Assembly: GCA_965204755.1 (NCBI GenBank)
Contig: OZ242011.1
Span: 3,424,001-3,488,000 of the forward strand
Direction of reading: 5' to 3'
Source: Candidatus Marinacidobacterium sp.
GTDB lineage: Bacteria; Acidobacteriota; Vicinamibacteria; Marinacidobacterales; Marinacidobacteraceae
DNA: 64,000 nt
The notes beneath the pieces were generated by a model. It saw only the letters and a list, made by a program, of their open reading frames with translations. It was not told the origin of the DNA and did no database searches. A program made the position numbers and the translations under genes. Positions 1 through 64,000 of the stretch are shown here, one piece after another (the first letter of the stretch is position 1; the number at the start of each line of letters is the position of its first letter).

Positions 1-711
1 CTCCGGGGCCGGGGCCGGCCGGACCAGGTCGGCGAGTCCGACCGCCGGGAGCGGTTCGTCCTCCGGCAGCCCGGCGAGTGAGTTGGTCAGCGCCCGATCG
101 ATCTTCCAGGGGATCGAGCCGTGCTGCAGGAACGCCCCTCGCCGCCACCGCTGCGCTCCGGTGACCAGTTTCCTTCCGCCGGCGCCGAGTTCGTGTCCGG
201 TGGCCACCGCCTGGCAGGGTCTCCGCAGGTCGCCGCCGCCAGCGGGTTCGACGGGCGACGGCGGGTCGAGCCGGACGAAGCCGGCGAGGCCATCCCGCAG
301 CGCGGCCATCACCAGCGCATAGGCGGCGCGCACCCGGGGCGGGCGGTCTCCCGCCGAGGACCCGGCGGCCGGCCCGGCGCGCGGAAGGTGGTTCCGGTGG
401 GCGGCGAAGGCGTAGGTGAGTTCGTCGGGGAGATGGAGGAGGGCCCGGCCGCCGCTGGGTCGGCGCGCCCACCGGATGCCCCGGTCGGCGAGCGCCTGCG
501 GGTCGCAGACCGGTTCCGGGCGCCGGGAGTGCCCGACGGTGAGGGTCGGTTCCGTCCAGCGGTAGAGCCGCAGGGTCGGCGGCGCGCCGGCGGCCGCGTC
601 GGCCAGCATCGCCGCGTCGCGCCGCATGTTCGTCCGCCCGTCGGCGGGCGTCCGGTCGAACACCGCCCGGAACGCCGCCGCGTCCGGGACGGCGGCCCCG
701 CTCCGGCTCAA
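1..711 (-). CDS. Lipoate-protein ligase family protein (LplA/LipM-like), 3' end runs off the window
   Basis: Not in the ORF track; my minus-strand translation gives NMRRDAAML...PTLRLYRWTEPTLTVG...RPTGGRA...ELTY...GRKLVTGAQR...AFLQHGSIP, the motif order of lipoate/biotin ligases. TTG start at 711 is tentative. Confidence 0.8.
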   Translation of the reverse strand, partial: MSRSGAAVPDAAAFRAVFDRTPADGRTNMRRDAAMLADAAAGAPPTLRLYRWTEPTLTVGHSRRPEPVCDPQALADRGIRWARRPSGGRALLHLPDELTYAFAAHRNHLPRAGPAAGSSAGDRPPRVRAAYALVMAALRDGLAGFVRLDPPSPVEPAGGGDLRRPCQAVATGHELGAGGRKLVTGAQRWRRGAFLQHGSIPWKIDRALTNSLAGLPEDEPLPAVGLADLVRPAPAPE

Positions 712-789
712 GCGGCCGTCAACCCGGCGTTGCGACCCGGTGGCCGGCCCCGGCTTCCGGCCCGCCGGCGCGGGCGATCCCGGAGTCGC

Positions 790-1905
790 TCAGGCGAGCA
801 GGGTCTCGATGGGTTGGTACTCGCGCTCCTGCGACTCCGCCACCGCCCGGCAGGTCAGGCGGCCGGCGTAGGTGTTGAACCCGTTCCGCAGGTGCGGGTC
901 GCGGCGGGCGGCTTCCTCCGGGCCGAGGTCGGCGATGGCGGCCGCGTAGTCGAGGGTGGCGTTCGTCAGCGCGTAGGTGGAGGTGCGCGGCATGGCGCCG
1001 GGCATGTTGGCCACGCAGTAGTGGACGACCCCGTCCACCACATAGGTGGGCTTGCTGTGGGTGGTGGGGCGGGTGGTCTCCGCGCAGCCGCCCTGGTCCA
1101 CCGCCACATCCACCAGCACCGAGCCCTCCCGCATCGCGCCGATCATCTCCCGGGTGATGACCTTCGGCGCCGCCGAGCCGGGGACGAGCACCGCCCCGAT
1201 GACCAGGTCGGACTCCGCCAGCGTCTCCGCCAGCGTCACCGCGTTGGACTTCAGGGTGGCCGCGCGGTTCCCGAAGATGTCGTCGAGCGCCCGCATCCGG
1301 GCGGCGCTCTTCTCCAGGATCGTGACTTCGGAGCCGAGCCCGACCGCCATCTTGGCGGCGTTCAGCCCGACGACGCCGCCGCCCACGACCGCCGTGCGGC
1401 CGCGCGGCACGCCCGGCACGCCGCCGAGCAGGATCCCGGAGCCGCCGCAGGTGCGATGCAGGTGGTGGGCGCCTTCCTGGATGGCCATCCGCCCGGCCAC
1501 TTCGCTCATCGGGGTGAGCAGCGGCAGGCTGCCGTCGTCCGAGGTGATCGTCTCGTAGGCGATCCCGGTGACGCCGCGTTCGAGCAGCCCGTCGGTGAGG
1601 TCGCGCAGCGGGGCGAGGTGGAGGTAGGTGTAGAGGATCTGGCCTTCGCGCAGGAGTTCCACCTCCTCGGCCAGCGTTTCCTTCACCTTCACCACCAGGT
1701 CCACCGTGGCGAAGACCTCTTCGCGGGTCTCGACGATCCGCGCTCCGGCGGCGGCGAACTCCTCGTCCGGGATCCGGCTGCCGAGCCCGGCGCCGGCCTC
1801 GACCAGCACCTCGTGGCCGCCGGCCACCAGGGTGTCGACCCCGCCCGGGGTCAGCCCCACCCGGTTTTCGTGGTCCTTGATTTCGCGGACGGTCCCGATC
1901 TTCAT
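790..1905 (-). CDS. ald: Alanine dehydrogenase
   Basis: [56 protein letters not shown] motifs; 371 aa. Confidence 0.96.
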
Positions 1906-1936
1906 CCGCCGCCCACCCCCGAGGACTTGCCGGGAC

Positions 1937-2437
1937 TCAGCGGGCGGCGGACTTCGGGGCCGGAGGGGAAGCGGCGGGCCGTCCGGGCTTCCCGGCGGAA
2001 CCTCCCGCGCCGCCGGCGGCCGGGGCCGCTCCGGCGGAGCGGCCGCCCGGCTGGCGCCGGATCTGGCCGCGGAACTCCGCGCCGGCCGAGACCTTCACCG
2101 CCGGCGCCCGGATGTTCCCTTCGAGCGACGCGGTTTCGCCGAGTTCCACCAGGCCCCCGGCGCTGATGTCGCCCTCGACGCGGCCGTGGACGGCCATCTG
2201 GCCGGCCTCGACCCCGGCTTCGACCTTGCCCCCCTGATGGACGACGACCGCGCTTCCGGCGGCGATGGTTCCGTCGAAGGAGCCGCGGACGAAGAGGTCC
2301 TCGTCGGTGTCGATCCGGCCGCTCACCCGGGTTCGCTCGCCGATCAGGGTGACTCGGGCGGGTCCGCCGCCGCGGTCCTCCGCCGTTGCCGGCTCGGGAG
2401 ATTCCTCGGCCTCAGCCGGGCGTCGAAACAGGGGCAT
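1937..2437 (-). CDS. Bactofilin (polymer-forming cytoskeletal protein)
   Basis: Beta-helix pattern [13 protein letters not shown]...[11 protein letters not shown]...VHGRVEGDI...[20 protein letters not shown]; start reassigned to ATG 2437 (MPLFRR), downstream of the tRNA. Confidence 0.88.
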
Positions 2438-2458
2438 CGGGTTCTCCGGGGAAGAGTC

Positions 2459-2534
2459 TGGAGCGGGCGACGGGGCTCGAACCCGCGACACCGAGCTTGG
2501 GAAGCTCGTACTCTGCCAACTGAGATACGCCCGC
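2459..2534 (-). tRNA. tRNA-Gly (anticodon CCC)
   Basis: Reverse complement GCGGGCGTATCTCAGTTGGCAGAGTACGAGCTTCCCAAGCTCGGTGTCGCGGGTTCGAGCCCCGTCGCCCGCTCCA: 76 nt cloverleaf, TTCGA T-loop, encoded CCA. Confidence 0.97.
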
Positions 2535-2546
2535 CCGGAACGGGGG

Positions 2547-2552
2547 ATTCTA
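2547..2552 (-). promoter_or_regulatory. Putative -10 box (TAGAAT) for tRNA-Gly, overlapping the stop codon of the upstream gene
   Basis: TAGAAT on the minus strand 12 nt upstream of the tRNA 5' end. Confidence 0.55.
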
Positions 2553-3953
2553 GTCCCGCGCCGGCTCCGCCCCGCCGCCGGAAGACGCCGTGACCAGGGC
2601 GATGATCTCGTCCCGCCGGCTCTCGGCAAGCCCCTCGCGGTAGGCCTCGACGGTGAGGCGGAGGACCGGCTCGGTGTTCGACGGGCGGAGGGTGAAGCGC
2701 CAGTCCGGGAAGTCGAGGGTGAGGCCGTCTTCGGTGTTGGCGCGGCCGCCGGGGAAGGCCTCGCGGGCGCGGGCGAGCGCCGCCGCCGGGTCGGAGGCGG
2801 CGAGGCTCACCTCGTCGAGGGCGAAGTAGCGGCGCCGCAGGTCGTCGGCGAGGTCGGCGAGCGATCTGCCGGCGCTCCCGACCCGCTCGATCAACCGCAG
2901 GATCGGGAGGAGGGCGTTGTCCGCGTAGCCGGCGGCCCGGAAGTAGAAGTGGCCGCTGAGTTCGCCGCCGAACCGGGCGTCGGCCGCGCGCATCGTCCGC
3001 TTCATGTAGGCGTGGCCCACCCGGCCGGGGGCGCCCTTTCCGCCGGCGGCGCGGATCGCGTCCTCGACCGCGCGGGAGGAGCGGTAGTCGTAGGCCACCG
3101 CCGCGCCCGGTTCGGCGGCGATCTCCTGCGGGGCGAGCAGCGCGGTGGCGAAGTCGCCGGGCACGAACCCGCCCCGGCCGTCCACGAAGGCGCAGCGGTC
3201 GGCGTCCCCGTCCCAGAGGACGCCGAAGTCGGCCCGTTCCTCCCGCACGCGGGCGGCGAGGCCGGCGCGGTTCGCCGGGGCCAGCGGGTTCCCGCCCCGG
3301 TTGGGGAAGGAGCCGTCCGGCTCGAAGTCCATCGGGACGAACTCGCCGGGGATCCGGGCGAAGAGGCCGCGGGCCGCCAGTCCGCCCATGCCGTTCCCGG
3401 CGTCCAGCACCACCCGCAGCGGAGGCAGCGAGCGGCCTTCCACTTCGCCGACGAGGAAGTCCAGGTAGTCCTCGCGGAGATCCCGCGCCGGATGGCGGTC
3501 GGGGTCGGTCGGCAGGGGCTCGTCCGGCGGCGGGGGAGGGTGGGCGGCGGTCCGCCGGGCGACTTCGGGGAGGCGGTTCTCCGCGAACACCGGGGCGGCG
3601 TCGCGCTCGACCAGTTTGATCCCGTTGTCGCCCGGCGGGTTGTGCGAGGCGGTGACCACCGCGCCGCCGTCGAGCCGGTCCCGGCGGACGGCGAACCACA
3701 TGGCGTCGGTGGCGAGCAGGCCGTAGTGGACGAGTTCCGCCCCGCTCCGGGTCAGTCCTTCGGCGAAGGCGGCGGCGAGGGCGGGGCTGGTGCGCCGCAT
3801 GTCGCGGGCGAGCCCGATGCGGCCGCTCCCTACGGTCTCGGCGAAGGCGCGGCCCACCCGGTAGGCCAGTTCCGGCCCGAGCGGTTCCGGGGAGCGCCCC
3901 CGGATGTCGTACGCCTTGAAGAGCGCCGCTTCGGCGGCGGTCAGTCCTGCCAC
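2550..3953 (-). CDS. manB: Phosphomannomutase/phosphoglucomutase
   Basis: FKAYDIRG, TASHNP phosphoserine loop, DGDADR metal loop, GELSGH, RPSNTEP; GTG start at 3953 within the long track ORF 2550..6194. Confidence 0.92.
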   Translation of the reverse strand: MAGLTAAEAALFKAYDIRGRSPEPLGPELAYRVGRAFAETVGSGRIGLARDMRRTSPALAAAFAEGLTRSGAELVHYGLLATDAMWFAVRRDRLDGGAVVTASHNPPGDNGIKLVERDAAPVFAENRLPEVARRTAAHPPPPPDEPLPTDPDRHPARDLREDYLDFLVGEVEGRSLPPLRVVLDAGNGMGGLAARGLFARIPGEFVPMDFEPDGSFPNRGGNPLAPANRAGLAARVREERADFGVLWDGDADRCAFVDGRGGFVPGDFATALLAPQEIAAEPGAAVAYDYRSSRAVEDAIRAAGGKGAPGRVGHAYMKRTMRAADARFGGELSGHFYFRAAGYADNALLPILRLIERVGSAGRSLADLADDLRRRYFALDEVSLAASDPAAALARAREAFPGGRANTEDGLTLDFPDWRFTLRPSNTEPVLRLTVEAYREGLAESRRDEIIALVTASSGGGAEPARD

Positions 3954-5017
3954 GGCAGCCGGCTGAACCCGGCGACGGTGCTCTTGTCGCCGAGCAGCGC
4001 GTCCTCGACCTGCGCCGCCGGGCCGACGAAGCCGGAGAGCCCGATGATGGAGCGCGACACGCGGGCGGTCTCGCTGACCCGGACATCGGCCCAGAGCACC
4101 GAGTGCTCGACCTGCGCGTTCGCCTCCACCCGGACCCGGCGCCCGAGGACGGCGTACGGGCCGATGCGGGCGCCGGCGCGAACCTGCGCGCCCGGGCCGA
4201 TGAACGAGGGGCCGATGAGGTGCGCCTCCGGATCTATGGAGGCGTCCCGGTCCACGATCACCCCGCCGGGGTTGGGCGGGGGAACGCCGGGGACGGAGAT
4301 CCGGCCGTCGAGGGCGTCGCGGTGGGCCTCGAGGTACCGGGTGGGGTCCCCGATGTCCCGGAAGTAGCCGGTGTGGCGGTAGGCGGCCACCGGCTTCCCG
4401 GAGGCGATCGCCCGCGGGAAGACCTCGGTCTCCAGCGAGACCGGCTGCCCTTCGGGGATCAGGTCGAGGACTTCCGGCGTCATCGCATAGACCCCGGCGT
4501 TGATGTCCCCCGGGCCGGGCTCGTCGGACTTTTCCGCGAAGCCGACCACCCGCGGGGGCGCCGCGGGGTCGCTGCCGGGCTCGGTCGCCACCCGGCCGTA
4601 GGCGGAGGCGTCCTCGACTTCGGTGAGCGAGAGCGTGAGCATCGCCCCGGCGGCCTCGTGCGCGGCGATGAGTTCGCGGGCCGGGAGGTCGGTCAGCACA
4701 TCGCCGTTGAGGCAGAGGAAGGGTTCCGTGAGTTGGTGGCGGATGTTGCCGAGCGCGCCGCCGGTGCCCAGCGGACGCCGCTCCGGGGCGTAGGTGAGCG
4801 AGACCCCGTAGTCGCTGCCGTCCCCGAGGCTGCGCGCGACGCGTTGGGTGACCGAGGCGATGCAGAGCACCGCCTCGGCGATTCCGGCCCGGCGGAGCAG
4901 GTCGAGTTGGGTGGCGAGGAACGGCCGCGCCAGCAGCGGGACGACGGCCTTCGAGCGCCGCGCCGTCAGCGGCCGCAGGCGGATCCCCTTGCCGCCCATC
5001 AGGATCACCGCTTTCAT
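3941..5017 (-). CDS. NDP-sugar pyrophosphorylase (mannose-1-phosphate guanylyltransferase-like) with C-terminal hexapeptide repeats
   Basis: KAVILMGGKGIRLRPLT, LGTGG, NGD, FAEK, INAGVY, DIG motifs followed by a left-handed beta-helix. Confidence 0.9.
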   Translation of the reverse strand: MKAVILMGGKGIRLRPLTARRSKAVVPLLARPFLATQLDLLRRAGIAEAVLCIASVTQRVARSLGDGSDYGVSLTYAPERRPLGTGGALGNIRHQLTEPFLCLNGDVLTDLPARELIAAHEAAGAMLTLSLTEVEDASAYGRVATEPGSDPAAPPRVVGFAEKSDEPGPGDINAGVYAMTPEVLDLIPEGQPVSLETEVFPRAIASGKPVAAYRHTGYFRDIGDPTRYLEAHRDALDGRISVPGVPPPNPGGVIVDRDASIDPEAHLIGPSFIGPGAQVRAGARIGPYAVLGRRVRVEANAQVEHSVLWADVRVSETARVSRSIIGLSGFVGPAAQVEDALLGDKSTVAGFSRLPWQD

Positions 5018-5147
5018 CGCCCGTCGTCCCTCCTCTTCCTTGAATCCCGGCCCGCGCCGAAGGCGGGGGGCCGGTTAGCGTATCCGGCTGATAGCATCCG
5101 GCGCGGCGCGGGTTTCTGGGGCGGGCTGCGGCGGGAAGGTTCCTGAG

Positions 5148-5687
5148 ATGGGCGCGGCGAATCGCATCACCTTGTTGCGGGTGGTTCTCACGCCGCTGAT
5201 CGCGGTGGCGCTGCTCACCCGGTCGCCGGGGTGGCAGCCGTTCGCCATCGGGTTGGTCGCCCTCGCCGGCTTCACCGATCTCCTCGACGGGGTGGTGGCC
5301 CGCCGGCGGAACCAGGTGACCGCCCTCGGCATCCTGCTCGACCCGATCGCGGACAAGTTCTTCATCGCCACCGTCTTCATCTGCCTGGTGGCGGCGGGGC
5401 TGAGCCCGGCTTGGGTGGCGGTGGTGATCGTGGGCCGCGAGTTCGCGGTAACCGCGCTCCGCATGGCGGCGCTGCAGCGGGGGGACAGCGTGCCGGTGAG
5501 CCTGCTGGGCAAGGTGAAGATGCATGCCCAGGTGTACGCCGTGATCCTGGTGCTGGTCGGCGCCTGGTTCGCCGAGGTCCCGATGCTCGCGGACCTCGGC
5601 GGATGGGGCCTCTGGATCGCCGCCGGGATCACGGTCTGGTCCGGCTTCGACTACTTCGCCCGCTCGCGGCGGCTGGTCGCGGAGTGA
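5148..5687 (+). CDS. pgsA: CDP-diacylglycerol--glycerol-3-phosphate 3-phosphatidyltransferase
   Basis: ANRITLLR and the CDP-alcohol phosphotransferase motif DLLDGVVARRRNQVTALGILLDPIADK. Confidence 0.9.
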   Translation: MGAANRITLLRVVLTPLIAVALLTRSPGWQPFAIGLVALAGFTDLLDGVVARRRNQVTALGILLDPIADKFFIATVFICLVAAGLSPAWVAVVIVGREFAVTALRMAALQRGDSVPVSLLGKVKMHAQVYAVILVLVGAWFAEVPMLADLGGWGLWIAAGITVWSGFDYFARSRRLVAE

Positions 5688-5705
5688 GACGGCGCCGCGC
5701 CCGCG

Positions 5706-5760
5706 CGTTTCGGGCGTCGTTTCGGGCGTCGCCAGGGGCGTCGCTCGGGGCGTCGCTCCG
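5706..5760. repeat. Degenerate 12-bp tandem repeat (CGTTTCGGGCGT x2, then 2 diverged copies)
   Basis: Direct reading of the sequence just downstream of pgsA. Confidence 0.8.
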
Positions 5761-5874
5761 GGCCCCCGGCAGCCGGGACGCCTGAGCCTCCCCCGGAGCG
5801 CGGGCCTGTCCGGCGCGGCCGCTTCGCCCGGGGGCGCCGCCGCCCGTCGCCGGCTGCTTCCGGCGCTGCCGGAG

Positions 5875-6207
5875 GTGTTCCTCGGCGAAGACGCGAAGGC
5901 CGCGCTCGACGGCCGGCGGGGGCTGTTGTTCGGCGAGAAACGCCACGGCCAGGTGGACATCCTCGGTGTCGCGCCGGCGCCGGAGGGGGGCGCGGCGGGC
6001 CCGGACGCCGTCGCGGCGCTGGTCGGGAGCCGTTGGGACCGCGGCGCGGTCGGCGGCTGGCGGATCGTCGGCCTGGCGCTCGGCGAGGCCGAGTTCGCCG
6101 CCGCCGCCGAGGCCCTGCTCGAAGGGCTGGTGGCCGGGGATGTGGTCGCCGCCGGGGAGGCGGGGATCTTCGTCCACCGGGGCGACCGGTTCACCCGCGT
6201 CCGCTGA
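5875..6207 (+). CDS. Hypothetical protein
   Basis: 110-aa ORF with coding-like GC3 usage filling the gap before the convergent bamD; start uncertain. Confidence 0.5.
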   Translation: MFLGEDAKAALDGRRGLLFGEKRHGQVDILGVAPAPEGGAAGPDAVAALVGSRWDRGAVGGWRIVGLALGEAEFAAAAEALLEGLVAGDVVAAGEAGIFVHRGDRFTRVR

Positions 6208-6260
6208 GGCCCGTCCGGCGGGCGCGCCGCGGCCGGGTCGGTCGGCCGGTCAGCCGCTGG

Positions 6261-7139
6261 TCAGCGGCCGGACGGGTTCGCTACGCCGTTCGTCGAGCGG
6301 GCGAGGATCTCCCGGATCCGCTCCCGGGCCGCCGCGGTGAACGCGCTCTGCGGGTGGTCGTCCACGATCTTCCGGTAGTGGACGAGCGCCTCGCTCTGCC
6401 GCCCGCAGTCGGTCAGCGCAGTTCCCAGGCGGTGCAGCACTTCGGGCAGGCGCTCGAATCCGGGGTAGGTCGCGACGATGGTCTCGAGGCGGGGGATCGC
6501 GCCCCGGCACCACTTCCGGTGGTCCTGGTAGAACTCGGCCTTGAGCAGGATCGAGGTGGCGAGGTCGTCCTCGCACTCCGCGAGTTGCCGCCGCGCCTCG
6601 TCGGCGTAACTGGAATTCGGGTAGAGGTCGAGCAGTTTGCGGAACTCTTCGGCGGCGAGCCGGGTCTCCTCCTGGTCGCGGTCGGCGGACCGGCGGCGTT
6701 CGAAGTGCCCGTCCGCGATCCGGAACTGCGCGTAGTCGGCCCGGGGATGGTTCGGGAAGAAGGTGAGGTAGTCCCGGTACTCGGAGGCGGCGAGGAGCGC
6801 GTTCTGGGCGCCCCGCTGGTTCGCGTAGGTGTCCGCGATCCCGAGCCGGGCGTCGCCGGCGAACTGGCTCCGGGGGTAGGTGTCCAGCAACTGGCGGAAC
6901 CAGGTGCGCGCCGTTTCCCAGTCCCGGTCTTCGAGGCTCTGCGCGCCGAGCGCGAGCAGCCGCCGGTCGGCCTGCGCGCCGGTCGGCGTTTCCCGCGCCG
7001 CGCCGGAGCGGCAGGCCGCGGCGGTGAGCCCCCCGGCGGCGAGGAGTCCGACCGCGAGTCTGACGGCGAGTCCGGTAGGGGGGAGTCCGGACGCGGCCGG
7101 CCCCGGCGTCGGGCGTGAGGGACGGCGGGCGGCGGGCAT
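6261..7139 (-). CDS. bamD: Outer membrane protein assembly factor BamD (TPR lipoprotein)
   Basis: Lipobox-like TAAAC, TPR-like segments YPRSQFAGDARL, FPNHPRADYAQF, DRDQEET, YPNSSYADEA. Confidence 0.9.
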   Translation of the reverse strand: MPAARRPSRPTPGPAASGLPPTGLAVRLAVGLLAAGGLTAAACRSGAARETPTGAQADRRLLALGAQSLEDRDWETARTWFRQLLDTYPRSQFAGDARLGIADTYANQRGAQNALLAASEYRDYLTFFPNHPRADYAQFRIADGHFERRRSADRDQEETRLAAEEFRKLLDLYPNSSYADEARRQLAECEDDLATSILLKAEFYQDHRKWCRGAIPRLETIVATYPGFERLPEVLHRLGTALTDCGRQSEALVHYRKIVDDHPQSAFTAAARERIREILARSTNGVANPSGR

Positions 7140-7249
7140 GAAGGGGAGGCGTCAGGCCTCGTCGCGGAAACGAGCCCTCGGCGAGGCGAAATCGTAGCGC
7201 CGGGTACGGGGCCCGGGGCCCGGCGGGCGCGGCGCCGGCGCGCGCCGGT

Positions 7250-7912
7250 TCAGGCTTCCAGGAGGTCGCGGACCGCGCGGCCCGGATCGGCGGCGCCGAA
7301 GACCGCGGAACCGGCCACGACCACATCGGCGCCCGCCTCCCGCGCGGCGGGCACGCGGGACGCGTTCATCCCCCCGTCCACCACGATCTCCAGTTCCGGG
7401 CGCACCCGGTCGGCGATCTCGCGGACCCGCCGGATCCGCTCCATGCCGCCGGCGATGAACGGCTGTCCGCCCCACCCCGGATTGACGGTCATGACCAGCG
7501 CGTAGTCCGAGGCGGCGATGGCCTCCTCCACCCAGGCGAGCGGAGTCAGCGGACTGATCGCGAGGCCCGGCCGCGCTCCCCCTTCGCGGATGTCGCCGAG
7601 CGTCTTGTGGAGGTGGGGCGCGGTCTCCGGGTGGACGGCGACCGCGTTCGCCCCGGCCTCGATGTAGTCGGCGACCCGCTCGGCGGGATTCCCGATCATC
7701 AGGTGCACATCGAGGTCGAGGTCGGTGCAGCGGCGCACCGCGGCCACCACCAGCGGCCCGAAGGTCAGGTTCGGCACGAAGTGCCCGTCCATCACATCGA
7801 GGTGAAGCCGGTCGGCCCCCGCCTCCTGCACCACCCGGATCTCCTCGGCCAGCCGGGTGAAGTCCGCCGAGAGGAGCGACGGGGCGACGCGCAGCCGCCG
7901 GTCCCCGTTCAC
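7250..7912 (-). CDS. rpe: Ribulose-phosphate 3-epimerase
   Basis: APSLLSADF, HLDVMDGHFVPNLTFG, DVHLM, MTVNPGWGGQ, VDGG, VAGSAVF; GTG start overlaps the stop of the PASTA gene. Confidence 0.96.
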   Translation of the reverse strand: MNGDRRLRVAPSLLSADFTRLAEEIRVVQEAGADRLHLDVMDGHFVPNLTFGPLVVAAVRRCTDLDLDVHLMIGNPAERVADYIEAGANAVAVHPETAPHLHKTLGDIREGGARPGLAISPLTPLAWVEEAIAASDYALVMTVNPGWGGQPFIAGGMERIRRVREIADRVRPELEIVVDGGMNASRVPAAREAGADVVVAGSAVFGAADPGRAVRDLLEA

Positions 7913-8727
7913 CGGCTGAGCGTCAGGACGATCCCGTCCTCGTTGGTCACCTTCCGCCCGGCCTGCGGCGACTGGCGGACGACCACCCCCGGCGACTGGC
8001 CCGGGTAGTCCCCGCTGCGCACTTCCCGGACGCGCACCGGCGCCCGGCTGAGTTCGTCGGCGATCTCCCCGTACCGGCGGCCGATGAGGTCCGGCATCAC
8101 GAACGCCGCCGGCGCCGGCCCGGTGGAGAGGAGCACGGAGACGGCCGCGCCCGGGGCCGCGTCGGAATAGGCCGCCGGGGACTGCGCGAGCACCCGGCCC
8201 CGGAGGTAGTAGCCGCTCTCGACTTCGGAGACCCGGCCGACGACCAACTCCGCCGCTTCGAGTTGCCGGCGGGCCTCGGTGAGCGTGCTCCCCTCGAGCC
8301 GGGGCACCCGGCGCCGGGTGGGGCCGAGGCTGGGGAACACCTGGACGGCCCGCCCCCGCTTGAACACGGTGCCCGGCGGCGGCTGCTGGAACACGATCCG
8401 CCCCTCCGGGATGTCGTCGTGGAACCGGCTCCCGGCCTCGGTCAGCCGGAGCCCGGACACCGCGAGCAGCCGCCGCGCCGGCTCGACCTCGAACCCGGTC
8501 AGGTCCGGCACTTCCGGGTCCACCGTCCGGGCGGCCAGCAGGAAGGTGAGCGTCGCCGCCCCGGCGACCGTGGCGACGAGCCCGAACACCGTGAGCAGGA
8601 ACCGGAACCCGCGCGAGATCCGGGAGCGCGGCGCCTCTTCGGCGGCGGCGCTCCGACGGGCCTTCCCGCCGCCCCCGGGGGCGGCGGCAGCCGTCGCCCG
8701 GCGGCGGATGCGGACCCGAAGCGCCAA
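7909..8727 (-). CDS. Membrane-anchored protein with three PASTA domains
   Basis: One TM segment then three repeats starting VPDLTG, VPRLEG and MPDLIG, with QxP motifs; no kinase domain. Confidence 0.88.
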   Translation of the reverse strand: MALRVRIRRRATAAAAPGGGGKARRSAAAEEAPRSRISRGFRFLLTVFGLVATVAGAATLTFLLAARTVDPEVPDLTGFEVEPARRLLAVSGLRLTEAGSRFHDDIPEGRIVFQQPPPGTVFKRGRAVQVFPSLGPTRRRVPRLEGSTLTEARRQLEAAELVVGRVSEVESGYYLRGRVLAQSPAAYSDAAPGAAVSVLLSTGPAPAAFVMPDLIGRRYGEIADELSRAPVRVREVRSGDYPGQSPGVVVRQSPQAGRKVTNEDGIVLTLSR

Positions 8728-8878
8728 CGAACGACCCTCGCCGCCAAGTGTAGTAGCGAATCGGGGGGCGATGGCGCCGGCGTTCCCGCCCGCCTGCCGA
8801 TCCGGCTACCGTTCGCCCGGCGCGGGGGCTGTCGGTGCGTCGCCGGCGGCGAACCTCCGGGCGCCGGGCAAGTGAGAA

Positions 8879-10525
8879 GTGATCCGCGAGATCCGGATTC
8901 GGGGCTTCAAGCGCTACGCGGACGCCCGCTTTCGGCTGCCGGAGCAGGTCGTGCTCGCCGGGCCGAACGACACCGGGAAGACGACGGTGCTGCAGGCGAT
9001 CGCTTCGTGGGCGTTCGCGTTTCGCCGCTGGCGGCGCGTCGTCGAGAGCGTCGAGCGGGGGCCGGACGGTTACGCCCTCGCGCCGATCTCGCGGCCGGCC
9101 TTCGCCGTGGCGCCGCTCCGGGGTTTCGACCAACTCTGGAAGGATCGGGACTATCGGGGCGTGGTGGAAATCACCCTTCGGCGTGACGACTGGACGGTCG
9201 CGATGGAGTTCCACGCCGACAGCGCCGAGCAGGTGTATGTCCGGCCCGCGGCGGAGGCGGCGCCGGCGCTCCTGGAAGCCCTGGACCTTCCCGTGATCTT
9301 CGCCCGCCCGGTGAGCGGGCTCGTGGCCGCGGAGCCGGAGTATCGGCGGGCGAAGGTGGACCAACTGCTCGCGCACGGGAGGGCCGGCGAGGCGCTCCGC
9401 AACTCGCTGGTGGAAGCGAGCCGCAGTCCGGCGGCCTGGGAGGCGCTGGGCGAGTCGGTCCGGCGGCTGTTCGGCTACACCTTGCTGCCGCCGGACACCG
9501 ACGGCCTGGATGTCCTCGTGGACTACCGGGAGAGCGACGCCGGCCCGGCGCTCGACATCGCCGGCGCGGGCAGCGGTTTCCACCAGGTCGTGATGCTGCT
9601 GGCGCTCCTCCACTCGCGGCCGGGGTCGGTGCTGCTGCTCGACGAACCGGACGCCCACCTCCACTTCATCCTCCAGGACGGCATCTGGCGGGAGTTGCGG
9701 CGGGTCGCCGCCGCGCAGCGCTCGCAGTTGATCTGCGCGACGCATTCCGAGGTGGTCATTTCGGCCGCCGAACCCCGGGAACTCCTGCTCACCCTCGATC
9801 CGCCCCGGCCGGTCGCCGACGATGTCGAGAAGGGCCGCCTGCTGTCGTCGCTGCGCGCCCTTTCGGGCGCCGACCTGGTGCAGGCGCCGGTCGTTCGCGG
9901 AATCCTCTATGTCGAGGACTACACCGACCTGGACCTGCTGAGCGCCTGGGCGCGCCGACTCGGACACCGGGCTTACGGCCTGCTCGCTGCGGAAATCATG
10001 TGGAAGCCGGTGGTCTTCGAGTCGGAGCGGGGCCGCCCGGGGATTCGTTCCCGCGACCACTACGAGGCGCTGCGCTCGGTCCGCCCGGACATCGCGGGGC
10101 TCGAACTGCGCGACGGCGACGCCCGGGACTCCGCGCGGGAGACCGGGATCTCCGGCGCCGGCCTGCAGCGGCTCCGCTGGCGCCGCTACGAGATCGAGAG
10201 TTACCTGCTGCATCCGGGAGCGCTCGCGCGTTTCGTCGAGAACGAACTCGGCGGGGGCGCTCCCGGCCTCGAGGCGCTTCGCGAGTGGTGGCGCCGGCAG
10301 TTGCCGCCGGCCCTGATCGAGGATCCCTTCGAGGACCACCCGCTGCTTCGGCAGGTGAAGGCGCGTACGGAACTCCTGCCGCCGATGCTCGCCGCCGCGG
10401 GCTTGCCGGACTTTCCTTACACGCGTTACCACGAGATCGCGGCGGCCATGGAACCCGCCGAGATCCACCCGGAGGTCGTCGAGAAACTGGACGCCGTCTG
10501 CCGCGCGTTCGGGGTGGACGCGTAA
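8879..10525 (+). CDS. ABC/SMC-type ATPase with C-terminal TOPRIM-like domain (OLD-family ATP-dependent nuclease-like)
   Basis: IRIRGFK, Walker A GPNDTGKT, GSGF signature, Walker B LLLDEPDAHLH, ATHS H-loop, then YVEDYTD, RDGD and YEIESYL. Confidence 0.8.
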   Translation: MIREIRIRGFKRYADARFRLPEQVVLAGPNDTGKTTVLQAIASWAFAFRRWRRVVESVERGPDGYALAPISRPAFAVAPLRGFDQLWKDRDYRGVVEITLRRDDWTVAMEFHADSAEQVYVRPAAEAAPALLEALDLPVIFARPVSGLVAAEPEYRRAKVDQLLAHGRAGEALRNSLVEASRSPAAWEALGESVRRLFGYTLLPPDTDGLDVLVDYRESDAGPALDIAGAGSGFHQVVMLLALLHSRPGSVLLLDEPDAHLHFILQDGIWRELRRVAAAQRSQLICATHSEVVISAAEPRELLLTLDPPRPVADDVEKGRLLSSLRALSGADLVQAPVVRGILYVEDYTDLDLLSAWARRLGHRAYGLLAAEIMWKPVVFESERGRPGIRSRDHYEALRSVRPDIAGLELRDGDARDSARETGISGAGLQRLRWRRYEIESYLLHPGALARFVENELGGGAPGLEALREWWRRQLPPALIEDPFEDHPLLRQVKARTELLPPMLAAAGLPDFPYTRYHEIAAAMEPAEIHPEVVEKLDAVCRAFGVDA

Positions 10526-10576
10526 ACCGGTCGAGGGGCGTCTCCGCGCTCGCCGGGCGGGGGAGGCCGGCGCGGG

Positions 10577-12280
10577 TTACACGCGGTGGCGGCGGAGGAG
10601 GGCGGCGTAGTAGCCGTCGGTGTCGTGGGCGCCGGGGGGGAGGTGGAGGGCGCCCTCCGAGTCGAGCAGCGGGTGGAGCGGTTCGGGCAGTTGCGCGGCA
10701 AGGTCGGCCGGTTGGAAGGAGGGGTCCTGCTCCCGGAGGGAGGCGGCGACCTCGACGGTCTCCTCCGGCTCCAGAGAGCAGACGGAATAGAGGAGCAGGC
10801 CGCCCGGGGCGACCAGCCGGGCGGCGGCGGCCAGGAGGCGGCGCTGGGTCTTCGCCAGGACGGCGAGGCGCTTCGGCGTCGCGGTCCACTTGATGTCCGG
10901 GTTGCGTGCCAGGGTGCCGAGGCCGCTGCACGGGGCGTCGAGCAGCACGCGGTCGAAGGTTCCCGCCGGGAACGGCGGGCGCCGGGCGTCGGCGGCCAGG
11001 GGGAGCAGGTTCTCCGCCTCCAGGCGCTCCGCGGTCTCCGCGAGGAGGCGGACGCGCGGCGGGCGGAGGTCGGCGGCGAACACCCGCTTCGGCGCCCAGC
11101 GCTCGGCGAGGATCGTGGCCTTGCCTCCCGGCGCGGCGGCGAGGTCGAGGACCCGGCCGCCCTCCGGCAGGAGCCGGCCGATGAGTTGCGAGCCGGCGTC
11201 CTGGAGGTGGATCGCCCCGTCCCGGAAGGGGGCGGCGCCCGTCGGGTTCCCGCGGACGACCCGGAGGCAGCGCGGCGCGAGCGGGGAGGGGACGGTCTCC
11301 ACGCCGTCGGCGCGGAGCGCGCCGCGAACCTCGTCCAGGTCGAACCGGCGGCGGACCCGCAGGAAGCCGGAGGGCGAGCGGTTGTTCGCTTCCAGCGCCT
11401 TCCGCGCTCCTTCGGGGCCCCACCGGGCGACGGCCCGGTCCACCAGCCAGTCCGGGTGGGAGAGGCCGGCCCGCAGGTAGAGGTCCGGGTCGCCGCCGGC
11501 GTGGGGCCAGGGGTGGTCGGCCCGGAGGTAACTCCGCAGGACGGCGTTCACCACGCCCCCGGCGCCGGGCCGGTCCCCGGCGGCGACCAGTGCGACCGAG
11601 TCGTGGACGGCGGCGCGGGAGGGCACCCGATCCTGGTGGCGGAGGCCGTAGAGGCCCATGCGCAGGGCGACCCGCACCCGGGGTTCCAGCCGGGAGAGCG
11701 GGCGGCGGCAGTAGGCCTGCAGCGCGTAGTCCAGCCCGCGCCGGTGGCGCAGCACGCCGAACACCAACTCCCGGGCCAGCGCCCGGTCGTTCTCCGCCGG
11801 GGGCTCGCCCCGCCGGTCCACCAGCCGGGCGATGAGCGCGTCCGGGTGGGGGGAGGGGCCGCGCCGCCGGGCGGCGTTCTCGATCCGCAGCAGCACCGCG
11901 AACGCGGCGCGCCGCGCCGGGGAGGCCTCGCGCGCTGGGCCGGACGCGGGCGGCCGGGGGGAGGAGGCGGCCGGCTTCCCCCCGGCGGGGCGTGCCTTCC
12001 GGGAGGGGGTCTGCTGCCGCGTCCGGCGGCCGCGTCGGTCTTCGGCGGCCGCGTCGTCCCGCTGCCGATCGGGCGGCGGAGCGGGAGCGGCCGTTCCCTC
12101 GGCCGGTCGGGCGGGAGTCGGTCGGGCGGGGGTCGGCCGGACGGTCCGCGGAAAGGGGCCCGGCGAGAGCGCCCGCCGGCCCGGAGCCCCGCCGGCCGGC
12201 GGGGAGAGGACTCCGGCGGGGAACCGCCCGGGGAGTTCGCGCCTTCCGGTCGGGCGGGGAGGTCGGCGCGCTCCCGTCAC
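10577..12280 (-). CDS. rsmB: 16S rRNA m5C967 methyltransferase RsmB/Sun, with NusB-like domain and low-complexity N-terminal extension
   Basis: ELVFGVLR, VNAVLR, SHPDWL, QDAGSQ, DLAAAPGGK, DAPCSGLG, YSVCS; the true start may lie downstream. Confidence 0.92.
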   Translation of the reverse strand: MTGARRPPRPTGRRELPGRFPAGVLSPPAGGAPGRRALSPGPFPRTVRPTPARPTPARPAEGTAAPAPPPDRQRDDAAAEDRRGRRTRQQTPSRKARPAGGKPAASSPRPPASGPAREASPARRAAFAVLLRIENAARRRGPSPHPDALIARLVDRRGEPPAENDRALARELVFGVLRHRRGLDYALQAYCRRPLSRLEPRVRVALRMGLYGLRHQDRVPSRAAVHDSVALVAAGDRPGAGGVVNAVLRSYLRADHPWPHAGGDPDLYLRAGLSHPDWLVDRAVARWGPEGARKALEANNRSPSGFLRVRRRFDLDEVRGALRADGVETVPSPLAPRCLRVVRGNPTGAAPFRDGAIHLQDAGSQLIGRLLPEGGRVLDLAAAPGGKATILAERWAPKRVFAADLRPPRVRLLAETAERLEAENLLPLAADARRPPFPAGTFDRVLLDAPCSGLGTLARNPDIKWTATPKRLAVLAKTQRRLLAAAARLVAPGGLLLYSVCSLEPEETVEVAASLREQDPSFQPADLAAQLPEPLHPLLDSEGALHLPPGAHDTDGYYAALLRRHRV

Positions 12281-12287
12281 GGGCCGT

Positions 12288-13217
12288 TCACCCGCGCTCG
12301 GCGAGGACCCGGTGGAGCGTTTCCGGGTCGTCGGTGAGGATGCCGTCCACCCCCCGGTCGAGCAGCCGGCGCATGTCGGCGGGATCGTTGACCGTCCACA
12401 CGACCACCGGCAGCCCCAGGCGCCGGGCGGCGGCCAGGAACGAGGGGGTGACGACGGTGAGCGGGCCGGTGGTTTCGCTCACCAGGAGTGCGTCCGGGCC
12501 GCGCGGCGCCTCCCCGGCGCCGCCTTCCCCGGTCCGGTAGAGCCCCTCGAGGCGCAGCCGCGAAAGGAGGATGAAGGCGGCCGCCTCGAAGAAGGAGGCG
12601 CTGGTCGGGGTCCTCGGGCAGAGACGCCGGAAGCGGTCGAGTTCGGGCCGGGCGAACGATCCGACCAGCGTGCGCTCCTCCCGCCCGGCGGCGCGGATCT
12701 CCCGGCAGAGCGGCTCCGCCGTGCCCTCGGTCTTCAACTCCACCACGAACGGGCGGTCGGGATGCGCCTCCGCGACTTCCCGGAAGGTCGGGACGCGGAC
12801 CGGGGCGCTGCGGTAGGGGAACTCGCCGGAGGCGGCGCGGAAGCGGTGTCCGGCGTTCAGCCGCTTCACCTGTTCCAGGGTCATTCCCGAAACGGGGCCG
12901 CTCCCGTCGGTCGTCCGGTCCACCGTGTCGTCGTGCAGCACGACGAGCGCTCCGTCGGCGGTGGGGCGCACATCCATCTCCAGCACTTCGGCGCCGTTCT
13001 CGACCGCGGCGGCGAAGGCCTCCAGCGTGGACTCGGGAGCGTTGAGCCCTCCTCCCCGGTGGGCGTAGTTGCGGAGCGGTTCGTCGAAGAAGGGGTGCGG
13101 GGGGGACGGCTCCCGCGCGGCGGCGAGGAGCGCCAGGGCGGCGCCGCAGACGGCGGCGAGCGCGAGCAGGCCGAAGAGGATCGAGGCCGAGACCCGGCGG
13201 GCGGCGTGTCCGCTCAC
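12288..13217 (-). CDS. Glycerophosphodiester phosphodiesterase
   Basis: AHRGG, PESTLEAF, EMDV, HDDTVDRTT, ELK, WTVND, GILTDDP; N-terminal TM/signal segment. Confidence 0.93.
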   Translation of the reverse strand: MSGHAARRVSASILFGLLALAAVCGAALALLAAAREPSPPHPFFDEPLRNYAHRGGGLNAPESTLEAFAAAVENGAEVLEMDVRPTADGALVVLHDDTVDRTTDGSGPVSGMTLEQVKRLNAGHRFRAASGEFPYRSAPVRVPTFREVAEAHPDRPFVVELKTEGTAEPLCREIRAAGREERTLVGSFARPELDRFRRLCPRTPTSASFFEAAAFILLSRLRLEGLYRTGEGGAGEAPRGPDALLVSETTGPLTVVTPSFLAAARRLGLPVVVWTVNDPADMRRLLDRGVDGILTDDPETLHRVLAERG

Positions 13218-14365
13218 GCCGGCGCCCTCTCGCGGGTTGCCGGGGTCGTCTCCCCCGGCGCCTCGGGCGGGCCGACCAGCGCCGCGGCCTCTTCGGCGGC
13301 GGCGAGGCGCGCTTCGCCGGCGGCGGGGCGCGCTTCGCCGCCGGCCCCCGACCCGGAAGTCCCCGACCCCGGGAGCCGGTTTCCCCGAAGGAATTCGGCG
13401 ACCGTCATCCGGCGGCTGCCCGTCGGCTGCACCTCCCGCAGGAGGAGCCGGCCGCCGCCGCAGGCCACTTCGAGCCCCGGGTCGCCGCGCGGGCCGGTCC
13501 TCCGGAGCGTTCCGGGCGGCGCCTCGAAGGGCTCCGATTCGAGCCCGACTTGCGCAACATGGATGCGCAATAGTTCAAGAGATCCGTCAACTCCGGGAAA
13601 GGCGGTGAACGCCACCGGCGCCGGCTGGAAGGCGCGGATGCGCCGCTCGACTTCGACGGCGTCGAGGCGCCAGTCCACCGCGGCGTCGGTCTTCCGCACC
13701 GGCGGGGCTTCGGTGGCCGCCGCTTCGTCCTGCGGGAGGGGCTCGATCTGCATCTCGGCGAGGCCGGCGAGGGTCTCCACCAGCAGGTCGGCGCCGAGGG
13801 GCGCGAGGCGGGCGAGGAGGCTGCCGCCGGTGTCGTCCGGGCGGATGTCCGCCGCGCGGCGCAGGAGGATCGGCCCGGTGTCCAGCCCCTCGTCCATCAG
13901 CATGGTGGTGACCCCGGTGCGTTCGAGGCCGCGGGCGACCGCCCAGACCGCCGGCGCGGCGCCCCGGAGGGAGGGCAGCAGCGAGGCGTGCACATTCACC
14001 GCGCCGAGCGGCGTGGAGTCGAGGAGCGCCGGCGGAAGGATGCGGCCGTAGTCGGCGACCACCAGGCAGTCCGCCCGCAGCCGGGTGACCGCCTCCACCG
14101 CGGCCGGCCGCCGAAGCCCCTTCGGTTCGAGGGCCGGCACGCCGAGTTCGTCGGCGGCCTCGCGGATGCGGCTGGGGCGGGGCCGGTGTCCGCGCCCGGC
14201 CGGGCGCGGCGGCCGGGTCACCGCCGCCGCGATTTCGTGGACGGCGTGGAGCCGCCGGAAGACCGCTTCGGCGAACCCGGAGGTGCCGAAGAAGACCGTC
14301 CGCAGGCGGATCGAGTCGCCGGACGAGTCGCCGGACGGACCGCCGGACGGGCCGCCGCCGCTCAC
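13214..14365 (-). CDS. fmt: Methionyl-tRNA formyltransferase
   Basis: VFFGTSGFA, RPAGRG, VADYGRIL, NVHASLLPSLRGAAP, GLDTGPI; GTG start overlaps the def stop. Confidence 0.95.
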   Translation of the reverse strand: MSGGGPSGGPSGDSSGDSIRLRTVFFGTSGFAEAVFRRLHAVHEIAAAVTRPPRPAGRGHRPRPSRIREAADELGVPALEPKGLRRPAAVEAVTRLRADCLVVADYGRILPPALLDSTPLGAVNVHASLLPSLRGAAPAVWAVARGLERTGVTTMLMDEGLDTGPILLRRAADIRPDDTGGSLLARLAPLGADLLVETLAGLAEMQIEPLPQDEAAATEAPPVRKTDAAVDWRLDAVEVERRIRAFQPAPVAFTAFPGVDGSLELLRIHVAQVGLESEPFEAPPGTLRRTGPRGDPGLEVACGGGRLLLREVQPTGSRRMTVAEFLRGNRLPGSGTSGSGAGGEARPAAGEARLAAAEEAAALVGPPEAPGETTPATRERAPA

Positions 14366-14874
14366 CAGTCCCCGCGGCGGATCCGGCGGCGCAACTTGCG
14401 GACGATCAGGTCGCGCTTCAGCGCGCCGAGGCGATCCAGGAACAGCCGGCCGTCTATGTGATCCACCTCGTGCTGGAACGCGCGGGCGAGCAGCCCGGTC
14501 CCCTCCATCTCGAACGCCTCGCCGTCGAGCCGTTGGCCCCGGACGCGCACCCACTCCGACCTCCGGGTGACCCCGGAGAAGTCGGGAACGGAGAGGCAGC
14601 CCTCTTCCTCCTGTTGGCGGCCGTCGGTCTCGATGATCTCCGGGTTGGCCATGACGATCAGGTTCCCGTCCTGCTCGCCGGCGGTGATGTCGATGACGAT
14701 GAGCCGCAGGTTGAGCCCGATCTGCGGCGCCGCGAGTCCTACGCCGGGCGCGGCGTACATGGTGGCGACCATGTCGTCCACCAGCGCCTGCCAGTCCTGC
14801 GAGAAGTCCTCGATGGGTTCCGACGGCCGGTGCAGCGGCGCCGCGCCGTAACGCAGGATCGGTCGAACGGGCAC
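14362..14874 (-). CDS. def: Peptide deformylase
   Basis: GVGLAAPQIG, EGCLSVP, QHEVDH motifs. Confidence 0.97.
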   Translation of the reverse strand: MPVRPILRYGAAPLHRPSEPIEDFSQDWQALVDDMVATMYAAPGVGLAAPQIGLNLRLIVIDITAGEQDGNLIVMANPEIIETDGRQQEEEGCLSVPDFSGVTRRSEWVRVRGQRLDGEAFEMEGTGLLARAFQHEVDHIDGRLFLDRLGALKRDLIVRKLRRRIRRGDW

Positions 14875-14922
14875 GGGAATCGCCGTGAGCGCCCTTGGGG
14901 TGTGCGCGGGAACGGCGGGGGA

Positions 14923-14999
14923 ATTCTACGCGCCGGGGGCGTTCGAGGCTCCGGCTCGGCGGGGCCGACGGCTCGATTTCGTCGGCGGGTTGGTACGAT
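14923..14999. promoter_or_regulatory. Divergent putative -10 boxes: TAGAAT (minus, 14923-14928, def operon) and extended TGnTACGAT (plus, 14991-14999, helicase gene)
   Basis: Near-consensus AT-rich hexamers in a GC-rich intergenic region between divergent genes. Confidence 0.5.
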
Positions 15000-15007
15000 T
15001 CGCGCCG

Positions 15008-18000
15008 ATGAGCAGCGCTGGCGGTCGGCGAAGTCGCGCGGCCGTGGCGTCCTCGTGGGCTGGGACGACGGGGTCTCTCGGCGAGTACATCAAGAGCGAG
15101 TCCCGGAGGACCCTCTCGGCGTACCGAAAGCAGCCGACACTGGTCGCTGAGCACGCGAACCTGGAGATCGGGACGGCCGGCGGCGGGTACGCCGACCGTC
15201 AACTCGTGGAGTTGATCCAGAACAGCGCGGACGCTCTTGCGGGGCCGGCGGTCGGGGAGCGGGGACGCATCTCGATACGGTTGACCGACGACTGCCTGTA
15301 CTGCGCCGACAACGGGGACGAGATGGACGAAGACGGCGCCCGGGCGCTCATGTTCTCGCACCTCTCGCCGAAGCGGAGGGAGAGCGAGATCGGAAGGTTC
15401 GGCCTCGGGTTCAAGGCCGTACTCGGCGTTTCCGACGCGCCGGAGTTCTACAGCCGATCCGGGTCGTTTCGATTCGACCGCGGGAAGACTGCCGACCGCA
15501 TCCGCAAGATCGTTCCCGACCACGAGACTTACCCCGCGCTGCGTCTGGCGACCCCGATCGACCCGCGTGTGGCGGCGAGAGGGAATCGCATCCTCGCCGA
15601 GGAGATGGTTTGGGCTCGGAACATCGTTCGGCTGCCTCTTCTCGCGGGTGCGCGCAGTCGGCTGGAAGAGCAGATGCGGTCGTTTCCCACACCCTTCCTG
15701 CTCTTCGTCGAACATGTGCGCAGCCTTTCACTCTCGGGACACCGGGAGGATGAGGTCACCTGCGAAGTCGTGGAGAGGCGCGCCGACGGTGAGTGTGTAC
15801 TGCGGGTCGACGACGAGGAGCAGAAGTGGATCGTCTTCCGTCGGCGTCACCGTTTGTCGGAGGAAGCCATTGCCGAGTGGGCGCTGATCCGCGACCGAGC
15901 GGTAGTGCCGCTGTCGTGGGCCTTTCCGCAGGATGCCAGGCAGCGCGACGAACATCGCCACTTCTGGGCGTACTTCCGCACGGGAACGGAGAGTCTCGTT
16001 CCCGGAATCCTCAATGCGCCGTGGAAGACGAACGAGGACCGACAGAACCTCCTGCCGGGCGCGTTCAACCGGGACCTGCTCCAGGCGTCAGCGGACCTGA
16101 TCGTCCGCGAGCTCGGAAGTCTTCGTACCGCTGACGACCCGGCCCGCCACCTTGATGCGCTGCCGCGCCGCCAGGAGTCCGGCGACTCGGAACAGAGCAA
16201 GGAACTTCGAGTTTCCCTCATTTCGCAACTGCGCCATGACGCCGTTGTTCCCGACCAGACCGGGACCCTGCGCCCGATCGAGAGGTTGCAATATCCGCCG
16301 AAGGATGCGCCCCTCGCCGCCCTGGAGCGGTGGGCCGAGTGTGAGACGAGGCCCGCCGATTGGCTGCATGTTCGAGCGGCTTCCCGGGACCGAATCGCAA
16401 CGATCGGTCGGTTGTGGCGGTATCACCGGGCGAACCCGGAAGCCCGGGTCGGTGACCTGTCGTCATCCGTCCGTGGTCCGAGCGGGGCGAGCGACGCCGA
16501 CTTGCCGAGGGAGTCCGCCGAGGACTGGCTGGAAGCGCTGTTTTCGCCAGGACTGGATGAGGAGCAGGCCGCACGGGCGTCCCGGGTCGCCGTGCAGACT
16601 GCTGCGCTCCTTCCAGCGGGTCGTCACGACGGCGCACGGCACGACTTGGGAGAGATCGTCCTGACGGCCGCGGGCGGCCGCGCGCGCTTGGACCCCGCTG
16701 CCGTGTTCGTGCCTCGGAGAGGAACGGATGACGGGACTCAGGTATCGGCTGAACTCCTCGTGCATCCCAGAGTCGCCGAAGATGAGAAGACGCGGGCGGC
16801 GCTCGAGAAACTGGGACTCGGTGAGCCGCCGGCCGAGGCGGCGCTGCGAGCAGCCGTGAGGGAGATAACGGAGGCGCCGGGCGACAGCGCCCATCGGAAG
16901 TTTTGGTCGTGTGTCCGGGAGTCGTTGGCCAAGGACGGGCCGGACGCAGTGGCGGCGATTCTCGACGAGAACGAGTTCGCTCTTCGTCAAGTTCGGATTC
17001 GCACCGAGTCCGGCGCCTGGGAACCTGCCCACAGCGTTCTCCTGCCCGGCAGGATCGCTCGTGCGGGTGTCTCGGACGACTCGGATGTCACTGTGGACAT
17101 CGACTATCACCGAAGCGAACTTCCATTCCTGACCCACTTCGGTGTCGTGGAAGCGCCTGAACTTCGGGATCTCGGTCTGGAGTCGCTCGTGAACTATCGG
17201 GCCGAGTGCGTCGAGCGGTTCCGTTCCGACTGTAAGGGGGAGGGAGGCAGAGTGCCCATGTCGAACCGCCTCCGCTTCGAGAGCACCGAGGGAGTGGGCC
17301 CGCTTTCCGTGCTGTCTCGTTTGTCACACGAGGGCCGGGCGCTCTACACCGAAGCGATGCTCGGACTCGAAGCGACATACGCGCCGTGGACGATGGCGCA
17401 CGACGCTGGCGGTTACCCACCGCGGACCTTTCGTTCTCCCTCGCTGCGGGAGATCGAGCGACACGGACGACTCCGCGCGCGCGGCGGCAGCGTTCCATTC
17501 CAGGACGCTCTCGGTGAACCACCGAAGAGCGAGGAAGCGCTGCGGTTTCTCCTCGAGCATTCTCAGGCCGCGCGGATCCGACGGGTCTTTCGCTTGGCGA
17601 ACCTCACGCCGGAGTTCTTCGGCGAGGGCGAGCCGGAGCCGTTGTTCGATGTGTGGCCCGGACTGCAGGAGCATCTTCCCGACGCTTGGAAGGATTCGGA
17701 CTTGCGGCCGTGTGAACGAATCGTCGGGCTGGATGATCGGCCGTGCGCGACCTATCGCGGCGATGTCTATCTCGTTCGAACCGGGGACGATTCGGACGAC
17801 CTCAAGGCAGTTGCCGAAGAGTTGAATTTGGACCTTCGCGACGACCAGGTCGAGGACATCGCCAATCGGACGACACCCCAGGAAGTGGCCGCCCGACGGG
17901 CTGCCGTCCGCGCCTTGCCGAGCGAGGCGGAACGACTGCTCCGAGCCGTGGGAGAGGCAGGACTGCGGGCGCGGCTGCCGGGGTCGCTGGTGGCGCATCT

Positions 18001-19477
18001 GAGTGGAAGGAGCGAGGAAATATCGGGCGTGCGTATCGCGGAGGCGGCGATCGCGGTCTTCCAGACGGACACACTCCACGAATATCGCCGCTCGCTCGCG
18101 AAGTTCGCTCCGCCGCGGAAGTGGGCCGGATCGACCAAAGCGGTGGAATTCGTGGAATCGCTCGGCTTCCCTCCCGACTGGGCGGGTGAACCGGGCGGGA
18201 AGCGGGAGCCGTATATCGAAGTCGAGGGGCGCTTTCGTTTGGAGCCTCTGCACGATTACCAGCAGCAGATCGTGGCGGCGGTCCGTGCGATGTCGAACTC
18301 CACCAGCGAGGGGCCGACCGAGCGTCGGGGCATGCTCAGTCTTCCGACCGGGGCAGGGAAGACGCGGATCGCGGTGCAATCTCTCGTCGAGGCGCTGGTC
18401 GACGGGCAACTGTGCGGGCCGATTCTGTGGGTCGCCGATCGCGACGAACTCTGTGAACAGGCGGTCGAATCTTGGCGTCAGATCTGGTCGGCCAAGGGCA
18501 AGCCGGGAACCGTGCTCCGCGTCTCAAGACTCTGGGGAGGGCAGCGGGCGCCGGGTACCGCGCGCGATCTGCATGTGGTTGTCGCGACGATCCAGACGCT
18601 CCGGAGCCGCCTGTCTCGGCAGACGCTTCGGCCCGATTTCCAACTCGTCGTAGTCGATGAGGCCCACCGAACACTGGCGCAGAGTTTCACTCTGGTGTTG
18701 GCGGCGCTCGGACTCAAGCACCGCCGGAAGCCCGACGAGCCGTTCCTGCTCGGTTTGACGGCCACACCGTATCGCGGGTACGACGAAGACGAAACGAAGC
18801 GGCTCGTGAACCGCTACGGGAAAAACCGCCTGGATAGGGGAGTGTTCGGCGCCGCCGATTCGCAGGGAGTCGTTGTCGCGCTTCAGCAGCAGCGGATCCT
18901 CGCGCTCGCGGACCAGATGACCATCGAGGGAACGCGGCTCGAGATGACTGCGGAAGAGCGGCGGAAGATGGACCGGGCGCCGCACTGGCTCCCGGAGCAG
19001 GTCGAACGGCGAATCGGACAGGACCTGGAGCGGACGGAGCGGATCGTGGACGCGTTCGTGAGCCGTCGGAAGGCGGCTGGCCCGACCCTCATCTTCGCCA
19101 CTTCGGTGGAACACGCGCACACGGTGTCGGCGCTCCTGAACTTGCGGCGCGTCCGGTCCCGCGCCGTCAGCGGGAACACGAACCGGGGCACGCGGCGGCG
19201 GATCGTCGAAGAGTTTCGAGCGGAAGAGATCGAGGTTCTCGTGAACTACGGCGTCTTCCGTGAGGGGTTCGATGCGCCGAAGACTCGGACGATCATCGTG
19301 GCGCGGCCGGTGTACAGCCCGAACCTCTACTTCCAGATGATCGGGCGCGGGCTGCGCGGCGAGAAGAACGGCGGGAATGAGCGATGCCTGATCCTCAATG
19401 TCGCGGACAACATCGTGAACTTCAGGCGGAAACTCGCGTTCTCCGAGTTGGACTGGCTGTGGGCGGCCGGCGCGTAA
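15008..19477 (+). CDS. Large fusion protein: N-terminal sacsin-like GHKL ATPase plus C-terminal SF2 (ResIII/DEAH-type) helicase
   Basis: ELIQNSADA, ADNG, IGRFGLGFK at the N-terminus; LHDYQ, LPTGAGKT, VVDEAH, GLTATP, IFATSVEHA, EGFDAP, QMIGRGLR at the C-terminus. The track starts at GTG 14885; ATG 15008 is preferred because of the -10 box upstream. Confidence 0.85.
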   Translation: MSSAGGRRSRAAVASSWAGTTGSLGEYIKSESRRTLSAYRKQPTLVAEHANLEIGTAGGGYADRQLVELIQNSADALAGPAVGERGRISIRLTDDCLYCADNGDEMDEDGARALMFSHLSPKRRESEIGRFGLGFKAVLGVSDAPEFYSRSGSFRFDRGKTADRIRKIVPDHETYPALRLATPIDPRVAARGNRILAEEMVWARNIVRLPLLAGARSRLEEQMRSFPTPFLLFVEHVRSLSLSGHREDEVTCEVVERRADGECVLRVDDEEQKWIVFRRRHRLSEEAIAEWALIRDRAVVPLSWAFPQDARQRDEHRHFWAYFRTGTESLVPGILNAPWKTNEDRQNLLPGAFNRDLLQASADLIVRELGSLRTADDPARHLDALPRRQESGDSEQSKELRVSLISQLRHDAVVPDQTGTLRPIERLQYPPKDAPLAALERWAECETRPADWLHVRAASRDRIATIGRLWRYHRANPEARVGDLSSSVRGPSGASDADLPRESAEDWLEALFSPGLDEEQAARASRVAVQTAALLPAGRHDGARHDLGEIVLTAAGGRARLDPAAVFVPRRGTDDGTQVSAELLVHPRVAEDEKTRAALEKLGLGEPPAEAALRAAVREITEAPGDSAHRKFWSCVRESLAKDGPDAVAAILDENEFALRQVRIRTESGAWEPAHSVLLPGRIARAGVSDDSDVTVDIDYHRSELPFLTHFGVVEAPELRDLGLESLVNYRAECVERFRSDCKGEGGRVPMSNRLRFESTEGVGPLSVLSRLSHEGRALYTEAMLGLEATYAPWTMAHDAGGYPPRTFRSPSLREIERHGRLRARGGSVPFQDALGEPPKSEEALRFLLEHSQAARIRRVFRLANLTPEFFGEGEPEPLFDVWPGLQEHLPDAWKDSDLRPCERIVGLDDRPCATYRGDVYLVRTGDDSDDLKAVAEELNLDLRDDQVEDIANRTTPQEVAARRAAVRALPSEAERLLRAVGEAGLRARLPGSLVAHLSGRSEEISGVRIAEAAIAVFQTDTLHEYRRSLAKFAPPRKWAGSTKAVEFVESLGFPPDWAGEPGGKREPYIEVEGRFRLEPLHDYQQQIVAAVRAMSNSTSEGPTERRGMLSLPTGAGKTRIAVQSLVEALVDGQLCGPILWVADRDELCEQAVESWRQIWSAKGKPGTVLRVSRLWGGQRAPGTARDLHVVVATIQTLRSRLSRQTLRPDFQLVVVDEAHRTLAQSFTLVLAALGLKHRRKPDEPFLLGLTATPYRGYDEDETKRLVNRYGKNRLDRGVFGAADSQGVVVALQQQRILALADQMTIEGTRLEMTAEERRKMDRAPHWLPEQVERRIGQDLERTERIVDAFVSRRKAAGPTLIFATSVEHAHTVSALLNLRRVRSRAVSGNTNRGTRRRIVEEFRAEEIEVLVNYGVFREGFDAPKTRTIIVARPVYSPNLYFQMIGRGLRGEKNGGNERCLILNVADNIVNFRRKLAFSELDWLWAAGA

Positions 19478-19501
19478 CCTGACGAAGCGCTGCCGCCGTC
19501 G

Positions 19502-21856
19502 TCAGGGGATCGGGCGGCGGAGGCGTAGGGCGTTTCCGACGACGGAGAGGGACGAGAGCGCCATCGCGGCGGCGGCGACTTCCGGGGAGAGGAGCGCGCC
19601 GGTCGCGGGGTAGAAGACGCCGGCCGCGAGGGGGATGGCGGCGGTGTTGTAGGCGAAGGCCCAGAACAGGTTCTGGCGGATGACGCGGACGCCCTTCCGC
19701 GACAGGCGGACGGCCGCGCTCACCAGGCGGAGGTCGGGGCGGAGGAGGCTCACCGGGGCGGCTTCGCGGGCGACTTCCGCGCCTCCGGCGAAGGCGATCC
19801 CGACTTCGGCGCGGGCAAGGGCGGGGGCGTCGTTGATGCCGTCGCCGACCATGGCGACCGCGCCGTGTTGCGCCCGCAGGCGGTCGAGCGCGGTGAGTTT
19901 GTCCTCCGGGAGGAGGCCGCCCTCGGTTTCGGCGATGCCCGCCGAGCGCCCCGCCGCGGCGACAGCCTCCGGGGAGTCGCCGGAGAGGAGCGACACCGCC
20001 AGTCCGTCGGCGGCGAGGCGGCGGACGGCGTCCGTTGCCTCCGCGCGCAGGTCGTCCCGGAACCCCACGGCGCCGAGGAGTTCTGCCTCGCCGGATTCCG
20101 GGAGCCGGACGACGAGGAGCCGCCCCGAAGACGCCGCGCCCGCGCCGGCGCCCCCTGAATCCGCCGGCGCCGGGAGGGCGCCGTGTTCGCGGGCCAGCCG
20201 GTCGCTCCCGACCAGGACGCGTTCGCCGGTTTCGAGCGACGCCGAGATTCCCCGGCCCGGAAGCGCCTCGAACCGGGCGAGCGGGGTCATCGCGGTCCCC
20301 TCCGCCGCGGCGAAGGCGAGCACCGCGCGGCCCAGCGGGTGCTCCGAGCCCTGTTCGGCGGAGGCGAGCAGGCGCAGGAAATCGCCCCGCGGGACGCCTT
20401 CCGCCGGCTCGACCCGGGCGACCACCGGTTCGCCGGTGGTGAGGGTGCCGGTCTTGTCGAGCGCCACCGCCCGCACCGCCGAGAGCGCCTCCAGCGCGGC
20501 GCCGTTCCGGAACAGGATGCCCCGGCGGGCGCTCTGGCCGGTGGCGACCAGGACGGCGATCGGCGCGGCGAGGCCGATGGCGCAGGGGCAGGCGACCACC
20601 AGCACCGCCACGCCGCGGGCGATGGCGAAGGCGGCGCCCGAGCCGGACAGCAGCCAGGCGGCGACGCAGACGGCGGCGATCCCCATCACCACCGGCACGA
20701 ACACGCCGGCCACCCGGTCGGCGGCGCGCTGGATCGGGATCTTCTCCGCCTGCGCCCGGCGGACGGCGGCGGCGATGCGCGACAGCGTGCTCTCCCCGGA
20801 GGGGCGGGTGACCGTGAGGTCGAAGAAGCCGCTCAGGTTCATCGCGCCGGCGCGCACCGGGTCGGGGGCCGCGCGCTCCACCGGGACGCTCTCACCGGTG
20901 AGCGCGGACTCGTCGAGGCTCGCGCCGCCGGAGACGATTTCGCCGTCGAGGGGCACCCGCTCCCCCGGCCGCACCCGGAGGCGGGCGCCGACCGCGACGC
21001 GCTCCACCGGGACCTCGGTCTCCTCGTCCTCCGCGACGATCCGCGCCGTTCGCGGCGTGAGCGCGAGCAGGCCGGAGAGCGCTTCGGAGGCGCGGCCCCG
21101 CGCCCGGGTCTCGAAGTACCGCCCCAAGGTGACGAACGCGATCACCAGCGCCGCGGTGTCGAAGAAGAGCGGGGCGCCGGGGCGGAACAGGGCGGCGGCC
21201 GAGGCGGCGTAGGCGGTGCCCGTTCCGAGCCCGATCAGGCTGTCCATCCCGAAGACGCGGCGCCGGAGCGCGAGGCCGAGCGCGGAGAGGAAGGGGCGGC
21301 CGAAGAACCAGGCCACCGGCGTCGCGAGGGCGAACTGGCCGAGGCGCCCGGCCGGGGTCTCGCCGAACGGGCTCATACGGACCGCCATGGCGAGCCCGGC
21401 GAGCGCGAGCGCGGCGGCCACCGGTCGGAACCGGCTCACCGCCGCGTCGAACGCGTCCTCTCCGGCCGCCGGGGCGGCGTCTTCTCCGGGGGCCTCGACA
21501 CCGGCTTCCCGGACTTCGGCGGGAGGGCCCCCCGCACCATCGGGTCGAGCGGCGTCCGCCGCCGGGGCGGCGTCCGCGAGCAGTCGGTACGGGCCGGCGT
21601 CCGCCACCGCCCGCGCGATCTCTTCCCGGATTTCCGCGCCGGGGGCCGCGGCCGACCCGCTCCCCCCGTTCCCCTCCGCCGGCGACAGCGTCACGGCGAG
21701 GTCCCCGGTGACCAGGCTCACCGAGACCGCCTCCACTCCCGGCACCCGGAGCACCGCCTTCTCGATCCCGGTGACGCAGCCGGCGCAGTGCATCCCCTCC
21801 ACCCGGGCTTCCAGCCGCGCGCCGGCCGACGGCGCCGGCGAGGTCCCCGGGTTCAC
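19502..21856 (-). CDS. copA: Heavy-metal (Cu+-type) P1B ATPase
   Basis: GMHCAGC metal-binding domain, TGES, CPC, DKTGT, SEHP, GDGIND, YN and MALSS motifs of P1B-1 pumps; GTG start at 21856. Confidence 0.9.
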   Translation of the reverse strand: MNPGTSPAPSAGARLEARVEGMHCAGCVTGIEKAVLRVPGVEAVSVSLVTGDLAVTLSPAEGNGGSGSAAAPGAEIREEIARAVADAGPYRLLADAAPAADAARPDGAGGPPAEVREAGVEAPGEDAAPAAGEDAFDAAVSRFRPVAAALALAGLAMAVRMSPFGETPAGRLGQFALATPVAWFFGRPFLSALGLALRRRVFGMDSLIGLGTGTAYAASAAALFRPGAPLFFDTAALVIAFVTLGRYFETRARGRASEALSGLLALTPRTARIVAEDEETEVPVERVAVGARLRVRPGERVPLDGEIVSGGASLDESALTGESVPVERAAPDPVRAGAMNLSGFFDLTVTRPSGESTLSRIAAAVRRAQAEKIPIQRAADRVAGVFVPVVMGIAAVCVAAWLLSGSGAAFAIARGVAVLVVACPCAIGLAAPIAVLVATGQSARRGILFRNGAALEALSAVRAVALDKTGTLTTGEPVVARVEPAEGVPRGDFLRLLASAEQGSEHPLGRAVLAFAAAEGTAMTPLARFEALPGRGISASLETGERVLVGSDRLAREHGALPAPADSGGAGAGAASSGRLLVVRLPESGEAELLGAVGFRDDLRAEATDAVRRLAADGLAVSLLSGDSPEAVAAAGRSAGIAETEGGLLPEDKLTALDRLRAQHGAVAMVGDGINDAPALARAEVGIAFAGGAEVAREAAPVSLLRPDLRLVSAAVRLSRKGVRVIRQNLFWAFAYNTAAIPLAAGVFYPATGALLSPEVAAAAMALSSLSVVGNALRLRRPIP

Positions 21857-23724
21857 AGGACTCCGTGGAGGGGGCCGCCGGGCGCCGCGAGCGAGTCCAC
21901 CCGGCGGGTGACCGCGGGATCCTCGACCAACGGAGGCGCGTGGTGCGGTTTCAGCCGGGCGTCGAGGACCAGCGGCTCCGCGCAACTCCAGTGCTTGTGG
22001 CGGGTCGCGGCGCGCCGGCCGTGGACATCGTGCGACGGGTTGGACCGGGTGAACGCCACCCACAGGAAGTTGCGGAGACTCTCGGCGGCGAAGGCCGGAT
22101 CGTCGCAGAGGACCAGCAGCGGAACCGAGGAGACCGGGACCCCGGCCTTTTCGGCGGCGTCGAGTCCGGCGAAGAGCGGCGCGAGACCGGCGGAGGCCTG
22201 CTCGGACGAAGTGAACGGCGGCCCGCCGACGACCGCCATGCCGGGGAGGACGAGGCGGAGGCCGGGGAACGCCGCCGGGAGCGCCTCGCCGAACCCCGCG
22301 GGGACTTCCGTCGCCAACTCCCGGCGGGGAGCGCCGGCCCCGGCGACGACCAACTTCGACCCCGCGTTCAGCCCCTCCCCGGAGTAGTCGAGCGTGTCGA
22401 TCGTCGTGCGGGTCTGGAAATGGAGGTCGGTCGCGAAGTCCGTCCGGCCCAGGACATGGGCCAGCAGAGCCGGGACATCGGCGGCGGCCAGGGACGGGTC
22501 GTCTTCCCGCGCCGCGAGGAACAGGTACTTCGCCAGCGAGCACTGCCCGAACCCGAGGATCGCGTTGGCCATCGTCCACAGTTCCTGCGGGCGCCGCCCG
22601 GTGAACGGCGAGTACCGCTCGCTCCCGACCGCGAGCAGCAGCGGGTGCACCCCGGCGGCGTCCACGGCGTGCACCGAATGGACGCCGGGGAGCGAAGTGG
22701 GAACCATCGGTTCCGTGATCTCGTGGATCAGCCGGCCGAAGGCGGTGTCTTCCTGCGGCGGGCGGCCCACCACGGTCAGCGGCCAGACCGCGCCCTCGCG
22801 GTGCGTCACCCGCGTCACCCGGAGCACCGGGAACGGGTGCTTGAGGCTGTAGTAGCCGAGGTGGTCGCCGAAGGGGCCTTCCGGCAGCGTCCGACCGGGG
22901 TCCACGAAGCCGGTGATCGTGAAGTCGGCGTCGGCGGAGACGACGAAGCCGTCCGGGCGGCGCAGCCAGCGGAACCGCCGCCCGGCGAGCATCCCCGCGA
23001 AGAGGAGTTCGCTCAGCCCTTCCGGCAGCGGCATGACCGCGGCCAGCGCGTGGGCCGGGGGGCCGCCCACGAAAACGCTCACCGGGAGCGGTTCGCCCCG
23101 GCGCTCGGCCTCGGTGTGGTGGATGCCGATGCCGCGGTGGATCTGGTAGTGCATCCCGGCTTCGTCCGGGCCGTACTCGTTCCCGTCGAGTTGGATGCGG
23201 TACATGCCCAGGTTCGAGGCGAGCGGAGAGCCGGAGCGGCGGGCGCCGGGCGTCTCGGTGAAGACCTGGGGCAGGGTGATGAACGCGCCGCCGTCGTCCG
23301 GCCAGGAAGTGATCCGGGGCAGTCGCGAGAGGGGGATCTCCCGCTGCCCGCTCGCCGCCGCGCGGACGCGGAGGGGCAGGGAGTGCGCGGCGGCCCCGGC
23401 GGCGCGCAGCAGCGTCCCGGGCGAGCGGCGGAGGTCGGCGAGCGCGCGCGCCGGGTTCGCCCGGTAGCGGACGGCGGCCTTCGCGGCTTCGAGTCCGTCG
23501 CGCAGGAGGAACCGCGCCCGCTCCATCGTCCCGAACAGGTTCGAGACGCAGGGGAACGGGGCCCCGGTGACGCGCTCGAAGAGGATCGCGGGCCCCTCGG
23601 CGGCGTAGGCCCGTCGCTGGACCTCGGCGACTTCGAGGTGGCCGTCCACCGGTTCCGATATCCGGACGAGCATCCGGTGGCGCTCGAGGTCCGCGAGCGC
23701 GTCGGCGAGGGAGCGGTAGGGCAT
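21853..23724 (-). CDS. UbiD-family (prFMN-dependent) decarboxylase
   Basis: SNLFGT, NLGMYR, EGPFGDHLGYY, VGRPPQED motifs; start reassigned to ATG 23724 (MPYRSL). Confidence 0.92.
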   Translation of the reverse strand: MPYRSLADALADLERHRMLVRISEPVDGHLEVAEVQRRAYAAEGPAILFERVTGAPFPCVSNLFGTMERARFLLRDGLEAAKAAVRYRANPARALADLRRSPGTLLRAAGAAAHSLPLRVRAAASGQREIPLSRLPRITSWPDDGGAFITLPQVFTETPGARRSGSPLASNLGMYRIQLDGNEYGPDEAGMHYQIHRGIGIHHTEAERRGEPLPVSVFVGGPPAHALAAVMPLPEGLSELLFAGMLAGRRFRWLRRPDGFVVSADADFTITGFVDPGRTLPEGPFGDHLGYYSLKHPFPVLRVTRVTHREGAVWPLTVVGRPPQEDTAFGRLIHEITEPMVPTSLPGVHSVHAVDAAGVHPLLLAVGSERYSPFTGRRPQELWTMANAILGFGQCSLAKYLFLAAREDDPSLAAADVPALLAHVLGRTDFATDLHFQTRTTIDTLDYSGEGLNAGSKLVVAGAGAPRRELATEVPAGFGEALPAAFPGLRLVLPGMAVVGGPPFTSSEQASAGLAPLFAGLDAAEKAGVPVSSVPLLVLCDDPAFAAESLRNFLWVAFTRSNPSHDVHGRRAATRHKHWSCAEPLVLDARLKPHHAPPLVEDPAVTRRVDSLAAPGGPLHGVL

Positions 23725-24009
23725 CGGGGGCGTCGATCGGGAGCGAAAAAGGGTAGCCGGCGATTCCGGCGCCGGCGGCGCCTTCGAATGTGTTTCGGGC
23801 GCCCACGGCGGTTCCCGCGGTCCCCGCGCCGGTCGCCCGACCCGGCTCATCCGCGCCTTCCTCGACGGCCCCTCAGCCGCGGCCCGCCGCCCTGTGCGGC
23901 GGGGCGATTCCGCGTGACGGGAATCAGCTCAATTGGGGTATCCGCTCGGTCGTCGAGGTCGGCGCCGGCTGTGGAGCGGAAGACCGGCGACTCCTGGCGG
24001 TCGCGGGGC

Positions 24010-25641
24010 CTACATCCCCCAGACGAGGATCGGGAGGCTCCCGGGCGCGTCGCCGCCGGGAGGGGAGGCCTCGGGGACGACTTCCCAAGGGAGTTCCGAG
24101 TCCGGAGCGGACGCCCGCCGCACGGCGAGCGCGCGGCGGAATATCTTTTCTTCCCAAGTTTTGCCCTCGTCCTGGTCCATCACGACCAAGTGACCCTCCT
24201 CCGCGCCGCAACGGTCCAGGTACGCCGCCGTCTGCGCCGCCCCTTCCCGGATCACGGTTTCCATGCCGTCCCGCTCCCGGCGAACCTTGCATTCCACCAC
24301 GAAGCGCTGCACGCCCTCGTCTCGCCGCCATTCGATCAGCAGGTCGGTCCGGCCCCGTCCCAGCCCGTACTCCCGGACGATTCGCCCGCCGGCATTGACC
24401 ACGCGCTGCAGGAACGCCTGCAGCAGCACCTGAAGCGCCGCCTCCCGAACGGTGAAGCCCTGCGACCACCACTCCGAGTGCTGACGGAAGAACCGCTGGA
24501 AAGCGGTCAGCAACTTCGCGACATCGAGACCGTCGTCACCCCGCCGGAAACTCGCGCCGTCGCCGGCGAAGCGATCCTCGTCGGCGGCGGACAGCAGGCG
24601 CGGAATCACTTCCCGATAGATGGGGTTCGCGATCTCCAGCGGCCCGCTCGCCTTGACAAGCCCCAAGTCCCTCACATACGCGGAGTCGTTCCCCTTGCTC
24701 GGAAGGAACTCCCCGCGGCCGGCGAGGATCGGCTCGATCACCCGCCGCACCCGCTCTTCGTTCAACTTGTCACCGATCTGTCGGAAGTGGATCGGGCGCG
24801 CCAAGATCAGCCGCTCCCGCGCGGCTTCCACCGCCTCGGGGCCGATCTCCCGCGTCCGGTCGCGTCCGGCCTCGTCCTCGAAACACGCATCGTCGGCCAA
24901 CGCGTTCACCAACCACGGTTGTCCGGCAGTCGCCTCCCAGATCTCCTCCACCGCCTCCGGGGCGAACCGCTGACCGGTCTCCTCCGAGTGCTGGCCCAAC
25001 AGTTCCTCCACTTCCTCGCGAGAAAAGTCTCCCAGTCGCAGGGACTTCTTCACGATGTTGAACGGGCTCCCCGACTCAAGGGGGTAGTCCTGCACATCGC
25101 GGAGCCCGCAGAACACGATGCTCCGGGGAAAGTGCTTCGGGTGGTCCCCATGGCCCGAGCGCACTTGGCTCAACAGCGAAACGAGCACTCCGCCGTCCAA
25201 CCCGTCCGCCTCGTCCAGCAGCAGCACCAGGCGCTCGTCTCCGGACTGCTCGGACCAGTGCGTGAGCGCCTCCTGGAATCCGCCGACAGGGCCGATGTCG
25301 GCCAGTATTCGCGGCCATATCTCCCGCAGGGACTCGTCGCCGAGCGCCTTCACGGCGCCGGATGCAATCGCGACCAAGACGGCGCGAACGGCGGAGTCCA
25401 GGTCGCGAAGTCCCTTCGCGGCTTCGCAACTCGCATAGACGCAGCGCCAGCCCTGTTCGTTCAGGCGGTCGCGCAACGCCTTCAGAACCGAGGTCTTCCC
25501 GGTCTGGCGGGGAGCGTGGAGGACGAAGTACTCCTCGATCTCCACCAATTCCTCGATCCGGGCCAAGGGCACGCGGCTCAGAGGCGGGATCGTGTAGTGC
25601 TTCGACGGATCCACCGGGCCGGTGACCTTGAAGCGGCGCAC
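24010..25641 (-). CDS. AAA-type ATP-binding protein with C-terminal PD-(D/E)XK nuclease-like domain
   Basis: Walker A HAPRQTGKTS, Walker B LLLDEAD, SPFNI, GQPWLVN, then REYGLGRGRTDLLI...VVECK. Confidence 0.82.
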   Translation of the reverse strand: MRRFKVTGPVDPSKHYTIPPLSRVPLARIEELVEIEEYFVLHAPRQTGKTSVLKALRDRLNEQGWRCVYASCEAAKGLRDLDSAVRAVLVAIASGAVKALGDESLREIWPRILADIGPVGGFQEALTHWSEQSGDERLVLLLDEADGLDGGVLVSLLSQVRSGHGDHPKHFPRSIVFCGLRDVQDYPLESGSPFNIVKKSLRLGDFSREEVEELLGQHSEETGQRFAPEAVEEIWEATAGQPWLVNALADDACFEDEAGRDRTREIGPEAVEAARERLILARPIHFRQIGDKLNEERVRRVIEPILAGRGEFLPSKGNDSAYVRDLGLVKASGPLEIANPIYREVIPRLLSAADEDRFAGDGASFRRGDDGLDVAKLLTAFQRFFRQHSEWWSQGFTVREAALQVLLQAFLQRVVNAGGRIVREYGLGRGRTDLLIEWRRDEGVQRFVVECKVRRERDGMETVIREGAAQTAAYLDRCGAEEGHLVVMDQDEGKTWEEKIFRRALAVRRASAPDSELPWEVVPEASPPGGDAPGSLPILVWGM

Positions 25642-25756
25642 GCGGTCAGTATGGCAGTACGGGGTCGTCGGCCCGCGAGGCGCGCCGCCCTTGCGTCTCG
25701 ACCGGAATGCATGAGGTCCCCGGGCGATACTTCGCTGCGGACTTCGGGAGGATGCG

Positions 25757-26485
25757 ATGACTCACGGCGACGCGCGCGCCGTACGGATTCCGGACGGCGC
25801 CGACGGGTTTGTCACCGGGAGGCTCCACGAGCCGGCGGCGGGCGGCCCGGGGCGGGGGGCGCCGCTGCTCGCGGTCACGCACGGGGCCGGGGGGAACCTG
25901 GATACGCCGGGCCTCGCGCGGCTGGCCGAGGGGTTGGCCGGCCGGGGGGTCCGGGCGCTCCGGTTCAACCTGCCGGCGGCGGAGGCGGGGAAGAGGCGGC
26001 CCGACCGGCCGGAGCGCGCGCTGCGGGCGGTGGCGGCCGCGGCGGAATGGGCGGAGCGGGAGGCGGGGAGCGGGCCGGTGTTCCTCGGAGGCCGCTCGTT
26101 CGGCGGGCGGATGGCGTCGATGTTCCTCGCGGGTTCCGGGCGGAGGTTCGCCGGGGGGCTCCTGCTCGCTTACCCGCTCCGTCCGCCGGGTAAGCCGGTC
26201 GCGCCCCCGGAACGGGTGGCGCATCTCGCCCGGGTCGAGGTCCCGTTGCTCTTCGTGAGCGGCGACCGGGATCCGTTCGCGCCGCCGGCGCTCTTCGAGT
26301 CGGCGGTTTCCGGCGCCGCGGGAGGGCGCGCTTCGCTGCGGTGGATCGTCGGCGCCGACCACGGGTTCCGGGTCCCGAAGGCGCGGCTCGCCACGACCGG
26401 GCGCGACGCCGCCGCGGTGGACGGGGAGGTCGCGGACGCCGCCGCCGAGTTCCTGCTCGGCGGCGCGGCGTCCGCCGGCGGGTAA
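25757..26485 (+). CDS. Alpha/beta hydrolase family protein
   Basis: HGAGG, nucleophile elbow GGRSFGG, GDRDPF, GADH. Confidence 0.88.
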   Translation: MTHGDARAVRIPDGADGFVTGRLHEPAAGGPGRGAPLLAVTHGAGGNLDTPGLARLAEGLAGRGVRALRFNLPAAEAGKRRPDRPERALRAVAAAAEWAEREAGSGPVFLGGRSFGGRMASMFLAGSGRRFAGGLLLAYPLRPPGKPVAPPERVAHLARVEVPLLFVSGDRDPFAPPALFESAVSGAAGGRASLRWIVGADHGFRVPKARLATTGRDAAAVDGEVADAAAEFLLGGAASAGG

Positions 26486-26507
26486 TCGGGAGCGCGGGGC
26501 GCCGGGG

Positions 26508-27521
26508 TCAGCGCGCGCGGTCGAGCCAGTCGCGGAGGCGGGCGGCTTCGGCGGCGAGCGCGGGGTCGAGTTCGGCTTGGTACAGCCGGGAGCGGACGAC
26601 GAAGAGGGACAGGTCGTCCGGCGGCGCGTCGCCGCGGAGGATTTCGTCCACCCGGCGCAGGAAGAAGGCGCCCCAGTCCGGTCTCCGTCCGTCGAGGTCG
26701 GTGAAGCCGTACTCCTTCGCCAGCGCCCAACTCGAGAGGAGCGCGCCGCTCTTGTCGGCGGCTTCCGGGTCCGCGGCCAGCGCGGCGACGGCGCGTCCGA
26801 CGAAGCAGGGGGTTTCGGACTCGGCGAAGTAGGGATCCTTCTCCACGGCGTCCCGCCAGTTGGCTTCGGTGACGCCGAAAGAGTCGAGGACCGCCTCCGA
26901 CCGGAGGAAGCCGGGGGTGAGCGCCACCGCGGTCACGCCGTGTTCGCGGAGTTCGGCGGCCATCGCGTAGGCGAGCCGGATGACGGCGTTCTTGGCCGTG
27001 TCGTAGAAGAGGTTGCCGCGGTATCCGAGGGTGTCGCCGTCGGTCACTTCCACGATGAGGCCGGAGTTTCGTTCGACCAGCAGCGGCGCGCCGTACCGAC
27101 TGGTGACGAGGTGGCTCCCGACGGCGCGTTCGAGCATCTCGGCGCCCTTGGCCAGGGAGAGTTCCCAGAACGGCTTTCCCCACTCCGTGAGCGCGTCGCC
27201 GCCCCAGATGTCGTTGACCAGGACATCGAGTCGTCCCGCTTCGTCGCGGACGCGTAGGAACAGTTGCTCGACTTCCGATGCCACCGTGTGGTCGGCGCGG
27301 ACGGCGATCCCGCGTCCGCCCGCGGCGGTTACCGACTCCGCCGTCTCCTCGATGGTTTCCGGTCTCCCGGCGGTGGCGGGCCGTCCCCGCGCGCTTCGTC
27401 CGGTGCAATACACCGTGGCGCCCGCCTCCCCCAAACTGCGGGCGATCCCGCGTCCGGCCCCGCGGGTCGCCCCGGCCACGACCGCGACGCGGCCGGCGAG
27501 CGGCCGCGCGGCTGCCGTCAC
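26508..27521 (-). CDS. Short-chain dehydrogenase/reductase
   Basis: AGATRGAGRG, LDVLVND, YDTAK catalytic motif, LTPGFLRSE. Confidence 0.92.
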   Translation of the reverse strand: MTAAARPLAGRVAVVAGATRGAGRGIARSLGEAGATVYCTGRSARGRPATAGRPETIEETAESVTAAGGRGIAVRADHTVASEVEQLFLRVRDEAGRLDVLVNDIWGGDALTEWGKPFWELSLAKGAEMLERAVGSHLVTSRYGAPLLVERNSGLIVEVTDGDTLGYRGNLFYDTAKNAVIRLAYAMAAELREHGVTAVALTPGFLRSEAVLDSFGVTEANWRDAVEKDPYFAESETPCFVGRAVAALAADPEAADKSGALLSSWALAKEYGFTDLDGRRPDWGAFFLRRVDEILRGDAPPDDLSLFVVRSRLYQAELDPALAAEAARLRDWLDRAR

Positions 27522-27540
27522 TCCGGCAGGCCGCGCCGGG

Positions 27541-28470
27541 TCAGAAGGAGATCCGGAGCGTGAGGCTCGCGGCGAGGAGTCCCAGGTCGTCGGTTTCGAT
27601 CCAGAACCAGGCGGGGGCGCTGCCGTCCAGCCGGTTTTCCGAGGGGTGGCTGCGCAACTGGTCCCAACCGTCGGGCTCCTCCACCTCGAAACGGGCGAAC
27701 ACGGTCCGTCGGAGGCGGACGCCCAGGGTCGCCGAATCGTTGAGCGGGAGGTCGAGCCCGGCCAGCGCCTGCCAACCGAAGACGAAGTCCGTCAACTCGC
27801 CGTGGTAGGTCGTGGTGGTGGACGCCAGCGCGAGCCGGAAGTCCGCGTAGTTCGGGATGTCCAGGTCGGCGCCGGAGCGGATCTGCTCCGGATCGGGATT
27901 CCGCGCCCAGACCGAGCCGTAGTCCGCCTGCGTCCGCGCGCCGCCGGCGCCGACGCCGAAGTAGGCGGTGAGCCGGTCGCCGGCGGGGAAGTCGAAGAGG
28001 AGGTTCGCGAACGCGGCGCGGGTGTCCACATCGCCGAGGCGTTCCTCGGCCCGCACCAGTTCGCCGTCGAACTTGCCGAGGACTTCGCGGCTCACGCCGG
28101 TGGCCGGCGCGAAACGGTCGTAGCCGGAACTCGCGAAGAGGTACTCGGCCTCGATCCGCAGCCGGCCCAGCCGGTAGCCGACGACCGCGGAGCCGTCGGC
28201 GCCGCCGGCGGAACCGAAGGCGAGGAGCCACGCGCCGCCGTCCGGCGCGCGGCAAGCCTCGAGGCGGGCGAAGTGCGGGTTGAAGTACTCGTCGCAGAAA
28301 CTCGGGCCGTCGTTGCTCCGGCCGGCGACTTCGAGCGCGTTCGCCCGGTGGAAGCCGATGCCGCCCCCGAGGTACGGCTGCGCGACCGCCGGCGCGGCGG
28401 AGAGTCCGAGGACGAACCCGCCGAACAGCGCCGCCCGGAGCGGGAGTCCGCGGGGCCGTGTTCGGTTCAT
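27541..28470 (-). CDS. Outer-membrane beta-barrel protein (Opa/OmpA-like surface-antigen class)
   Basis: Signal peptide ending AVA-QPY, amphipathic strands VGYRLGRLRIEAEY, YFGVGAG, WQALAGL, C-terminal Phe; start reassigned to ATG 28470. Confidence 0.7.
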   Translation of the reverse strand: MNRTRPRGLPLRAALFGGFVLGLSAAPAVAQPYLGGGIGFHRANALEVAGRSNDGPSFCDEYFNPHFARLEACRAPDGGAWLLAFGSAGGADGSAVVGYRLGRLRIEAEYLFASSGYDRFAPATGVSREVLGKFDGELVRAEERLGDVDTRAAFANLLFDFPAGDRLTAYFGVGAGGARTQADYGSVWARNPDPEQIRSGADLDIPNYADFRLALASTTTTYHGELTDFVFGWQALAGLDLPLNDSATLGVRLRRTVFARFEVEEPDGWDQLRSHPSENRLDGSAPAWFWIETDDLGLLAASLTLRISF

Positions 28471-28614
28471 GTCGGCGCCCGCGTCCGGGTTAGCGGTCCG
28501 TGGAGAGTCCGGGGAGCGCCTGTCGGCGCGCCGCGCCGACCGGGGTGGGGCGCGGGGAGGTGTCCCCCTCCCCGCGAAAGACCGCGGAGGGAATCGCGAG
28601 GCGATTCGCGCCGC

Positions 28615-28709
28615 CTGCCGGTGGAGAGGGCGCCCCGCCGGGAGACCGAACGCGGACTTCCGGTCATCCGGTGGGGAGGGGGAGGGCGGGGCGCCTTTTC
28701 CACCGGCAG
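28615..28709 (+). repeat. 25-bp inverted repeat enclosing a 45-nt spacer (long hairpin)
   Basis: CTGCCGGTGGAGAGGGCGCCCCGCC (28615-28639) pairs with GGCGGGGCGCCTTTTCCACCGGCAG (28685-28709). Confidence 0.85.
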
Positions 28710-28713
28710 ACAA

Positions 28714-30126
28714 CTATTTCGGCCCGAAGACCCAAGTGGTGCCGATGGTGAAGGTGTCCTGCGAGAGGCCCACGCCGTCCTGGCAGGAGGCGCAACTGAA
28801 GAACGGGACATCGGACCAGTCCCGGCGGTGTTCGAGGCGCACCAGCAGCCTCGGGTCGTCGGCGACCGGCTGCGCTTCGAGGGTGATCGTGTTCTCCCGG
28901 AGCGTCTGCTCGACGCCGGTGGAGCGTCCCTGGCGGTCGCGCATGAACTCGAACCGCTGGGCGAGGCGGAGGTGGTCGCTGATGTGGACGCGGATGTAGG
29001 TGCCGATACCCCACGAAGTCGCGACATTCTCGAACGGGTCGGTGTTCGAGATGTAGTCCATGTTGGCCATGGCTTCCACCCGGTCGCTGATGCCCAGGTA
29101 GAAGTTCCAACTGATGTCGTTCAGCCAGCCGTCGTTCGTGCCTTCGTTCTCCGGGCCCTGGATCCAGGTGATCGTGGTGTTGAAGGTGTCGTGCGGCGCC
29201 CAGGAAGTCTGCGCGCCGAAGGACTTGCCGGAGTTCTGGTCGAAGGCGTTGTCGAAGCCGTTCACCAGCATCAGGGTTCCGGTGAGGGTGTCGCCGACCG
29301 GGAAACTCACCTTGGCGCCGAGGTGGGAGAACGGTTCGTTCCAGGCCCACAGCAGGCCGCGGGTGTAGTTCCAGTTCAGGTGCGACTCCGCGACTTCGAG
29401 GCCGGCGATGGTGCCGAAGAGGCCGACATCCATCTGGGCGCCGCCCTCGAACTGGTAGTAGCCGTAGGCCTGCTGCAGGTAGAGCACATCGGCCAGCGGG
29501 CCGGGCTCGAGTCCCTCCCGGAACAGGCGGGCGCCGGAGCCGAACCAGATGTCGGAGCGGAAGCCGATCGGGCCGTCGCCGCTCGCGTCGAGTTCCAACT
29601 TGACCTGGTTCAGGCCGAAACCGCGCGAGTTCGGGTTCGTGTAGTAGAGGGTGTTCGTGCCGTCGCCCGGGTCGTTGGCGTTCCGGGTGTAGTAGGTGTC
29701 CACCAGCCCGGTGAGCGTCAGGTTCTGGCCGCCGGTGGTCACCGTCCCGGAGGCGGCGTCGGCGTCGTCCTGCGCCGGCGCCGCGGGCGCGGACTCGGTG
29801 CCCGGCTCGTCGCGGGAGGCGAGTTCTTCTTCGAGGTCGGAGAGGCGGGCGCGGAGCGCCGTGATCTCCGCCCGGAGCCCGGCATCGACGGCCGGTTCCC
29901 CGGTCGCCTCCCCGGTCGCTTCCTCGACCCGTTTCTCGTCGGGTTCGTCGGCCGAAGCGGCGGGCCGTTCCCCGGCCGGATTCCCGACCGGGGACTGGCG
30001 GGTGCCCTCGGCGGGCCCGGCCGGGGCCTGGGCGAAGGCGTCGGCAAAGGCCGGGAGCGCCAGGGCGAACGCGACGGCCGCGGGGAGGGCGAGTCGGTTC
30101 GGGATGGGGTTCGGGTGGTTCTTCAT
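28714..30126 (-). CDS. Putative outer-membrane porin (beta-barrel porin-2-like) with N-terminal coiled coil
   Basis: Signal peptide, coiled coil LRAEITALRARLSDLEEEL, then GLVDTYY, LQQAY, GLEVAESHLNWNYTRG, PFSHLG, VNGFD. Confidence 0.75.
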   Translation of the reverse strand: MKNHPNPIPNRLALPAAVAFALALPAFADAFAQAPAGPAEGTRQSPVGNPAGERPAASADEPDEKRVEEATGEATGEPAVDAGLRAEITALRARLSDLEEELASRDEPGTESAPAAPAQDDADAASGTVTTGGQNLTLTGLVDTYYTRNANDPGDGTNTLYYTNPNSRGFGLNQVKLELDASGDGPIGFRSDIWFGSGARLFREGLEPGPLADVLYLQQAYGYYQFEGGAQMDVGLFGTIAGLEVAESHLNWNYTRGLLWAWNEPFSHLGAKVSFPVGDTLTGTLMLVNGFDNAFDQNSGKSFGAQTSWAPHDTFNTTITWIQGPENEGTNDGWLNDISWNFYLGISDRVEAMANMDYISNTDPFENVATSWGIGTYIRVHISDHLRLAQRFEFMRDRQGRSTGVEQTLRENTITLEAQPVADDPRLLVRLEHRRDWSDVPFFSCASCQDGVGLSQDTFTIGTTWVFGPK

Positions 30127-30281
30127 GCGGGAGCGTCCTTACACGCGGGGAAGTCTCCGGACTCGCGGGACGCCGACCGATGGGGTTCGGGCCCCGCTCC
30201 GGGGAATCCGTCTATTCCGAAAGGGGTGGCCGCCGACAGCGCGGCCGGGGCGCGGAGCCCCCGAGCGTCGGCGAACCGGGA

Positions 30282-30287
30282 ATTCTA
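30282..30287 (-). promoter_or_regulatory. Putative -10 box (TAGAAT) for the porin gene, giving a ~150-nt leader
   Basis: TAGAAT upstream of a structured leader and a TAAGGA Shine-Dalgarno-like sequence. Confidence 0.5.
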
Positions 30288-30314
30288 AGGCTTCCGGCCC
30301 TTCGGGGCGCCCGG

Positions 30315-31304
30315 TCACCCGGCGTTGCGGAGGGCGTAGCGGGCGACCTCCTCGTGGGTGGCGAACCAGACGCCGCCGGCGGCCTCCATGTGCTCGATCA
30401 GCCGCTCCAGCATGGCGACCCGCGACCGGTGGCCGATGACATGGGGGTGCATCGTCAGGAGGAACATGCCTCCTTCGGCATGGGCCATGTCGAATTCCGC
30501 CTTCCAGATCGAGAGCACATCGTCCGGCGTGCTGTGCGGCCTCACGGACCCGTAGCGGCTGAAGCCGAAGTAGGGGGCGTCGTCCAGGATCCACTCCACC
30601 GGCAGTTCCACCACGCCGGTCGGCTCCCCGTTCGCCACCACCTCGTAGGGCCAGTCGTCCGCCATCAGGCTGGAGTCGTAGAGGAATCCCAGGTCCCGGA
30701 TGATGTCCAGGGTGTTCGGGCTGTAGTCCCACGACGGTGTGCGGAGCCCCACCGGGCGGCGGCCGGTCAGGTCGGTGAGGGTGTCCACCGCCTGCTCGAT
30801 GAGGCGGCGCTCCTCGTCGGCGGGGAGCAGCGAGTTCCGCTCGTGGATCCAGCCGTGGACCCCGACTTCGTGCCCGGCGTCCACGATCCGGTCCACATCG
30901 TCCCGGTAGATCAGCGCGCTGACCGCCGGGATGAAGAACGAGGCGCGGATGCCCCGGCGCTCGAGCAGGTCGAGGACCCGGGGAAGCCCGGCGCGCGAGC
31001 CGTACTGGCCGCGGGAGAGGTTCGAGGCGGTGGTGTTGTTGTCCCGGAGCGAGACGGTCTCGTTGTCGAAGTCGAACGAGAGCGCGACGGCGACCCGGGC
31101 GCCCCCGGGCCAGGAGGAGGGGGCGAGCCGGCGGCCGGCGCGGACGGCCTCGATGGGCGCCCGCCACTCCTCTTCGGTCCACTGCCAGGGGGGTTTTTCT
31201 TCCGGCTCTTCCGGCGGCGGATCGTCCGGCGGGAAGCAGGCGGCGACGAGCGCGAGCAGCGGCGCGAGCAGCGGAAGGATCGGGAGCGGGAGGGTCCGGC
31301 GCAT
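30315..31304 (-). CDS. Polysaccharide deacetylase family lipoprotein
   Basis: Lipobox-like LVAAC, SFDFD, HEVGVHGWIHE, RTP, YDSS, TMHP. Confidence 0.88.
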   Translation of the reverse strand: MRRTLPLPILPLLAPLLALVAACFPPDDPPPEEPEEKPPWQWTEEEWRAPIEAVRAGRRLAPSSWPGGARVAVALSFDFDNETVSLRDNNTTASNLSRGQYGSRAGLPRVLDLLERRGIRASFFIPAVSALIYRDDVDRIVDAGHEVGVHGWIHERNSLLPADEERRLIEQAVDTLTDLTGRRPVGLRTPSWDYSPNTLDIIRDLGFLYDSSLMADDWPYEVVANGEPTGVVELPVEWILDDAPYFGFSRYGSVRPHSTPDDVLSIWKAEFDMAHAEGGMFLLTMHPHVIGHRSRVAMLERLIEHMEAAGGVWFATHEEVARYALRNAG

Positions 31305-31374
31305 GGTCGGCCAATACTACGGGGACGGGCGGAAAACACGGGAAAACCGCCGCCCGACGGCTAGAATCGCCCGC

Positions 31375-32040
31375 TTGACCGCTTCCCCGGACCCCGCCGC
31401 GCTGAGCGTGGAACTCGCCTCGGTGCCTCCTTCCGGCGCTCCGGTCGCGGTGTGCGCGGATGCGGAGCGGCTCGGCCTCTCCGGTCGGGAGGGGAACGCG
31501 CGGAACGGGAATGCGCGCGGGGACGACTTCGAACTCGTGGGGTCGGTGAGGCTCGACGGGCGGCTCGAACGGCTGTCGGGCGAGGGTTTCCGGCTGCGCG
31601 GGCATCTCGGCGGCTCGGCCCGGCTCGACTGCGTGCGCTGTCTCGACCCGGTGGAGATCCCGCTCGCCGAAGCGCTCGACCTGGTCTATCTGCCGGGCGC
31701 TTCGACGGTTTCCGACCGGGAACCCGGCGGCGCCCCGGCGACCGGCGCCTCGGCGCCGGCCGGCGGGGAGGCGGCGCTCGACGCCGAAGACCTCAATGTG
31801 TCGTTCTACGCGAGCGACCGGCTGGAACTGGCGGAGACGCTGCGGGAGCAGGTCCACCTGGCGCTCCCGGTGAAGCCGCTCTGCTCGCCCTCCTGCCGGG
31901 GGCTCTGCGCTTCCTGCGGCGCGAACCGGAATTCCGGCGCGGAGTGCGGGTGCGCCGACGCTCCTTCGCCCCGGGGTTCGACCGGGCTCGCCGCCCTCCG
32001 CGACCTTCCCGGGCTCGCCGGCCGTCCGGCCGCGCGGTAG
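31375..32040 (+). CDS. yceD: DUF177/YceD family protein
   Basis: CVRCL, REQVHLALPVKPLCSPSCRGLCASCG; directly upstream of rpmF; start uncertain (TTG 31375 or GTG 31408). Confidence 0.88.
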   Translation: MTASPDPAALSVELASVPPSGAPVAVCADAERLGLSGREGNARNGNARGDDFELVGSVRLDGRLERLSGEGFRLRGHLGGSARLDCVRCLDPVEIPLAEALDLVYLPGASTVSDREPGGAPATGASAPAGGEAALDAEDLNVSFYASDRLELAETLREQVHLALPVKPLCSPSCRGLCASCGANRNSGAECGCADAPSPRGSTGLAALRDLPGLAGRPAAR

Positions 32041-32103
32041 CGGCCCGCCTGCTTTTCGCCCGCCTGTTTCGACCGCCACCCCCTTCCCGAGGAACACCCT
32101 TCC

Positions 32104-32289
32104 ATGCCCCAACCCAAAAGACGCCACACCCCGCGCCGGCGCGGCAATCGGCGGGCGCACGACGCCCTCGCCGTCCCCGCGCTCACCATCTGCCGGAACT
32201 GCCAGGAGCGGATCCGTCCCCATGTGGTCTGCCCGCACTGCGGCCACTACCGCGGCGAGAAGGTGATCGAAGCGGACCGGGGCGTTTGA
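32104..32289 (+). CDS. rpmF: 50S ribosomal protein L32 (zinc-binding form)
   Basis: MPQPKRRH...RRAH...CRNC...PHVVCPHCGHY. Confidence 0.97.
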   Translation: MPQPKRRHTPRRRGNRRAHDALAVPALTICRNCQERIRPHVVCPHCGHYRGEKVIEADRGV

Positions 32290-32359
32290 TCCCGGTATTC
32301 GAGACGGGAGCGGGCCGGGCGCGGCGCCGCTCCCTCCCGGCGGGCGGCGGAGGGCGCCG

Positions 32360-33316
32360 GTGAGCGGCGCCGCCCTCCTGTTCCCCGGACAGGGCTCCCA
32401 GCATCCGGGCATGGGGAAGGGCCTCCACGACGCCTGCCCCGCGGCCCGCGCGGTCTTCGAAGAGGCCGACGAAGCGCTCGGCGAGCCGCTCTCGCGCCTG
32501 TGCTTCGAAGGCCCCGAAGACGCCCTGCGGCTGACCGCGAACACCCAGCCGGCGCTGCTGACGGTGAGCGTGGCCGCGTTCCGGGCGCTCGAAGCCCGGC
32601 GCGGCGCGGACTTCCGGTTCGACTTCGACTTCCTCGCCGGGCACAGCCTCGGGGAGTACTCGGCGCTGGTCGCCGGGGGTGCGCTCCGCTTCCGGGACGC
32701 CGCGCGGCTCACCCGGCGGCGCGGCGAGGCGATGCAGCGGGCGGTTCCCGCCGGCGAAGGGGCGATGGCGGCGGTCCTCGGCCTTCCCGCGGAGGCGGTG
32801 GGCGAAGTCTGCGCCCGCGTCGCTTCGGAGACCGGACAGGTCGTCGAACCGGCGAACTTCAACGGCGGCGGGCAGGTGGTCGTCGGGGGCCGCCGGGAGG
32901 CGGTCGCGGCGGCGGAAGCGGCTCTCCGGGAAGCGGGCGCCCGGCGGGTCGTGCCGCTCCCGGTGAGCGCCCCGTTCCACACCCGCCTGATGGCGCCGGC
33001 CGCGGAGGAGTTGCGTCCGCTGCTGGAGGAGACCGAGTTCTCCGACCTCTCGGTCCCCCTGTGGACGAACGCCGACGCCCGCCCGATCCGGAGCGGGGCC
33101 GAGGCGCGGGCGGCGCTCCTGCGGCAGGTCGCCTCCCCGGTGCGCTGGGAGGAATCGCTCCTGGGGATGGCGGAGGCGGGCGCCTCCCGGTTCGTCGAAG
33201 TGGGCGCCGGACGGGTGCTGGCCGGGCTCGCCCGGAAGGTGGCGCGCGGGGCGGAGGCGGTCTCGGTCGGCGACCCGGAGGCGCTCGAGGCCTTCGCCGG
33301 GAGGCCGGCGGCGTGA
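32360..33316 (+). CDS. fabD: Malonyl-CoA:ACP transacylase
   Basis: FPGQGSQ, TQPAL, GHSLGEY, SAPFH, PVRW. Confidence 0.96.
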   Translation: MSGAALLFPGQGSQHPGMGKGLHDACPAARAVFEEADEALGEPLSRLCFEGPEDALRLTANTQPALLTVSVAAFRALEARRGADFRFDFDFLAGHSLGEYSALVAGGALRFRDAARLTRRRGEAMQRAVPAGEGAMAAVLGLPAEAVGEVCARVASETGQVVEPANFNGGGQVVVGGRREAVAAAEAALREAGARRVVPLPVSAPFHTRLMAPAAEELRPLLEETEFSDLSVPLWTNADARPIRSGAEARAALLRQVASPVRWEESLLGMAEAGASRFVEVGAGRVLAGLARKVARGAEAVSVGDPEALEAFAGRPAA

Positions 33317-34056
33317 CCCGGTTCGAGGAGCGGACCGCGCTGGTCACCGGCGGGACGCGGGGGATCGGGCGCGCCGTCGCCGCCCGGCTCGCCGACGAGG
33401 GCGCCCGGGTCTTCCTCACCGGGACCGACGCCGCCCGAGCGGAGGCCGCGGCCGGCGAGTTGGACGCCTACCGGGGCCGGGTGACCGGGCTCCCGCTCGA
33501 CCTCGCCGACCCGGGCTCGGTGGAGGCGGTCTTCGCCGAGGTGCTCCGCGCCGCCGGCGGGCTCCACATCCTGGTGAACAACGCCGGAATCACCCGCGAC
33601 GGCCTGCTGCCCCGGCTCTCCGCCGAGGACTGGGGCGCGGTGATGCGGGTGAACCTGGACGGGCTCTACGCCTGCTGCCGGGCCGCCGCGCGCCCCATGA
33701 TCCGCGGCCGCTACGGGCGGATCGTGAACCTGAGTTCGGTGGTCGGGCTGCGCGGGAACGCCGGGCAGACCGCCTACGCCGCCTCCAAGGCCGGCATCGT
33801 CGGGTTCACCAAGTCGCTCGCCAAGGAGTTGGCGCGCCGGGAGATCACCGTGAACGCGGTGGCGCCGGGACTCGTCGAAACGGACATGACCCGCGGCCTC
33901 GGGGGCGCCTCGCGGGAGAAGTTGTCCGCCGCGGTGGCGATGGCGCGCGCCGGATCCCCGGAGGAAGTGGCGGCCGCGGTCGCCTTCCTCGCCTCCGCCG
34001 AGGCGAGTTACATCACCGGCGCCGTGTTGGAGGTCAGCGGAGGGCTGGCCCTGTGA
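33313..34056 (+). CDS. fabG: 3-oxoacyl-ACP reductase
   Basis: TGGTRGIG, NNAGITRD, GNAGQTAYAASK, VAPG; GTG start overlaps the fabD stop. Confidence 0.95.
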   Translation: MTRFEERTALVTGGTRGIGRAVAARLADEGARVFLTGTDAARAEAAAGELDAYRGRVTGLPLDLADPGSVEAVFAEVLRAAGGLHILVNNAGITRDGLLPRLSAEDWGAVMRVNLDGLYACCRAAARPMIRGRYGRIVNLSSVVGLRGNAGQTAYAASKAGIVGFTKSLAKELARREITVNAVAPGLVETDMTRGLGGASREKLSAAVAMARAGSPEEVAAAVAFLASAEASYITGAVLEVSGGLAL

Positions 34057-34216
34057 AGCCGGAGAACATTTATCGTTCCCCGGCGATTCGAACGGGGGGC
34101 GGGCGCGGGCCGCGAGCGTCCGCCGCCGCCCGTTCGCCCTCGCATCCATCCCCGCCGGCGCCGGCCCCCGACCGGGGCGGCCGTCCGCCGGAACCGAACC
34201 CAGGAGGCTCCTCCCC

Positions 34217-34495
34217 ATGACCGACAAGCAACCCGAGAACGCGCCCGAAGCCGAAGAACTCCCGATCGAGGAGCGGGTGCGGGAACTCATCTGCGAGAAC
34301 CTGTCCGTGGCCCCGGACGAAGTGACCCCCCAGGCGACCTTCGTCGGCGACATGAACGCCGACTCCCTGGACATGGTGGAGTTGGTCATGGCGCTCGAAG
34401 AGGCGTTCGGCATCTCCATCTCCGAGGACGAGGCCGAGCGCATCCAGACCGTCGCCGACGCCGTGTCCTTCATCGAGGCGCGCGCCGGCAACTGA
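34217..34495 (+). CDS. acpP: Acyl carrier protein
   Basis: ADSLDMVELVMALEEAF phosphopantetheine motif; AGGAGG upstream. Confidence 0.96.
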   Translation: MTDKQPENAPEAEELPIEERVRELICENLSVAPDEVTPQATFVGDMNADSLDMVELVMALEEAFGISISEDEAERIQTVADAVSFIEARAGN

Positions 34496-34559
34496 GAGCC
34501 CTCCGCCCCGCGAGCCGCCCGACCCCCCTCCCCGAGACTCCCGAGCCGGAGGCAGGCAA

Positions 34560-35804
<1,245 letters not shown>

Positions 35805-35843
35805 GCGGCCGCGCGGCGGCGGGGAAGACTCGAGGAAGACCCC

Positions 35844-36863
35844 ATGGACGACCTGTTTCGCTACCTGCGCGAGTTGGTGGACATCCCGTCGGTCACCGGC
35901 GGCGAAGGGGCGGTCGCCGAGCGCGTCCGGGCCGATCTCGAGCGGGAGGGCTACCGGACGGAGTTCGTCGAAGCGGCGCCCGGCCGGCCGAACCTGCTCG
36001 CGCGGGCCGGGGCGGGGGATCCGGCGGTGTGGTTCTGCACCCACCTGGACACGGTGCCGCCGTTCTTCCCGTCGAACGAGACGGAAACCCACATCGGGGG
36101 GCGGGGTTCCTGCGACGCGAAGGGGATCCTGGCGGCGATGGTGTTCGCCGGACGGCGCCTCCGGGCCGACGGAGCGGAGCGGTTCGGCTTCGCGTTCACC
36201 GTGGGGGAAGAGGTGGACAGCGACGGCGCCCGGCGGCTCGAAGAGCGCGGGCCGGACGGCCCGGCCGACCTCGAGCGGACGCTGATCTGCGGGGAGCCCA
36301 CCGTGGGCGTCCTGGCGTCGGGGCACAAGGGGACGCTGCGGGTGGCGCTGCGGGTTCGCGGGGAGGCGGCGCACTCCGCCTACCCCGACCAGGGGGATTC
36401 GGCGGTGCACCGGCTGCTCGCCCGGATCGCCCGCATCCGGGAGGAGGACTGGGGATCCGACCCGCGGCTCGGCGAGGCCACGGTGAATGTCGGGGTGATC
36501 TCCGGCGGGGTCGCGGGGAATGTGCTCGCGCCCTCGGCGGAGGCGACGATCTACTTCCGGCTGGTGGGCGAGGCCGCCGCCGCTCGTCGGCGGTTCGCCG
36601 CGATCGTCGCCGAAGACCCGGCGTGCAGTTGGGAGGAGATCGGCGCGAACGACGCGGTGTTCTGCCGGGAGATGCCCGGCCGGGAGACCGCGCCGGTGGC
36701 CTACTCGACGGACATCCCGTTCCTGCCTTCCTGGGGCGCGCCCCTGCTCATCGGCCCCGGCAGCATCCACGACGCGCACACCGCCCACGAACGGGTCGCG
36801 AAGAGCCAGTTGACGGACGCGGTGGACTACTACCACCGGCTCGCGTCGGACCTGCTCGCCTGA
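35844..36863 (+). CDS. M20 family metallopeptidase/deacylase (ArgE/DapE-like)
   Basis: HLDTVP, GRGSCDAKG, GEE, GEPT, AH, AHT motifs. Confidence 0.9.
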   Translation: MDDLFRYLRELVDIPSVTGGEGAVAERVRADLEREGYRTEFVEAAPGRPNLLARAGAGDPAVWFCTHLDTVPPFFPSNETETHIGGRGSCDAKGILAAMVFAGRRLRADGAERFGFAFTVGEEVDSDGARRLEERGPDGPADLERTLICGEPTVGVLASGHKGTLRVALRVRGEAAHSAYPDQGDSAVHRLLARIARIREEDWGSDPRLGEATVNVGVISGGVAGNVLAPSAEATIYFRLVGEAAAARRRFAAIVAEDPACSWEEIGANDAVFCREMPGRETAPVAYSTDIPFLPSWGAPLLIGPGSIHDAHTAHERVAKSQLTDAVDYYHRLASDLLA

Positions 36864-36886
36864 GCGGGCGCCGCCCTTCCGCCGGG

Positions 36887-38026
36887 GTGGCCGGGCGGGA
36901 ATTCGCCGCCGCCGCGGGCGCGGTCCTCGCCTGGTACCGGCGGAACCGGCGGGAGTTGCCGTTCCGGGGCGACGCCGACCCCTACCGGGTGTGGGTCTCC
37001 GAGGTGATGCTGCAGCAGACCCGGGTCGAGGCGATGCGGGGGCGTTACCGGGACTTCGTGGCGCGGTTCCCCGACCTTGCGGCGCTCGCCGCCGCGCCGC
37101 TCGACGAGGTGCTCGCCGCCTGGGCCGGGCTCGGCTACTACGGGCGGGCGCGGTCGCTCCACCGGGCGGCGCGGTGGGCGGAGGCCGCGGGGGGCCTTCC
37201 GACCGACGCCGCCGGCTGGCGGGAGTTGCCGGGGGTCGGGGAATACACCGCCGCCGCGGTCGCTTCGATCTGCCACGGGGAGCGGACGCCGGCGGTGGAC
37301 GGCAATGCGCGCCGGGTCCTGGCGCGGCTGTTCGCCCTCCCCGGCGCGCTCGGCCGTCCGGCGTTCGAGCGCCGCGCGCGCCGGCGGGCCGAGGGGCTGC
37401 TGGCCGCCGCCCAGTGCCCGCCGGGGGAGTGGAACCAGGCGCTCATGGAGTTCGGCGCGCTGGTCTGCACGCCGAAGTCGCCCCGCTGCGGGGGCTGCCC
37501 GCTTCGCGGAAGATGCCGCGCCCGCGCGCTGGGCCGGGCGGACGCGTTCCCCCGGCGGCCGCCCCGGCCCCGGCCGATCCCGGTCCGGCTCGCCCAGGGA
37601 GTCGTCCTCGACGACCGGGGGCGGATGCTGGTCTTCCGCCGCCGGGAAGCGCCGCTCCGCGGGCTCTACGAACTGCCGGGGGGCGAGTGCCGGGACGGGG
37701 AGTCGCCGGCCGAGGCCCTGGTCCGGGGCGCGAAGGCGGCCTACGGGATCTCCCTGACGGCCGGCCGGCCGCTGCCGCCGTTCCGGAACGCGGTGATGCA
37801 GCGCCGGATCACCGTGTTCACGATGTTCGCGGAGCGGGTCGGGGACCCGCCGGGGGATTCGAGCGGGCGGTTCGTCGCGCCGGCCGGGGCCGCCTCGCTC
37901 CCGGCCGGTTCCGTCCTCCGCAAGACGGCCGCGCTGCTGCTCGGCGGCGCCGCCGACCGGGCGGCTTCGGGCGCCCCTCCCGTGGATACACTGCCCGCCG
38001 CCGGGCCGAGACTCGATCCTCCATGA
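36887..38026 (+). CDS. mutY: A/G-specific adenine glycosylase
   Basis: WVSEVMLQQT, GLGYY, LPGVGEYTA, VDGN, Fe-S motif CTPKSPRCGGCPLRGRC, NUDIX-like C-terminus; start approximate. Confidence 0.94.
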   Translation: MAGREFAAAAGAVLAWYRRNRRELPFRGDADPYRVWVSEVMLQQTRVEAMRGRYRDFVARFPDLAALAAAPLDEVLAAWAGLGYYGRARSLHRAARWAEAAGGLPTDAAGWRELPGVGEYTAAAVASICHGERTPAVDGNARRVLARLFALPGALGRPAFERRARRRAEGLLAAAQCPPGEWNQALMEFGALVCTPKSPRCGGCPLRGRCRARALGRADAFPRRPPRPRPIPVRLAQGVVLDDRGRMLVFRRREAPLRGLYELPGGECRDGESPAEALVRGAKAAYGISLTAGRPLPPFRNAVMQRRITVFTMFAERVGDPPGDSSGRFVAPAGAASLPAGSVLRKTAALLLGGAADRAASGAPPVDTLPAAGPRLDPP

Positions 38027-40542
38027 CCAGTTACCCGCACGAAGCGGTCGAGAAGCGCTGGCGGGAGCGCTGGCGCCGGGACGGCTCCTTCCGCACTCCC
38101 GACCTGCCGGAGGGGAAGCGCTACTACTGCCTCGAGATGCTGCCCTATCCCTCCGGGCGCATCCACATGGGGCATGTGCGCAACTACTCGATCGGCGACT
38201 CGGTGGCGCGGTTCTTCCGCCGGCGGGGTTACGCGGTGATGCACCCGATCGGCTGGGACGCGCTCGGCCTCCCCGCCGAGAACGCTGCCATCGAGCGCGG
38301 CGCCCATCCCCGGGACTGGACCGCCGAGAACATCGACCACATGCGGCGGCAGTTGCGCCGGCTGGGTTTCCTCTACGACTGGGACCGGGAGTTCGCGACC
38401 TGCGACCCTTCGTACTACCGCTGGAACCAATGGTTCTTCCTGAAGATGTGGGAGCGGGGGCTCGCTTACCGGAAGAACTCGACGGTGAATTGGTGTCCCG
38501 GCTGCGAGACCGTGCTCGCCAACGAACAGGTGGAAGCCGGCCGATGCTGGCGGTGCGAGTCCGAGGTGCGGCTCACGGAACTCGCGCAGTGGTTCCTGCG
38601 CATCACCGACTACCGGGACGAACTGCTGGAGGCGATGGACGAGTTGCCCGGTTGGCCGGAGAAGGTGCTGACGCTGCAGCGGAACTGGATCGGGAAGTCC
38701 GAAGGCGCGGAGATCCGGTTCGCGGCGCCGGCGCTCGAAGCGGCGCTCGGCGACGGGCACCGCATCCCGGTGTACACGACCCGCCTCGACACCATCTACG
38801 GCGCGACGGCGCTGGTGCTCTCCCCGGGACACCCGGCGTCGCGCCACATCGCCCGGGACAACGCCGAAGTCGCCGCCTATATCGAAGAAGCCGAAGCGCG
38901 GGCGGCGGCCGCCCGGACCCATCCCGACCGGGGCGGCGCCGAAGCGGGGAAGACCGGCGCGGCCACCGGGCTCACCGCGCGGAACCCGTTCACCGGCGAA
39001 GACATCCCGATGTTCGTCGCCGACTATGTGCTCATGGACTACGGCGCCGGCGCGGTGATGGCCGTGCCGGCGCACGACCGCCGGGACCACGCTTTCGCCC
39101 GGGAACACGGGATCGAGATCCGCCGGGTGGTCGTGCCCGACGAAGCGTCCGCGACGCCGGCTCCCGATGCTTCGGAAGAGGCGTTCACCGGTTACGGAAC
39201 CGTGGTGGACTCGGGGGAGTTCAGCGGGCTTCCCGGCGTGGACGCGATCGCCGCCATGCTCGAGCGCGCCCGGCGGGAGGGTTTCGGCGAGGCGAAGACC
39301 ACCTACCGGTTCCACGACTGGGGCATTTCCCGCCAGCGGTACTGGGGCACGCCGATCCCGATGATCCACTGCGCGGAGTGCGGCGAGGTCCCGGCGCCGG
39401 AGGAATCCCTGCCGGTGGAGTTGCCGCGGGACATCGAGATCACCGGCAAGGGCGGAGCGGCGCTCTCCCGACAGGAGTCCTTCCTGCGCGTGGACTGCCC
39501 GAAGTGCGGCGCCCGGGCGCGGCGGGAAACGGACACGATGGACACCTTCGTGGACTCCGCCTGGTACTTCTACCGATACCTCGACCCGAAGAACGACCGG
39601 GCGCCGTTCGATTCCGAAAAGGCGCGCCACTGGTTCCCGATCGACCTCTACATCGGCGGCGTCGAACACGCCATCCTGCACCTGATCTACTGCCGTTTCT
39701 GGACGAAAGTGATGCGCGACCTGGGGCTCGTCGAAGTGGACGAGCCGGTCACCCGGCAGTTGAGCCAGGGAATGGTCATCAAGGACGGCGCCAAGATGTC
39801 CAAGAGCCGGGGGAATGTGGTGGATCCGGACGAAGCCGTGGAGCGGCACGGCGCGGACGCGGTCCGGTTGTATGTCCTGTTCGAGGCGCCGCCGGAGAAG
39901 GAGATGGACTGGACCGACGAGCGGCTCGCCGGCCCGGCGCGATTCCTCCGCCGGCTGGAGCAGCAGGTTCCCGGCGGGTTTCCCTGGCTCGCCTCCGAAT
40001 CCCCTCCGGAGGGCGGGGAAGAGTTCTCCCGCGAGGACCTCGAGTTGCGGCGGAAGACCCACCAGACCATTCGCCGGGTGACGCGGGACCTCGGCGAGCG
40101 TCTCCACCCCAATACCGCCATCGCCGCGATCATGGAGTTGCACCGAGCGGCATCCGCTTTCCTGCCGGGCGCGGAGACCTCGGCGTCGCGCCGCGCGGCG
40201 CGGGAGGCGGTGGAAGCGGTGGTTTCGCTGCTGAACCCGATGGCGCCCCATCTCACGGAAGAACTCTGGGAGCGGCTCGGGAACGAGCGGACGCTGGTGG
40301 ATTCCCCCTGGCCGGGTTGGGACGAAGACCTCGCCCGCGATGAAGTCGTGGTGGTCGTGCTGCAGGTGAACGGCCGGCTGCGCGGGCGGCTCGAGGCCCC
40401 GGCCGGGCTCGACGCCGCCGAACTCGAAGAGCGCGCGCGGCGAAACGCCGGCGTGATGCGCCATCTCGACGGCCGCGAAGTCCGGCGCGTGGTCACCGTG
40501 GCCGACAAGTTGGTCAACTTCGTCGTCGCTCCCGGGAACTGA
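38023..40542 (+). CDS. leuS: Leucine--tRNA ligase
   Basis: PYPSGRIHMGH, GWDALGLPAEN, SRQRYWGTPIP, KMSKS; ATG 38023 overlaps the mutY stop. Confidence 0.98.
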   Translation: MTSYPHEAVEKRWRERWRRDGSFRTPDLPEGKRYYCLEMLPYPSGRIHMGHVRNYSIGDSVARFFRRRGYAVMHPIGWDALGLPAENAAIERGAHPRDWTAENIDHMRRQLRRLGFLYDWDREFATCDPSYYRWNQWFFLKMWERGLAYRKNSTVNWCPGCETVLANEQVEAGRCWRCESEVRLTELAQWFLRITDYRDELLEAMDELPGWPEKVLTLQRNWIGKSEGAEIRFAAPALEAALGDGHRIPVYTTRLDTIYGATALVLSPGHPASRHIARDNAEVAAYIEEAEARAAAARTHPDRGGAEAGKTGAATGLTARNPFTGEDIPMFVADYVLMDYGAGAVMAVPAHDRRDHAFAREHGIEIRRVVVPDEASATPAPDASEEAFTGYGTVVDSGEFSGLPGVDAIAAMLERARREGFGEAKTTYRFHDWGISRQRYWGTPIPMIHCAECGEVPAPEESLPVELPRDIEITGKGGAALSRQESFLRVDCPKCGARARRETDTMDTFVDSAWYFYRYLDPKNDRAPFDSEKARHWFPIDLYIGGVEHAILHLIYCRFWTKVMRDLGLVEVDEPVTRQLSQGMVIKDGAKMSKSRGNVVDPDEAVERHGADAVRLYVLFEAPPEKEMDWTDERLAGPARFLRRLEQQVPGGFPWLASESPPEGGEEFSREDLELRRKTHQTIRRVTRDLGERLHPNTAIAAIMELHRAASAFLPGAETSASRRAAREAVEAVVSLLNPMAPHLTEELWERLGNERTLVDSPWPGWDEDLARDEVVVVVLQVNGRLRGRLEAPAGLDAAELEERARRNAGVMRHLDGREVRRVVTVADKLVNFVVAPGN

Positions 40543-40546
40543 GGGT

Positions 40547-41122
40547 TTGTTTCTCGCCGCGCGCGGTCTTCGGACGGCCGGTTTCCCGGCATTCCCCGCC
40601 GCGGTCCCTGCCGCGCTCCTCGCGGCATTCCTCGCCGCGCTCGTTTCCGCCGGTTGCGGATACCGGCTCGCGGGAGTGGGGGCGGGGCTTCCCGACCACA
40701 TCGAGGTCATCGCGGTGCTGCCCTTCGAGAACGAGAGCGCCTATCCCGAAGTCGAAGAGCAGTTGACCGAGGAGATCATCAGCGGCTTCAACCGCCGCGG
40801 CGACTACACGGTGCAGGAGGAACGGGAAGGGGCGGACGCGGTGATGGAAGGAACGGTGGCCAGCGTGGAGTTCGCGCCGGCGCAACTCGACCCGGCCACC
40901 GGGCAGGCGTCCATCTACCTGGTCATCGTGCGCGCTTCGGTGTTCTTCACCGATGTGGTGAACGATGTACCGATCTACGAAGCCGAAGAGTTCACCCTGC
41001 GCGACGAGTTCACCATCGGCGACGACCCGGACGCCGCCTTCGACCGCGAAGGGCTCGCGTTCTCGCGGCTGGCGAGTTCCTTCGCCGATTCCCTGCTGGT
41101 CGCCATCCTGGAAGGGTTCTGA
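40547..41122 (+). CDS. lptE: LPS-assembly lipoprotein LptE family protein
   Basis: Lipobox SAGCGY, PFENES; located between leuS and holA. Confidence 0.8.
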   Translation: MFLAARGLRTAGFPAFPAAVPAALLAAFLAALVSAGCGYRLAGVGAGLPDHIEVIAVLPFENESAYPEVEEQLTEEIISGFNRRGDYTVQEEREGADAVMEGTVASVEFAPAQLDPATGQASIYLVIVRASVFFTDVVNDVPIYEAEEFTLRDEFTIGDDPDAAFDREGLAFSRLASSFADSLLVAILEGF

Positions 41123-42315
41123 TGGCGGCCCGCCGGTCGGCCGCGTCCGACCGGTTCGCCGAAGCGTTCCGCGCGTTCGACCCGAAACCGGCGGAGCGGC
41201 TGGAGCGCCATCTCCCGGCGGAGGGCGGCTCCCGCCTCTACTTCGTCGGCGGCGCGGACGGCTACCTCCGGCAGCGCTCCCTCGCCCGGATCGCTTCCCA
41301 CCACCTCGGCGAGTCTCCCGCGCCGTACCGGGAGCGGCGGCTCCACGCGGGACAAGCCACCGCCGACCGGCTGCGGAGCGCTGCGCAGACCGTGTCCTTC
41401 GGCGGGGGGCCGGTCGTCTCGCTGAGCGGCCTCCGGATCGGCAGCGGCGCCCGGCGCGCCTCGAAACCCGAACTCTGGGAGGCGGTCTGCGAACTCGTCG
41501 AGACCCCGCCTCCGGGGGCGGTGGTCGCGGTGGAGTGGGAGGAGAGCCCGGATCGGCGGCGCAAGGGCTGGAAGGCGTTCGCCGCCCGGCTCACGGAACG
41601 GATCGCCGCGGGGGAGGCGCTCGTGGTGGACTGCGACCCGCCCCCGGAGGCGAAGATGCCGGCCTGGATCCGCGCCGAGGCCGGGCGGCAGGGACTCGCG
41701 TTGCCGGAAGGCGGCGCGGAGTTGCTCGCCGGGAGATTCGGCCCGGACCTCCGCCGGCAGCGCGCGGAACTCCGGAAGTTGGCCCTCTTCGCGGCGCCGG
41801 AGGAGGAAGAGGGCGGCGGCGAGGCCGCCGATCAGGGTGCGGGCGGCGAGTCCCCGGTGCGCGTGGACCTCGAGGCGATGGAGCAACTCCTCGGCGGCGG
41901 GAGCGCCCGCAACCTGTTCCGCTTCACGAACGCCGTGCAGGGCGGCCGGGCGGCGGAGGCCCTCGAAACGCTCGACCTGCTCCTCTCCGAGCGGGAACCC
42001 CCGCAGGCGCTGCTCGCGCTCCTCTACCGGTTGGCCACGCAGGTGCAGGCCGCGAACGCGTTCCGGCCGGGCCGCGGCGCCGGGTCGCTCCGGGAGGCGA
42101 TCGGGATGCACCGCGCCCCGCCGCGCGCCGTCGAGGAGATCGCCTCCGCGGCCCGCCGGTTCACCGCCGAAGAGTTGCGCGGCGTGGTGCGGCAGGTGAT
42201 CGAGACCGACTTCCGCCTGAAGTCCACCGGCATTCCCGCCCGCGTCGCGCTTTCCTCGCTGGCTCTCCTCCTGGCCCGCGGCGGCGCTCCGGAAGGATCG
42301 GCCCGCCGCGGCTGA
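41122..42315 (+). CDS. holA: DNA polymerase III delta subunit
   Basis: YFVGGADGYL, ELRKLALF, LFRFTNAV, ETDFRLKS; leuS-lptE-holA synteny. Confidence 0.85.
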   Translation: MAARRSAASDRFAEAFRAFDPKPAERLERHLPAEGGSRLYFVGGADGYLRQRSLARIASHHLGESPAPYRERRLHAGQATADRLRSAAQTVSFGGGPVVSLSGLRIGSGARRASKPELWEAVCELVETPPPGAVVAVEWEESPDRRRKGWKAFAARLTERIAAGEALVVDCDPPPEAKMPAWIRAEAGRQGLALPEGGAELLAGRFGPDLRRQRAELRKLALFAAPEEEEGGGEAADQGAGGESPVRVDLEAMEQLLGGGSARNLFRFTNAVQGGRAAEALETLDLLLSEREPPQALLALLYRLATQVQAANAFRPGRGAGSLREAIGMHRAPPRAVEEIASAARRFTAEELRGVVRQVIETDFRLKSTGIPARVALSSLALLLARGGAPEGSARRG

Positions 42316-42526
42316 CCCGCGCCGACCGGTCGGGGGAGCCGGGGGGCGGGGCGCTCCGGGCGGGCTGCTACCCTCCCGCCGCCGATGCGCCCCGACGAGG
42401 ACTCGTCCGCCCGCCCTCCGGAACCCGGCGCGGGGTTCGCCCCGCTCCCGTATCCGGCGTTCGCGGCCGGCCGGGCGCATCGCCCGCGCGCCGCGCCCCG
42501 CACCTTGAAATCCCCGACCACGGACG

Positions 42527-43885
42527 ATGGCCCTCACCAAGACTCCGCTGCTCGCGGAAACGGTGCGCAAACTGGTGTCGCGGGGGGCCTACGCTAACGC
42601 CCACCGCCTCCTCTCCAAACTGCATCCGGCGGATGTGGCGCAGGTCCTCGCCGATCTCCCGGAGGCGTACCGGCTGAAGACCTTCCGGGCGGTCTTCCAG
42701 CGCGACACCGCGCTGGCCGCGGAGGCGCTCGGGGAATTCGGCGCCGAACGGGGCGCCGGACTGGTGGCCGGGCTCGAGACCGGGTACATCTCGCAACTCC
42801 TCCAGGAACTCGACCCGGACGACGCGGCGGAGTTCCTGAGCGCGCTCCCCGAGGAGCGCCGGGAGCGGGTGCTCGCCGGGATGCGGGCGCGCGAGGCGTC
42901 CGATGTCGAGGACCTGCTGCAGTACCCGGAGGAGACCGCCGGGCGGATCATGAGCCCGAAGGTGTTCTCCATCGCCGAGAACACCACCATCGGCGAAGCC
43001 ATCCGGCGGCTGCAGGAATCACCGGATGTGGAGATGGTCTTCTACATCTATGTGGTGGACGAGCACGGCACGCTGGTCGGGGTGCTGTCGCTGCGCCAAC
43101 TGCTGCAGCGGCGGCCGGAAGCGCCGCTCTCCGAGGTCATGGTCACCGATGTGCTCAGGGTGCGCACGGACATGGACCAGGAGGAAGTGGCGCAACTCGT
43201 CGCCAGTTACAACATCCTGGCGGTGCCGGTGGTGAACCACCACGGCAAACTGGTCGGCGTCATCACCGTGGACGACATCATCGATGTCATCAAGGAAGAG
43301 GCGACCGAGGACATGTACCGGCTCGCCGGACTGGGCGCCGCGGAGAGCGTGTTCACGAAGGCGCGTCGTTCCGTGGGTATGCGCCTCCCCTGGCTCACCG
43401 TGAACCTGGCGACGGCGTTCCTCGCTTCGTGGGTCGTCAGCCAGTTCGAGGCCTCCATCGCCCGGTTCGCGGTGCTGGCGGTGTTCATGCCGATGGCGCC
43501 GCTGCTCGGCGGGAACGCCGGCAGCCAGACGCTCACCGTGATGGTGCGGGGTATCGCGCTCGGCGAACTCAGTTGGAAGAACAGCCGCAAGGCGCTGTTC
43601 AAGGAACTCTCGGTGGGCGCGGTGAACGGCGCGCTCATCGGCCTGCTCATCGGCGGCTTCGCCTACCTGTGGAAGGGCGATCCCCGGATCGGGCTGGCGC
43701 TGACGCTGGCGATGCTGGGCACGATGATCGTCGCCGCCGTGGCGGGCACGCTCATGCCGCTCCTCCTGCGCTGGCTGCGGGTGGACCCGGCCTTGGCCTC
43801 TTCGGTCTTCGTGACCACCGCCACCGATGTCTCCGGTTTCCTCCTGTTCCTCGGTTTGGGCGTCACCGCGCTGACCCACTTCTGA
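42527..43885 (+). CDS. mgtE: Magnesium transporter MgtE
   Basis: LHPAD, DDAA, YPEETAGRIM, CBS pair, RLPWL, GGNAGSQ, DPALAS, TATD. Confidence 0.96.
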   Translation: MALTKTPLLAETVRKLVSRGAYANAHRLLSKLHPADVAQVLADLPEAYRLKTFRAVFQRDTALAAEALGEFGAERGAGLVAGLETGYISQLLQELDPDDAAEFLSALPEERRERVLAGMRAREASDVEDLLQYPEETAGRIMSPKVFSIAENTTIGEAIRRLQESPDVEMVFYIYVVDEHGTLVGVLSLRQLLQRRPEAPLSEVMVTDVLRVRTDMDQEEVAQLVASYNILAVPVVNHHGKLVGVITVDDIIDVIKEEATEDMYRLAGLGAAESVFTKARRSVGMRLPWLTVNLATAFLASWVVSQFEASIARFAVLAVFMPMAPLLGGNAGSQTLTVMVRGIALGELSWKNSRKALFKELSVGAVNGALIGLLIGGFAYLWKGDPRIGLALTLAMLGTMIVAAVAGTLMPLLLRWLRVDPALASSVFVTTATDVSGFLLFLGLGVTALTHF

Positions 43886-43933
43886 ACGCGCCGCCTCCCG
43901 GCGGTCCGCGGAGCGCCCCGCCGGAGTTCCGCG

Positions 43934-44509
43934 CTACTCGGCGCCGCTCTGCCGGGGAGGCGCGTCGAACCGGAAGTCGGCCCAGTTGGCGAAGAGCCGC
44001 TGGAGGGCCGTGACCGGAACGAACTCCGACCGCGGGTATCCCATCGCCCGCAGCAACTCGTTGTGGCAGAGCGTGTCCAGCACCCGCAGCACCGGCGGCT
44101 CGTCGGATTCGATGGCCAAGCGCTCCCGCGTCGCTTCCACGATCGCTGGTTCGGACGGCGACGAACCCGCCGCGATCAGGCGGCGCTCGAGCGCGATGAA
44201 GCGCCGTCCCAGGTCCGTGTGGAGGCTCGCCTTCCGCATGGAGCCGACTACCAGGTCCACGAGCGCCATGACCGTCACGGCCGCCGGGACCGCCACCTTG
44301 ACCCAACTCGGCAGATTCGCTGTCAACTCGGAGCCGAAAGCGGCGATGGTGGCCGACCCGGAGGCGGCCGCAACCACGAGCACCACATCGTGGAAGCGCT
44401 CGTAGAAGCGCCGGCGGCGCATGTGGTAGCGGACCGAACGACGCACTCCGAAGAGGAGCATCCGGTACTCCTCTTCGAGCCGCTCCCGATCGGACAGCGT
44501 CGAAGCCAT
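43934..44509 (-). CDS. Two-TM protein with SLATT-like architecture
   Basis: RSVRYHMRRRRFY, TM1 (VVLVVAAASGSATIAAF), TM2 (VAVPAAVTVMALVDLVVG), KASLH...RFIALE, helical tail IESDEPP. Confidence 0.7.
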   Translation of the reverse strand: MASTLSDRERLEEEYRMLLFGVRRSVRYHMRRRRFYERFHDVVLVVAAASGSATIAAFGSELTANLPSWVKVAVPAAVTVMALVDLVVGSMRKASLHTDLGRRFIALERRLIAAGSSPSEPAIVEATRERLAIESDEPPVLRVLDTLCHNELLRAMGYPRSEFVPVTALQRLFANWADFRFDAPPRQSGAE

Positions 44510-44518
44510 GTGGCGATA

Positions 44519-44722
44519 TTAGCGCTCCGCCGGAGCGGCGTGTTCGGACGAAGGAGGCTTCGGGGGACTGGGGGGTGGAGTCCGCGGCGGCACATTGGTG
44601 TCCGTAGTGCGGGAGGGACCCTCCTGGCGGGGCCCGCGCTCCTCGAATCTCTTCTCCACCGGCTGTCGCCGGGTTCGTTCGGGCTGCGGATGCCTGCGCT
44701 CCGGCGGCCTGCGATCGCCCAT
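44519..44722 (-). CDS. Small proline-rich hypothetical protein (67 aa)
   Basis: ATG 44722 with GGAAGG upstream; ends 9 nt before the SLATT-like gene; CATAAT -10-like box at 44790-44795. Confidence 0.5.
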   Translation of the reverse strand: MGDRRPPERRHPQPERTRRQPVEKRFEERGPRQEGPSRTTDTNVPPRTPPPSPPKPPSSEHAAPAER

Positions 44723-44982
44723 GTCGTTCCCTTCCGAGGCCGGGGCCCCAGGTGGAGGCGCCCCGCTCAGTCGGGCGTCCCGCGGCGTCATTATGCCCCG
44801 CGGCGGGCGCCCCTCGGGGAGCGCCGACGATCGGCCGAGCCGCCGCGTCGGGTCGTTTCCGTCGGGCCGTTCCCGTCGGGCCGCGTGGGGCTACTCTCCG
44901 CGCCGACTCGGCGGGCCGGCGCAGCCGCCCGAACCGTCCCCGGCCTCTTCGCCGAACCTTCCTTCCCACTCCCGGTTTCGAC

Positions 44983-45797
44983 ATGCCCCTGAACCAGGCC
45001 CGTTGTTTCGTGCTCAAGACGCATGCGGTCGGGGAGACCGACAAGGTGGTCGCGCTGTTTTCCGCCGAGGAAGGGAAGGTGCGCGCCTGGGCCAATCGCG
45101 CGCGGCGGCCGAAGTCGCGGTTCGGGGGGGCGCTGGAAGTCGGGAACGAGGTGGAGGCGCAGTGGTTCGAGCGGGAGAACCGGGAACTGGTGACGCTCGA
45201 CCGGTGTGAACTCGTCTCCTCGGCGCTCCCGCTGGTGCGGGATCCCCGGCGGGGGGCGGCGCTCGGGTACTTCTCGGAACTCGTGGCGCTCTTCGCCGGC
45301 GAGCGGGAGCCCCACCCCAAGACCTACCGGTTGCTGGACACCTGCCGGGCGGCGCTGCTCGACGACCGGTCGCCGCTGCTTCTCGCCGGGTACTTCGAGT
45401 CGTGGCTCCTGCGGCTCGCCGGGCTCTACCCGCGGGCCGGGGTCTGCGGCTGCGGGGTGGAATTCGACGCCGGGGACGCGTTGTTCTTCCCCGGCGGGCC
45501 GGAGTTCCGCTGCGCTTCGTGCGCGGCGGGTCGCGGGGAGCCGGCCGGGCGGCTCACCCCGGCGGGGGTCTCGCTGTTGCGGCGGTTTCGCGCGGTCCCG
45601 CCGGCGGAGGCGGCTTCGCTCGCGGCGCCCGCCGCAGCCGCTGCGGAGGAAGTCTTCCGGTTCCACGGAACGGTCGTCCGCGCCGCGGCCGAGCACTCGC
45701 TCCCCGCGCGCCGCCTGCTGGAACGGGCGCTCGCCCCGGCTTCCGACGGAGCGTTCGCGCCCCCGGCCCGGGCGGAGAGCGCCGCGGGAGCGCGGCC

Positions 45798-45801
<4 letters not shown>
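44983..45801 (+). CDS. recO: DNA repair protein RecO
   Basis: GETDKVVALFS..GK, ARRPKSRFGGALE, C-x-C...CASC zinc motif; upstream of glyQ. Confidence 0.92.
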
Positions 45802-46678
<877 letters not shown>

Positions 46679-46682
<4 letters not shown>

Positions 46683-48850
46683 GCGCCGGGGCCGGGGAGG
46701 ACGCCGGGAGGGAGTTCCTCGTCGAAGTCGGCTGCGAGGAAATCCCCGCGGACTGGCTCGACCCGCTCGTCGAGCGGTTCGCGGAGGCGCTGGAGACCGG
46801 GCTCCGCGAAGCCGACCTGGCCCCGCAGGGGGGCGCCGGTTTCGGGACGCCGCGCCGGCTGGTGGCGCGGTTCACCGGAGTGCCGACGAGCCAGCCGGAG
46901 CGGGCCGAAGAAGTCCTCGGGCCGCCGGCGCGGGTGGGGCGGGACGCGGACGGGGGCTGGACGCGGGCGGCCGCCGGGTTCGCCCGCCGCCACGGGATCG
47001 GGGAGTCCGCCCTCGACGCGGAACTCCGGGTGGTCTCCACCCCGCGCGGCGAATATGTGGGCTTTCGGCGCGTTACCGCGGGTCTGCCGGCGGCGGAGGT
47101 CGTTCCTCCGGTGCTGGAGGCGGCGCTCCGGGGCCTGCCGTTCCCGAAGACCATGCACTGGGACGCGGAGATCTCCGGGCGGGCGTTCCCGTTCGGGCGG
47201 CCGATCCGGTGGCTGGTCCTCCTGCTGGGCGGGGAGGTGGTTCCGTTCACCATCGAGGTCCGCGGCGGGCCTCCGGTGGTTTCCGGGGCCGAGAGCCGGG
47301 GGCACCGCTTCCGCAGCGCGGACGGCTCGCCGCCGGGGGCGCCGTTCGCGGTGGACTCCTTCGAGTCGCTCCGCGCCGGGCTTCGGCGCCGGTGCGTGCT
47401 GCTCGACCCGGAGGAGCGGCGGCGGGAACTCGCGCGGAAGGTCGCCGAGTGCGCGGCGGGGGCCGCGGTCGCGCCGCCTTCGGGGGACCTGCCGAACTTG
47501 GTGGAGTGGCCCGGCGCGGTGTTCGGGACCTATCCGGAGGAGTTCGAGTCGCTGCCGGAGGAGATCCGGCGGACCGTCCTGGTGCACCACCAGAAGTACC
47601 TGCCGGTGGAGGGCGCCTGCGCCTTCGTCGCGGTGACGAACCTCGGGGACGACCCGACCGGGGCGGTCCGGCGGGGCGTCGAACGCGTCGTCCTCGCCCG
47701 GATGCGGGACGCCCGGTTCTTCTGGGACGACGACCGCCGCGCCGCGTTGGGGGAGCGCCGGGAGGCGCTGCGGGACATCGTGTTCCACCGGGAACTGGGG
47801 AGCCTCTTCGCGAAGTCGGAGCGGATGGAGTCGCTGGCCGGGTGGACCGCCGACCGCCTCGGCGCCGACCGGTCGGCTGCCGCGCGGGCCGCCGCGCTCG
47901 CCAAGTGCGACCTCTCCACCGGCCTGGTCGGCGAGTTCGCCTCCCTGCAGGGCGTCGCCGGCGGGCTCTACCTGCGGGAAGAGGGCGAGAGCGAAGCGGT
48001 CTGGCGGGCGGTGTACGACCACTACCGGCCGGAGGGGGCGGAGGGCCGGCTGCCGGAGACGGTCGAGGGCGCCGCGGTGGCGCTGGCCGACCGGGCGGAC
48101 ACGCTCGCCGGGTTCTTCCTCGCCGGCGAGGCGCCCTCCGGCGCCGGCGACCCGTACGGGCTGAGGCGGGCGGCGCTCTCGCTCCTGCGGCTGCTCCGGG
48201 ACGGGCCGGACGCGTACGGCGCCCCGGCGTCCGGCGGGGCTTGGCCGAGCCCGCTCGAACTGGTCGGGGAGGCGCTTCGCGGGTACTCGCCGGACGAAGA
48301 GGCCGCGGAGGCGGTCTCCGCGCGGCTCCGGGAGTTCCTCGACGACCGGCTGCCGCATGCGCTCCGGCGCGCCTCGGTCCCCGCCGGGGCGGTGCGGGCG
48401 GTGCTGGCGCGGGCCTCCGCGGAACACCCGGTCGCGGACACCTGGGCGCGGGCGCTGGCGCTGGCCGGCGCCGTCGGGACCGGGGACTGCGCCGCGCTCG
48501 CCGCCGCGGCGAAGCGGGTGCGGCGGATCCTCACCCCGGAGGCGCGGGCTTCCGCCGCCGCCGAAACCGACCCGGCCCGCGCCGCCGAACCGGCGGAGCG
48601 CGCGCTGCTCGAGGCGCTCGCCGCGACCGGAAGCGAGGTCTCGCAGGCGTTCGCCCGGGGCGCCTACCCCGAGGCGTTCGGGGCGCTCGCGCGCCTCGGG
48701 CCGGCGGTGGACCGCTTCTTCGACGAGGTTCTGGTGCTCGCCGAGGATCCGGCCGTCCGGGCGAACCGGCTGGCCCTGCTCGTCCGGCTGGCCGCCCTCT
48801 TCTCGGAGGCGGGCGACCTCGGCGAGATCGAGTCCGACGCCGGGCGGTAG
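46679..48850 (+). CDS. glyS: Glycine--tRNA ligase beta subunit
   Basis: LVEVGCEEIP, TPRRL, RPIRWL, LVEWP, HQKY, EFASLQG, DPYGLRR, NRLALL. Confidence 0.96.
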
Positions 48851-48873
48851 CGGACGCGGGGGGTCGCCGGGGA

Positions 48874-50658
48874 ATGGGCCAGGTCCGGAGGCTGCCGGCG
48901 GCGGTCGCCAACCAGATCGCCGCCGGCGAAGTGGTCGAGCGGCCGGCGGCGGTCGTGCGGGAACTGGTCGAGAACTCCATCGACGCCGGGGCCCGGCGGG
49001 TCTCCGTCGTTTCCCGGAAGGCGGGGCGGGGGGAGATCCGGGTTACCGACGACGGGATCGGCATGACCCCGGAGGACGCGCGGCTCGCCCTCGAACGCCA
49101 CGCGACCAGCAAGATCGAGTCGGTAGAGGACCTCGGCGAGATCGGCTCGCTGGGGTTTCGCGGGGAGGCGCTCCCGGCGATCGCCTCGGTCTCCCGGTTC
49201 CGGCTGGGCACCCGGCCGGAGGAGGCGGAGGCCGGCTGGGAGATCCGGGTGGAGGGGGGGCGGACGACCGCCGACCGGCCGGCGGGGCTGCCCTTGGGAA
49301 CGGTGGTGGAGGTCCGCGACCTGTTCTTCAACACCCCCGCCCGGCGGAAGTTCCTGCGGGCGGACGCGACGGAGGCGGCCCGGATCGTGGCTTCCGTCCA
49401 ACTGCTCGCCGCGTCCTGGCCGGAGGTCCGGTTCGACCTCGAGAGCGGCGGCCGGTCCCAGATTTCGGTTCCGCCGGCGCCCGACCGGGCGGCCCGGCTC
49501 CGCCAGTTGGAGCCGAGGTTCTTCAAGACGGCCCTCGCCGCCGACTCCTCGTTCGGCGCGTGCTCGGTCCGGGCGTTCCTCTCCCCGCCGACGGCGCCGC
49601 GCGGCGCCTCCACCGGGGTGCGGCTGTTCGTGAACGGCCGGGCGATCAGCGACCGGCGGCTGTTCCACGCGGTGACGCAGGCCTACCGGGAGATCTCCAG
49701 TCTCGCCGGCGCCCCGAAGGCGTATGTGTTCCTGGAAGTCCCGCCGGAGGAAGTGGATGTGAATGTCCATCCGGCGAAGGCGGAGGTGCGCTTCTCCGAC
49801 GGCGGCGGGATGTGGCGGATCGTCCACCTCGCGGTCGTGGACGCGCTCCGGGAGTCGCCCCGGCAGGTGGCGCCCGGGGGCGGCGCGGCGCTCGCCGCGG
49901 GAGAGGGCGCCGGGTGGGCCGCGGCGCCGGGCGGCGGGGCGGGGATGGTCCGGGAAGGCGGCGGCGTCTTTCCCGGAGGAGGAGCGTTCTCCGGCGACGG
50001 GCGGGAGGCCGCGGACCTGCTCTACGGCGGCGCGGCGGTCGGGGGCCCCTCCCCGGTCGAGGAGGCCCGCTACCTGGACTTCGCGGAGCGGCCGCCGCGG
50101 GTGCTCGCGCAGTTCCGCTCCTCCTACATCCTGGCCGAGGACGGGGACGGGCTGCTGCTCGTGGACCAGCACGCCGCCGAGGAGCGCGCCCTCTTCGAGA
50201 AGTTGATGGAGCGCTCCGCCCGGCCGGAGACCGCGCGCTTCCTGCAGCCGGTCCCGCTGGAACTCTCCGCCGCGGAACGGGCGGAACTCGAGGCCGAGCG
50301 GGAGCGGCTGGTCGGCTGCGGGTTCGAGATCGGGGAGGGGAACGGCGGGGACCCGGCGCTGCTGGGCGCGCCGGCGGCGCTCGGCCTCGGGGCCGGCGTT
50401 TCCGTGCTCCTCCGCTCGCTCTCCCCCGCCGAGGGCGAGTGCGCGGAGACCGCCTCGCTGGACCTCCGCGCCCGCATCTTCGCCCGGGTCGCCTGCCACG
50501 CCTCGGTCACCGCGAAGACGCGCCTCTCGCCGGAACGCATGGAGGCCATCCTCGAAAACCTCTGGGCCGCGCCGAACCCGGCCACCTGTCCCCACGGCCG
50601 GCCGACCGCGCTGCGCTTCGACCTGGACTGGCTGGAGCGCCGCTTCGGGCGGCGTTGA
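48874..50658 (+). CDS. mutL: DNA mismatch repair protein MutL (endonuclease-positive type)
   Basis: NQIAAGEVVERP, ENSIDAGA, HATSK, GFRGEAL, DVNVHPAK, DQHAAEER, ACH, CPHGRP. Confidence 0.97.
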   Translation: MGQVRRLPAAVANQIAAGEVVERPAAVVRELVENSIDAGARRVSVVSRKAGRGEIRVTDDGIGMTPEDARLALERHATSKIESVEDLGEIGSLGFRGEALPAIASVSRFRLGTRPEEAEAGWEIRVEGGRTTADRPAGLPLGTVVEVRDLFFNTPARRKFLRADATEAARIVASVQLLAASWPEVRFDLESGGRSQISVPPAPDRAARLRQLEPRFFKTALAADSSFGACSVRAFLSPPTAPRGASTGVRLFVNGRAISDRRLFHAVTQAYREISSLAGAPKAYVFLEVPPEEVDVNVHPAKAEVRFSDGGGMWRIVHLAVVDALRESPRQVAPGGGAALAAGEGAGWAAAPGGGAGMVREGGGVFPGGGAFSGDGREAADLLYGGAAVGGPSPVEEARYLDFAERPPRVLAQFRSSYILAEDGDGLLLVDQHAAEERALFEKLMERSARPETARFLQPVPLELSAAERAELEAERERLVGCGFEIGEGNGGDPALLGAPAALGLGAGVSVLLRSLSPAEGECAETASLDLRARIFARVACHASVTAKTRLSPERMEAILENLWAAPNPATCPHGRPTALRFDLDWLERRFGRR

Positions 50659-50675
50659 GGGCCGAGGGAGTCCCG

Positions 50676-50939
50676 GTGGCGGCGAAGCGGCGGCGTCCGG
50701 GACGCCCGGAACGCCCGAAACGCCCGGAGCCGGAGGCGGCGGTCACGCTCGACTGGGTCCGGTACTTCGCGGGCCGCCTGCTGCAGATGGTCGGCCTGCT
50801 GGCGCTCACCGGCGCGATGGCGCTCTTCTTCGGCGCGGAGCAGATGGAGCGCCGGATGCTCGCCGCCACCGCGGTCGCCGCGGCGTTCTTCGTCGGCGGT
50901 TGGCTGTTGTCCCGGAAGCGCCCCCGGGGCGCCCGCTGA
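50676..50939 (+). CDS. Small two-TM membrane protein
   Basis: YFAGRLLQMVGLLALTGAMALFF and MLAATAVAAAFFVGGWLL hydrophobic segments; start approximate. Confidence 0.65.
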   Translation: MAAKRRRPGRPERPKRPEPEAAVTLDWVRYFAGRLLQMVGLLALTGAMALFFGAEQMERRMLAATAVAAAFFVGGWLLSRKRPRGAR

Positions 50940-51008
50940 CCGCCCGACCGCCGCCGCGCGGAGGGACGCCGAGGCCGCGGGAAATCGGCGCGGTCGCCCC
51001 GCGGACTC

Positions 51009-51037
51009 TTGACCGGGAGAGCGGCGCGCCCTAAATT
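51009..51037 (+). promoter_or_regulatory. Sigma70-type promoter of the rpsP operon
   Basis: TTGACC (51009-51014), 17-nt spacer, TAAATT (51032-51037). Confidence 0.75.
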
Positions 51038-51199
51038 TCCGGGGTTCCGCGGGCGAGCGGCCGGTCGCCGCTCTGCGCCAGGGAGCGGGGGTTTCGACTC
51101 GCTCCGCCCCGGAGGATCGCGCGCCGCGACGAAGTGAGCGACCGCGAGACGCCCGGTCCTCCCGTCCCGAACCAGACGAACCTTCCCAGAAAGACTCCG

Positions 51200-51613
51200 G
51201 TGCTCAACATCCGCCTGGCCCGCGCGGGCCGAAAGCGCGACGCCCATTTCCGGGTCGTCGTCTCCGACTCCGTCCACGGACGCGTGGGGCGGATCCTGGA
51301 AACCGTGGGCCACTACCACCCGCGGCTGCCGAACGACGCCGAGGGACGGATCCATCTCGACCGCTCCCGGACCCGCTACTGGCTCGACCGGGGCGCGCGC
51401 CCCAGCGACACCGTCCGCAGTTTCCTGAAGAACCTGCCCGAGCCGTCCGCCGAGGATTCGGCGGAGGAGGCCGCCGCGCCGACGGGGCCAGCCGCCGCCG
51501 AATCCGCGGAGACCGCTCCCGGGACCCCCACCGAATCGCCGGCCGAAACCCCTTCCGCCGCCGCGCCTTCCGGGCCCCCTCCGGAAGCGCCTTCGGCGCC
51601 GGAACCGGGCTGA
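51200..51613 (+). CDS. rpsP: 30S ribosomal protein S16 with low-complexity C-terminal tail
   Basis: LNIRLARAGRK...FRVVVSDS...ETVGHYHP...WLDRGARPSDTV; GTG 51200 preferred (alternative 51134). Confidence 0.95.
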   Translation: MLNIRLARAGRKRDAHFRVVVSDSVHGRVGRILETVGHYHPRLPNDAEGRIHLDRSRTRYWLDRGARPSDTVRSFLKNLPEPSAEDSAEEAAAPTGPAAAESAETAPGTPTESPAETPSAAAPSGPPPEAPSAPEPG

Positions 51614-51740
51614 CGCCCGCCGGCCCTCCCCGGACGCCTCCCCGGACGCGGCCGCCCCGGGCGGCCCCGCGCCCGGCGGGGCTCGCACCTTCCTCCCCAA
51701 GACCCGACTCCCCCCGAAGCGACTTGAGACTCGATCCCCC

Positions 51741-52325
51741 ATGGCGGCCCAGGCGACGGATATCGGGACGCCCTCCGGGGCGGCGGAGGTGGTCATCGGC
51801 CGCGTGGCGCGGCCGTTCGGCCGGCGCGGCGAAGTCGTCGTCGACCCGCTGACCGACGGCTGCGAGCGCTTCTTCGACCTCGACTCGGCCGAGATCGGGC
51901 TTCCCGGCGCGCCGGGCGCGCGCCGCCGCATCGAATCGGTGCGGATCCTCCGGGGCCGCCCGGTGGTCCGGTTCGACGGGATCACCGACATCGGCGGCGC
52001 CGAGAGCCTCCGCCTCGCCGAGATCCGGATCGCGGAGGCGGAGCGCGCGCCGCTCGCCCCGGGCCGCTACTACCACGACGACCTGATCGGCCTCCGCGCC
52101 GAAGACCCGAGCGGGGCGCCGCTCGGAAGGGTCGTCGCCGTGGAGGACACCGCCGGGCCCTGCCTGCTCGTGCTCCGGGGCGAAGACGGGAGCGAAGACG
52201 GGAGCGAAGACGGGAGCGAAGACTTGGTCCCCTTCGTCGAGGCGATCTGCGAGACGGTGGACCTCCCCGGTTCCCGGATCGTGATGCGCCTGCCGGACGG
52301 CCTGCGGGGGCTCAATGCGGATTGA
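51741..52325 (+). CDS. rimM: Ribosome maturation factor RimM
   Basis: IGRVARPFGRRGEV, YYHDDLIGL, LVPFV, VDL; operon position. Confidence 0.94.
   Translation: MAAQATDIGTPSGAAEVVIGRVARPFGRRGEVVVDPLTDGCERFFDLDSAEIGLPGAPGARRRIESVRILRGRPVVRFDGITDIGGAESLRLAEIRIAEAERAPLAPGRYYHDDLIGLRAEDPSGAPLGRVVAVEDTAGPCLLVLRGEDGSEDGSEDGSEDLVPFVEAICETVDLPGSRIVMRLPDGLRGLNAD
52181..52223 (+). repeat. 12-bp tandem repeat CGAAGACGGGAG x3.6 inside rimM (EDGS repeats)
   Basis: Perfect copies at 52181, 52193 and 52205, partial copy at 52217. Confidence 0.95.
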
Positions 52326-53037
52326 CATCGTGACGCTGATGCCGGGGATGTTCCGGGAGGTGTTCGACCACGGGATCGTCCGCCGGGCGCGCCGCGCCGG
52401 GCTGGCCGCCGTCTTCCTCCACCCGCTCACCGCCTGGACCGAGGGGCGGTTCCAGCGCGCCGACGACGCCCCCTACGGCGGCGGGCCGGGGATGGTGATG
52501 CGGGCGCCGCCGCTGGTCGCCGCGGTCGAGGCGGTGCAGGCGCTCGAACCCCGCCCGGCGCGGACGCTGCTGCTCTCGCCGCGCGGCTCGCGCCTCGACC
52601 AGCGCGCGGTCGCCGCCCTGGCCGGGGAACCCCGGCTGCTGCTGGTCTGCGGCCGGTACGAAGGCGTGGACGAACGGTTCGTCGAGATCACCGGCGCGGA
52701 GGAAGTCTCCGTCGGTGACTATGTGCTCTCCGGGGGCGAAATCCCGGCGATGGTCCTGGTGGACGCGGTGACCCGCCTCCTGCCGGGCGCGGTCTCCGAC
52801 CCGGCGTCCGTCGTCGAGGAGTCGTTCGCCGACGGCCTGCTCGAGCACCCGCAGTACACCCGGCCGGCGGTCTTCCGGGGGCGCCCGGTCCCCCCGGTGC
52901 TCCGGTCCGGCGACCACGAGGCGGTGCGGCGGTTCCGCCGCGAACGGTCGCTCGCGCTGACCGAAGCCCGCCGCCCCGACCTCTACGGCGCCCGGGCGCC
53001 CGACTTTCCCGAGACCGAGGAGAACGAACCATCATGA
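52315..53037 (+). CDS. trmD: tRNA (guanine-N1)-methyltransferase
   Basis: [45 protein letters not shown]. Confidence 0.97.
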
Positions 53038-53537
53038 GCGAGAACCGACTGGCGCCTGTCGAGAACGAGGCCGGGAGCGAGGCCGATCTCGGGGAGGACG
53101 CCCCGGTCGTCGGCGGCGAGTCCGACGACGAGTCCTACGACGAGGCGGAGTACGCGGACGAGGAAGCCGCGGAAGCGGGGCCCCCGCCCGGCGCCGAAGT
53201 GATCCGGCGGCTGGAAGCGGCGCAGTTGCGGGAAGACCGGCCGGAACTCCGGCCCGGGGACGCGGTGCGGGTCCACGCCACGATCCGCGAGGGTGACCGC
53301 GAGCGGGTCCAGGTCTTCGAGGGGGTCCTGATCGCGCTGAAACACGGCGGGAACCGGCGGACGATCACCGTGCGGAAGACTTCGTTCGGCGTCCCGGTGG
53401 AGCGGATCTTCCCGCTCCACTCGCCGCTGGTCGCCCGGATCGAGGTCGTCCGCTCGCACCATGTCCGGCGCGCCAAGTTGTACTTCCTGCGCAAGCGGAA
53501 GGGGAAGGCGGCCCGCCTGAGGGAGAAACGCCGCTGA
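53034..53537 (+). CDS. rplS: 50S ribosomal protein L19 with acidic N-terminal extension
   Basis: [46 protein letters not shown]. Confidence 0.96.
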
Positions 53538-53580
53538 CGGGCGGTCCCCGCCCCGGCCGGCCGGCGACCGCCCCGGCGCG

Positions 53581-54309
53581 ATGACCCTTCCGGCGGCGGG
53601 GGCGGCCGCCCCCCGGCGGGCCGACGGGCGGCTCGTCGCCTGCGCCATCACCGCGATCGGCAGCCTCACCCCCCGGCGGCTCGGCGACCTGCTCCGCGCC
53701 GGCTGCGACTTCGTCCAGTTGCGCGACCGCCAAGCGAGCGACCGGAGGTTCGACGAGTTCCTCGCGCTCGTGGGCGAGGAGGCGCCGGAGGCGATGCCGC
53801 GCCTGCTGGTGAACGACCGCCCGACGCTGGCTCTCGCCTACCCGGTGGCCGGCGTCCATCTTCCCGAAGCGAGCCTCCGGGCGCGGGACGCGGTGGAACT
53901 GCGCGAGCGGAGCGGTCGCCGGTTCCTCGTGGGGAGATCGGCGCACGGGCCGGAGGCGGCGGCGGAAGCGGAAGCGGAGGGCGCGGACTATGTGCTGCTC
54001 GGCCCGGTCTTCCCGACCGCTTCCAAGCCCCGCCCGTTGCCCCCCGGCGCGCTCCGCGAGACGCTCGACCGCTGCTCCCTGCCGGTCTGGGCGGTGGGCG
54101 GGTTGAACCCGGAAACGCTCGGCGAACTCCGCCTCCCGGCGCCCTCCGGCGGTTCCCGGCTGGCCGGCGCGGCCGCCGTCCGCGCCCTCGCCGACCCGCT
54201 CCGGGCCGCCGGGTTCGTGGCCGAGTTGGAGCGCCTGGCGGGGCGGCCGTCCCGCCCGACCGGGGCGCCTCGAGCGGCGGCGAAACTCCGCGGCGGCGGC
54301 GCGTGTTGA
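53581..54309 (+). CDS. Thiamine-phosphate synthase (ThiE/TenI) family protein
   Basis: VQLRDR, LVNDR, GVHL, VGRSAH, DYVLLGPVFPTASK, AVGG. Confidence 0.85.
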   Translation: MTLPAAGAAAPRRADGRLVACAITAIGSLTPRRLGDLLRAGCDFVQLRDRQASDRRFDEFLALVGEEAPEAMPRLLVNDRPTLALAYPVAGVHLPEASLRARDAVELRERSGRRFLVGRSAHGPEAAAEAEAEGADYVLLGPVFPTASKPRPLPPGALRETLDRCSLPVWAVGGLNPETLGELRLPAPSGGSRLAGAAAVRALADPLRAAGFVAELERLAGRPSRPTGAPRAAAKLRGGGAC

Positions 54310-54344
54310 AATTCCGTCCGTTCGGAACGCCGCCGCCCCCCGCC

Positions 54345-56009
54345 ATGGCCCAGACGCCGCCGCCCAACCGGCCCCGGCGGCGCCCTGCCGCCGCCCGGGC
54401 CCTCTCCGTCCGGCTCCTCCCGTTCGGGCTCCTTCTCGTCGGCCCTCCGGCCTCGGCGGGGGCGCAGCCGGCGTCCCCGGAACTCGAAGAGGCCGCCGAG
54501 CGGCGTTTCCTGAGCGCCGAGCAGTTCTACCGGGGCGGGCGCCACGCGCAGGCGCTGCGGGACTACGAGACCGTGCTGCGGGCCATGGCGGAGAGCAGCC
54601 TCGCCGACGACGCCGCCCTCCGCATCGCGTTCCACCGGTTCGAGGTGGAAGCGAACCCGATGGCGGCGGCGGAGATGGCGGAGCGGGTGCTCACCGAGTT
54701 CCCGGCGGGGGACGCGATCCCCGGCGCGCACCTGCTCCTCGGGCGGATCGCCGCCGAGAGCGTGCCGCCGCGCCCGGAGGACGCCGCCGCGGAGTTCGAG
54801 CGCGCCCTGACCGCCGCCGGCCCGGAGGGCTCCGCCTGGTCGTTCGCGGCTCTCCACGGCATCGCCCGGGCCGCCGCCGGGCGGGCGGACGACGAGGAGG
54901 CTGCCGGCGCGCTCCTCTCCGCGCTCTACGAGACCGACGGCGGGGCCGCCGGCGAGCGGGAGCGGTTCGAGGCGCGGTACCTGCTCGCGCTGTCGCTCGC
55001 CCGCGCCGGCCGGAGCGAAGGGGCGCTCGGCGAACTCGCGCCGCTCCGCGCCGACCTGCTGCGCCGGGTCCGCGACCTGCCGGCGTCGGCGCCCGCGCCG
55101 GCCGGCGGGGCGGGGACGGCGGCCGCCGGCGCCCCCCCGGCGCGGGAAGGGGAGTGGGTCGCCGCGCTCGCCCGCCGGGCGGCGGCGCTCTCGCTGGCGA
55201 TGGCCCGGTTCCGCGACCCGGCCGGGCCCCGGTGGACCTTCGCCGGGGCGGTGCGCCCGCCGCGCCGCCTCGACGAGCCCCGGTCGCTCCGGCTCGCCGG
55301 CGGTCTCCTCCACCTGCTCGACCGGGACACCCGCGAAGTCCAGGTCTTCTCCGAGGACGGCGCCTTCGAGAAGTCCATGTCCACGCGAAATCCCTGGGCG
55401 CTGGCGGTGGATCCGGGACTCGGCGGGGAGGCGGAGTCCGACCCGGTGGTCATCGCCGCCGAGGACCTGCTCGTCGTCGGGGGCAACGGCCTGACCCTCC
55501 GGGCGCCCGACCGGGACGGCCGCGCCGAGCCCCTGCGCCGCATCCGGGCGGCGGCGGTGGCGCCGGAGGGCTACTGGGTCTGGGACGACCGCCGGGAACA
55601 GGTGCTGCGGTTCGCGCGCTCCGGGCTCTTCCTCGGCCCGGCGCCCCACCCGCCGCTGGAGCGGGTGCGCGTCATCGCCCGCCACCCCGAGGGACACCTG
55701 GTCGTGGTCACCGAGCGCGACGGGGTGTTCGCCTTCGCCGCCGACGGCCGGCGGGTCTTCCACCTCGACCGGGGGCCGGCCCTCGAAGACCCGGTGGACC
55801 TGGTGTTCGACGACTTGGGGCACTCCTACCTGCTCGACCGGGAGGGGCCGCGGGTCCTGGTCTTCGACCGGGAGTTCCGCGAAGTGGCCGCGGTCTCCGG
55901 CGAAGCGTTCGCCGGCGGGGTGCGGCGCCCGGTCTCGCTCGATGTGGGGGCGGACGGCGCGCTGTTCCTGCTCGACGAAGCCACCGGCGCGGTGGGGGTG
56001 CTCCGGTGA
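54345..56009 (+). CDS. Exported protein with TPR region and C-terminal NHL-like beta-propeller
   Basis: Signal peptide, TPR-like helices (ALRDYETVL..SLADDAAL), propeller-like blades (PVDLVFDDLGHSYLLD, PVSLDVGADGALFLLD). Confidence 0.72.
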   Translation: MAQTPPPNRPRRRPAAARALSVRLLPFGLLLVGPPASAGAQPASPELEEAAERRFLSAEQFYRGGRHAQALRDYETVLRAMAESSLADDAALRIAFHRFEVEANPMAAAEMAERVLTEFPAGDAIPGAHLLLGRIAAESVPPRPEDAAAEFERALTAAGPEGSAWSFAALHGIARAAAGRADDEEAAGALLSALYETDGGAAGERERFEARYLLALSLARAGRSEGALGELAPLRADLLRRVRDLPASAPAPAGGAGTAAAGAPPAREGEWVAALARRAAALSLAMARFRDPAGPRWTFAGAVRPPRRLDEPRSLRLAGGLLHLLDRDTREVQVFSEDGAFEKSMSTRNPWALAVDPGLGGEAESDPVVIAAEDLLVVGGNGLTLRAPDRDGRAEPLRRIRAAAVAPEGYWVWDDRREQVLRFARSGLFLGPAPHPPLERVRVIARHPEGHLVVVTERDGVFAFAADGRRVFHLDRGPALEDPVDLVFDDLGHSYLLDREGPRVLVFDREFREVAAVSGEAFAGGVRRPVSLDVGADGALFLLDEATGAVGVLR

Positions 56010-58087
56010 TCGCGCGCCGGTCCGCCTCGTCCTCCGCCCCCGGGCGGCGGGCGCTCGGTCTCGCCCTCGGAGTCTTCCTCTTCGCGGCCCCGGCCGCCCC
56101 GGCCTCCGCTGCCCGGGGGCAGGAGGGCGAAACCCTGCGGATCGCCGCCCGGCTCCCGGAACTCCGCGCCTTCTCGGCGCTCCCGGACCGGGCGGCTTCG
56201 GCGCTGCTCGCCCTCGCCGAAGTGCTCGCCGCGTTCGACGAACGGCGGGACGCCGCCGGCGAGTTGCCGGCGATGGAGGCCGAGTTGTACCTGCGGGCGC
56301 TGGAGTACCGGGCCCGGGCCCACCTGACCCGCGGCGAAGTCGGCGAGGCGGCGGAGGACTTCCGGGCGGTGCTGCTGGCGGACCCCGGCTGGCGGCCGGA
56401 TGTGGCCGACATCACCCCCGCCGCGGTGGACCTCTTCGAGGCGGAGCGCGGCGAACTGGTGGCCTACCTCACGGTCGAGACCGACCCCCCGGGCGGGACG
56501 GTGTTCCTCGAGGAAGAACCCCTCGGGCAGACGCCGCTCGTCGCCCGGCCGGTGTTCGCCGGGACCCACGCCGTCCGCGTGGAGCGCCCCGGATACGCCG
56601 CGGTGGTGGAGCGGGCGGCGGACCTCTTCCCCGGCGAAGTGCTGGCGCTCTCGTGGGAACTCGACCGGGTCGGCCCGGTGCTCTCCGTCATCACCGCCCC
56701 GGCCGGGGTCACCGTCCGGGTGGACGGCCGGGTGGTGGGGCTGACCGGCGGCGCCCTGCCGGAGGACCTCCGGCCGGCGGTGCCGCCGCGCTTCGCCGAC
56801 GAGGTCTTCTCCGCTCCCCTGATGCTGTCCGGGCTGACCCTCGGCGAGCACGACATCACCCTGGAGGCGCCCTGCCGGCGGCCCTCCCGGTTCGTCTTCC
56901 ACGCGGACGAGCCGCGCGACTACCTGCCCCGGTTCGTCCGCCTCCGCCCCTCGACCGGGGGCCTCCGGATCGAGAGCGAGCCCAGCGGCGGGCGGGTCTG
57001 GCTGGACGGCGAGGAGCGGGGCGTGACGCCGCTCTCGTTCTCCGCGATGTGTTCCGGGGAGCACCGGGTGGACATCCGGCATCCCGCCGGGCGCTGCGTC
57101 CGGTCGGTTTCCGTCTCGCGCGGCAGCCGGTCGGCGGTGCGCTGCGCGCTGCGTCCGGTGGCGGCGCTCGACGGCGGCGGGCCGGAGGGCGCGGAGGCGC
57201 TCGCCGCCGTTCGCCGGGTGCTCGAAGGGAGCGAGGAGTTCTTCTTCGCCGGGGGACTGCCGGGGGAAGCGGAGGCCGCGGAAGTCCAGGCCCGGATCCG
57301 GGTGCGCCTGCCGCCGCCGGCCGCCGGCGAGGCCGCGGTGGAGTTCCTCGCCGCCGGATCGGCGGCGCCCGACCGCGCCGTCTTCGACCGCTTCGCCCCG
57401 GGAACCGCCGCCGCCGCCCTGCGCGGGCTGCTCGACCCGCCGGAGCGGCGGAGGCCCTGGATCGGGGCGGCGGTCGCCCTCCGCCGCCCCCCGGAGGGGC
57501 GGGCGCCGGTCCTCGAGATCGCTTCGGTGCGGCCGGAGGGCCCGGCCGGCCTCGCCGGGGTCGAGCCGGGAGACGAAGTCCGGCTCGCCGGGGGGGAGGA
57601 GGTGTTCGACGAACTGGGCTTCGCCCAACAACTCGCCCGCCACGAACCGGGGAGCGCCTTCGACCTGCTGGTCGCCCGGGACCGGGCCGAGCGCCGCCTC
57701 CGCCTGGTGGTCGCGGAGACCCCGGTGCTGCCGGCGCGCTCCGGCCACCGGTGCAACCGCCGGTTGACCGAGTTGGACGCGGCCGCCGCCCTCGGGGACG
57801 ACGATTCCTTCGACCGGCTGGAGGCCGGCGTCTGCCGGTTGCTGCTCGGGGACCCGGCCGGGGCGCTGTCCCGCGAGTTCCCGGAGGTCGAACTCCCGAT
57901 GGGGCCGGGGATCGGGCAGGGGACGCTCTTCTACTACCGGGGGCTGGCGCTGCTCGCCGCCGGGGAGCGCGAGCGCGCCGCCCGGGACTTCGCCGCCGCG
58001 GCGGAGGTCCCCGGCGCGACCCTGGTGACCCACGACGGGCCGCTGCTCGCCCCGCTCGCGCTGCGCCGCGCCGCCCGGCTGCGATGA
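56006..58087 (+). CDS. Exported protein with TPR, PEGA repeats and a PDZ domain
   Basis: PEGA-like LTVETDPPGGTVFL..LGQTP, ITAPAGVTVRVDG, IESEPSGGRVWLDG..GVTP; PDZ-like GPAGLAGVEPGDEV; GTG start overlaps the upstream stop. Confidence 0.78.
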   Translation: MIARRSASSSAPGRRALGLALGVFLFAAPAAPASAARGQEGETLRIAARLPELRAFSALPDRAASALLALAEVLAAFDERRDAAGELPAMEAELYLRALEYRARAHLTRGEVGEAAEDFRAVLLADPGWRPDVADITPAAVDLFEAERGELVAYLTVETDPPGGTVFLEEEPLGQTPLVARPVFAGTHAVRVERPGYAAVVERAADLFPGEVLALSWELDRVGPVLSVITAPAGVTVRVDGRVVGLTGGALPEDLRPAVPPRFADEVFSAPLMLSGLTLGEHDITLEAPCRRPSRFVFHADEPRDYLPRFVRLRPSTGGLRIESEPSGGRVWLDGEERGVTPLSFSAMCSGEHRVDIRHPAGRCVRSVSVSRGSRSAVRCALRPVAALDGGGPEGAEALAAVRRVLEGSEEFFFAGGLPGEAEAAEVQARIRVRLPPPAAGEAAVEFLAAGSAAPDRAVFDRFAPGTAAAALRGLLDPPERRRPWIGAAVALRRPPEGRAPVLEIASVRPEGPAGLAGVEPGDEVRLAGGEEVFDELGFAQQLARHEPGSAFDLLVARDRAERRLRLVVAETPVLPARSGHRCNRRLTELDAAAALGDDDSFDRLEAGVCRLLLGDPAGALSREFPEVELPMGPGIGQGTLFYYRGLALLAAGERERAARDFAAAAEVPGATLVTHDGPLLAPLALRRAARLR

Positions 58088-58164
58088 CGGACTGGCCGCG
58101 ATGACGGACCGGCTGCGATGACCGACCGGCCGCGATGACCGACCGGCTGCGATGACCGACCGGC
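58077..58164 (+). repeat. 17-bp tandem repeat (GGCYGCGATGACSGACY x5), each unit containing an ATGA stop/start overlap
   Basis: ATG at 58084, 58101, 58118, 58135 and 58152 (period 17). Confidence 0.95.
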
Positions 58165-59138
58165 CCGATCCGCCCGCCGGGGAGGCACCGCCGCCGCGCC
58201 CGGCGGAACGGGCCCGGCGCCCCTACGCGGTCGTGGTGGAAAACGAGCGCGCCGGCCGCTCTCCGGGGACGAGCGTGGCGCCGCCGTCGCGGTTCGAGAT
58301 CACCGCGCGGGAAACGATCGTCGGGCGGGATCCCTCCTGCGCCATCCGCCTCGACAACCTCTTCGTGAGCCGGCGGCATGCCCGCCTCCTGCTCCGGGGG
58401 GCGACGCTGCACCTCGACGACCTCGCCAGCACCAATGTGACCCGGCGGAACGGCGACCCGGTGTATACCCGGGTGCAGGTCCACCCCGGCGATGTCCTCC
58501 ACTTCGCCTCCGTCCGCTGCCGGGTGGTCGAGGCCTCGCCCCACCCCGACGACGAAGCCGCCGAGGAGCGACCGGCCGGGGCGGCCGAGTCCGCGGAGGG
58601 CGGTTCGGCCCCGCCGGAGGCGGGCGCGGCGCCGGTCGAGCCGGCCGAAGCGGCGTCCGTGCCCCTCCCGGCGGAGCCCCCGACAACGGCGCCCGCGTCA
58701 GGGGACGGCGAAGGGGAAGGGGAGGGGGAAGGCAGGGGCACCGAAGAGCCCGGCGCCCCGGCGTCCGCCGCCGAGGCGGAACCGGCCCGGCCGACGCCCG
58801 AGGGGGCGGGGGACGACCGCCCCGCCGAAGGGGCAGGCGAAGGAGAGGGGGCGCCCGGGGAGGGCGAGAGCGCCGGCGGCGGGGAGCCGGGACTCGAGGC
58901 TCCGCCGGCCCCGGGAGACGCCCCGGCTGCGCCCGTATTCCCGGCTGCGCCCGTATCTCCGGCTGCGCCGGTTTCCCCGGCTGCGCCGGCCCCTCCCGTC
59001 GTGCCCGTCGTCCGGGCGGGGCCGATCTTCGTGGCCGGCCCTCTTCCCGGAGAACCGCGCCGCACCCGGTTGCGCGCCGCGCTGTGGGGGCTGGCGCTCG
59101 CGGCGCTCGCGGCGCTCGCCGCGGTCGTCCTCCTCTGA
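58152..59138 (+). CDS. FHA domain protein with Pro/Ala/Glu-rich linker and C-terminal TM anchor
   Basis: IVGRD, VSRRHA, DLASTN, PGDVLHF FHA motifs; C-terminal hydrophobic helix. Confidence 0.88.
   Translation: MTDRPDPPAGEAPPPRPAERARRPYAVVVENERAGRSPGTSVAPPSRFEITARETIVGRDPSCAIRLDNLFVSRRHARLLLRGATLHLDDLASTNVTRRNGDPVYTRVQVHPGDVLHFASVRCRVVEASPHPDDEAAEERPAGAAESAEGGSAPPEAGAAPVEPAEAASVPLPAEPPTTAPASGDGEGEGEGEGRGTEEPGAPASAAEAEPARPTPEGAGDDRPAEGAGEGEGAPGEGESAGGGEPGLEAPPAPGDAPAAPVFPAAPVSPAAPVSPAAPAPPVVPVVRAGPIFVAGPLPGEPRRTRLRAALWGLALAALAALAAVVLL
58923..58989 (+). repeat. 18-bp tandem repeat encoding PAAPV(F/S) inside the FHA gene
   Basis: CCGGCTGCGCC at 58923, 58941, 58959 and 58977. Confidence 0.9.
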
Positions 59139-59148
59139 GCGCCCCGCG

Positions 59149-60162
59149 GTGACCCGGTCCGGGCCCGACCCCCCGGAGGCGTCCGCCGCCGGCCTCCCTC
59201 CCCGGCTGCCGCCGCCGGCGGTTCGTCCGGGGGCCACCGTCGGGGTCTTCGCCCCGGCGAGCCCGGTGCGGCCCGAGTTCCTCGAAGCCGGCGAGGCGGC
59301 GCTCCGCCGGCTGGGTTTCGAGCCCCGGCGGGCGCCGAACCTGCTGAAGCGCGCCGACTACACCGCCGGCGCCCCCGAAGAGCGGGCCTCGGACCTCCGC
59401 GCCCTGCTCGAGGACGACGAAGTGGCGGCGCTGTTCGCCGCGCGCGGGGGCTACGGCAGTCTGGACCTCCTCCCGCTCGTCGAGCCGGCCCTCCTGCGCC
59501 GGAACCCCAAGGCGATCCTCGGCGCGAGCGACGCCACCGCGCTGCTCGCCTGGGCGCGGCGGGCCGGGGTCACCGGCTTCTACGGGCCGATGGTGGCCCA
59601 GCAGATCGCCCGCGGCGAGGACGCCTTCGACGCCGGGGAACTCCTGGACGCGCTCGCCGCGGTCGAACCGGGGCTCCGCCTGCCCTGGCGGGGCGCCCGG
59701 TTCCTCCACCCCGGCGCCGCCGAAGGCGTCCTCGCCGGGGGCTGCCTCTCGCTCGTCGCCGCCCTCGCCGGAACCCCCTTCGAAATCCGCTTCGACGGGG
59801 CCGTCGCGCTCTTCGAAGACCTCGCGGTCAAGCCCTACCAGTTGGAGCGGATGCTCCGCCAACTCGACCTCGCCGGCGCGCTCCGGGGCGTCCGCGGGAT
59901 CGTGTTCGGGCAGATGCCCGGCTGCGTCCAGCACCCCGACCAGGGGTACGAGTTGCCCGATCTCCTGCGCCGCCTCACCGGGCGGTTCGAGGTCCCGGTG
60001 GTCTTCGGCTTCGCCGCCGGACATACCGACGGGGCGGCGGCCGACCCGGAGGCCGACCCGGAAGCCGACCCGGAGGCCCGGAAGTGCCGCACCGTCCCCC
60101 TCGGCGTCCGGGCGCGGCTGGACGGAGACGGCCTGACCCTGCTGGAGGCGGCGGTCGCTTGA
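59149..60162 (+). CDS. ldcA: LD-carboxypeptidase (peptidase S66)
   Basis: FAPASP, ARGGYGS, GASDAT, GGCLS, FED, AGH; adjacent to mpl. Confidence 0.9.
   Translation: MTRSGPDPPEASAAGLPPRLPPPAVRPGATVGVFAPASPVRPEFLEAGEAALRRLGFEPRRAPNLLKRADYTAGAPEERASDLRALLEDDEVAALFAARGGYGSLDLLPLVEPALLRRNPKAILGASDATALLAWARRAGVTGFYGPMVAQQIARGEDAFDAGELLDALAAVEPGLRLPWRGARFLHPGAAEGVLAGGCLSLVAALAGTPFEIRFDGAVALFEDLAVKPYQLERMLRQLDLAGALRGVRGIVFGQMPGCVQHPDQGYELPDLLRRLTGRFEVPVVFGFAAGHTDGAAADPEADPEADPEARKCRTVPLGVRARLDGDGLTLLEAAVA
60040..60075 (+). repeat. 12-bp tandem repeat GCCGACCCGGAR x3 (ADPE) inside ldcA
   Basis: Copies at 60040, 60052 and 60064. Confidence 0.92.
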
Positions 60163-61601
60163 TCCCGCCGCTCGCCCCGGGCGCCCGGATCCACCTGCTG
60201 GGCGCCGCCGGGACCGCGATGGCCTCCCTCGCCGGGCTGCTCTCCGCCCTCGGGTACCGGGTCTCCGGCTCCGACGAGCGCGCCTACCCGCCGATGTCCA
60301 CCCTGCTGGAGGACCTGGGCATCCCCCTCCGCGCGCCGTTTTCGGCGGACAACCTCCCGGCGGACGCCGCGGCGGTCGTCGTGGGGAACGCCGTCTCCCG
60401 CGGGAATCCGGAACTCGAGGCCGCGCTCGACCGGGGGGATCTGCTGGTCTCCTTCCCGGAGACCCTGCGGGAACTCGTCCTCCGGGAGCGCCGCCCGGCG
60501 GTCGTCGCCGGCACCCACGGGAAGACCACGACCACCTCCCTCCTCGCCTGGATCCTGCGGACCGCCGGCCGGGACATCGGCTACCTGGTGGGCGGGGTGG
60601 CGCCGGACCTCGGCGGGAGTTTCCGCCCCGGCGCCCCCGGCGAACCGTTCGTGGTCGAGGGCGACGAATACGACACCGCGTACTGGGACAAGGGGCCGAA
60701 GTTCCTCCACTACCTGCCGGAAGTCGCCGTCGTCGGGAATGTGGAGTTCGACCACGCGGACATCTACCCCGACTTCGCCGCGGTGCGGCGGGCGTTCTCG
60801 TTCCTCGCCCGGCTGCCGCCCCGCCGGGGCCTGCTCCTGCTCGGCGCCGACTCGCCGGCCGCGGCGGCGCTCGCCGAATACGCCCACACCACCGCGCGGA
60901 CCTTCGGCCTGTCCGAAGGGGCGGACTGGCGGGGCGTCCCGGAGTCGTCCGGGCCCTCGGGCACCCGCCTCGCGGTCCGCCGAGGCGGCGAGGCGCTGGC
61001 CCCGCTGGAGGGGAGGTTCTGGGGAGACGCCGGCTGCCGCAACCTGCTCGCGGCCGCCGCTGCAGCGGACTGGCTCGGCGCCCCCTGGGAGGCGGTGCGG
61101 GCGGCCGCGGCTTCCTTCCGGGGGGTGGCGCGCCGGCTGGAAGTCCTTTCGGATCGGGGGGAGGGAAGGGAGCGGATCGTGGTGGCGCGGGACTTCGCCC
61201 ACCACCCCACGGCGGTCGCTTCGGTGGTCGAGGCCGCCGGGAAGAGATGGCCGGGCGCCCGGATCGTCGCCGTCTTCGAGCCCCGTTCCTTCACCGCCCG
61301 GAGCCGGGTGTTCCAGCAGGAGTTCGCCGCCGCCTTCCGGGGCGCCGCCGCGGTGCTCCTCTCGGGCGCCCCGGAGGGCCGCGGCCGACCCTCGCGGGAG
61401 GCCTCCCGCCTCGACCTCCCGCGACTCGCGGAGGCGCTGGCCGCGGAGTGCGAGTCGGCGGCGGTCGCGGAAACCCCGGAAGACCTCGTGGAGCGCGCCG
61501 TCTCCCTCGCGGAGGCCGCCCCGCCGACCGTCCTCCTGTTCCTGTCGAACGGCCACTTCGCCGCAGTCCCCGAACAGGCCGCCGCCCGCCTCCGGGGCTG
61601 A
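60159..61601 (+). CDS. mpl: Murein peptide ligase (Mpl/MurC-like)
   Basis: IHLLGAAGTAMASLA, GSD..YPPMST, GNAVSRGNPE, GTHGKTTT, EGDEYDTAY, EFDHADIY, DFAHHPTA, EPRS, LSNG. Confidence 0.92.
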   Translation: MIPPLAPGARIHLLGAAGTAMASLAGLLSALGYRVSGSDERAYPPMSTLLEDLGIPLRAPFSADNLPADAAAVVVGNAVSRGNPELEAALDRGDLLVSFPETLRELVLRERRPAVVAGTHGKTTTTSLLAWILRTAGRDIGYLVGGVAPDLGGSFRPGAPGEPFVVEGDEYDTAYWDKGPKFLHYLPEVAVVGNVEFDHADIYPDFAAVRRAFSFLARLPPRRGLLLLGADSPAAAALAEYAHTTARTFGLSEGADWRGVPESSGPSGTRLAVRRGGEALAPLEGRFWGDAGCRNLLAAAAAADWLGAPWEAVRAAAASFRGVARRLEVLSDRGEGRERIVVARDFAHHPTAVASVVEAAGKRWPGARIVAVFEPRSFTARSRVFQQEFAAAFRGAAAVLLSGAPEGRGRPSREASRLDLPRLAEALAAECESAAVAETPEDLVERAVSLAEAAPPTVLLFLSNGHFAAVPEQAAARLRG

Positions 61602-61660
61602 CGCGGCGGGCGTCCGGGGGGCCCGTCCGCCGGCGGGCGATTCCGGACAAATGTCTGGTT

Positions 61661-62395
61661 ATGGTTCCGGGCGTGAACACCCGGAGCGGGGCGGCCGCGC
61701 CGGCGCGGGCCGGCCGGAGGGTCGTCCGGCGCGGCGCGCCGACGAACGACCTGGTCCTGAGCGCCTACGCCGCGTCGAACGAGCAGGTGTTCCCGAAGGT
61801 CCTGGCGCTCTATGTCGCTCCCGGCAGCACCGTGGCCGATGTGACCCACGGGAAGGGGGTCTTCTGGCGGCTGGTGGCGCCGGCCCGCTACCGGTTACTG
61901 GCCACCGACCTCGGCGACGGGGTGGATTGCCGCGACCTTCCGTACGGGGACGAATCCGTGGATTGCGTGGTTCTCGACCCTCCGTACATGCATTCCCCGG
62001 GAGGGACGGCGCACTCCGGGCAAGAACCTTTCGAGTCCTACTACCGGAACAACGACGCGGGCCGCCGCGCTTCGGCGAAGTACCACGAAGCCGTGCTCGA
62101 ACTCTATGTGGACGCAGGCAGGGAAGCGCGGCGCGTATTGCGCGCCCGAGGCGTCTTCATCGTGAAGTGTCAGGACGAGGTCTGTTCCAACCGGCAGCGG
62201 TTCACGCATGTGGAACTCATGCGCGCATACGGGGAGATGGGTTTCGTCGCCGAAGACCTCTTCGTCGTCATGCGGAACAACCGACCGGGCGTCAGCCGGA
62301 CCGAGCGGCAGGTACACGCCCGGAAGAACCATTCGTACTTCCTCGTGTTCTGGAAGAGGGGAGAAGGAAGCGCGATCTGGAAACCGCCGGACTGA
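61661..62395 (+). CDS. Small orphan amino-methyltransferase (N6-adenine/N4-cytosine DNA methyltransferase-like)
   Basis: SAM-binding-like ADVTHGKGVFW followed by VVLDPPY, then EARRVL..GVFIVKCQD, HARKNHSYFLVF; start ATG 61661 or GTG 61673. Confidence 0.78.
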   Translation: MVPGVNTRSGAAAPARAGRRVVRRGAPTNDLVLSAYAASNEQVFPKVLALYVAPGSTVADVTHGKGVFWRLVAPARYRLLATDLGDGVDCRDLPYGDESVDCVVLDPPYMHSPGGTAHSGQEPFESYYRNNDAGRRASAKYHEAVLELYVDAGREARRVLRARGVFIVKCQDEVCSNRQRFTHVELMRAYGEMGFVAEDLFVVMRNNRPGVSRTERQVHARKNHSYFLVFWKRGEGSAIWKPPD

Positions 62396-62430
62396 GCGCC
62401 GTCGAACGGCTCCCGCCGACTCCGGTTCGG

Positions 62431-62458
62431 CGATACCCCGGACGCGTTCCGGGTATCG
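62431..62458. terminator. Hairpin between convergent genes (possible bidirectional terminator)
   Basis: CGATACCCCGGA-CGCGT-TCCGGGTATCG inverted repeat; no U-tract. Confidence 0.4.
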
Positions 62459-62508
62459 GCGCGGGGTTCCGTCCCCGCTCCGCGGGTATCAGTCCCCGCT
62501 CCGCGGGA

Positions 62509-63999
62509 TCAATCCCTGCTGCGCGGGGGGCGGCCTTCCCGGACGAGGGGGCCGAGGACATCGGCGTCGAGGTCGGCGCGGCGGACGATGCGGGGGGTGA
62601 GCGTCAGGATGATGTCCGACTCCTGGGAGCGGTCGGTGGTGTTGCCGAAGAGCCGGCCGAGCAGCGGGAGGTCGGCGACCCCGGGGATCCCGTTCAGGGT
62701 GGTGCGCTCCTCCTGGCGGATCAGGCCGGCGATCATGCTGGTTTCGCCGTTCTGGAGGCGGAGGGTGGTTTCGACGGCGCGGTTCCCGAAAGTCGGCAGC
62801 CCGGAATACCCGGTGCCGGAAACATTGTCGAGCCGGACCTTCACTTCGAGGGTCACCGTGTCGTCGTGGTGGATGCGGGGCAGCACCTCGATGCTGACGC
62901 CGACATTCTCGTATTCGAAAGTCGTCGTCGGTTGTTGCGCGAGTCCCCCGGCGGCGATCGGGGCGAAGGTGGTCACCGGCACCGGGACCCGCTCGCCGAA
63001 GTCGGCGGTGGCGGTCTTGCCGTCCGAGGCCCTCAGTTGCGGGTTGGCGAGCACCTGCGTGTCGGTGTCGGTCTTCACCAGCCGCAGCACCGCCGCCGGC
63101 AGGCCGGTGACTTTCAGGTTGGAGACCGCGTAGGGATTGGTGAGCACGGTGTCCAGCCGGGGCGCGAGCGCGAGCGCGATCCCTTCGGAACCCGGACTCA
63201 GCAGCGGCACGCCGTATTGCTGCAGGTGGTCCCGGTTCACTTCCATCAACTCGACATCCACGATGACTTCGCCCGGGCTCCGGTCGAGCGCTTCCACGAT
63301 GCGGGCGGCGGCGCGCACCTGCTCCCAGGTGTCCACCATCGTGATGGAGTTCGTCCCGGCGTGCTGCGCGATCTGTCTCAGACCGAGCGTGAGGCGGAGC
63401 GCGTCCATGGTTTCCACGATGTCGGCGGTGGAGAGGTAGAAGGTCTGGACGACTTCCTGTTCGTAACGCGACCGCTTCTGCGGGGTGTCGGGTATGACGG
63501 TGATGAGTTCCGGTGATTCCACCCGGAAGAAGTGGCCGGTGGTCGAAGTGAGGCCGCGGAGCGCGTCTTCGAAGGTCGAGTCCTCGGCTTCGATGGACAC
63601 CGGCCGATCCACGAAGTCCTCGTCGAAGGCGATGTTCACGCCGCCGATCTCGCCGAGGGTGAGCAGCACGGCGCGGAGGCCGGCGTCCCGGAACACGAAA
63701 CTCGCCGGCGCGCGGGCGCCGTCGAGGAGGTCGAGGCCGAAGGGCCGGGCGAGCGTCCGTTCCTTGAGTTCCGCCAGCGTCGCCGCCCGGGCGGCGTCGT
63801 CCTGGGCCTCGGCCGCTTCGCGCGCTTCGACGAGCCGCCGCTGGTAGCCGGCGTCCTCGGGGGCGAAGAGGACCGCCGTCCGCAGTTCGTCCTCCGCGCC
63901 CCGGTAGTCCTCGGCGGCCATTCGCCGCTCGGCCTCGGCGGCGTGCTCCTCCGCCGCCCGCAGTTTCACCCGCGCCAGCGCCATCCGGGCTTCGGGGTC
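62509..63999 (-). CDS. Secretin (type II secretion GspD/PilQ family) with TPR-like N-terminal part; 5' end outside the window
   Basis: FVFRDA..VNIAFD N0 domain, QTFYLS, VIVDVELMEV, VLANPQL, GERVP, YENVGV, P(R)IH, AGLI, GIPGVADLPLLGRLF, LTPRIV. Confidence 0.92.
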   Translation of the reverse strand, partial: DPEARMALARVKLRAAEEHAAEAERRMAAEDYRGAEDELRTAVLFAPEDAGYQRRLVEAREAAEAQDDAARAATLAELKERTLARPFGLDLLDGARAPASFVFRDAGLRAVLLTLGEIGGVNIAFDEDFVDRPVSIEAEDSTFEDALRGLTSTTGHFFRVESPELITVIPDTPQKRSRYEQEVVQTFYLSTADIVETMDALRLTLGLRQIAQHAGTNSITMVDTWEQVRAAARIVEALDRSPGEVIVDVELMEVNRDHLQQYGVPLLSPGSEGIALALAPRLDTVLTNPYAVSNLKVTGLPAAVLRLVKTDTDTQVLANPQLRASDGKTATADFGERVPVPVTTFAPIAAGGLAQQPTTTFEYENVGVSIEVLPRIHHDDTVTLEVKVRLDNVSGTGYSGLPTFGNRAVETTLRLQNGETSMIAGLIRQEERTTLNGIPGVADLPLLGRLFGNTTDRSQESDIILTLTPRIVRRADLDADVLGPLVREGRPPRSRD

Positions 64000-64000
64000 G

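Follow-up and report, generated by a model that had tools for sequence, protein, structure and literature searches.

Near-Total Loss of ACGT and AGCT From a Vicinamibacteria Genome, Most Likely Through Restriction-Site Avoidance

Introduction

The avoidance of restriction sites has reportedly been described by Gelfand and Koonin in 1997 and by Rocha et al. in 2001. Words can also be lost by decay of 5-methylcytosine, as in the CpG depletion of vertebrate genomes and at the Dcm hot spots of E. coli, where Vsr repair operates. In one survey, avoidance is ascribed to long-lived orthodox Type II systems, can outlast their loss, and is called at a threshold of 0.78 (Rusinov et al., 2015; PMC4687349). 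AGCT has been eliminated from the genomes of A-clade pandoraviruses (Poirot et al., bioRxiv 10.1101/712018). In haloarchaeal viruses, certain tetramers are wholly absent (CTAG, GATC; AGCT in HRTV-7), which is attributed to host restriction (PMC7230728).

Here, we analyze a window, i.e., one contiguous stretch of 64,000 bases (73.6% GC), together with the 3.98-Mb genome to which it belongs (G000). The genome comes from an uncultured bacterium of the Vicinamibacteria (Acidobacteriota) that is marine or sponge-associated. The case resembles restriction-site avoidance as the survey presents it: short palindromes fall below Markov expectation, the pattern is common to close relatives, the effect is stronger for long-resident systems and can outlast their loss, and foreign DNA is less purged (PMC4687349). 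Unlike in that survey, the ratio of observed to expected counts (O/E) is 0.01 to 0.04 for two 4-mers together, no cognate enzyme pair was found, and several other resident restriction-modification (R-M) systems leave no such trace. With the pandoraviruses, the genome shares the near-total, lineage-specific removal of AGCT from genic and intergenic DNA of a GC-rich megabase genome, with non-directional replacement words (10.1101/712018). These are, however, viruses of eukaryotes, for which tests excluded both restriction and methylation and in which ACGT is normal, whereas the present bacterium carries dozens of methyltransferases and has lost ACGT as well. The haloarchaeal cases concern small viral genomes that escape host enzymes (PMC7230728), while here a cellular chromosome is purged.

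ACGT and AGCT Are Purged Throughout the Genome

A first-pass annotation of the window, made by eye, had noted no ACGT and four AGCT, and exact counting returned the same numbers and the same four positions (Table 1). ACGT is thus absent where 90.1 copies are expected under a second-order Markov model (150.2 from base composition), and the four AGCT compare with 119.2 expected under the second-order model. Genome-wide, 265 ACGT (7,147 expected, O/E 0.037) and 332 AGCT (7,446 expected, O/E 0.045) remain, and the window is a local sample of this general purge. The palindromes GATC (352 in the window), TCGA (471), GTAC (80), CATG (103) and GGCC (793), as well as the non-palindromic ACCT (196) and AGGT (219), had been described as common, and this holds. 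A further palindrome, CTAG, is likewise scarce (2 in the window vs. 39 expected; genome O/E 0.13). Other, milder avoidances in the genome affect GTCGAC (0.20) and CTATAG (0.14).

Table 1. Surviving AGCT sites and the methyltransferase-like reading frame of the window.
Feature	Position	Strand	Remarks
tRNA-Gly(CCC)	2459-2534	minus	two of the four window AGCT (2494, 2503), flanking the anticodon loop
AGCT in helicase ORF	16110-16113		inside 1,530-aa helicase ORF 14885-19477 (plus); GC-poorer stretch 14-20 kb, GC 0.68
Intergenic AGCT	23926-23929		between UbiD-family ORF 21853-23850 (minus) and AAA-ATPase ORF 24010-25641 (minus)
N6_N4_Mtase-like ORF	61247-62395	plus	profile positions 1-109 of 221, E 3e-07; genome 3485958-3486368

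Some long-read consensus sequences contain systematic errors at methylated motifs, and the genome, assembled from a metagenome as a single contig, could in principle have lost both words through such errors in base calling or assembly. This reading is extremely improbable and close to refuted: the words persist in tRNA and rRNA genes, their replacements are overwhelmingly synonymous, and the ACGT purge recurs in three further assemblies, one of 410 contigs. Moreover, the window agrees at about 98.4 to 100% with contigs from independent runs in other studies, and at none of the 40 differences listed (40 of 509) is either word restored.

Codon Usage, Reading Frames and Intergenic DNA

The depletion goes beyond codon usage, which is ruled out as the cause by a codon-preserving null. 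In 1,767 crude gene calls covering 65% of the genome, ten synonymous-codon shuffles predict 4,655 +/- 38 ACGT and 5,943 +/- 33 AGCT, as against 74 and 73 observed (O/E 0.016 and 0.012). Codon choice yields where a word would form across two codons: ahead of Val, Asp is encoded by GAT 1,709 times and by GAC 18 times (99.0% GAT vs. 10.5% elsewhere), and Asn, His and Tyr codons end in T in 98.7 to 99.1% of cases. For Thr ahead of T, ACG falls to 0.4% from 38% elsewhere, and Glu-Leu pairs are written GAG-CTN 14 times, compared to 3,179 times GAA-CTN and 1,100 times GAG-TTR.

These replacements led to the earlier claim that both words have given way to their C-to-T products. In genes this is correct; however, the excess of ATGT, ACAT, AGTT and AACT arises because these are the sole synonymous escapes for xAC-GTx, xAG-CTx and AGC-T. 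Where the code offers a choice, the picture changes: ACG ahead of T is replaced mainly by ACC (+508) and ACT (+645), whereas the C-to-T product ACA gains merely 52. Nor does the claim extend to intergenic DNA, for which 625 short inter-gene gaps (85.6 kb) were sampled. Here, ACGT (4 vs. 107 expected, O/E 0.04) and AGCT (11 vs. 105, O/E 0.11) are depleted as well, and the products stand at second-order expectation (O/E: ATGT 0.98, ACAT 1.07, AGTT 0.87, AACT 1.02). Against a first-order expectation the products reach 1.4 to 1.6-fold, but composition-matched controls do so, too (TGTA/TACA 2.3 to 2.4-fold, AAGT/ACTT 1.4 to 1.7-fold), and no excess of C-to-T products beyond these controls is seen in the 85.6 kb. 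Replacement outside genes is therefore non-directional. Together with the depletion of all three reading frames (O/E 0.008 to 0.071), the loss from coding and non-coding DNA alike places the purge at the level of DNA.

These data bear directly on the proposal that both words are C5-methylated and that deamination, of 5-methylcytosine or induced by a methyltransferase, converts them into ATGT/ACAT and AGTT/AACT faster than they re-form, with no need for selection. The cytosine of both words is indeed open to C5-methyltransferases, six of which are encoded in the genome, and the genic products are C-to-T words. Alignment to 12 non-purged relatives gives 389 and 355 sites at which the relatives carry the words, and in 53 and 57% of these, respectively, the G000 sequence shows a central-transition product, although these comparisons are non-independent (115 ortholog pairs, about 10 genes). 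Moreover, the purge is about five times deeper in frames that have a synonymous C-to-T route than in frames that lack one, and ACA ahead of T is raised about 2.3-fold, roughly as a flux argument predicts. On the other hand, the words are as rare between genes as within them, while their products do not exceed controls in this unconstrained DNA. The frames xxA-CGT (16 vs. 226 expected) and xxA-GCT (14 vs. 249), for which C-to-T changes are non-synonymous on both strands, are about 5-fold less affected than the remaining frames, but they are still 14 to 18-fold depleted rather than relaxed, and ACG-T takes other routes, as described above. Furthermore, Vsr genes lie near five of the six C5-methyltransferases, and Vsr repair favors retention of the sites. 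CCWGG is undepleted despite a resident EcoRII-type system with its methyltransferase, and three non-purged genomes (G179, G083, G223) carry homologous methyltransferases. Decay by deamination is thus quite unlikely as the driver. Selection and hypermutation look alike in genes at equilibrium, and the discrimination between them is carried mainly by the 85.6 kb of intergenic DNA and the crude gene calls.

Distribution of the Purge Among Relatives

Among 20 relatives sampled at 20 kb each, the congener, G001, is the only one with both words purged (ACGT 0 vs. 20 expected, AGCT 2 vs. 29), and ACGT alone is purged in G005 (2 vs. 24). Whole-genome counts of GACGTC in 401 genomes of the class are 45 in G000, 72 in G001, 80 in G005 and 119 in G007; the others have hundreds to thousands, save G006 with 139, a 6-mer effect, and one relative avoids GACGTC about 10-fold. 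GAGCTC, counted in 55 genomes of the order, occurs 29 times in G000 and 143 times in G001, compared to at least 613 times in all others. The double purge is confined to this genus, and two further genera of the family show a purge of ACGT only. Since the loss of AGCT is limited to this genus while that of ACGT also occurs by itself, the two words are under separate pressures. As in site avoidance, the pattern is common to close relatives and lacking in more distant ones. In a LeuRS tree, the ACGT-purged genera do not form one clade, which implies a pressure that arises repeatedly or is passed on, in the manner of mobile R-M systems.

Surviving Sites and Foreign DNA

The surviving sites are concentrated in genes for rRNA and tRNA and in islands of low GC that look foreign. 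The 67 tRNA genes (5,444 nt) retain 27 AGCT and 5 ACGT, and the rRNA operon retains 31 sites. In the window, the AGCT pair of tRNA-Gly(CCC) falls on RNA-sense positions 29 and 38 and is kept under structural constraint. Survival also follows local GC content: 120 to 200 survivors per 100 kb below a GC of 0.60, which is about normal, 56 to 79 between 0.60 and 0.64, about 20 between 0.64 and 0.68, and 1.7 to 6 at 0.68 or above. By this gradient, the purge is weaker in recently acquired than in native DNA, as is typical of site avoidance, and a later-arrived cassette of the congener is just half purged. The purge had initially been thought to override codon bias even in foreign-looking genes. This is true of the GC-poorer stretch at 14-20 kb (ACGT 0 vs. 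15.3 expected, AGCT 1 vs. 12.3), where the helicase matches TmtA in PADLOC (E 4.8e-50), but the youngest-looking islands of the genome retain both words.

Restriction-Modification Genes and Candidate Cassettes

The first-pass annotation was right that the window lacks a C5-methyltransferase; the search that it proposed yields profile matches elsewhere in the genome to 6 C5-methyltransferases (PF00145) and 6 Vsr proteins (PF03852), besides 28 of the N6_N4 type. This rich stock of R-M genes favors a restriction-based reading. A Vsr gene lies within about 4 kb of five of the C5-methyltransferases, and none was found near the remaining one, M4. The window's one sequence resembling a DNA methyltransferase (Table 1) is probably a remnant, because its match is limited to the first half of the N6_N4_Mtase profile, and no test links it to the purge. 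No restriction enzyme, methyltransferase or orthodox R-M system with ACGT or AGCT specificity was identified in the genome. An EcoRII-like R-M system with C5-methyltransferase and Vsr is resident, and CCWGG, its specificity as assumed from homology, has an O/E of 0.94; long R-M residence alone, therefore, does not purge its site here.

The best candidates are M3 and M6, two C5-methyltransferase and Vsr cassettes whose phyletic pattern fits the purge within the family only. At the M3 locus, PADLOC matches PDC-M33A (E 8.2e-93), PDC-M33B (2.5e-40) and PDC-M33C (9.9e-23) plus Vsr, adjacent to each other as in the PDC-M33 candidate defense system, and the gene order recurs in G001, G179 and G083. 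The M6 locus may be a distant version of this layout, with a weak match to the A component (6.1e-06) and a weak match to DUF6339. Both cassettes are themselves purged, which marks them as old residents.

These loci raise the possibility that selection is exerted by a non-classical agent, either an ATP-dependent, methyltransferase-linked module resembling PDC-M33 or a pandoravirus-like process at the DNA level. An orthodox R-M system of either specificity was not found, and M3 and M6, the only methyltransferases specifically common to the purged genomes, sit in unusual, old-resident cassettes. The pandoraviruses set a precedent for eliminating a 4-mer without recognizable R-M (10.1101/712018). 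Nevertheless, M3 and M6 fail a wider test as the responsible systems, since homologous whole cassettes occur in three other genomes without depletion: G223 (ACGT 175 vs. 162 expected), G179 (AGCT 114 vs. 85) and G083 (AGCT 85 vs. 98). The variable region of M3 is as conserved in these undepleted genomes as in the purged congener. In surveys, orthodox Type II systems are the only ones for which avoidance is seen (PMC4687349), and the predicted model of PDC-M33B (pLDDT 92.5) suggests a beta-sandwich plus helices, with no nuclease fold and no PDB match at E <= 0.001. A non-classical agent is therefore unlikely. A more specific proposal is that an uncharacterized module class with the PDC-M33 layout (C5-methyltransferase, large ATPase-like protein, beta-sandwich protein, DUF6339 and Vsr) reads 4-bp words and, in place of classical Type II enzymes, causes the purge by a self-toxicity that is severe enough, over a long stay, for the host to rid its chromosome of them. 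This is quite doubtful, but if true, it would assign a function and a target to PDC-M33, a widespread candidate defense system, and such modules might serve as a model for the unexplained loss of AGCT from pandoraviruses.

Restriction-Site Avoidance as the Preferred Explanation

We consider long-term restriction-site avoidance, i.e., selection on the words as DNA, the most likely explanation and hold it with moderate confidence. Mutations that destroy ACGT or AGCT would be favored and those that create either word removed, and since the code permits almost only C-to-T-type synonymous escapes in genes, the outcome would look like deamination without being caused by it. The selective agent would be the self-toxicity of long-resident 4-bp R-M activities, still present or already lost. 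These would be of the AluI type for AGCT and of the MaeII/HpyCH4IV type for ACGT, systems that recognize the same words. The data show the purge, its action on DNA, its phyletic spread, its gradient with foreignness and the non-directional replacement between genes; restriction as the agent, and the genes that would encode it, are inferred. Between the two causes offered originally, C5 methylation with deamination or restriction, the latter agrees with a loss that reaches intergenic DNA, is lineage-specific and graded by foreignness, and spares RNA genes; deamination as the driver conflicts with the intergenic products, the reading frames and the fate of ACG-T. Several points speak against the preferred explanation: enzymes of either specificity were not found, M3 and M6 fit within the family only, and the EcoRII-like system leaves CCWGG undepleted. 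In addition, a 25 to 80-fold purge far exceeds the survey cut-off of 0.78 (PMC4687349), and our literature search found no report of a bacterium in which two 4-mers are purged to a comparable degree.

Implications

The case is most likely an extreme instance of a known phenomenon, restriction-site avoidance. With a 25 to 80-fold reduction of two 4-mers and an override of codon choice in 99% of affected codon pairs, it is among the strongest word purges documentable in a cellular genome. It also provides a concrete example of how C-to-T-looking replacement in genes can stem from the genetic code, without deamination. The local density of both words offers a practical marker for dating foreign DNA inside this genome, and the purge has flagged two conserved methyltransferase cassettes of uncharacterized function. 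For this uncultured sponge- or marine-associated lineage, the preferred explanation predicts that two restriction activities with 4-bp sites exist or were recently lost, and the family, in which both, one or neither of the words is purged, constitutes a natural experiment.

Extent of the Depletion

The window, positions 3,424,001-3,488,000 of a single contig of 3,975,858 bases, has a GC content of 73.6%. Direct counting bears out the first-pass annotation, which had found ACGT absent and AGCT present four times, at 2494, 2503, 16110 and 23926: second-order Markov expectations for the two words are 90 and 119, respectively. The depletion holds for the whole genome of this Candidatus Marinacidobacterium sp. 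(G000), with 265 ACGT vs. 7,147 expected (observed/expected ratio, O/E, 0.037) and 332 AGCT vs. 7,446 (O/E 0.045); CTAG ranks third (O/E 0.13). Weaker genome-wide depletions affect GTCGAC (0.20), CTATAG (0.14), GTAGAC (0.19), GTATAC (0.38) and TTCGAA (0.47), probably left by additional restriction systems.

Codon usage does not account for the depletion. When synonymous codons were shuffled inside each of 1,767 crudely called genes (long ORFs with GC3 > GC1 > GC2, covering 65% of the genome), 4,655 ± 38 ACGT and 5,943 ± 33 AGCT were predicted, compared to 74 and 73 observed. At the level of codon pairs, avoidance of the words is close to absolute: T-ending codons for Asp, Asn, His and Tyr make up 98.7 to 99.1% before Val vs. 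5.7 to 14.5% elsewhere, ACG provides 0.4% of Thr codons when T follows vs. 38% elsewhere, AGC provides 0.4% of Ser codons when T follows vs. 25.7% elsewhere, and Glu-Leu pairs are encoded as GAA-CTN 3,179 times, as GAG-TTR 1,100 times and as GAG-CTN 14 times. A broader context effect is also seen in four-fold families, in which T-ending codons are 3 to 4 times commoner before a T-starting codon (e.g., GGT, 19.0% before a T-starting codon vs. 4.3%) and G-ending codons are rarer there.

The AGCT sites at 2494 and 2503 lie on either side of the anticodon loop of tRNA-Gly(CCC), the site at 16110 is inside the gene for a 1,530-aa helicase, and that at 23926 is intergenic. Genome-wide, 194 of 398 10-kb bins lack any site, and 340 of the 597 surviving sites are concentrated in 41 bins, the richest of which holds the rRNA operon (31 sites over 8 kb); the 67 tRNAs keep 27 AGCT and 5 ACGT. 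Outside RNA genes, survivor density tracks local GC: it is near normal where GC is below 0.60 (120 to 200 per 100 kb), drops to 56 to 79 for GC of 0.60-0.64 and to about 20 for 0.64-0.68, and is 1.7 to 6 in native DNA. The bases beside surviving sites are varied. The lower-GC stretch of the window at 14-20 kb is already purged (0 ACGT vs. 15.3 and 1 AGCT vs. 12.3 expected). The N-terminal part of the helicase encoded here matches TmtA (Tiamat) in PADLOC (E 4.8e-50) and has a weak sacsin-like Pfam match; the nearby ATPase is a possible defence gene, and the N6_N4-like ORF near the window's end is probably a truncated methyltransferase, as judged from profile matches (see table).

An assembly artefact is rejected as the cause: the words survive in constrained RNA genes, their replacements are synonymous, and the ACGT purge recurs in other assemblies. 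Identity to contigs assembled in other studies is about 98.4 to 100%, and among 40 listed differences, out of 509 variant places relative to close strains, none makes or restores a word, a comparison without power, as 1.2 would be expected. Sponge and marine metagenomes from 8 studies contain strains nearly identical to this one (about 1 to 1.6% divergence); sponge-associated microbes are reportedly rich in restriction-modification genes (PMC5099237, PMC5649159). When window 26001-46000 was compared to the public runs X4 and X9, C<->G transversions formed the largest class of differences (67 C>G and 57 G>C among 333 in X9), an excess that is unusual for close strains. Profiles for TerL_ATPase and the HK97 capsid had no match in the genome.

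Selection or Directional Decay

The first-pass annotation had proposed that C5 methylation or restriction acted on both words, and that deamination had turned them into ATGT/ACAT and AGTT/AACT. In genes these products do rise, with gains offsetting the missing words (xAT-GTx +3,029, xAA-CTx +2,851, xAG-TTx +2,019, AGT-T +977; hyphens mark codon boundaries), but they are also the sole synonymous escapes in those frames. ACG-T has three synonymous escapes, and here the excess flows to ACC (+508) and ACT (+645) and hardly to ACA (+52), although the rise of ACT before T is partly due to the general preference for NNT before T. Frames in which a C-to-T change on either strand alters the protein are depleted as well, with 16 xxA-CGT vs. 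226 expected (O/E 0.07) and 14 xxA-GCT vs. 249 (O/E 0.056); the remaining frames have O/E values of 0.008 to 0.018. Deamination at a very high rate, with about 20% of the changes accepted, could produce a similar result, which is therefore not decisive alone.

Intergenic DNA, sampled as 625 short gaps totalling 85.6 kb, is depleted of both words (ACGT 4 vs. 107 expected, AGCT 11 vs. 105), but the products ATGT, ACAT, AGTT and AACT do not exceed controls: their O/E values are 0.98, 1.07, 0.87 and 1.02, and their 1.4 to 1.6-fold enrichment over a first-order expectation is no higher than that of TGTA/TACA (2.3 to 2.4) and AAGT/ACTT (1.4 to 1.7). In favor of decay, raw intergenic counts of AGTT plus AACT (210) exceed those of the reversed controls (128), which may indicate a minor directional part for AGCT. 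Alignment to 12 non-purged relatives (115 ortholog pairs, not independent) shows that, where these carry a word, 53 to 57% of the G000 sites have the central-transition products; many other words occur at such sites as well. Both residues are conserved at 41% of word sites vs. 51 to 57% at control words, which implies that some removals cost an amino-acid change. Taken together, the escapes of ACG-T, the xxA frames, the intergenic gaps and the aligned sites favor selection against the words over directional decay. The earlier interpretation thus holds for site avoidance, but not for deamination as the driver.

Distribution among Relatives

Of 20 relatives sampled over 20 kb around LeuRS, the congener G001 is alone in having lost both words (0 vs. 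20 and 2 vs. 29 expected). G005 has purged ACGT but not AGCT (2 vs. 24; AGCT 54 vs. 67), and both words are near O/E 1 in the remaining 18. Whole-genome GACGTC counts across 401 genomes of the class are lowest in G000 (45), G001 (72), G005 (80), G007 (119) and G006 (139), after which counts start at 404. The ACGT purge of G007 is real (19 vs. 88 expected over 60 kb; AGCT 156 vs. 174). In G006, ACGT as such is normal (71 vs. 77 expected), and the three congeners of this genome (genus g6) have 888 to 1,681 GACGTC; G006 is a case of separate avoidance within the same family, specific to the 6-mer. GAGCTC occurs 29 times in G000, 143 times in G001 and at least 613 times in every other of 55 genomes of the order. 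The class and order surveys took in the unpublished genomes G033, G383 and G244, on which no result rests.

Since some relatives have purged ACGT alone, and both words are purged only in genus g1 (G000 and G001), the two words are under separate pressures. The LeuRS tree has g1 branching first, followed by g4, g7 and (g5, g2), at supports of 83 to 96; as far as this single gene goes, the ACGT-purged genera therefore do not form one clade excluding normal ones. The pressure against ACGT has either arisen or spread more than once, or relaxed twice.

Candidate Agents

A genome search gave six C5-methyltransferases and six Vsr genes, besides 28 N6_N4, 9 N6_Mtase and 1 D12 matches; a Vsr gene lies within about 4 kb of every C5-methyltransferase (M1-M6) except M4. 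Nearly all 30 methyltransferase loci are purged and CCWGG has an O/E of 0.94, hence age alone names no culprit. N6_N4 enzymes of G005 with homologues in G000 were rejected, as the same enzymes occur in non-purged genomes, and no N6_Mtase common to all purged genomes was found. One D12 enzyme is common to G000, G001 and G005, absent from G014, and orphan-like in G005; it is still a loose candidate.

Features in the window and elsewhere in the genome
Feature	Position	Strand	Remarks
AAA_21/AAA_15 ATPase	window 8879-10525	+	AriA/GajA/PtuA-like PADLOC matches
Helicase protein, 1,530 aa	window 14885-19477	+	C-terminal ResIII/DEAD part; lower-GC stretch
N6_N4 DNA methylase-like ORF	window 61247-62395	+	profile positions 1-109 of 221, first half only
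C5-methyltransferases	G000:C1 1048715, 1262827, 1519950, 1860858, 2393071, 2907185		profile match
M1			neighbour: EcoRII-N/C endonuclease
M2			neighbours: Vsr and uncharacterised 385-aa protein
M3			neighbours: PDC-M33A, B, C, Vsr, then D12 methyltransferase
M4			neighbour: HATPase_c_3 protein (Pfam)
M5			neighbour: HATPase_c_3 protein (Pfam)
M6			three genes, similar layout; weak matches to PDC-M33A and DUF6339; Vsr follows
PDC-M33B	L135:6928-7821 (G000:C1 1259928-1260821)	minus	M3 cassette
DDE transposase (DDE_Tnp_1)	L135:4200-5882 (G000:C1 1257200-1258882)		between DUF6339 and Vsr of M3 cassette
M6-like cassette of G001	L133:2754-11339		syntenic with M6 of G000
CRISPR-like array	G000:C1 3176410-3176990, outside window		about 8 to 9 repeats of 37 nt, spacers about 35 nt

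AluI- and MaeII-type systems mark their sites with 5mC. If the marks are 5mC here, M6 would by elimination be the candidate for ACGT and M3 that for AGCT. An orthologue of M3 (72.6%) with conserved gene order is seen in G001 only; in G005, a 79% orthologue of M6 comes with its whole cassette (methyltransferase, partner genes and Vsr) and is the sole C5 enzyme found there, and G001 carries a relative of M6 with 42% identity at the syntenic site. Both cassettes of G000 are themselves purged, and their distribution fits the purge pattern within five relatives. However, when homologues of each were sought class-wide in 401 genomes, whole cassettes were found in the undepleted hosts G223 (M6, 64%), G179 (M3, 68%) and G083 (M3, 60%), in which the cassette DNA has the words at normal frequency; weaker relatives of M6 occur in G239, G246, G350 and G111 without depletion. 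Undepleted carriers are sporadic in their genera (1 of 10 in g29), so their cassettes could have arrived recently. Over its variable region, the enzyme of G223 shares only 44 to 55% identity with M6, a divergence that may spare M6 from this counterexample, but not M3 from those of G179 and G083; the M3 variable region of the G179 copy is no more diverged than that of the G001 copy. In the ACGT-purged G007 no C5 enzyme was found (assembly 86% complete, 410 contigs).

The M6-like cassette of G001 is just half purged of the words, so it arrived later than the purge. Its methyltransferase shares 42% identity and its Vsr about 63 to 78%, an arrangement that resembles an exchange of cassettes in which the Vsr gene was retained. 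The DDE transposase in the M3 cassette is missing at the same place in G001, and the D12 methyltransferase beside this cassette has opposite orientations in the two genomes. Among 4,505 homologue matches to M3 none has an informative name, and its sequence matches in the PDB are confined to HhaI- and HaeIII-type enzymes. A metagenome scan with an M3 alignment, uninformative on M3 itself, retrieved relatives of at most 49% identity, and 0 of 46 loci of at least 6 kb were AGCT-depleted.

A nuclease was sought among the A and B proteins of the cassettes, with no Pfam or NCBIfam match, and their sequences had no match in the PDB; in the Atlas, the A protein finds hypothetical proteins only. The large A partners of M3 and M6 carry motifs that, by eye, we take to be GHKL-like. 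For PDC-M33B (from PDC-M33, a PADLOC candidate defence system), 1,127 cluster representatives were matched at E ≤ 0.001, and its confident model (pLDDT 92.5) comprises a beta-sandwich followed by a helical C-terminal part, without a match among PDB folds at E ≤ 0.001; the predicted structure does not look like any known nuclease. No paper on PDC-M33 or DUF6339 was found in a literature search.

Comparison with Known Cases

In Rusinov et al. (PMC4687349), avoidance is reported for orthodox Type II systems only, where it grows with residence time and can outlive the loss of the system. Following this pattern, a simple pair of enzymes that has been lost or has escaped recognition would fit the purge no less well than the cassettes do. 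The nearest unexplained parallel is found in A-clade pandoraviruses, in which AGCT is lost and restriction was excluded by experiment (10.1101/712018), and haloviruses without certain tetramers (PMC7230728) represent a phage-side counterpart. For Candidatus Marinacidobacterium, the purge is most likely restriction-site avoidance in kind, extreme in degree, with restriction as its presumed agent.
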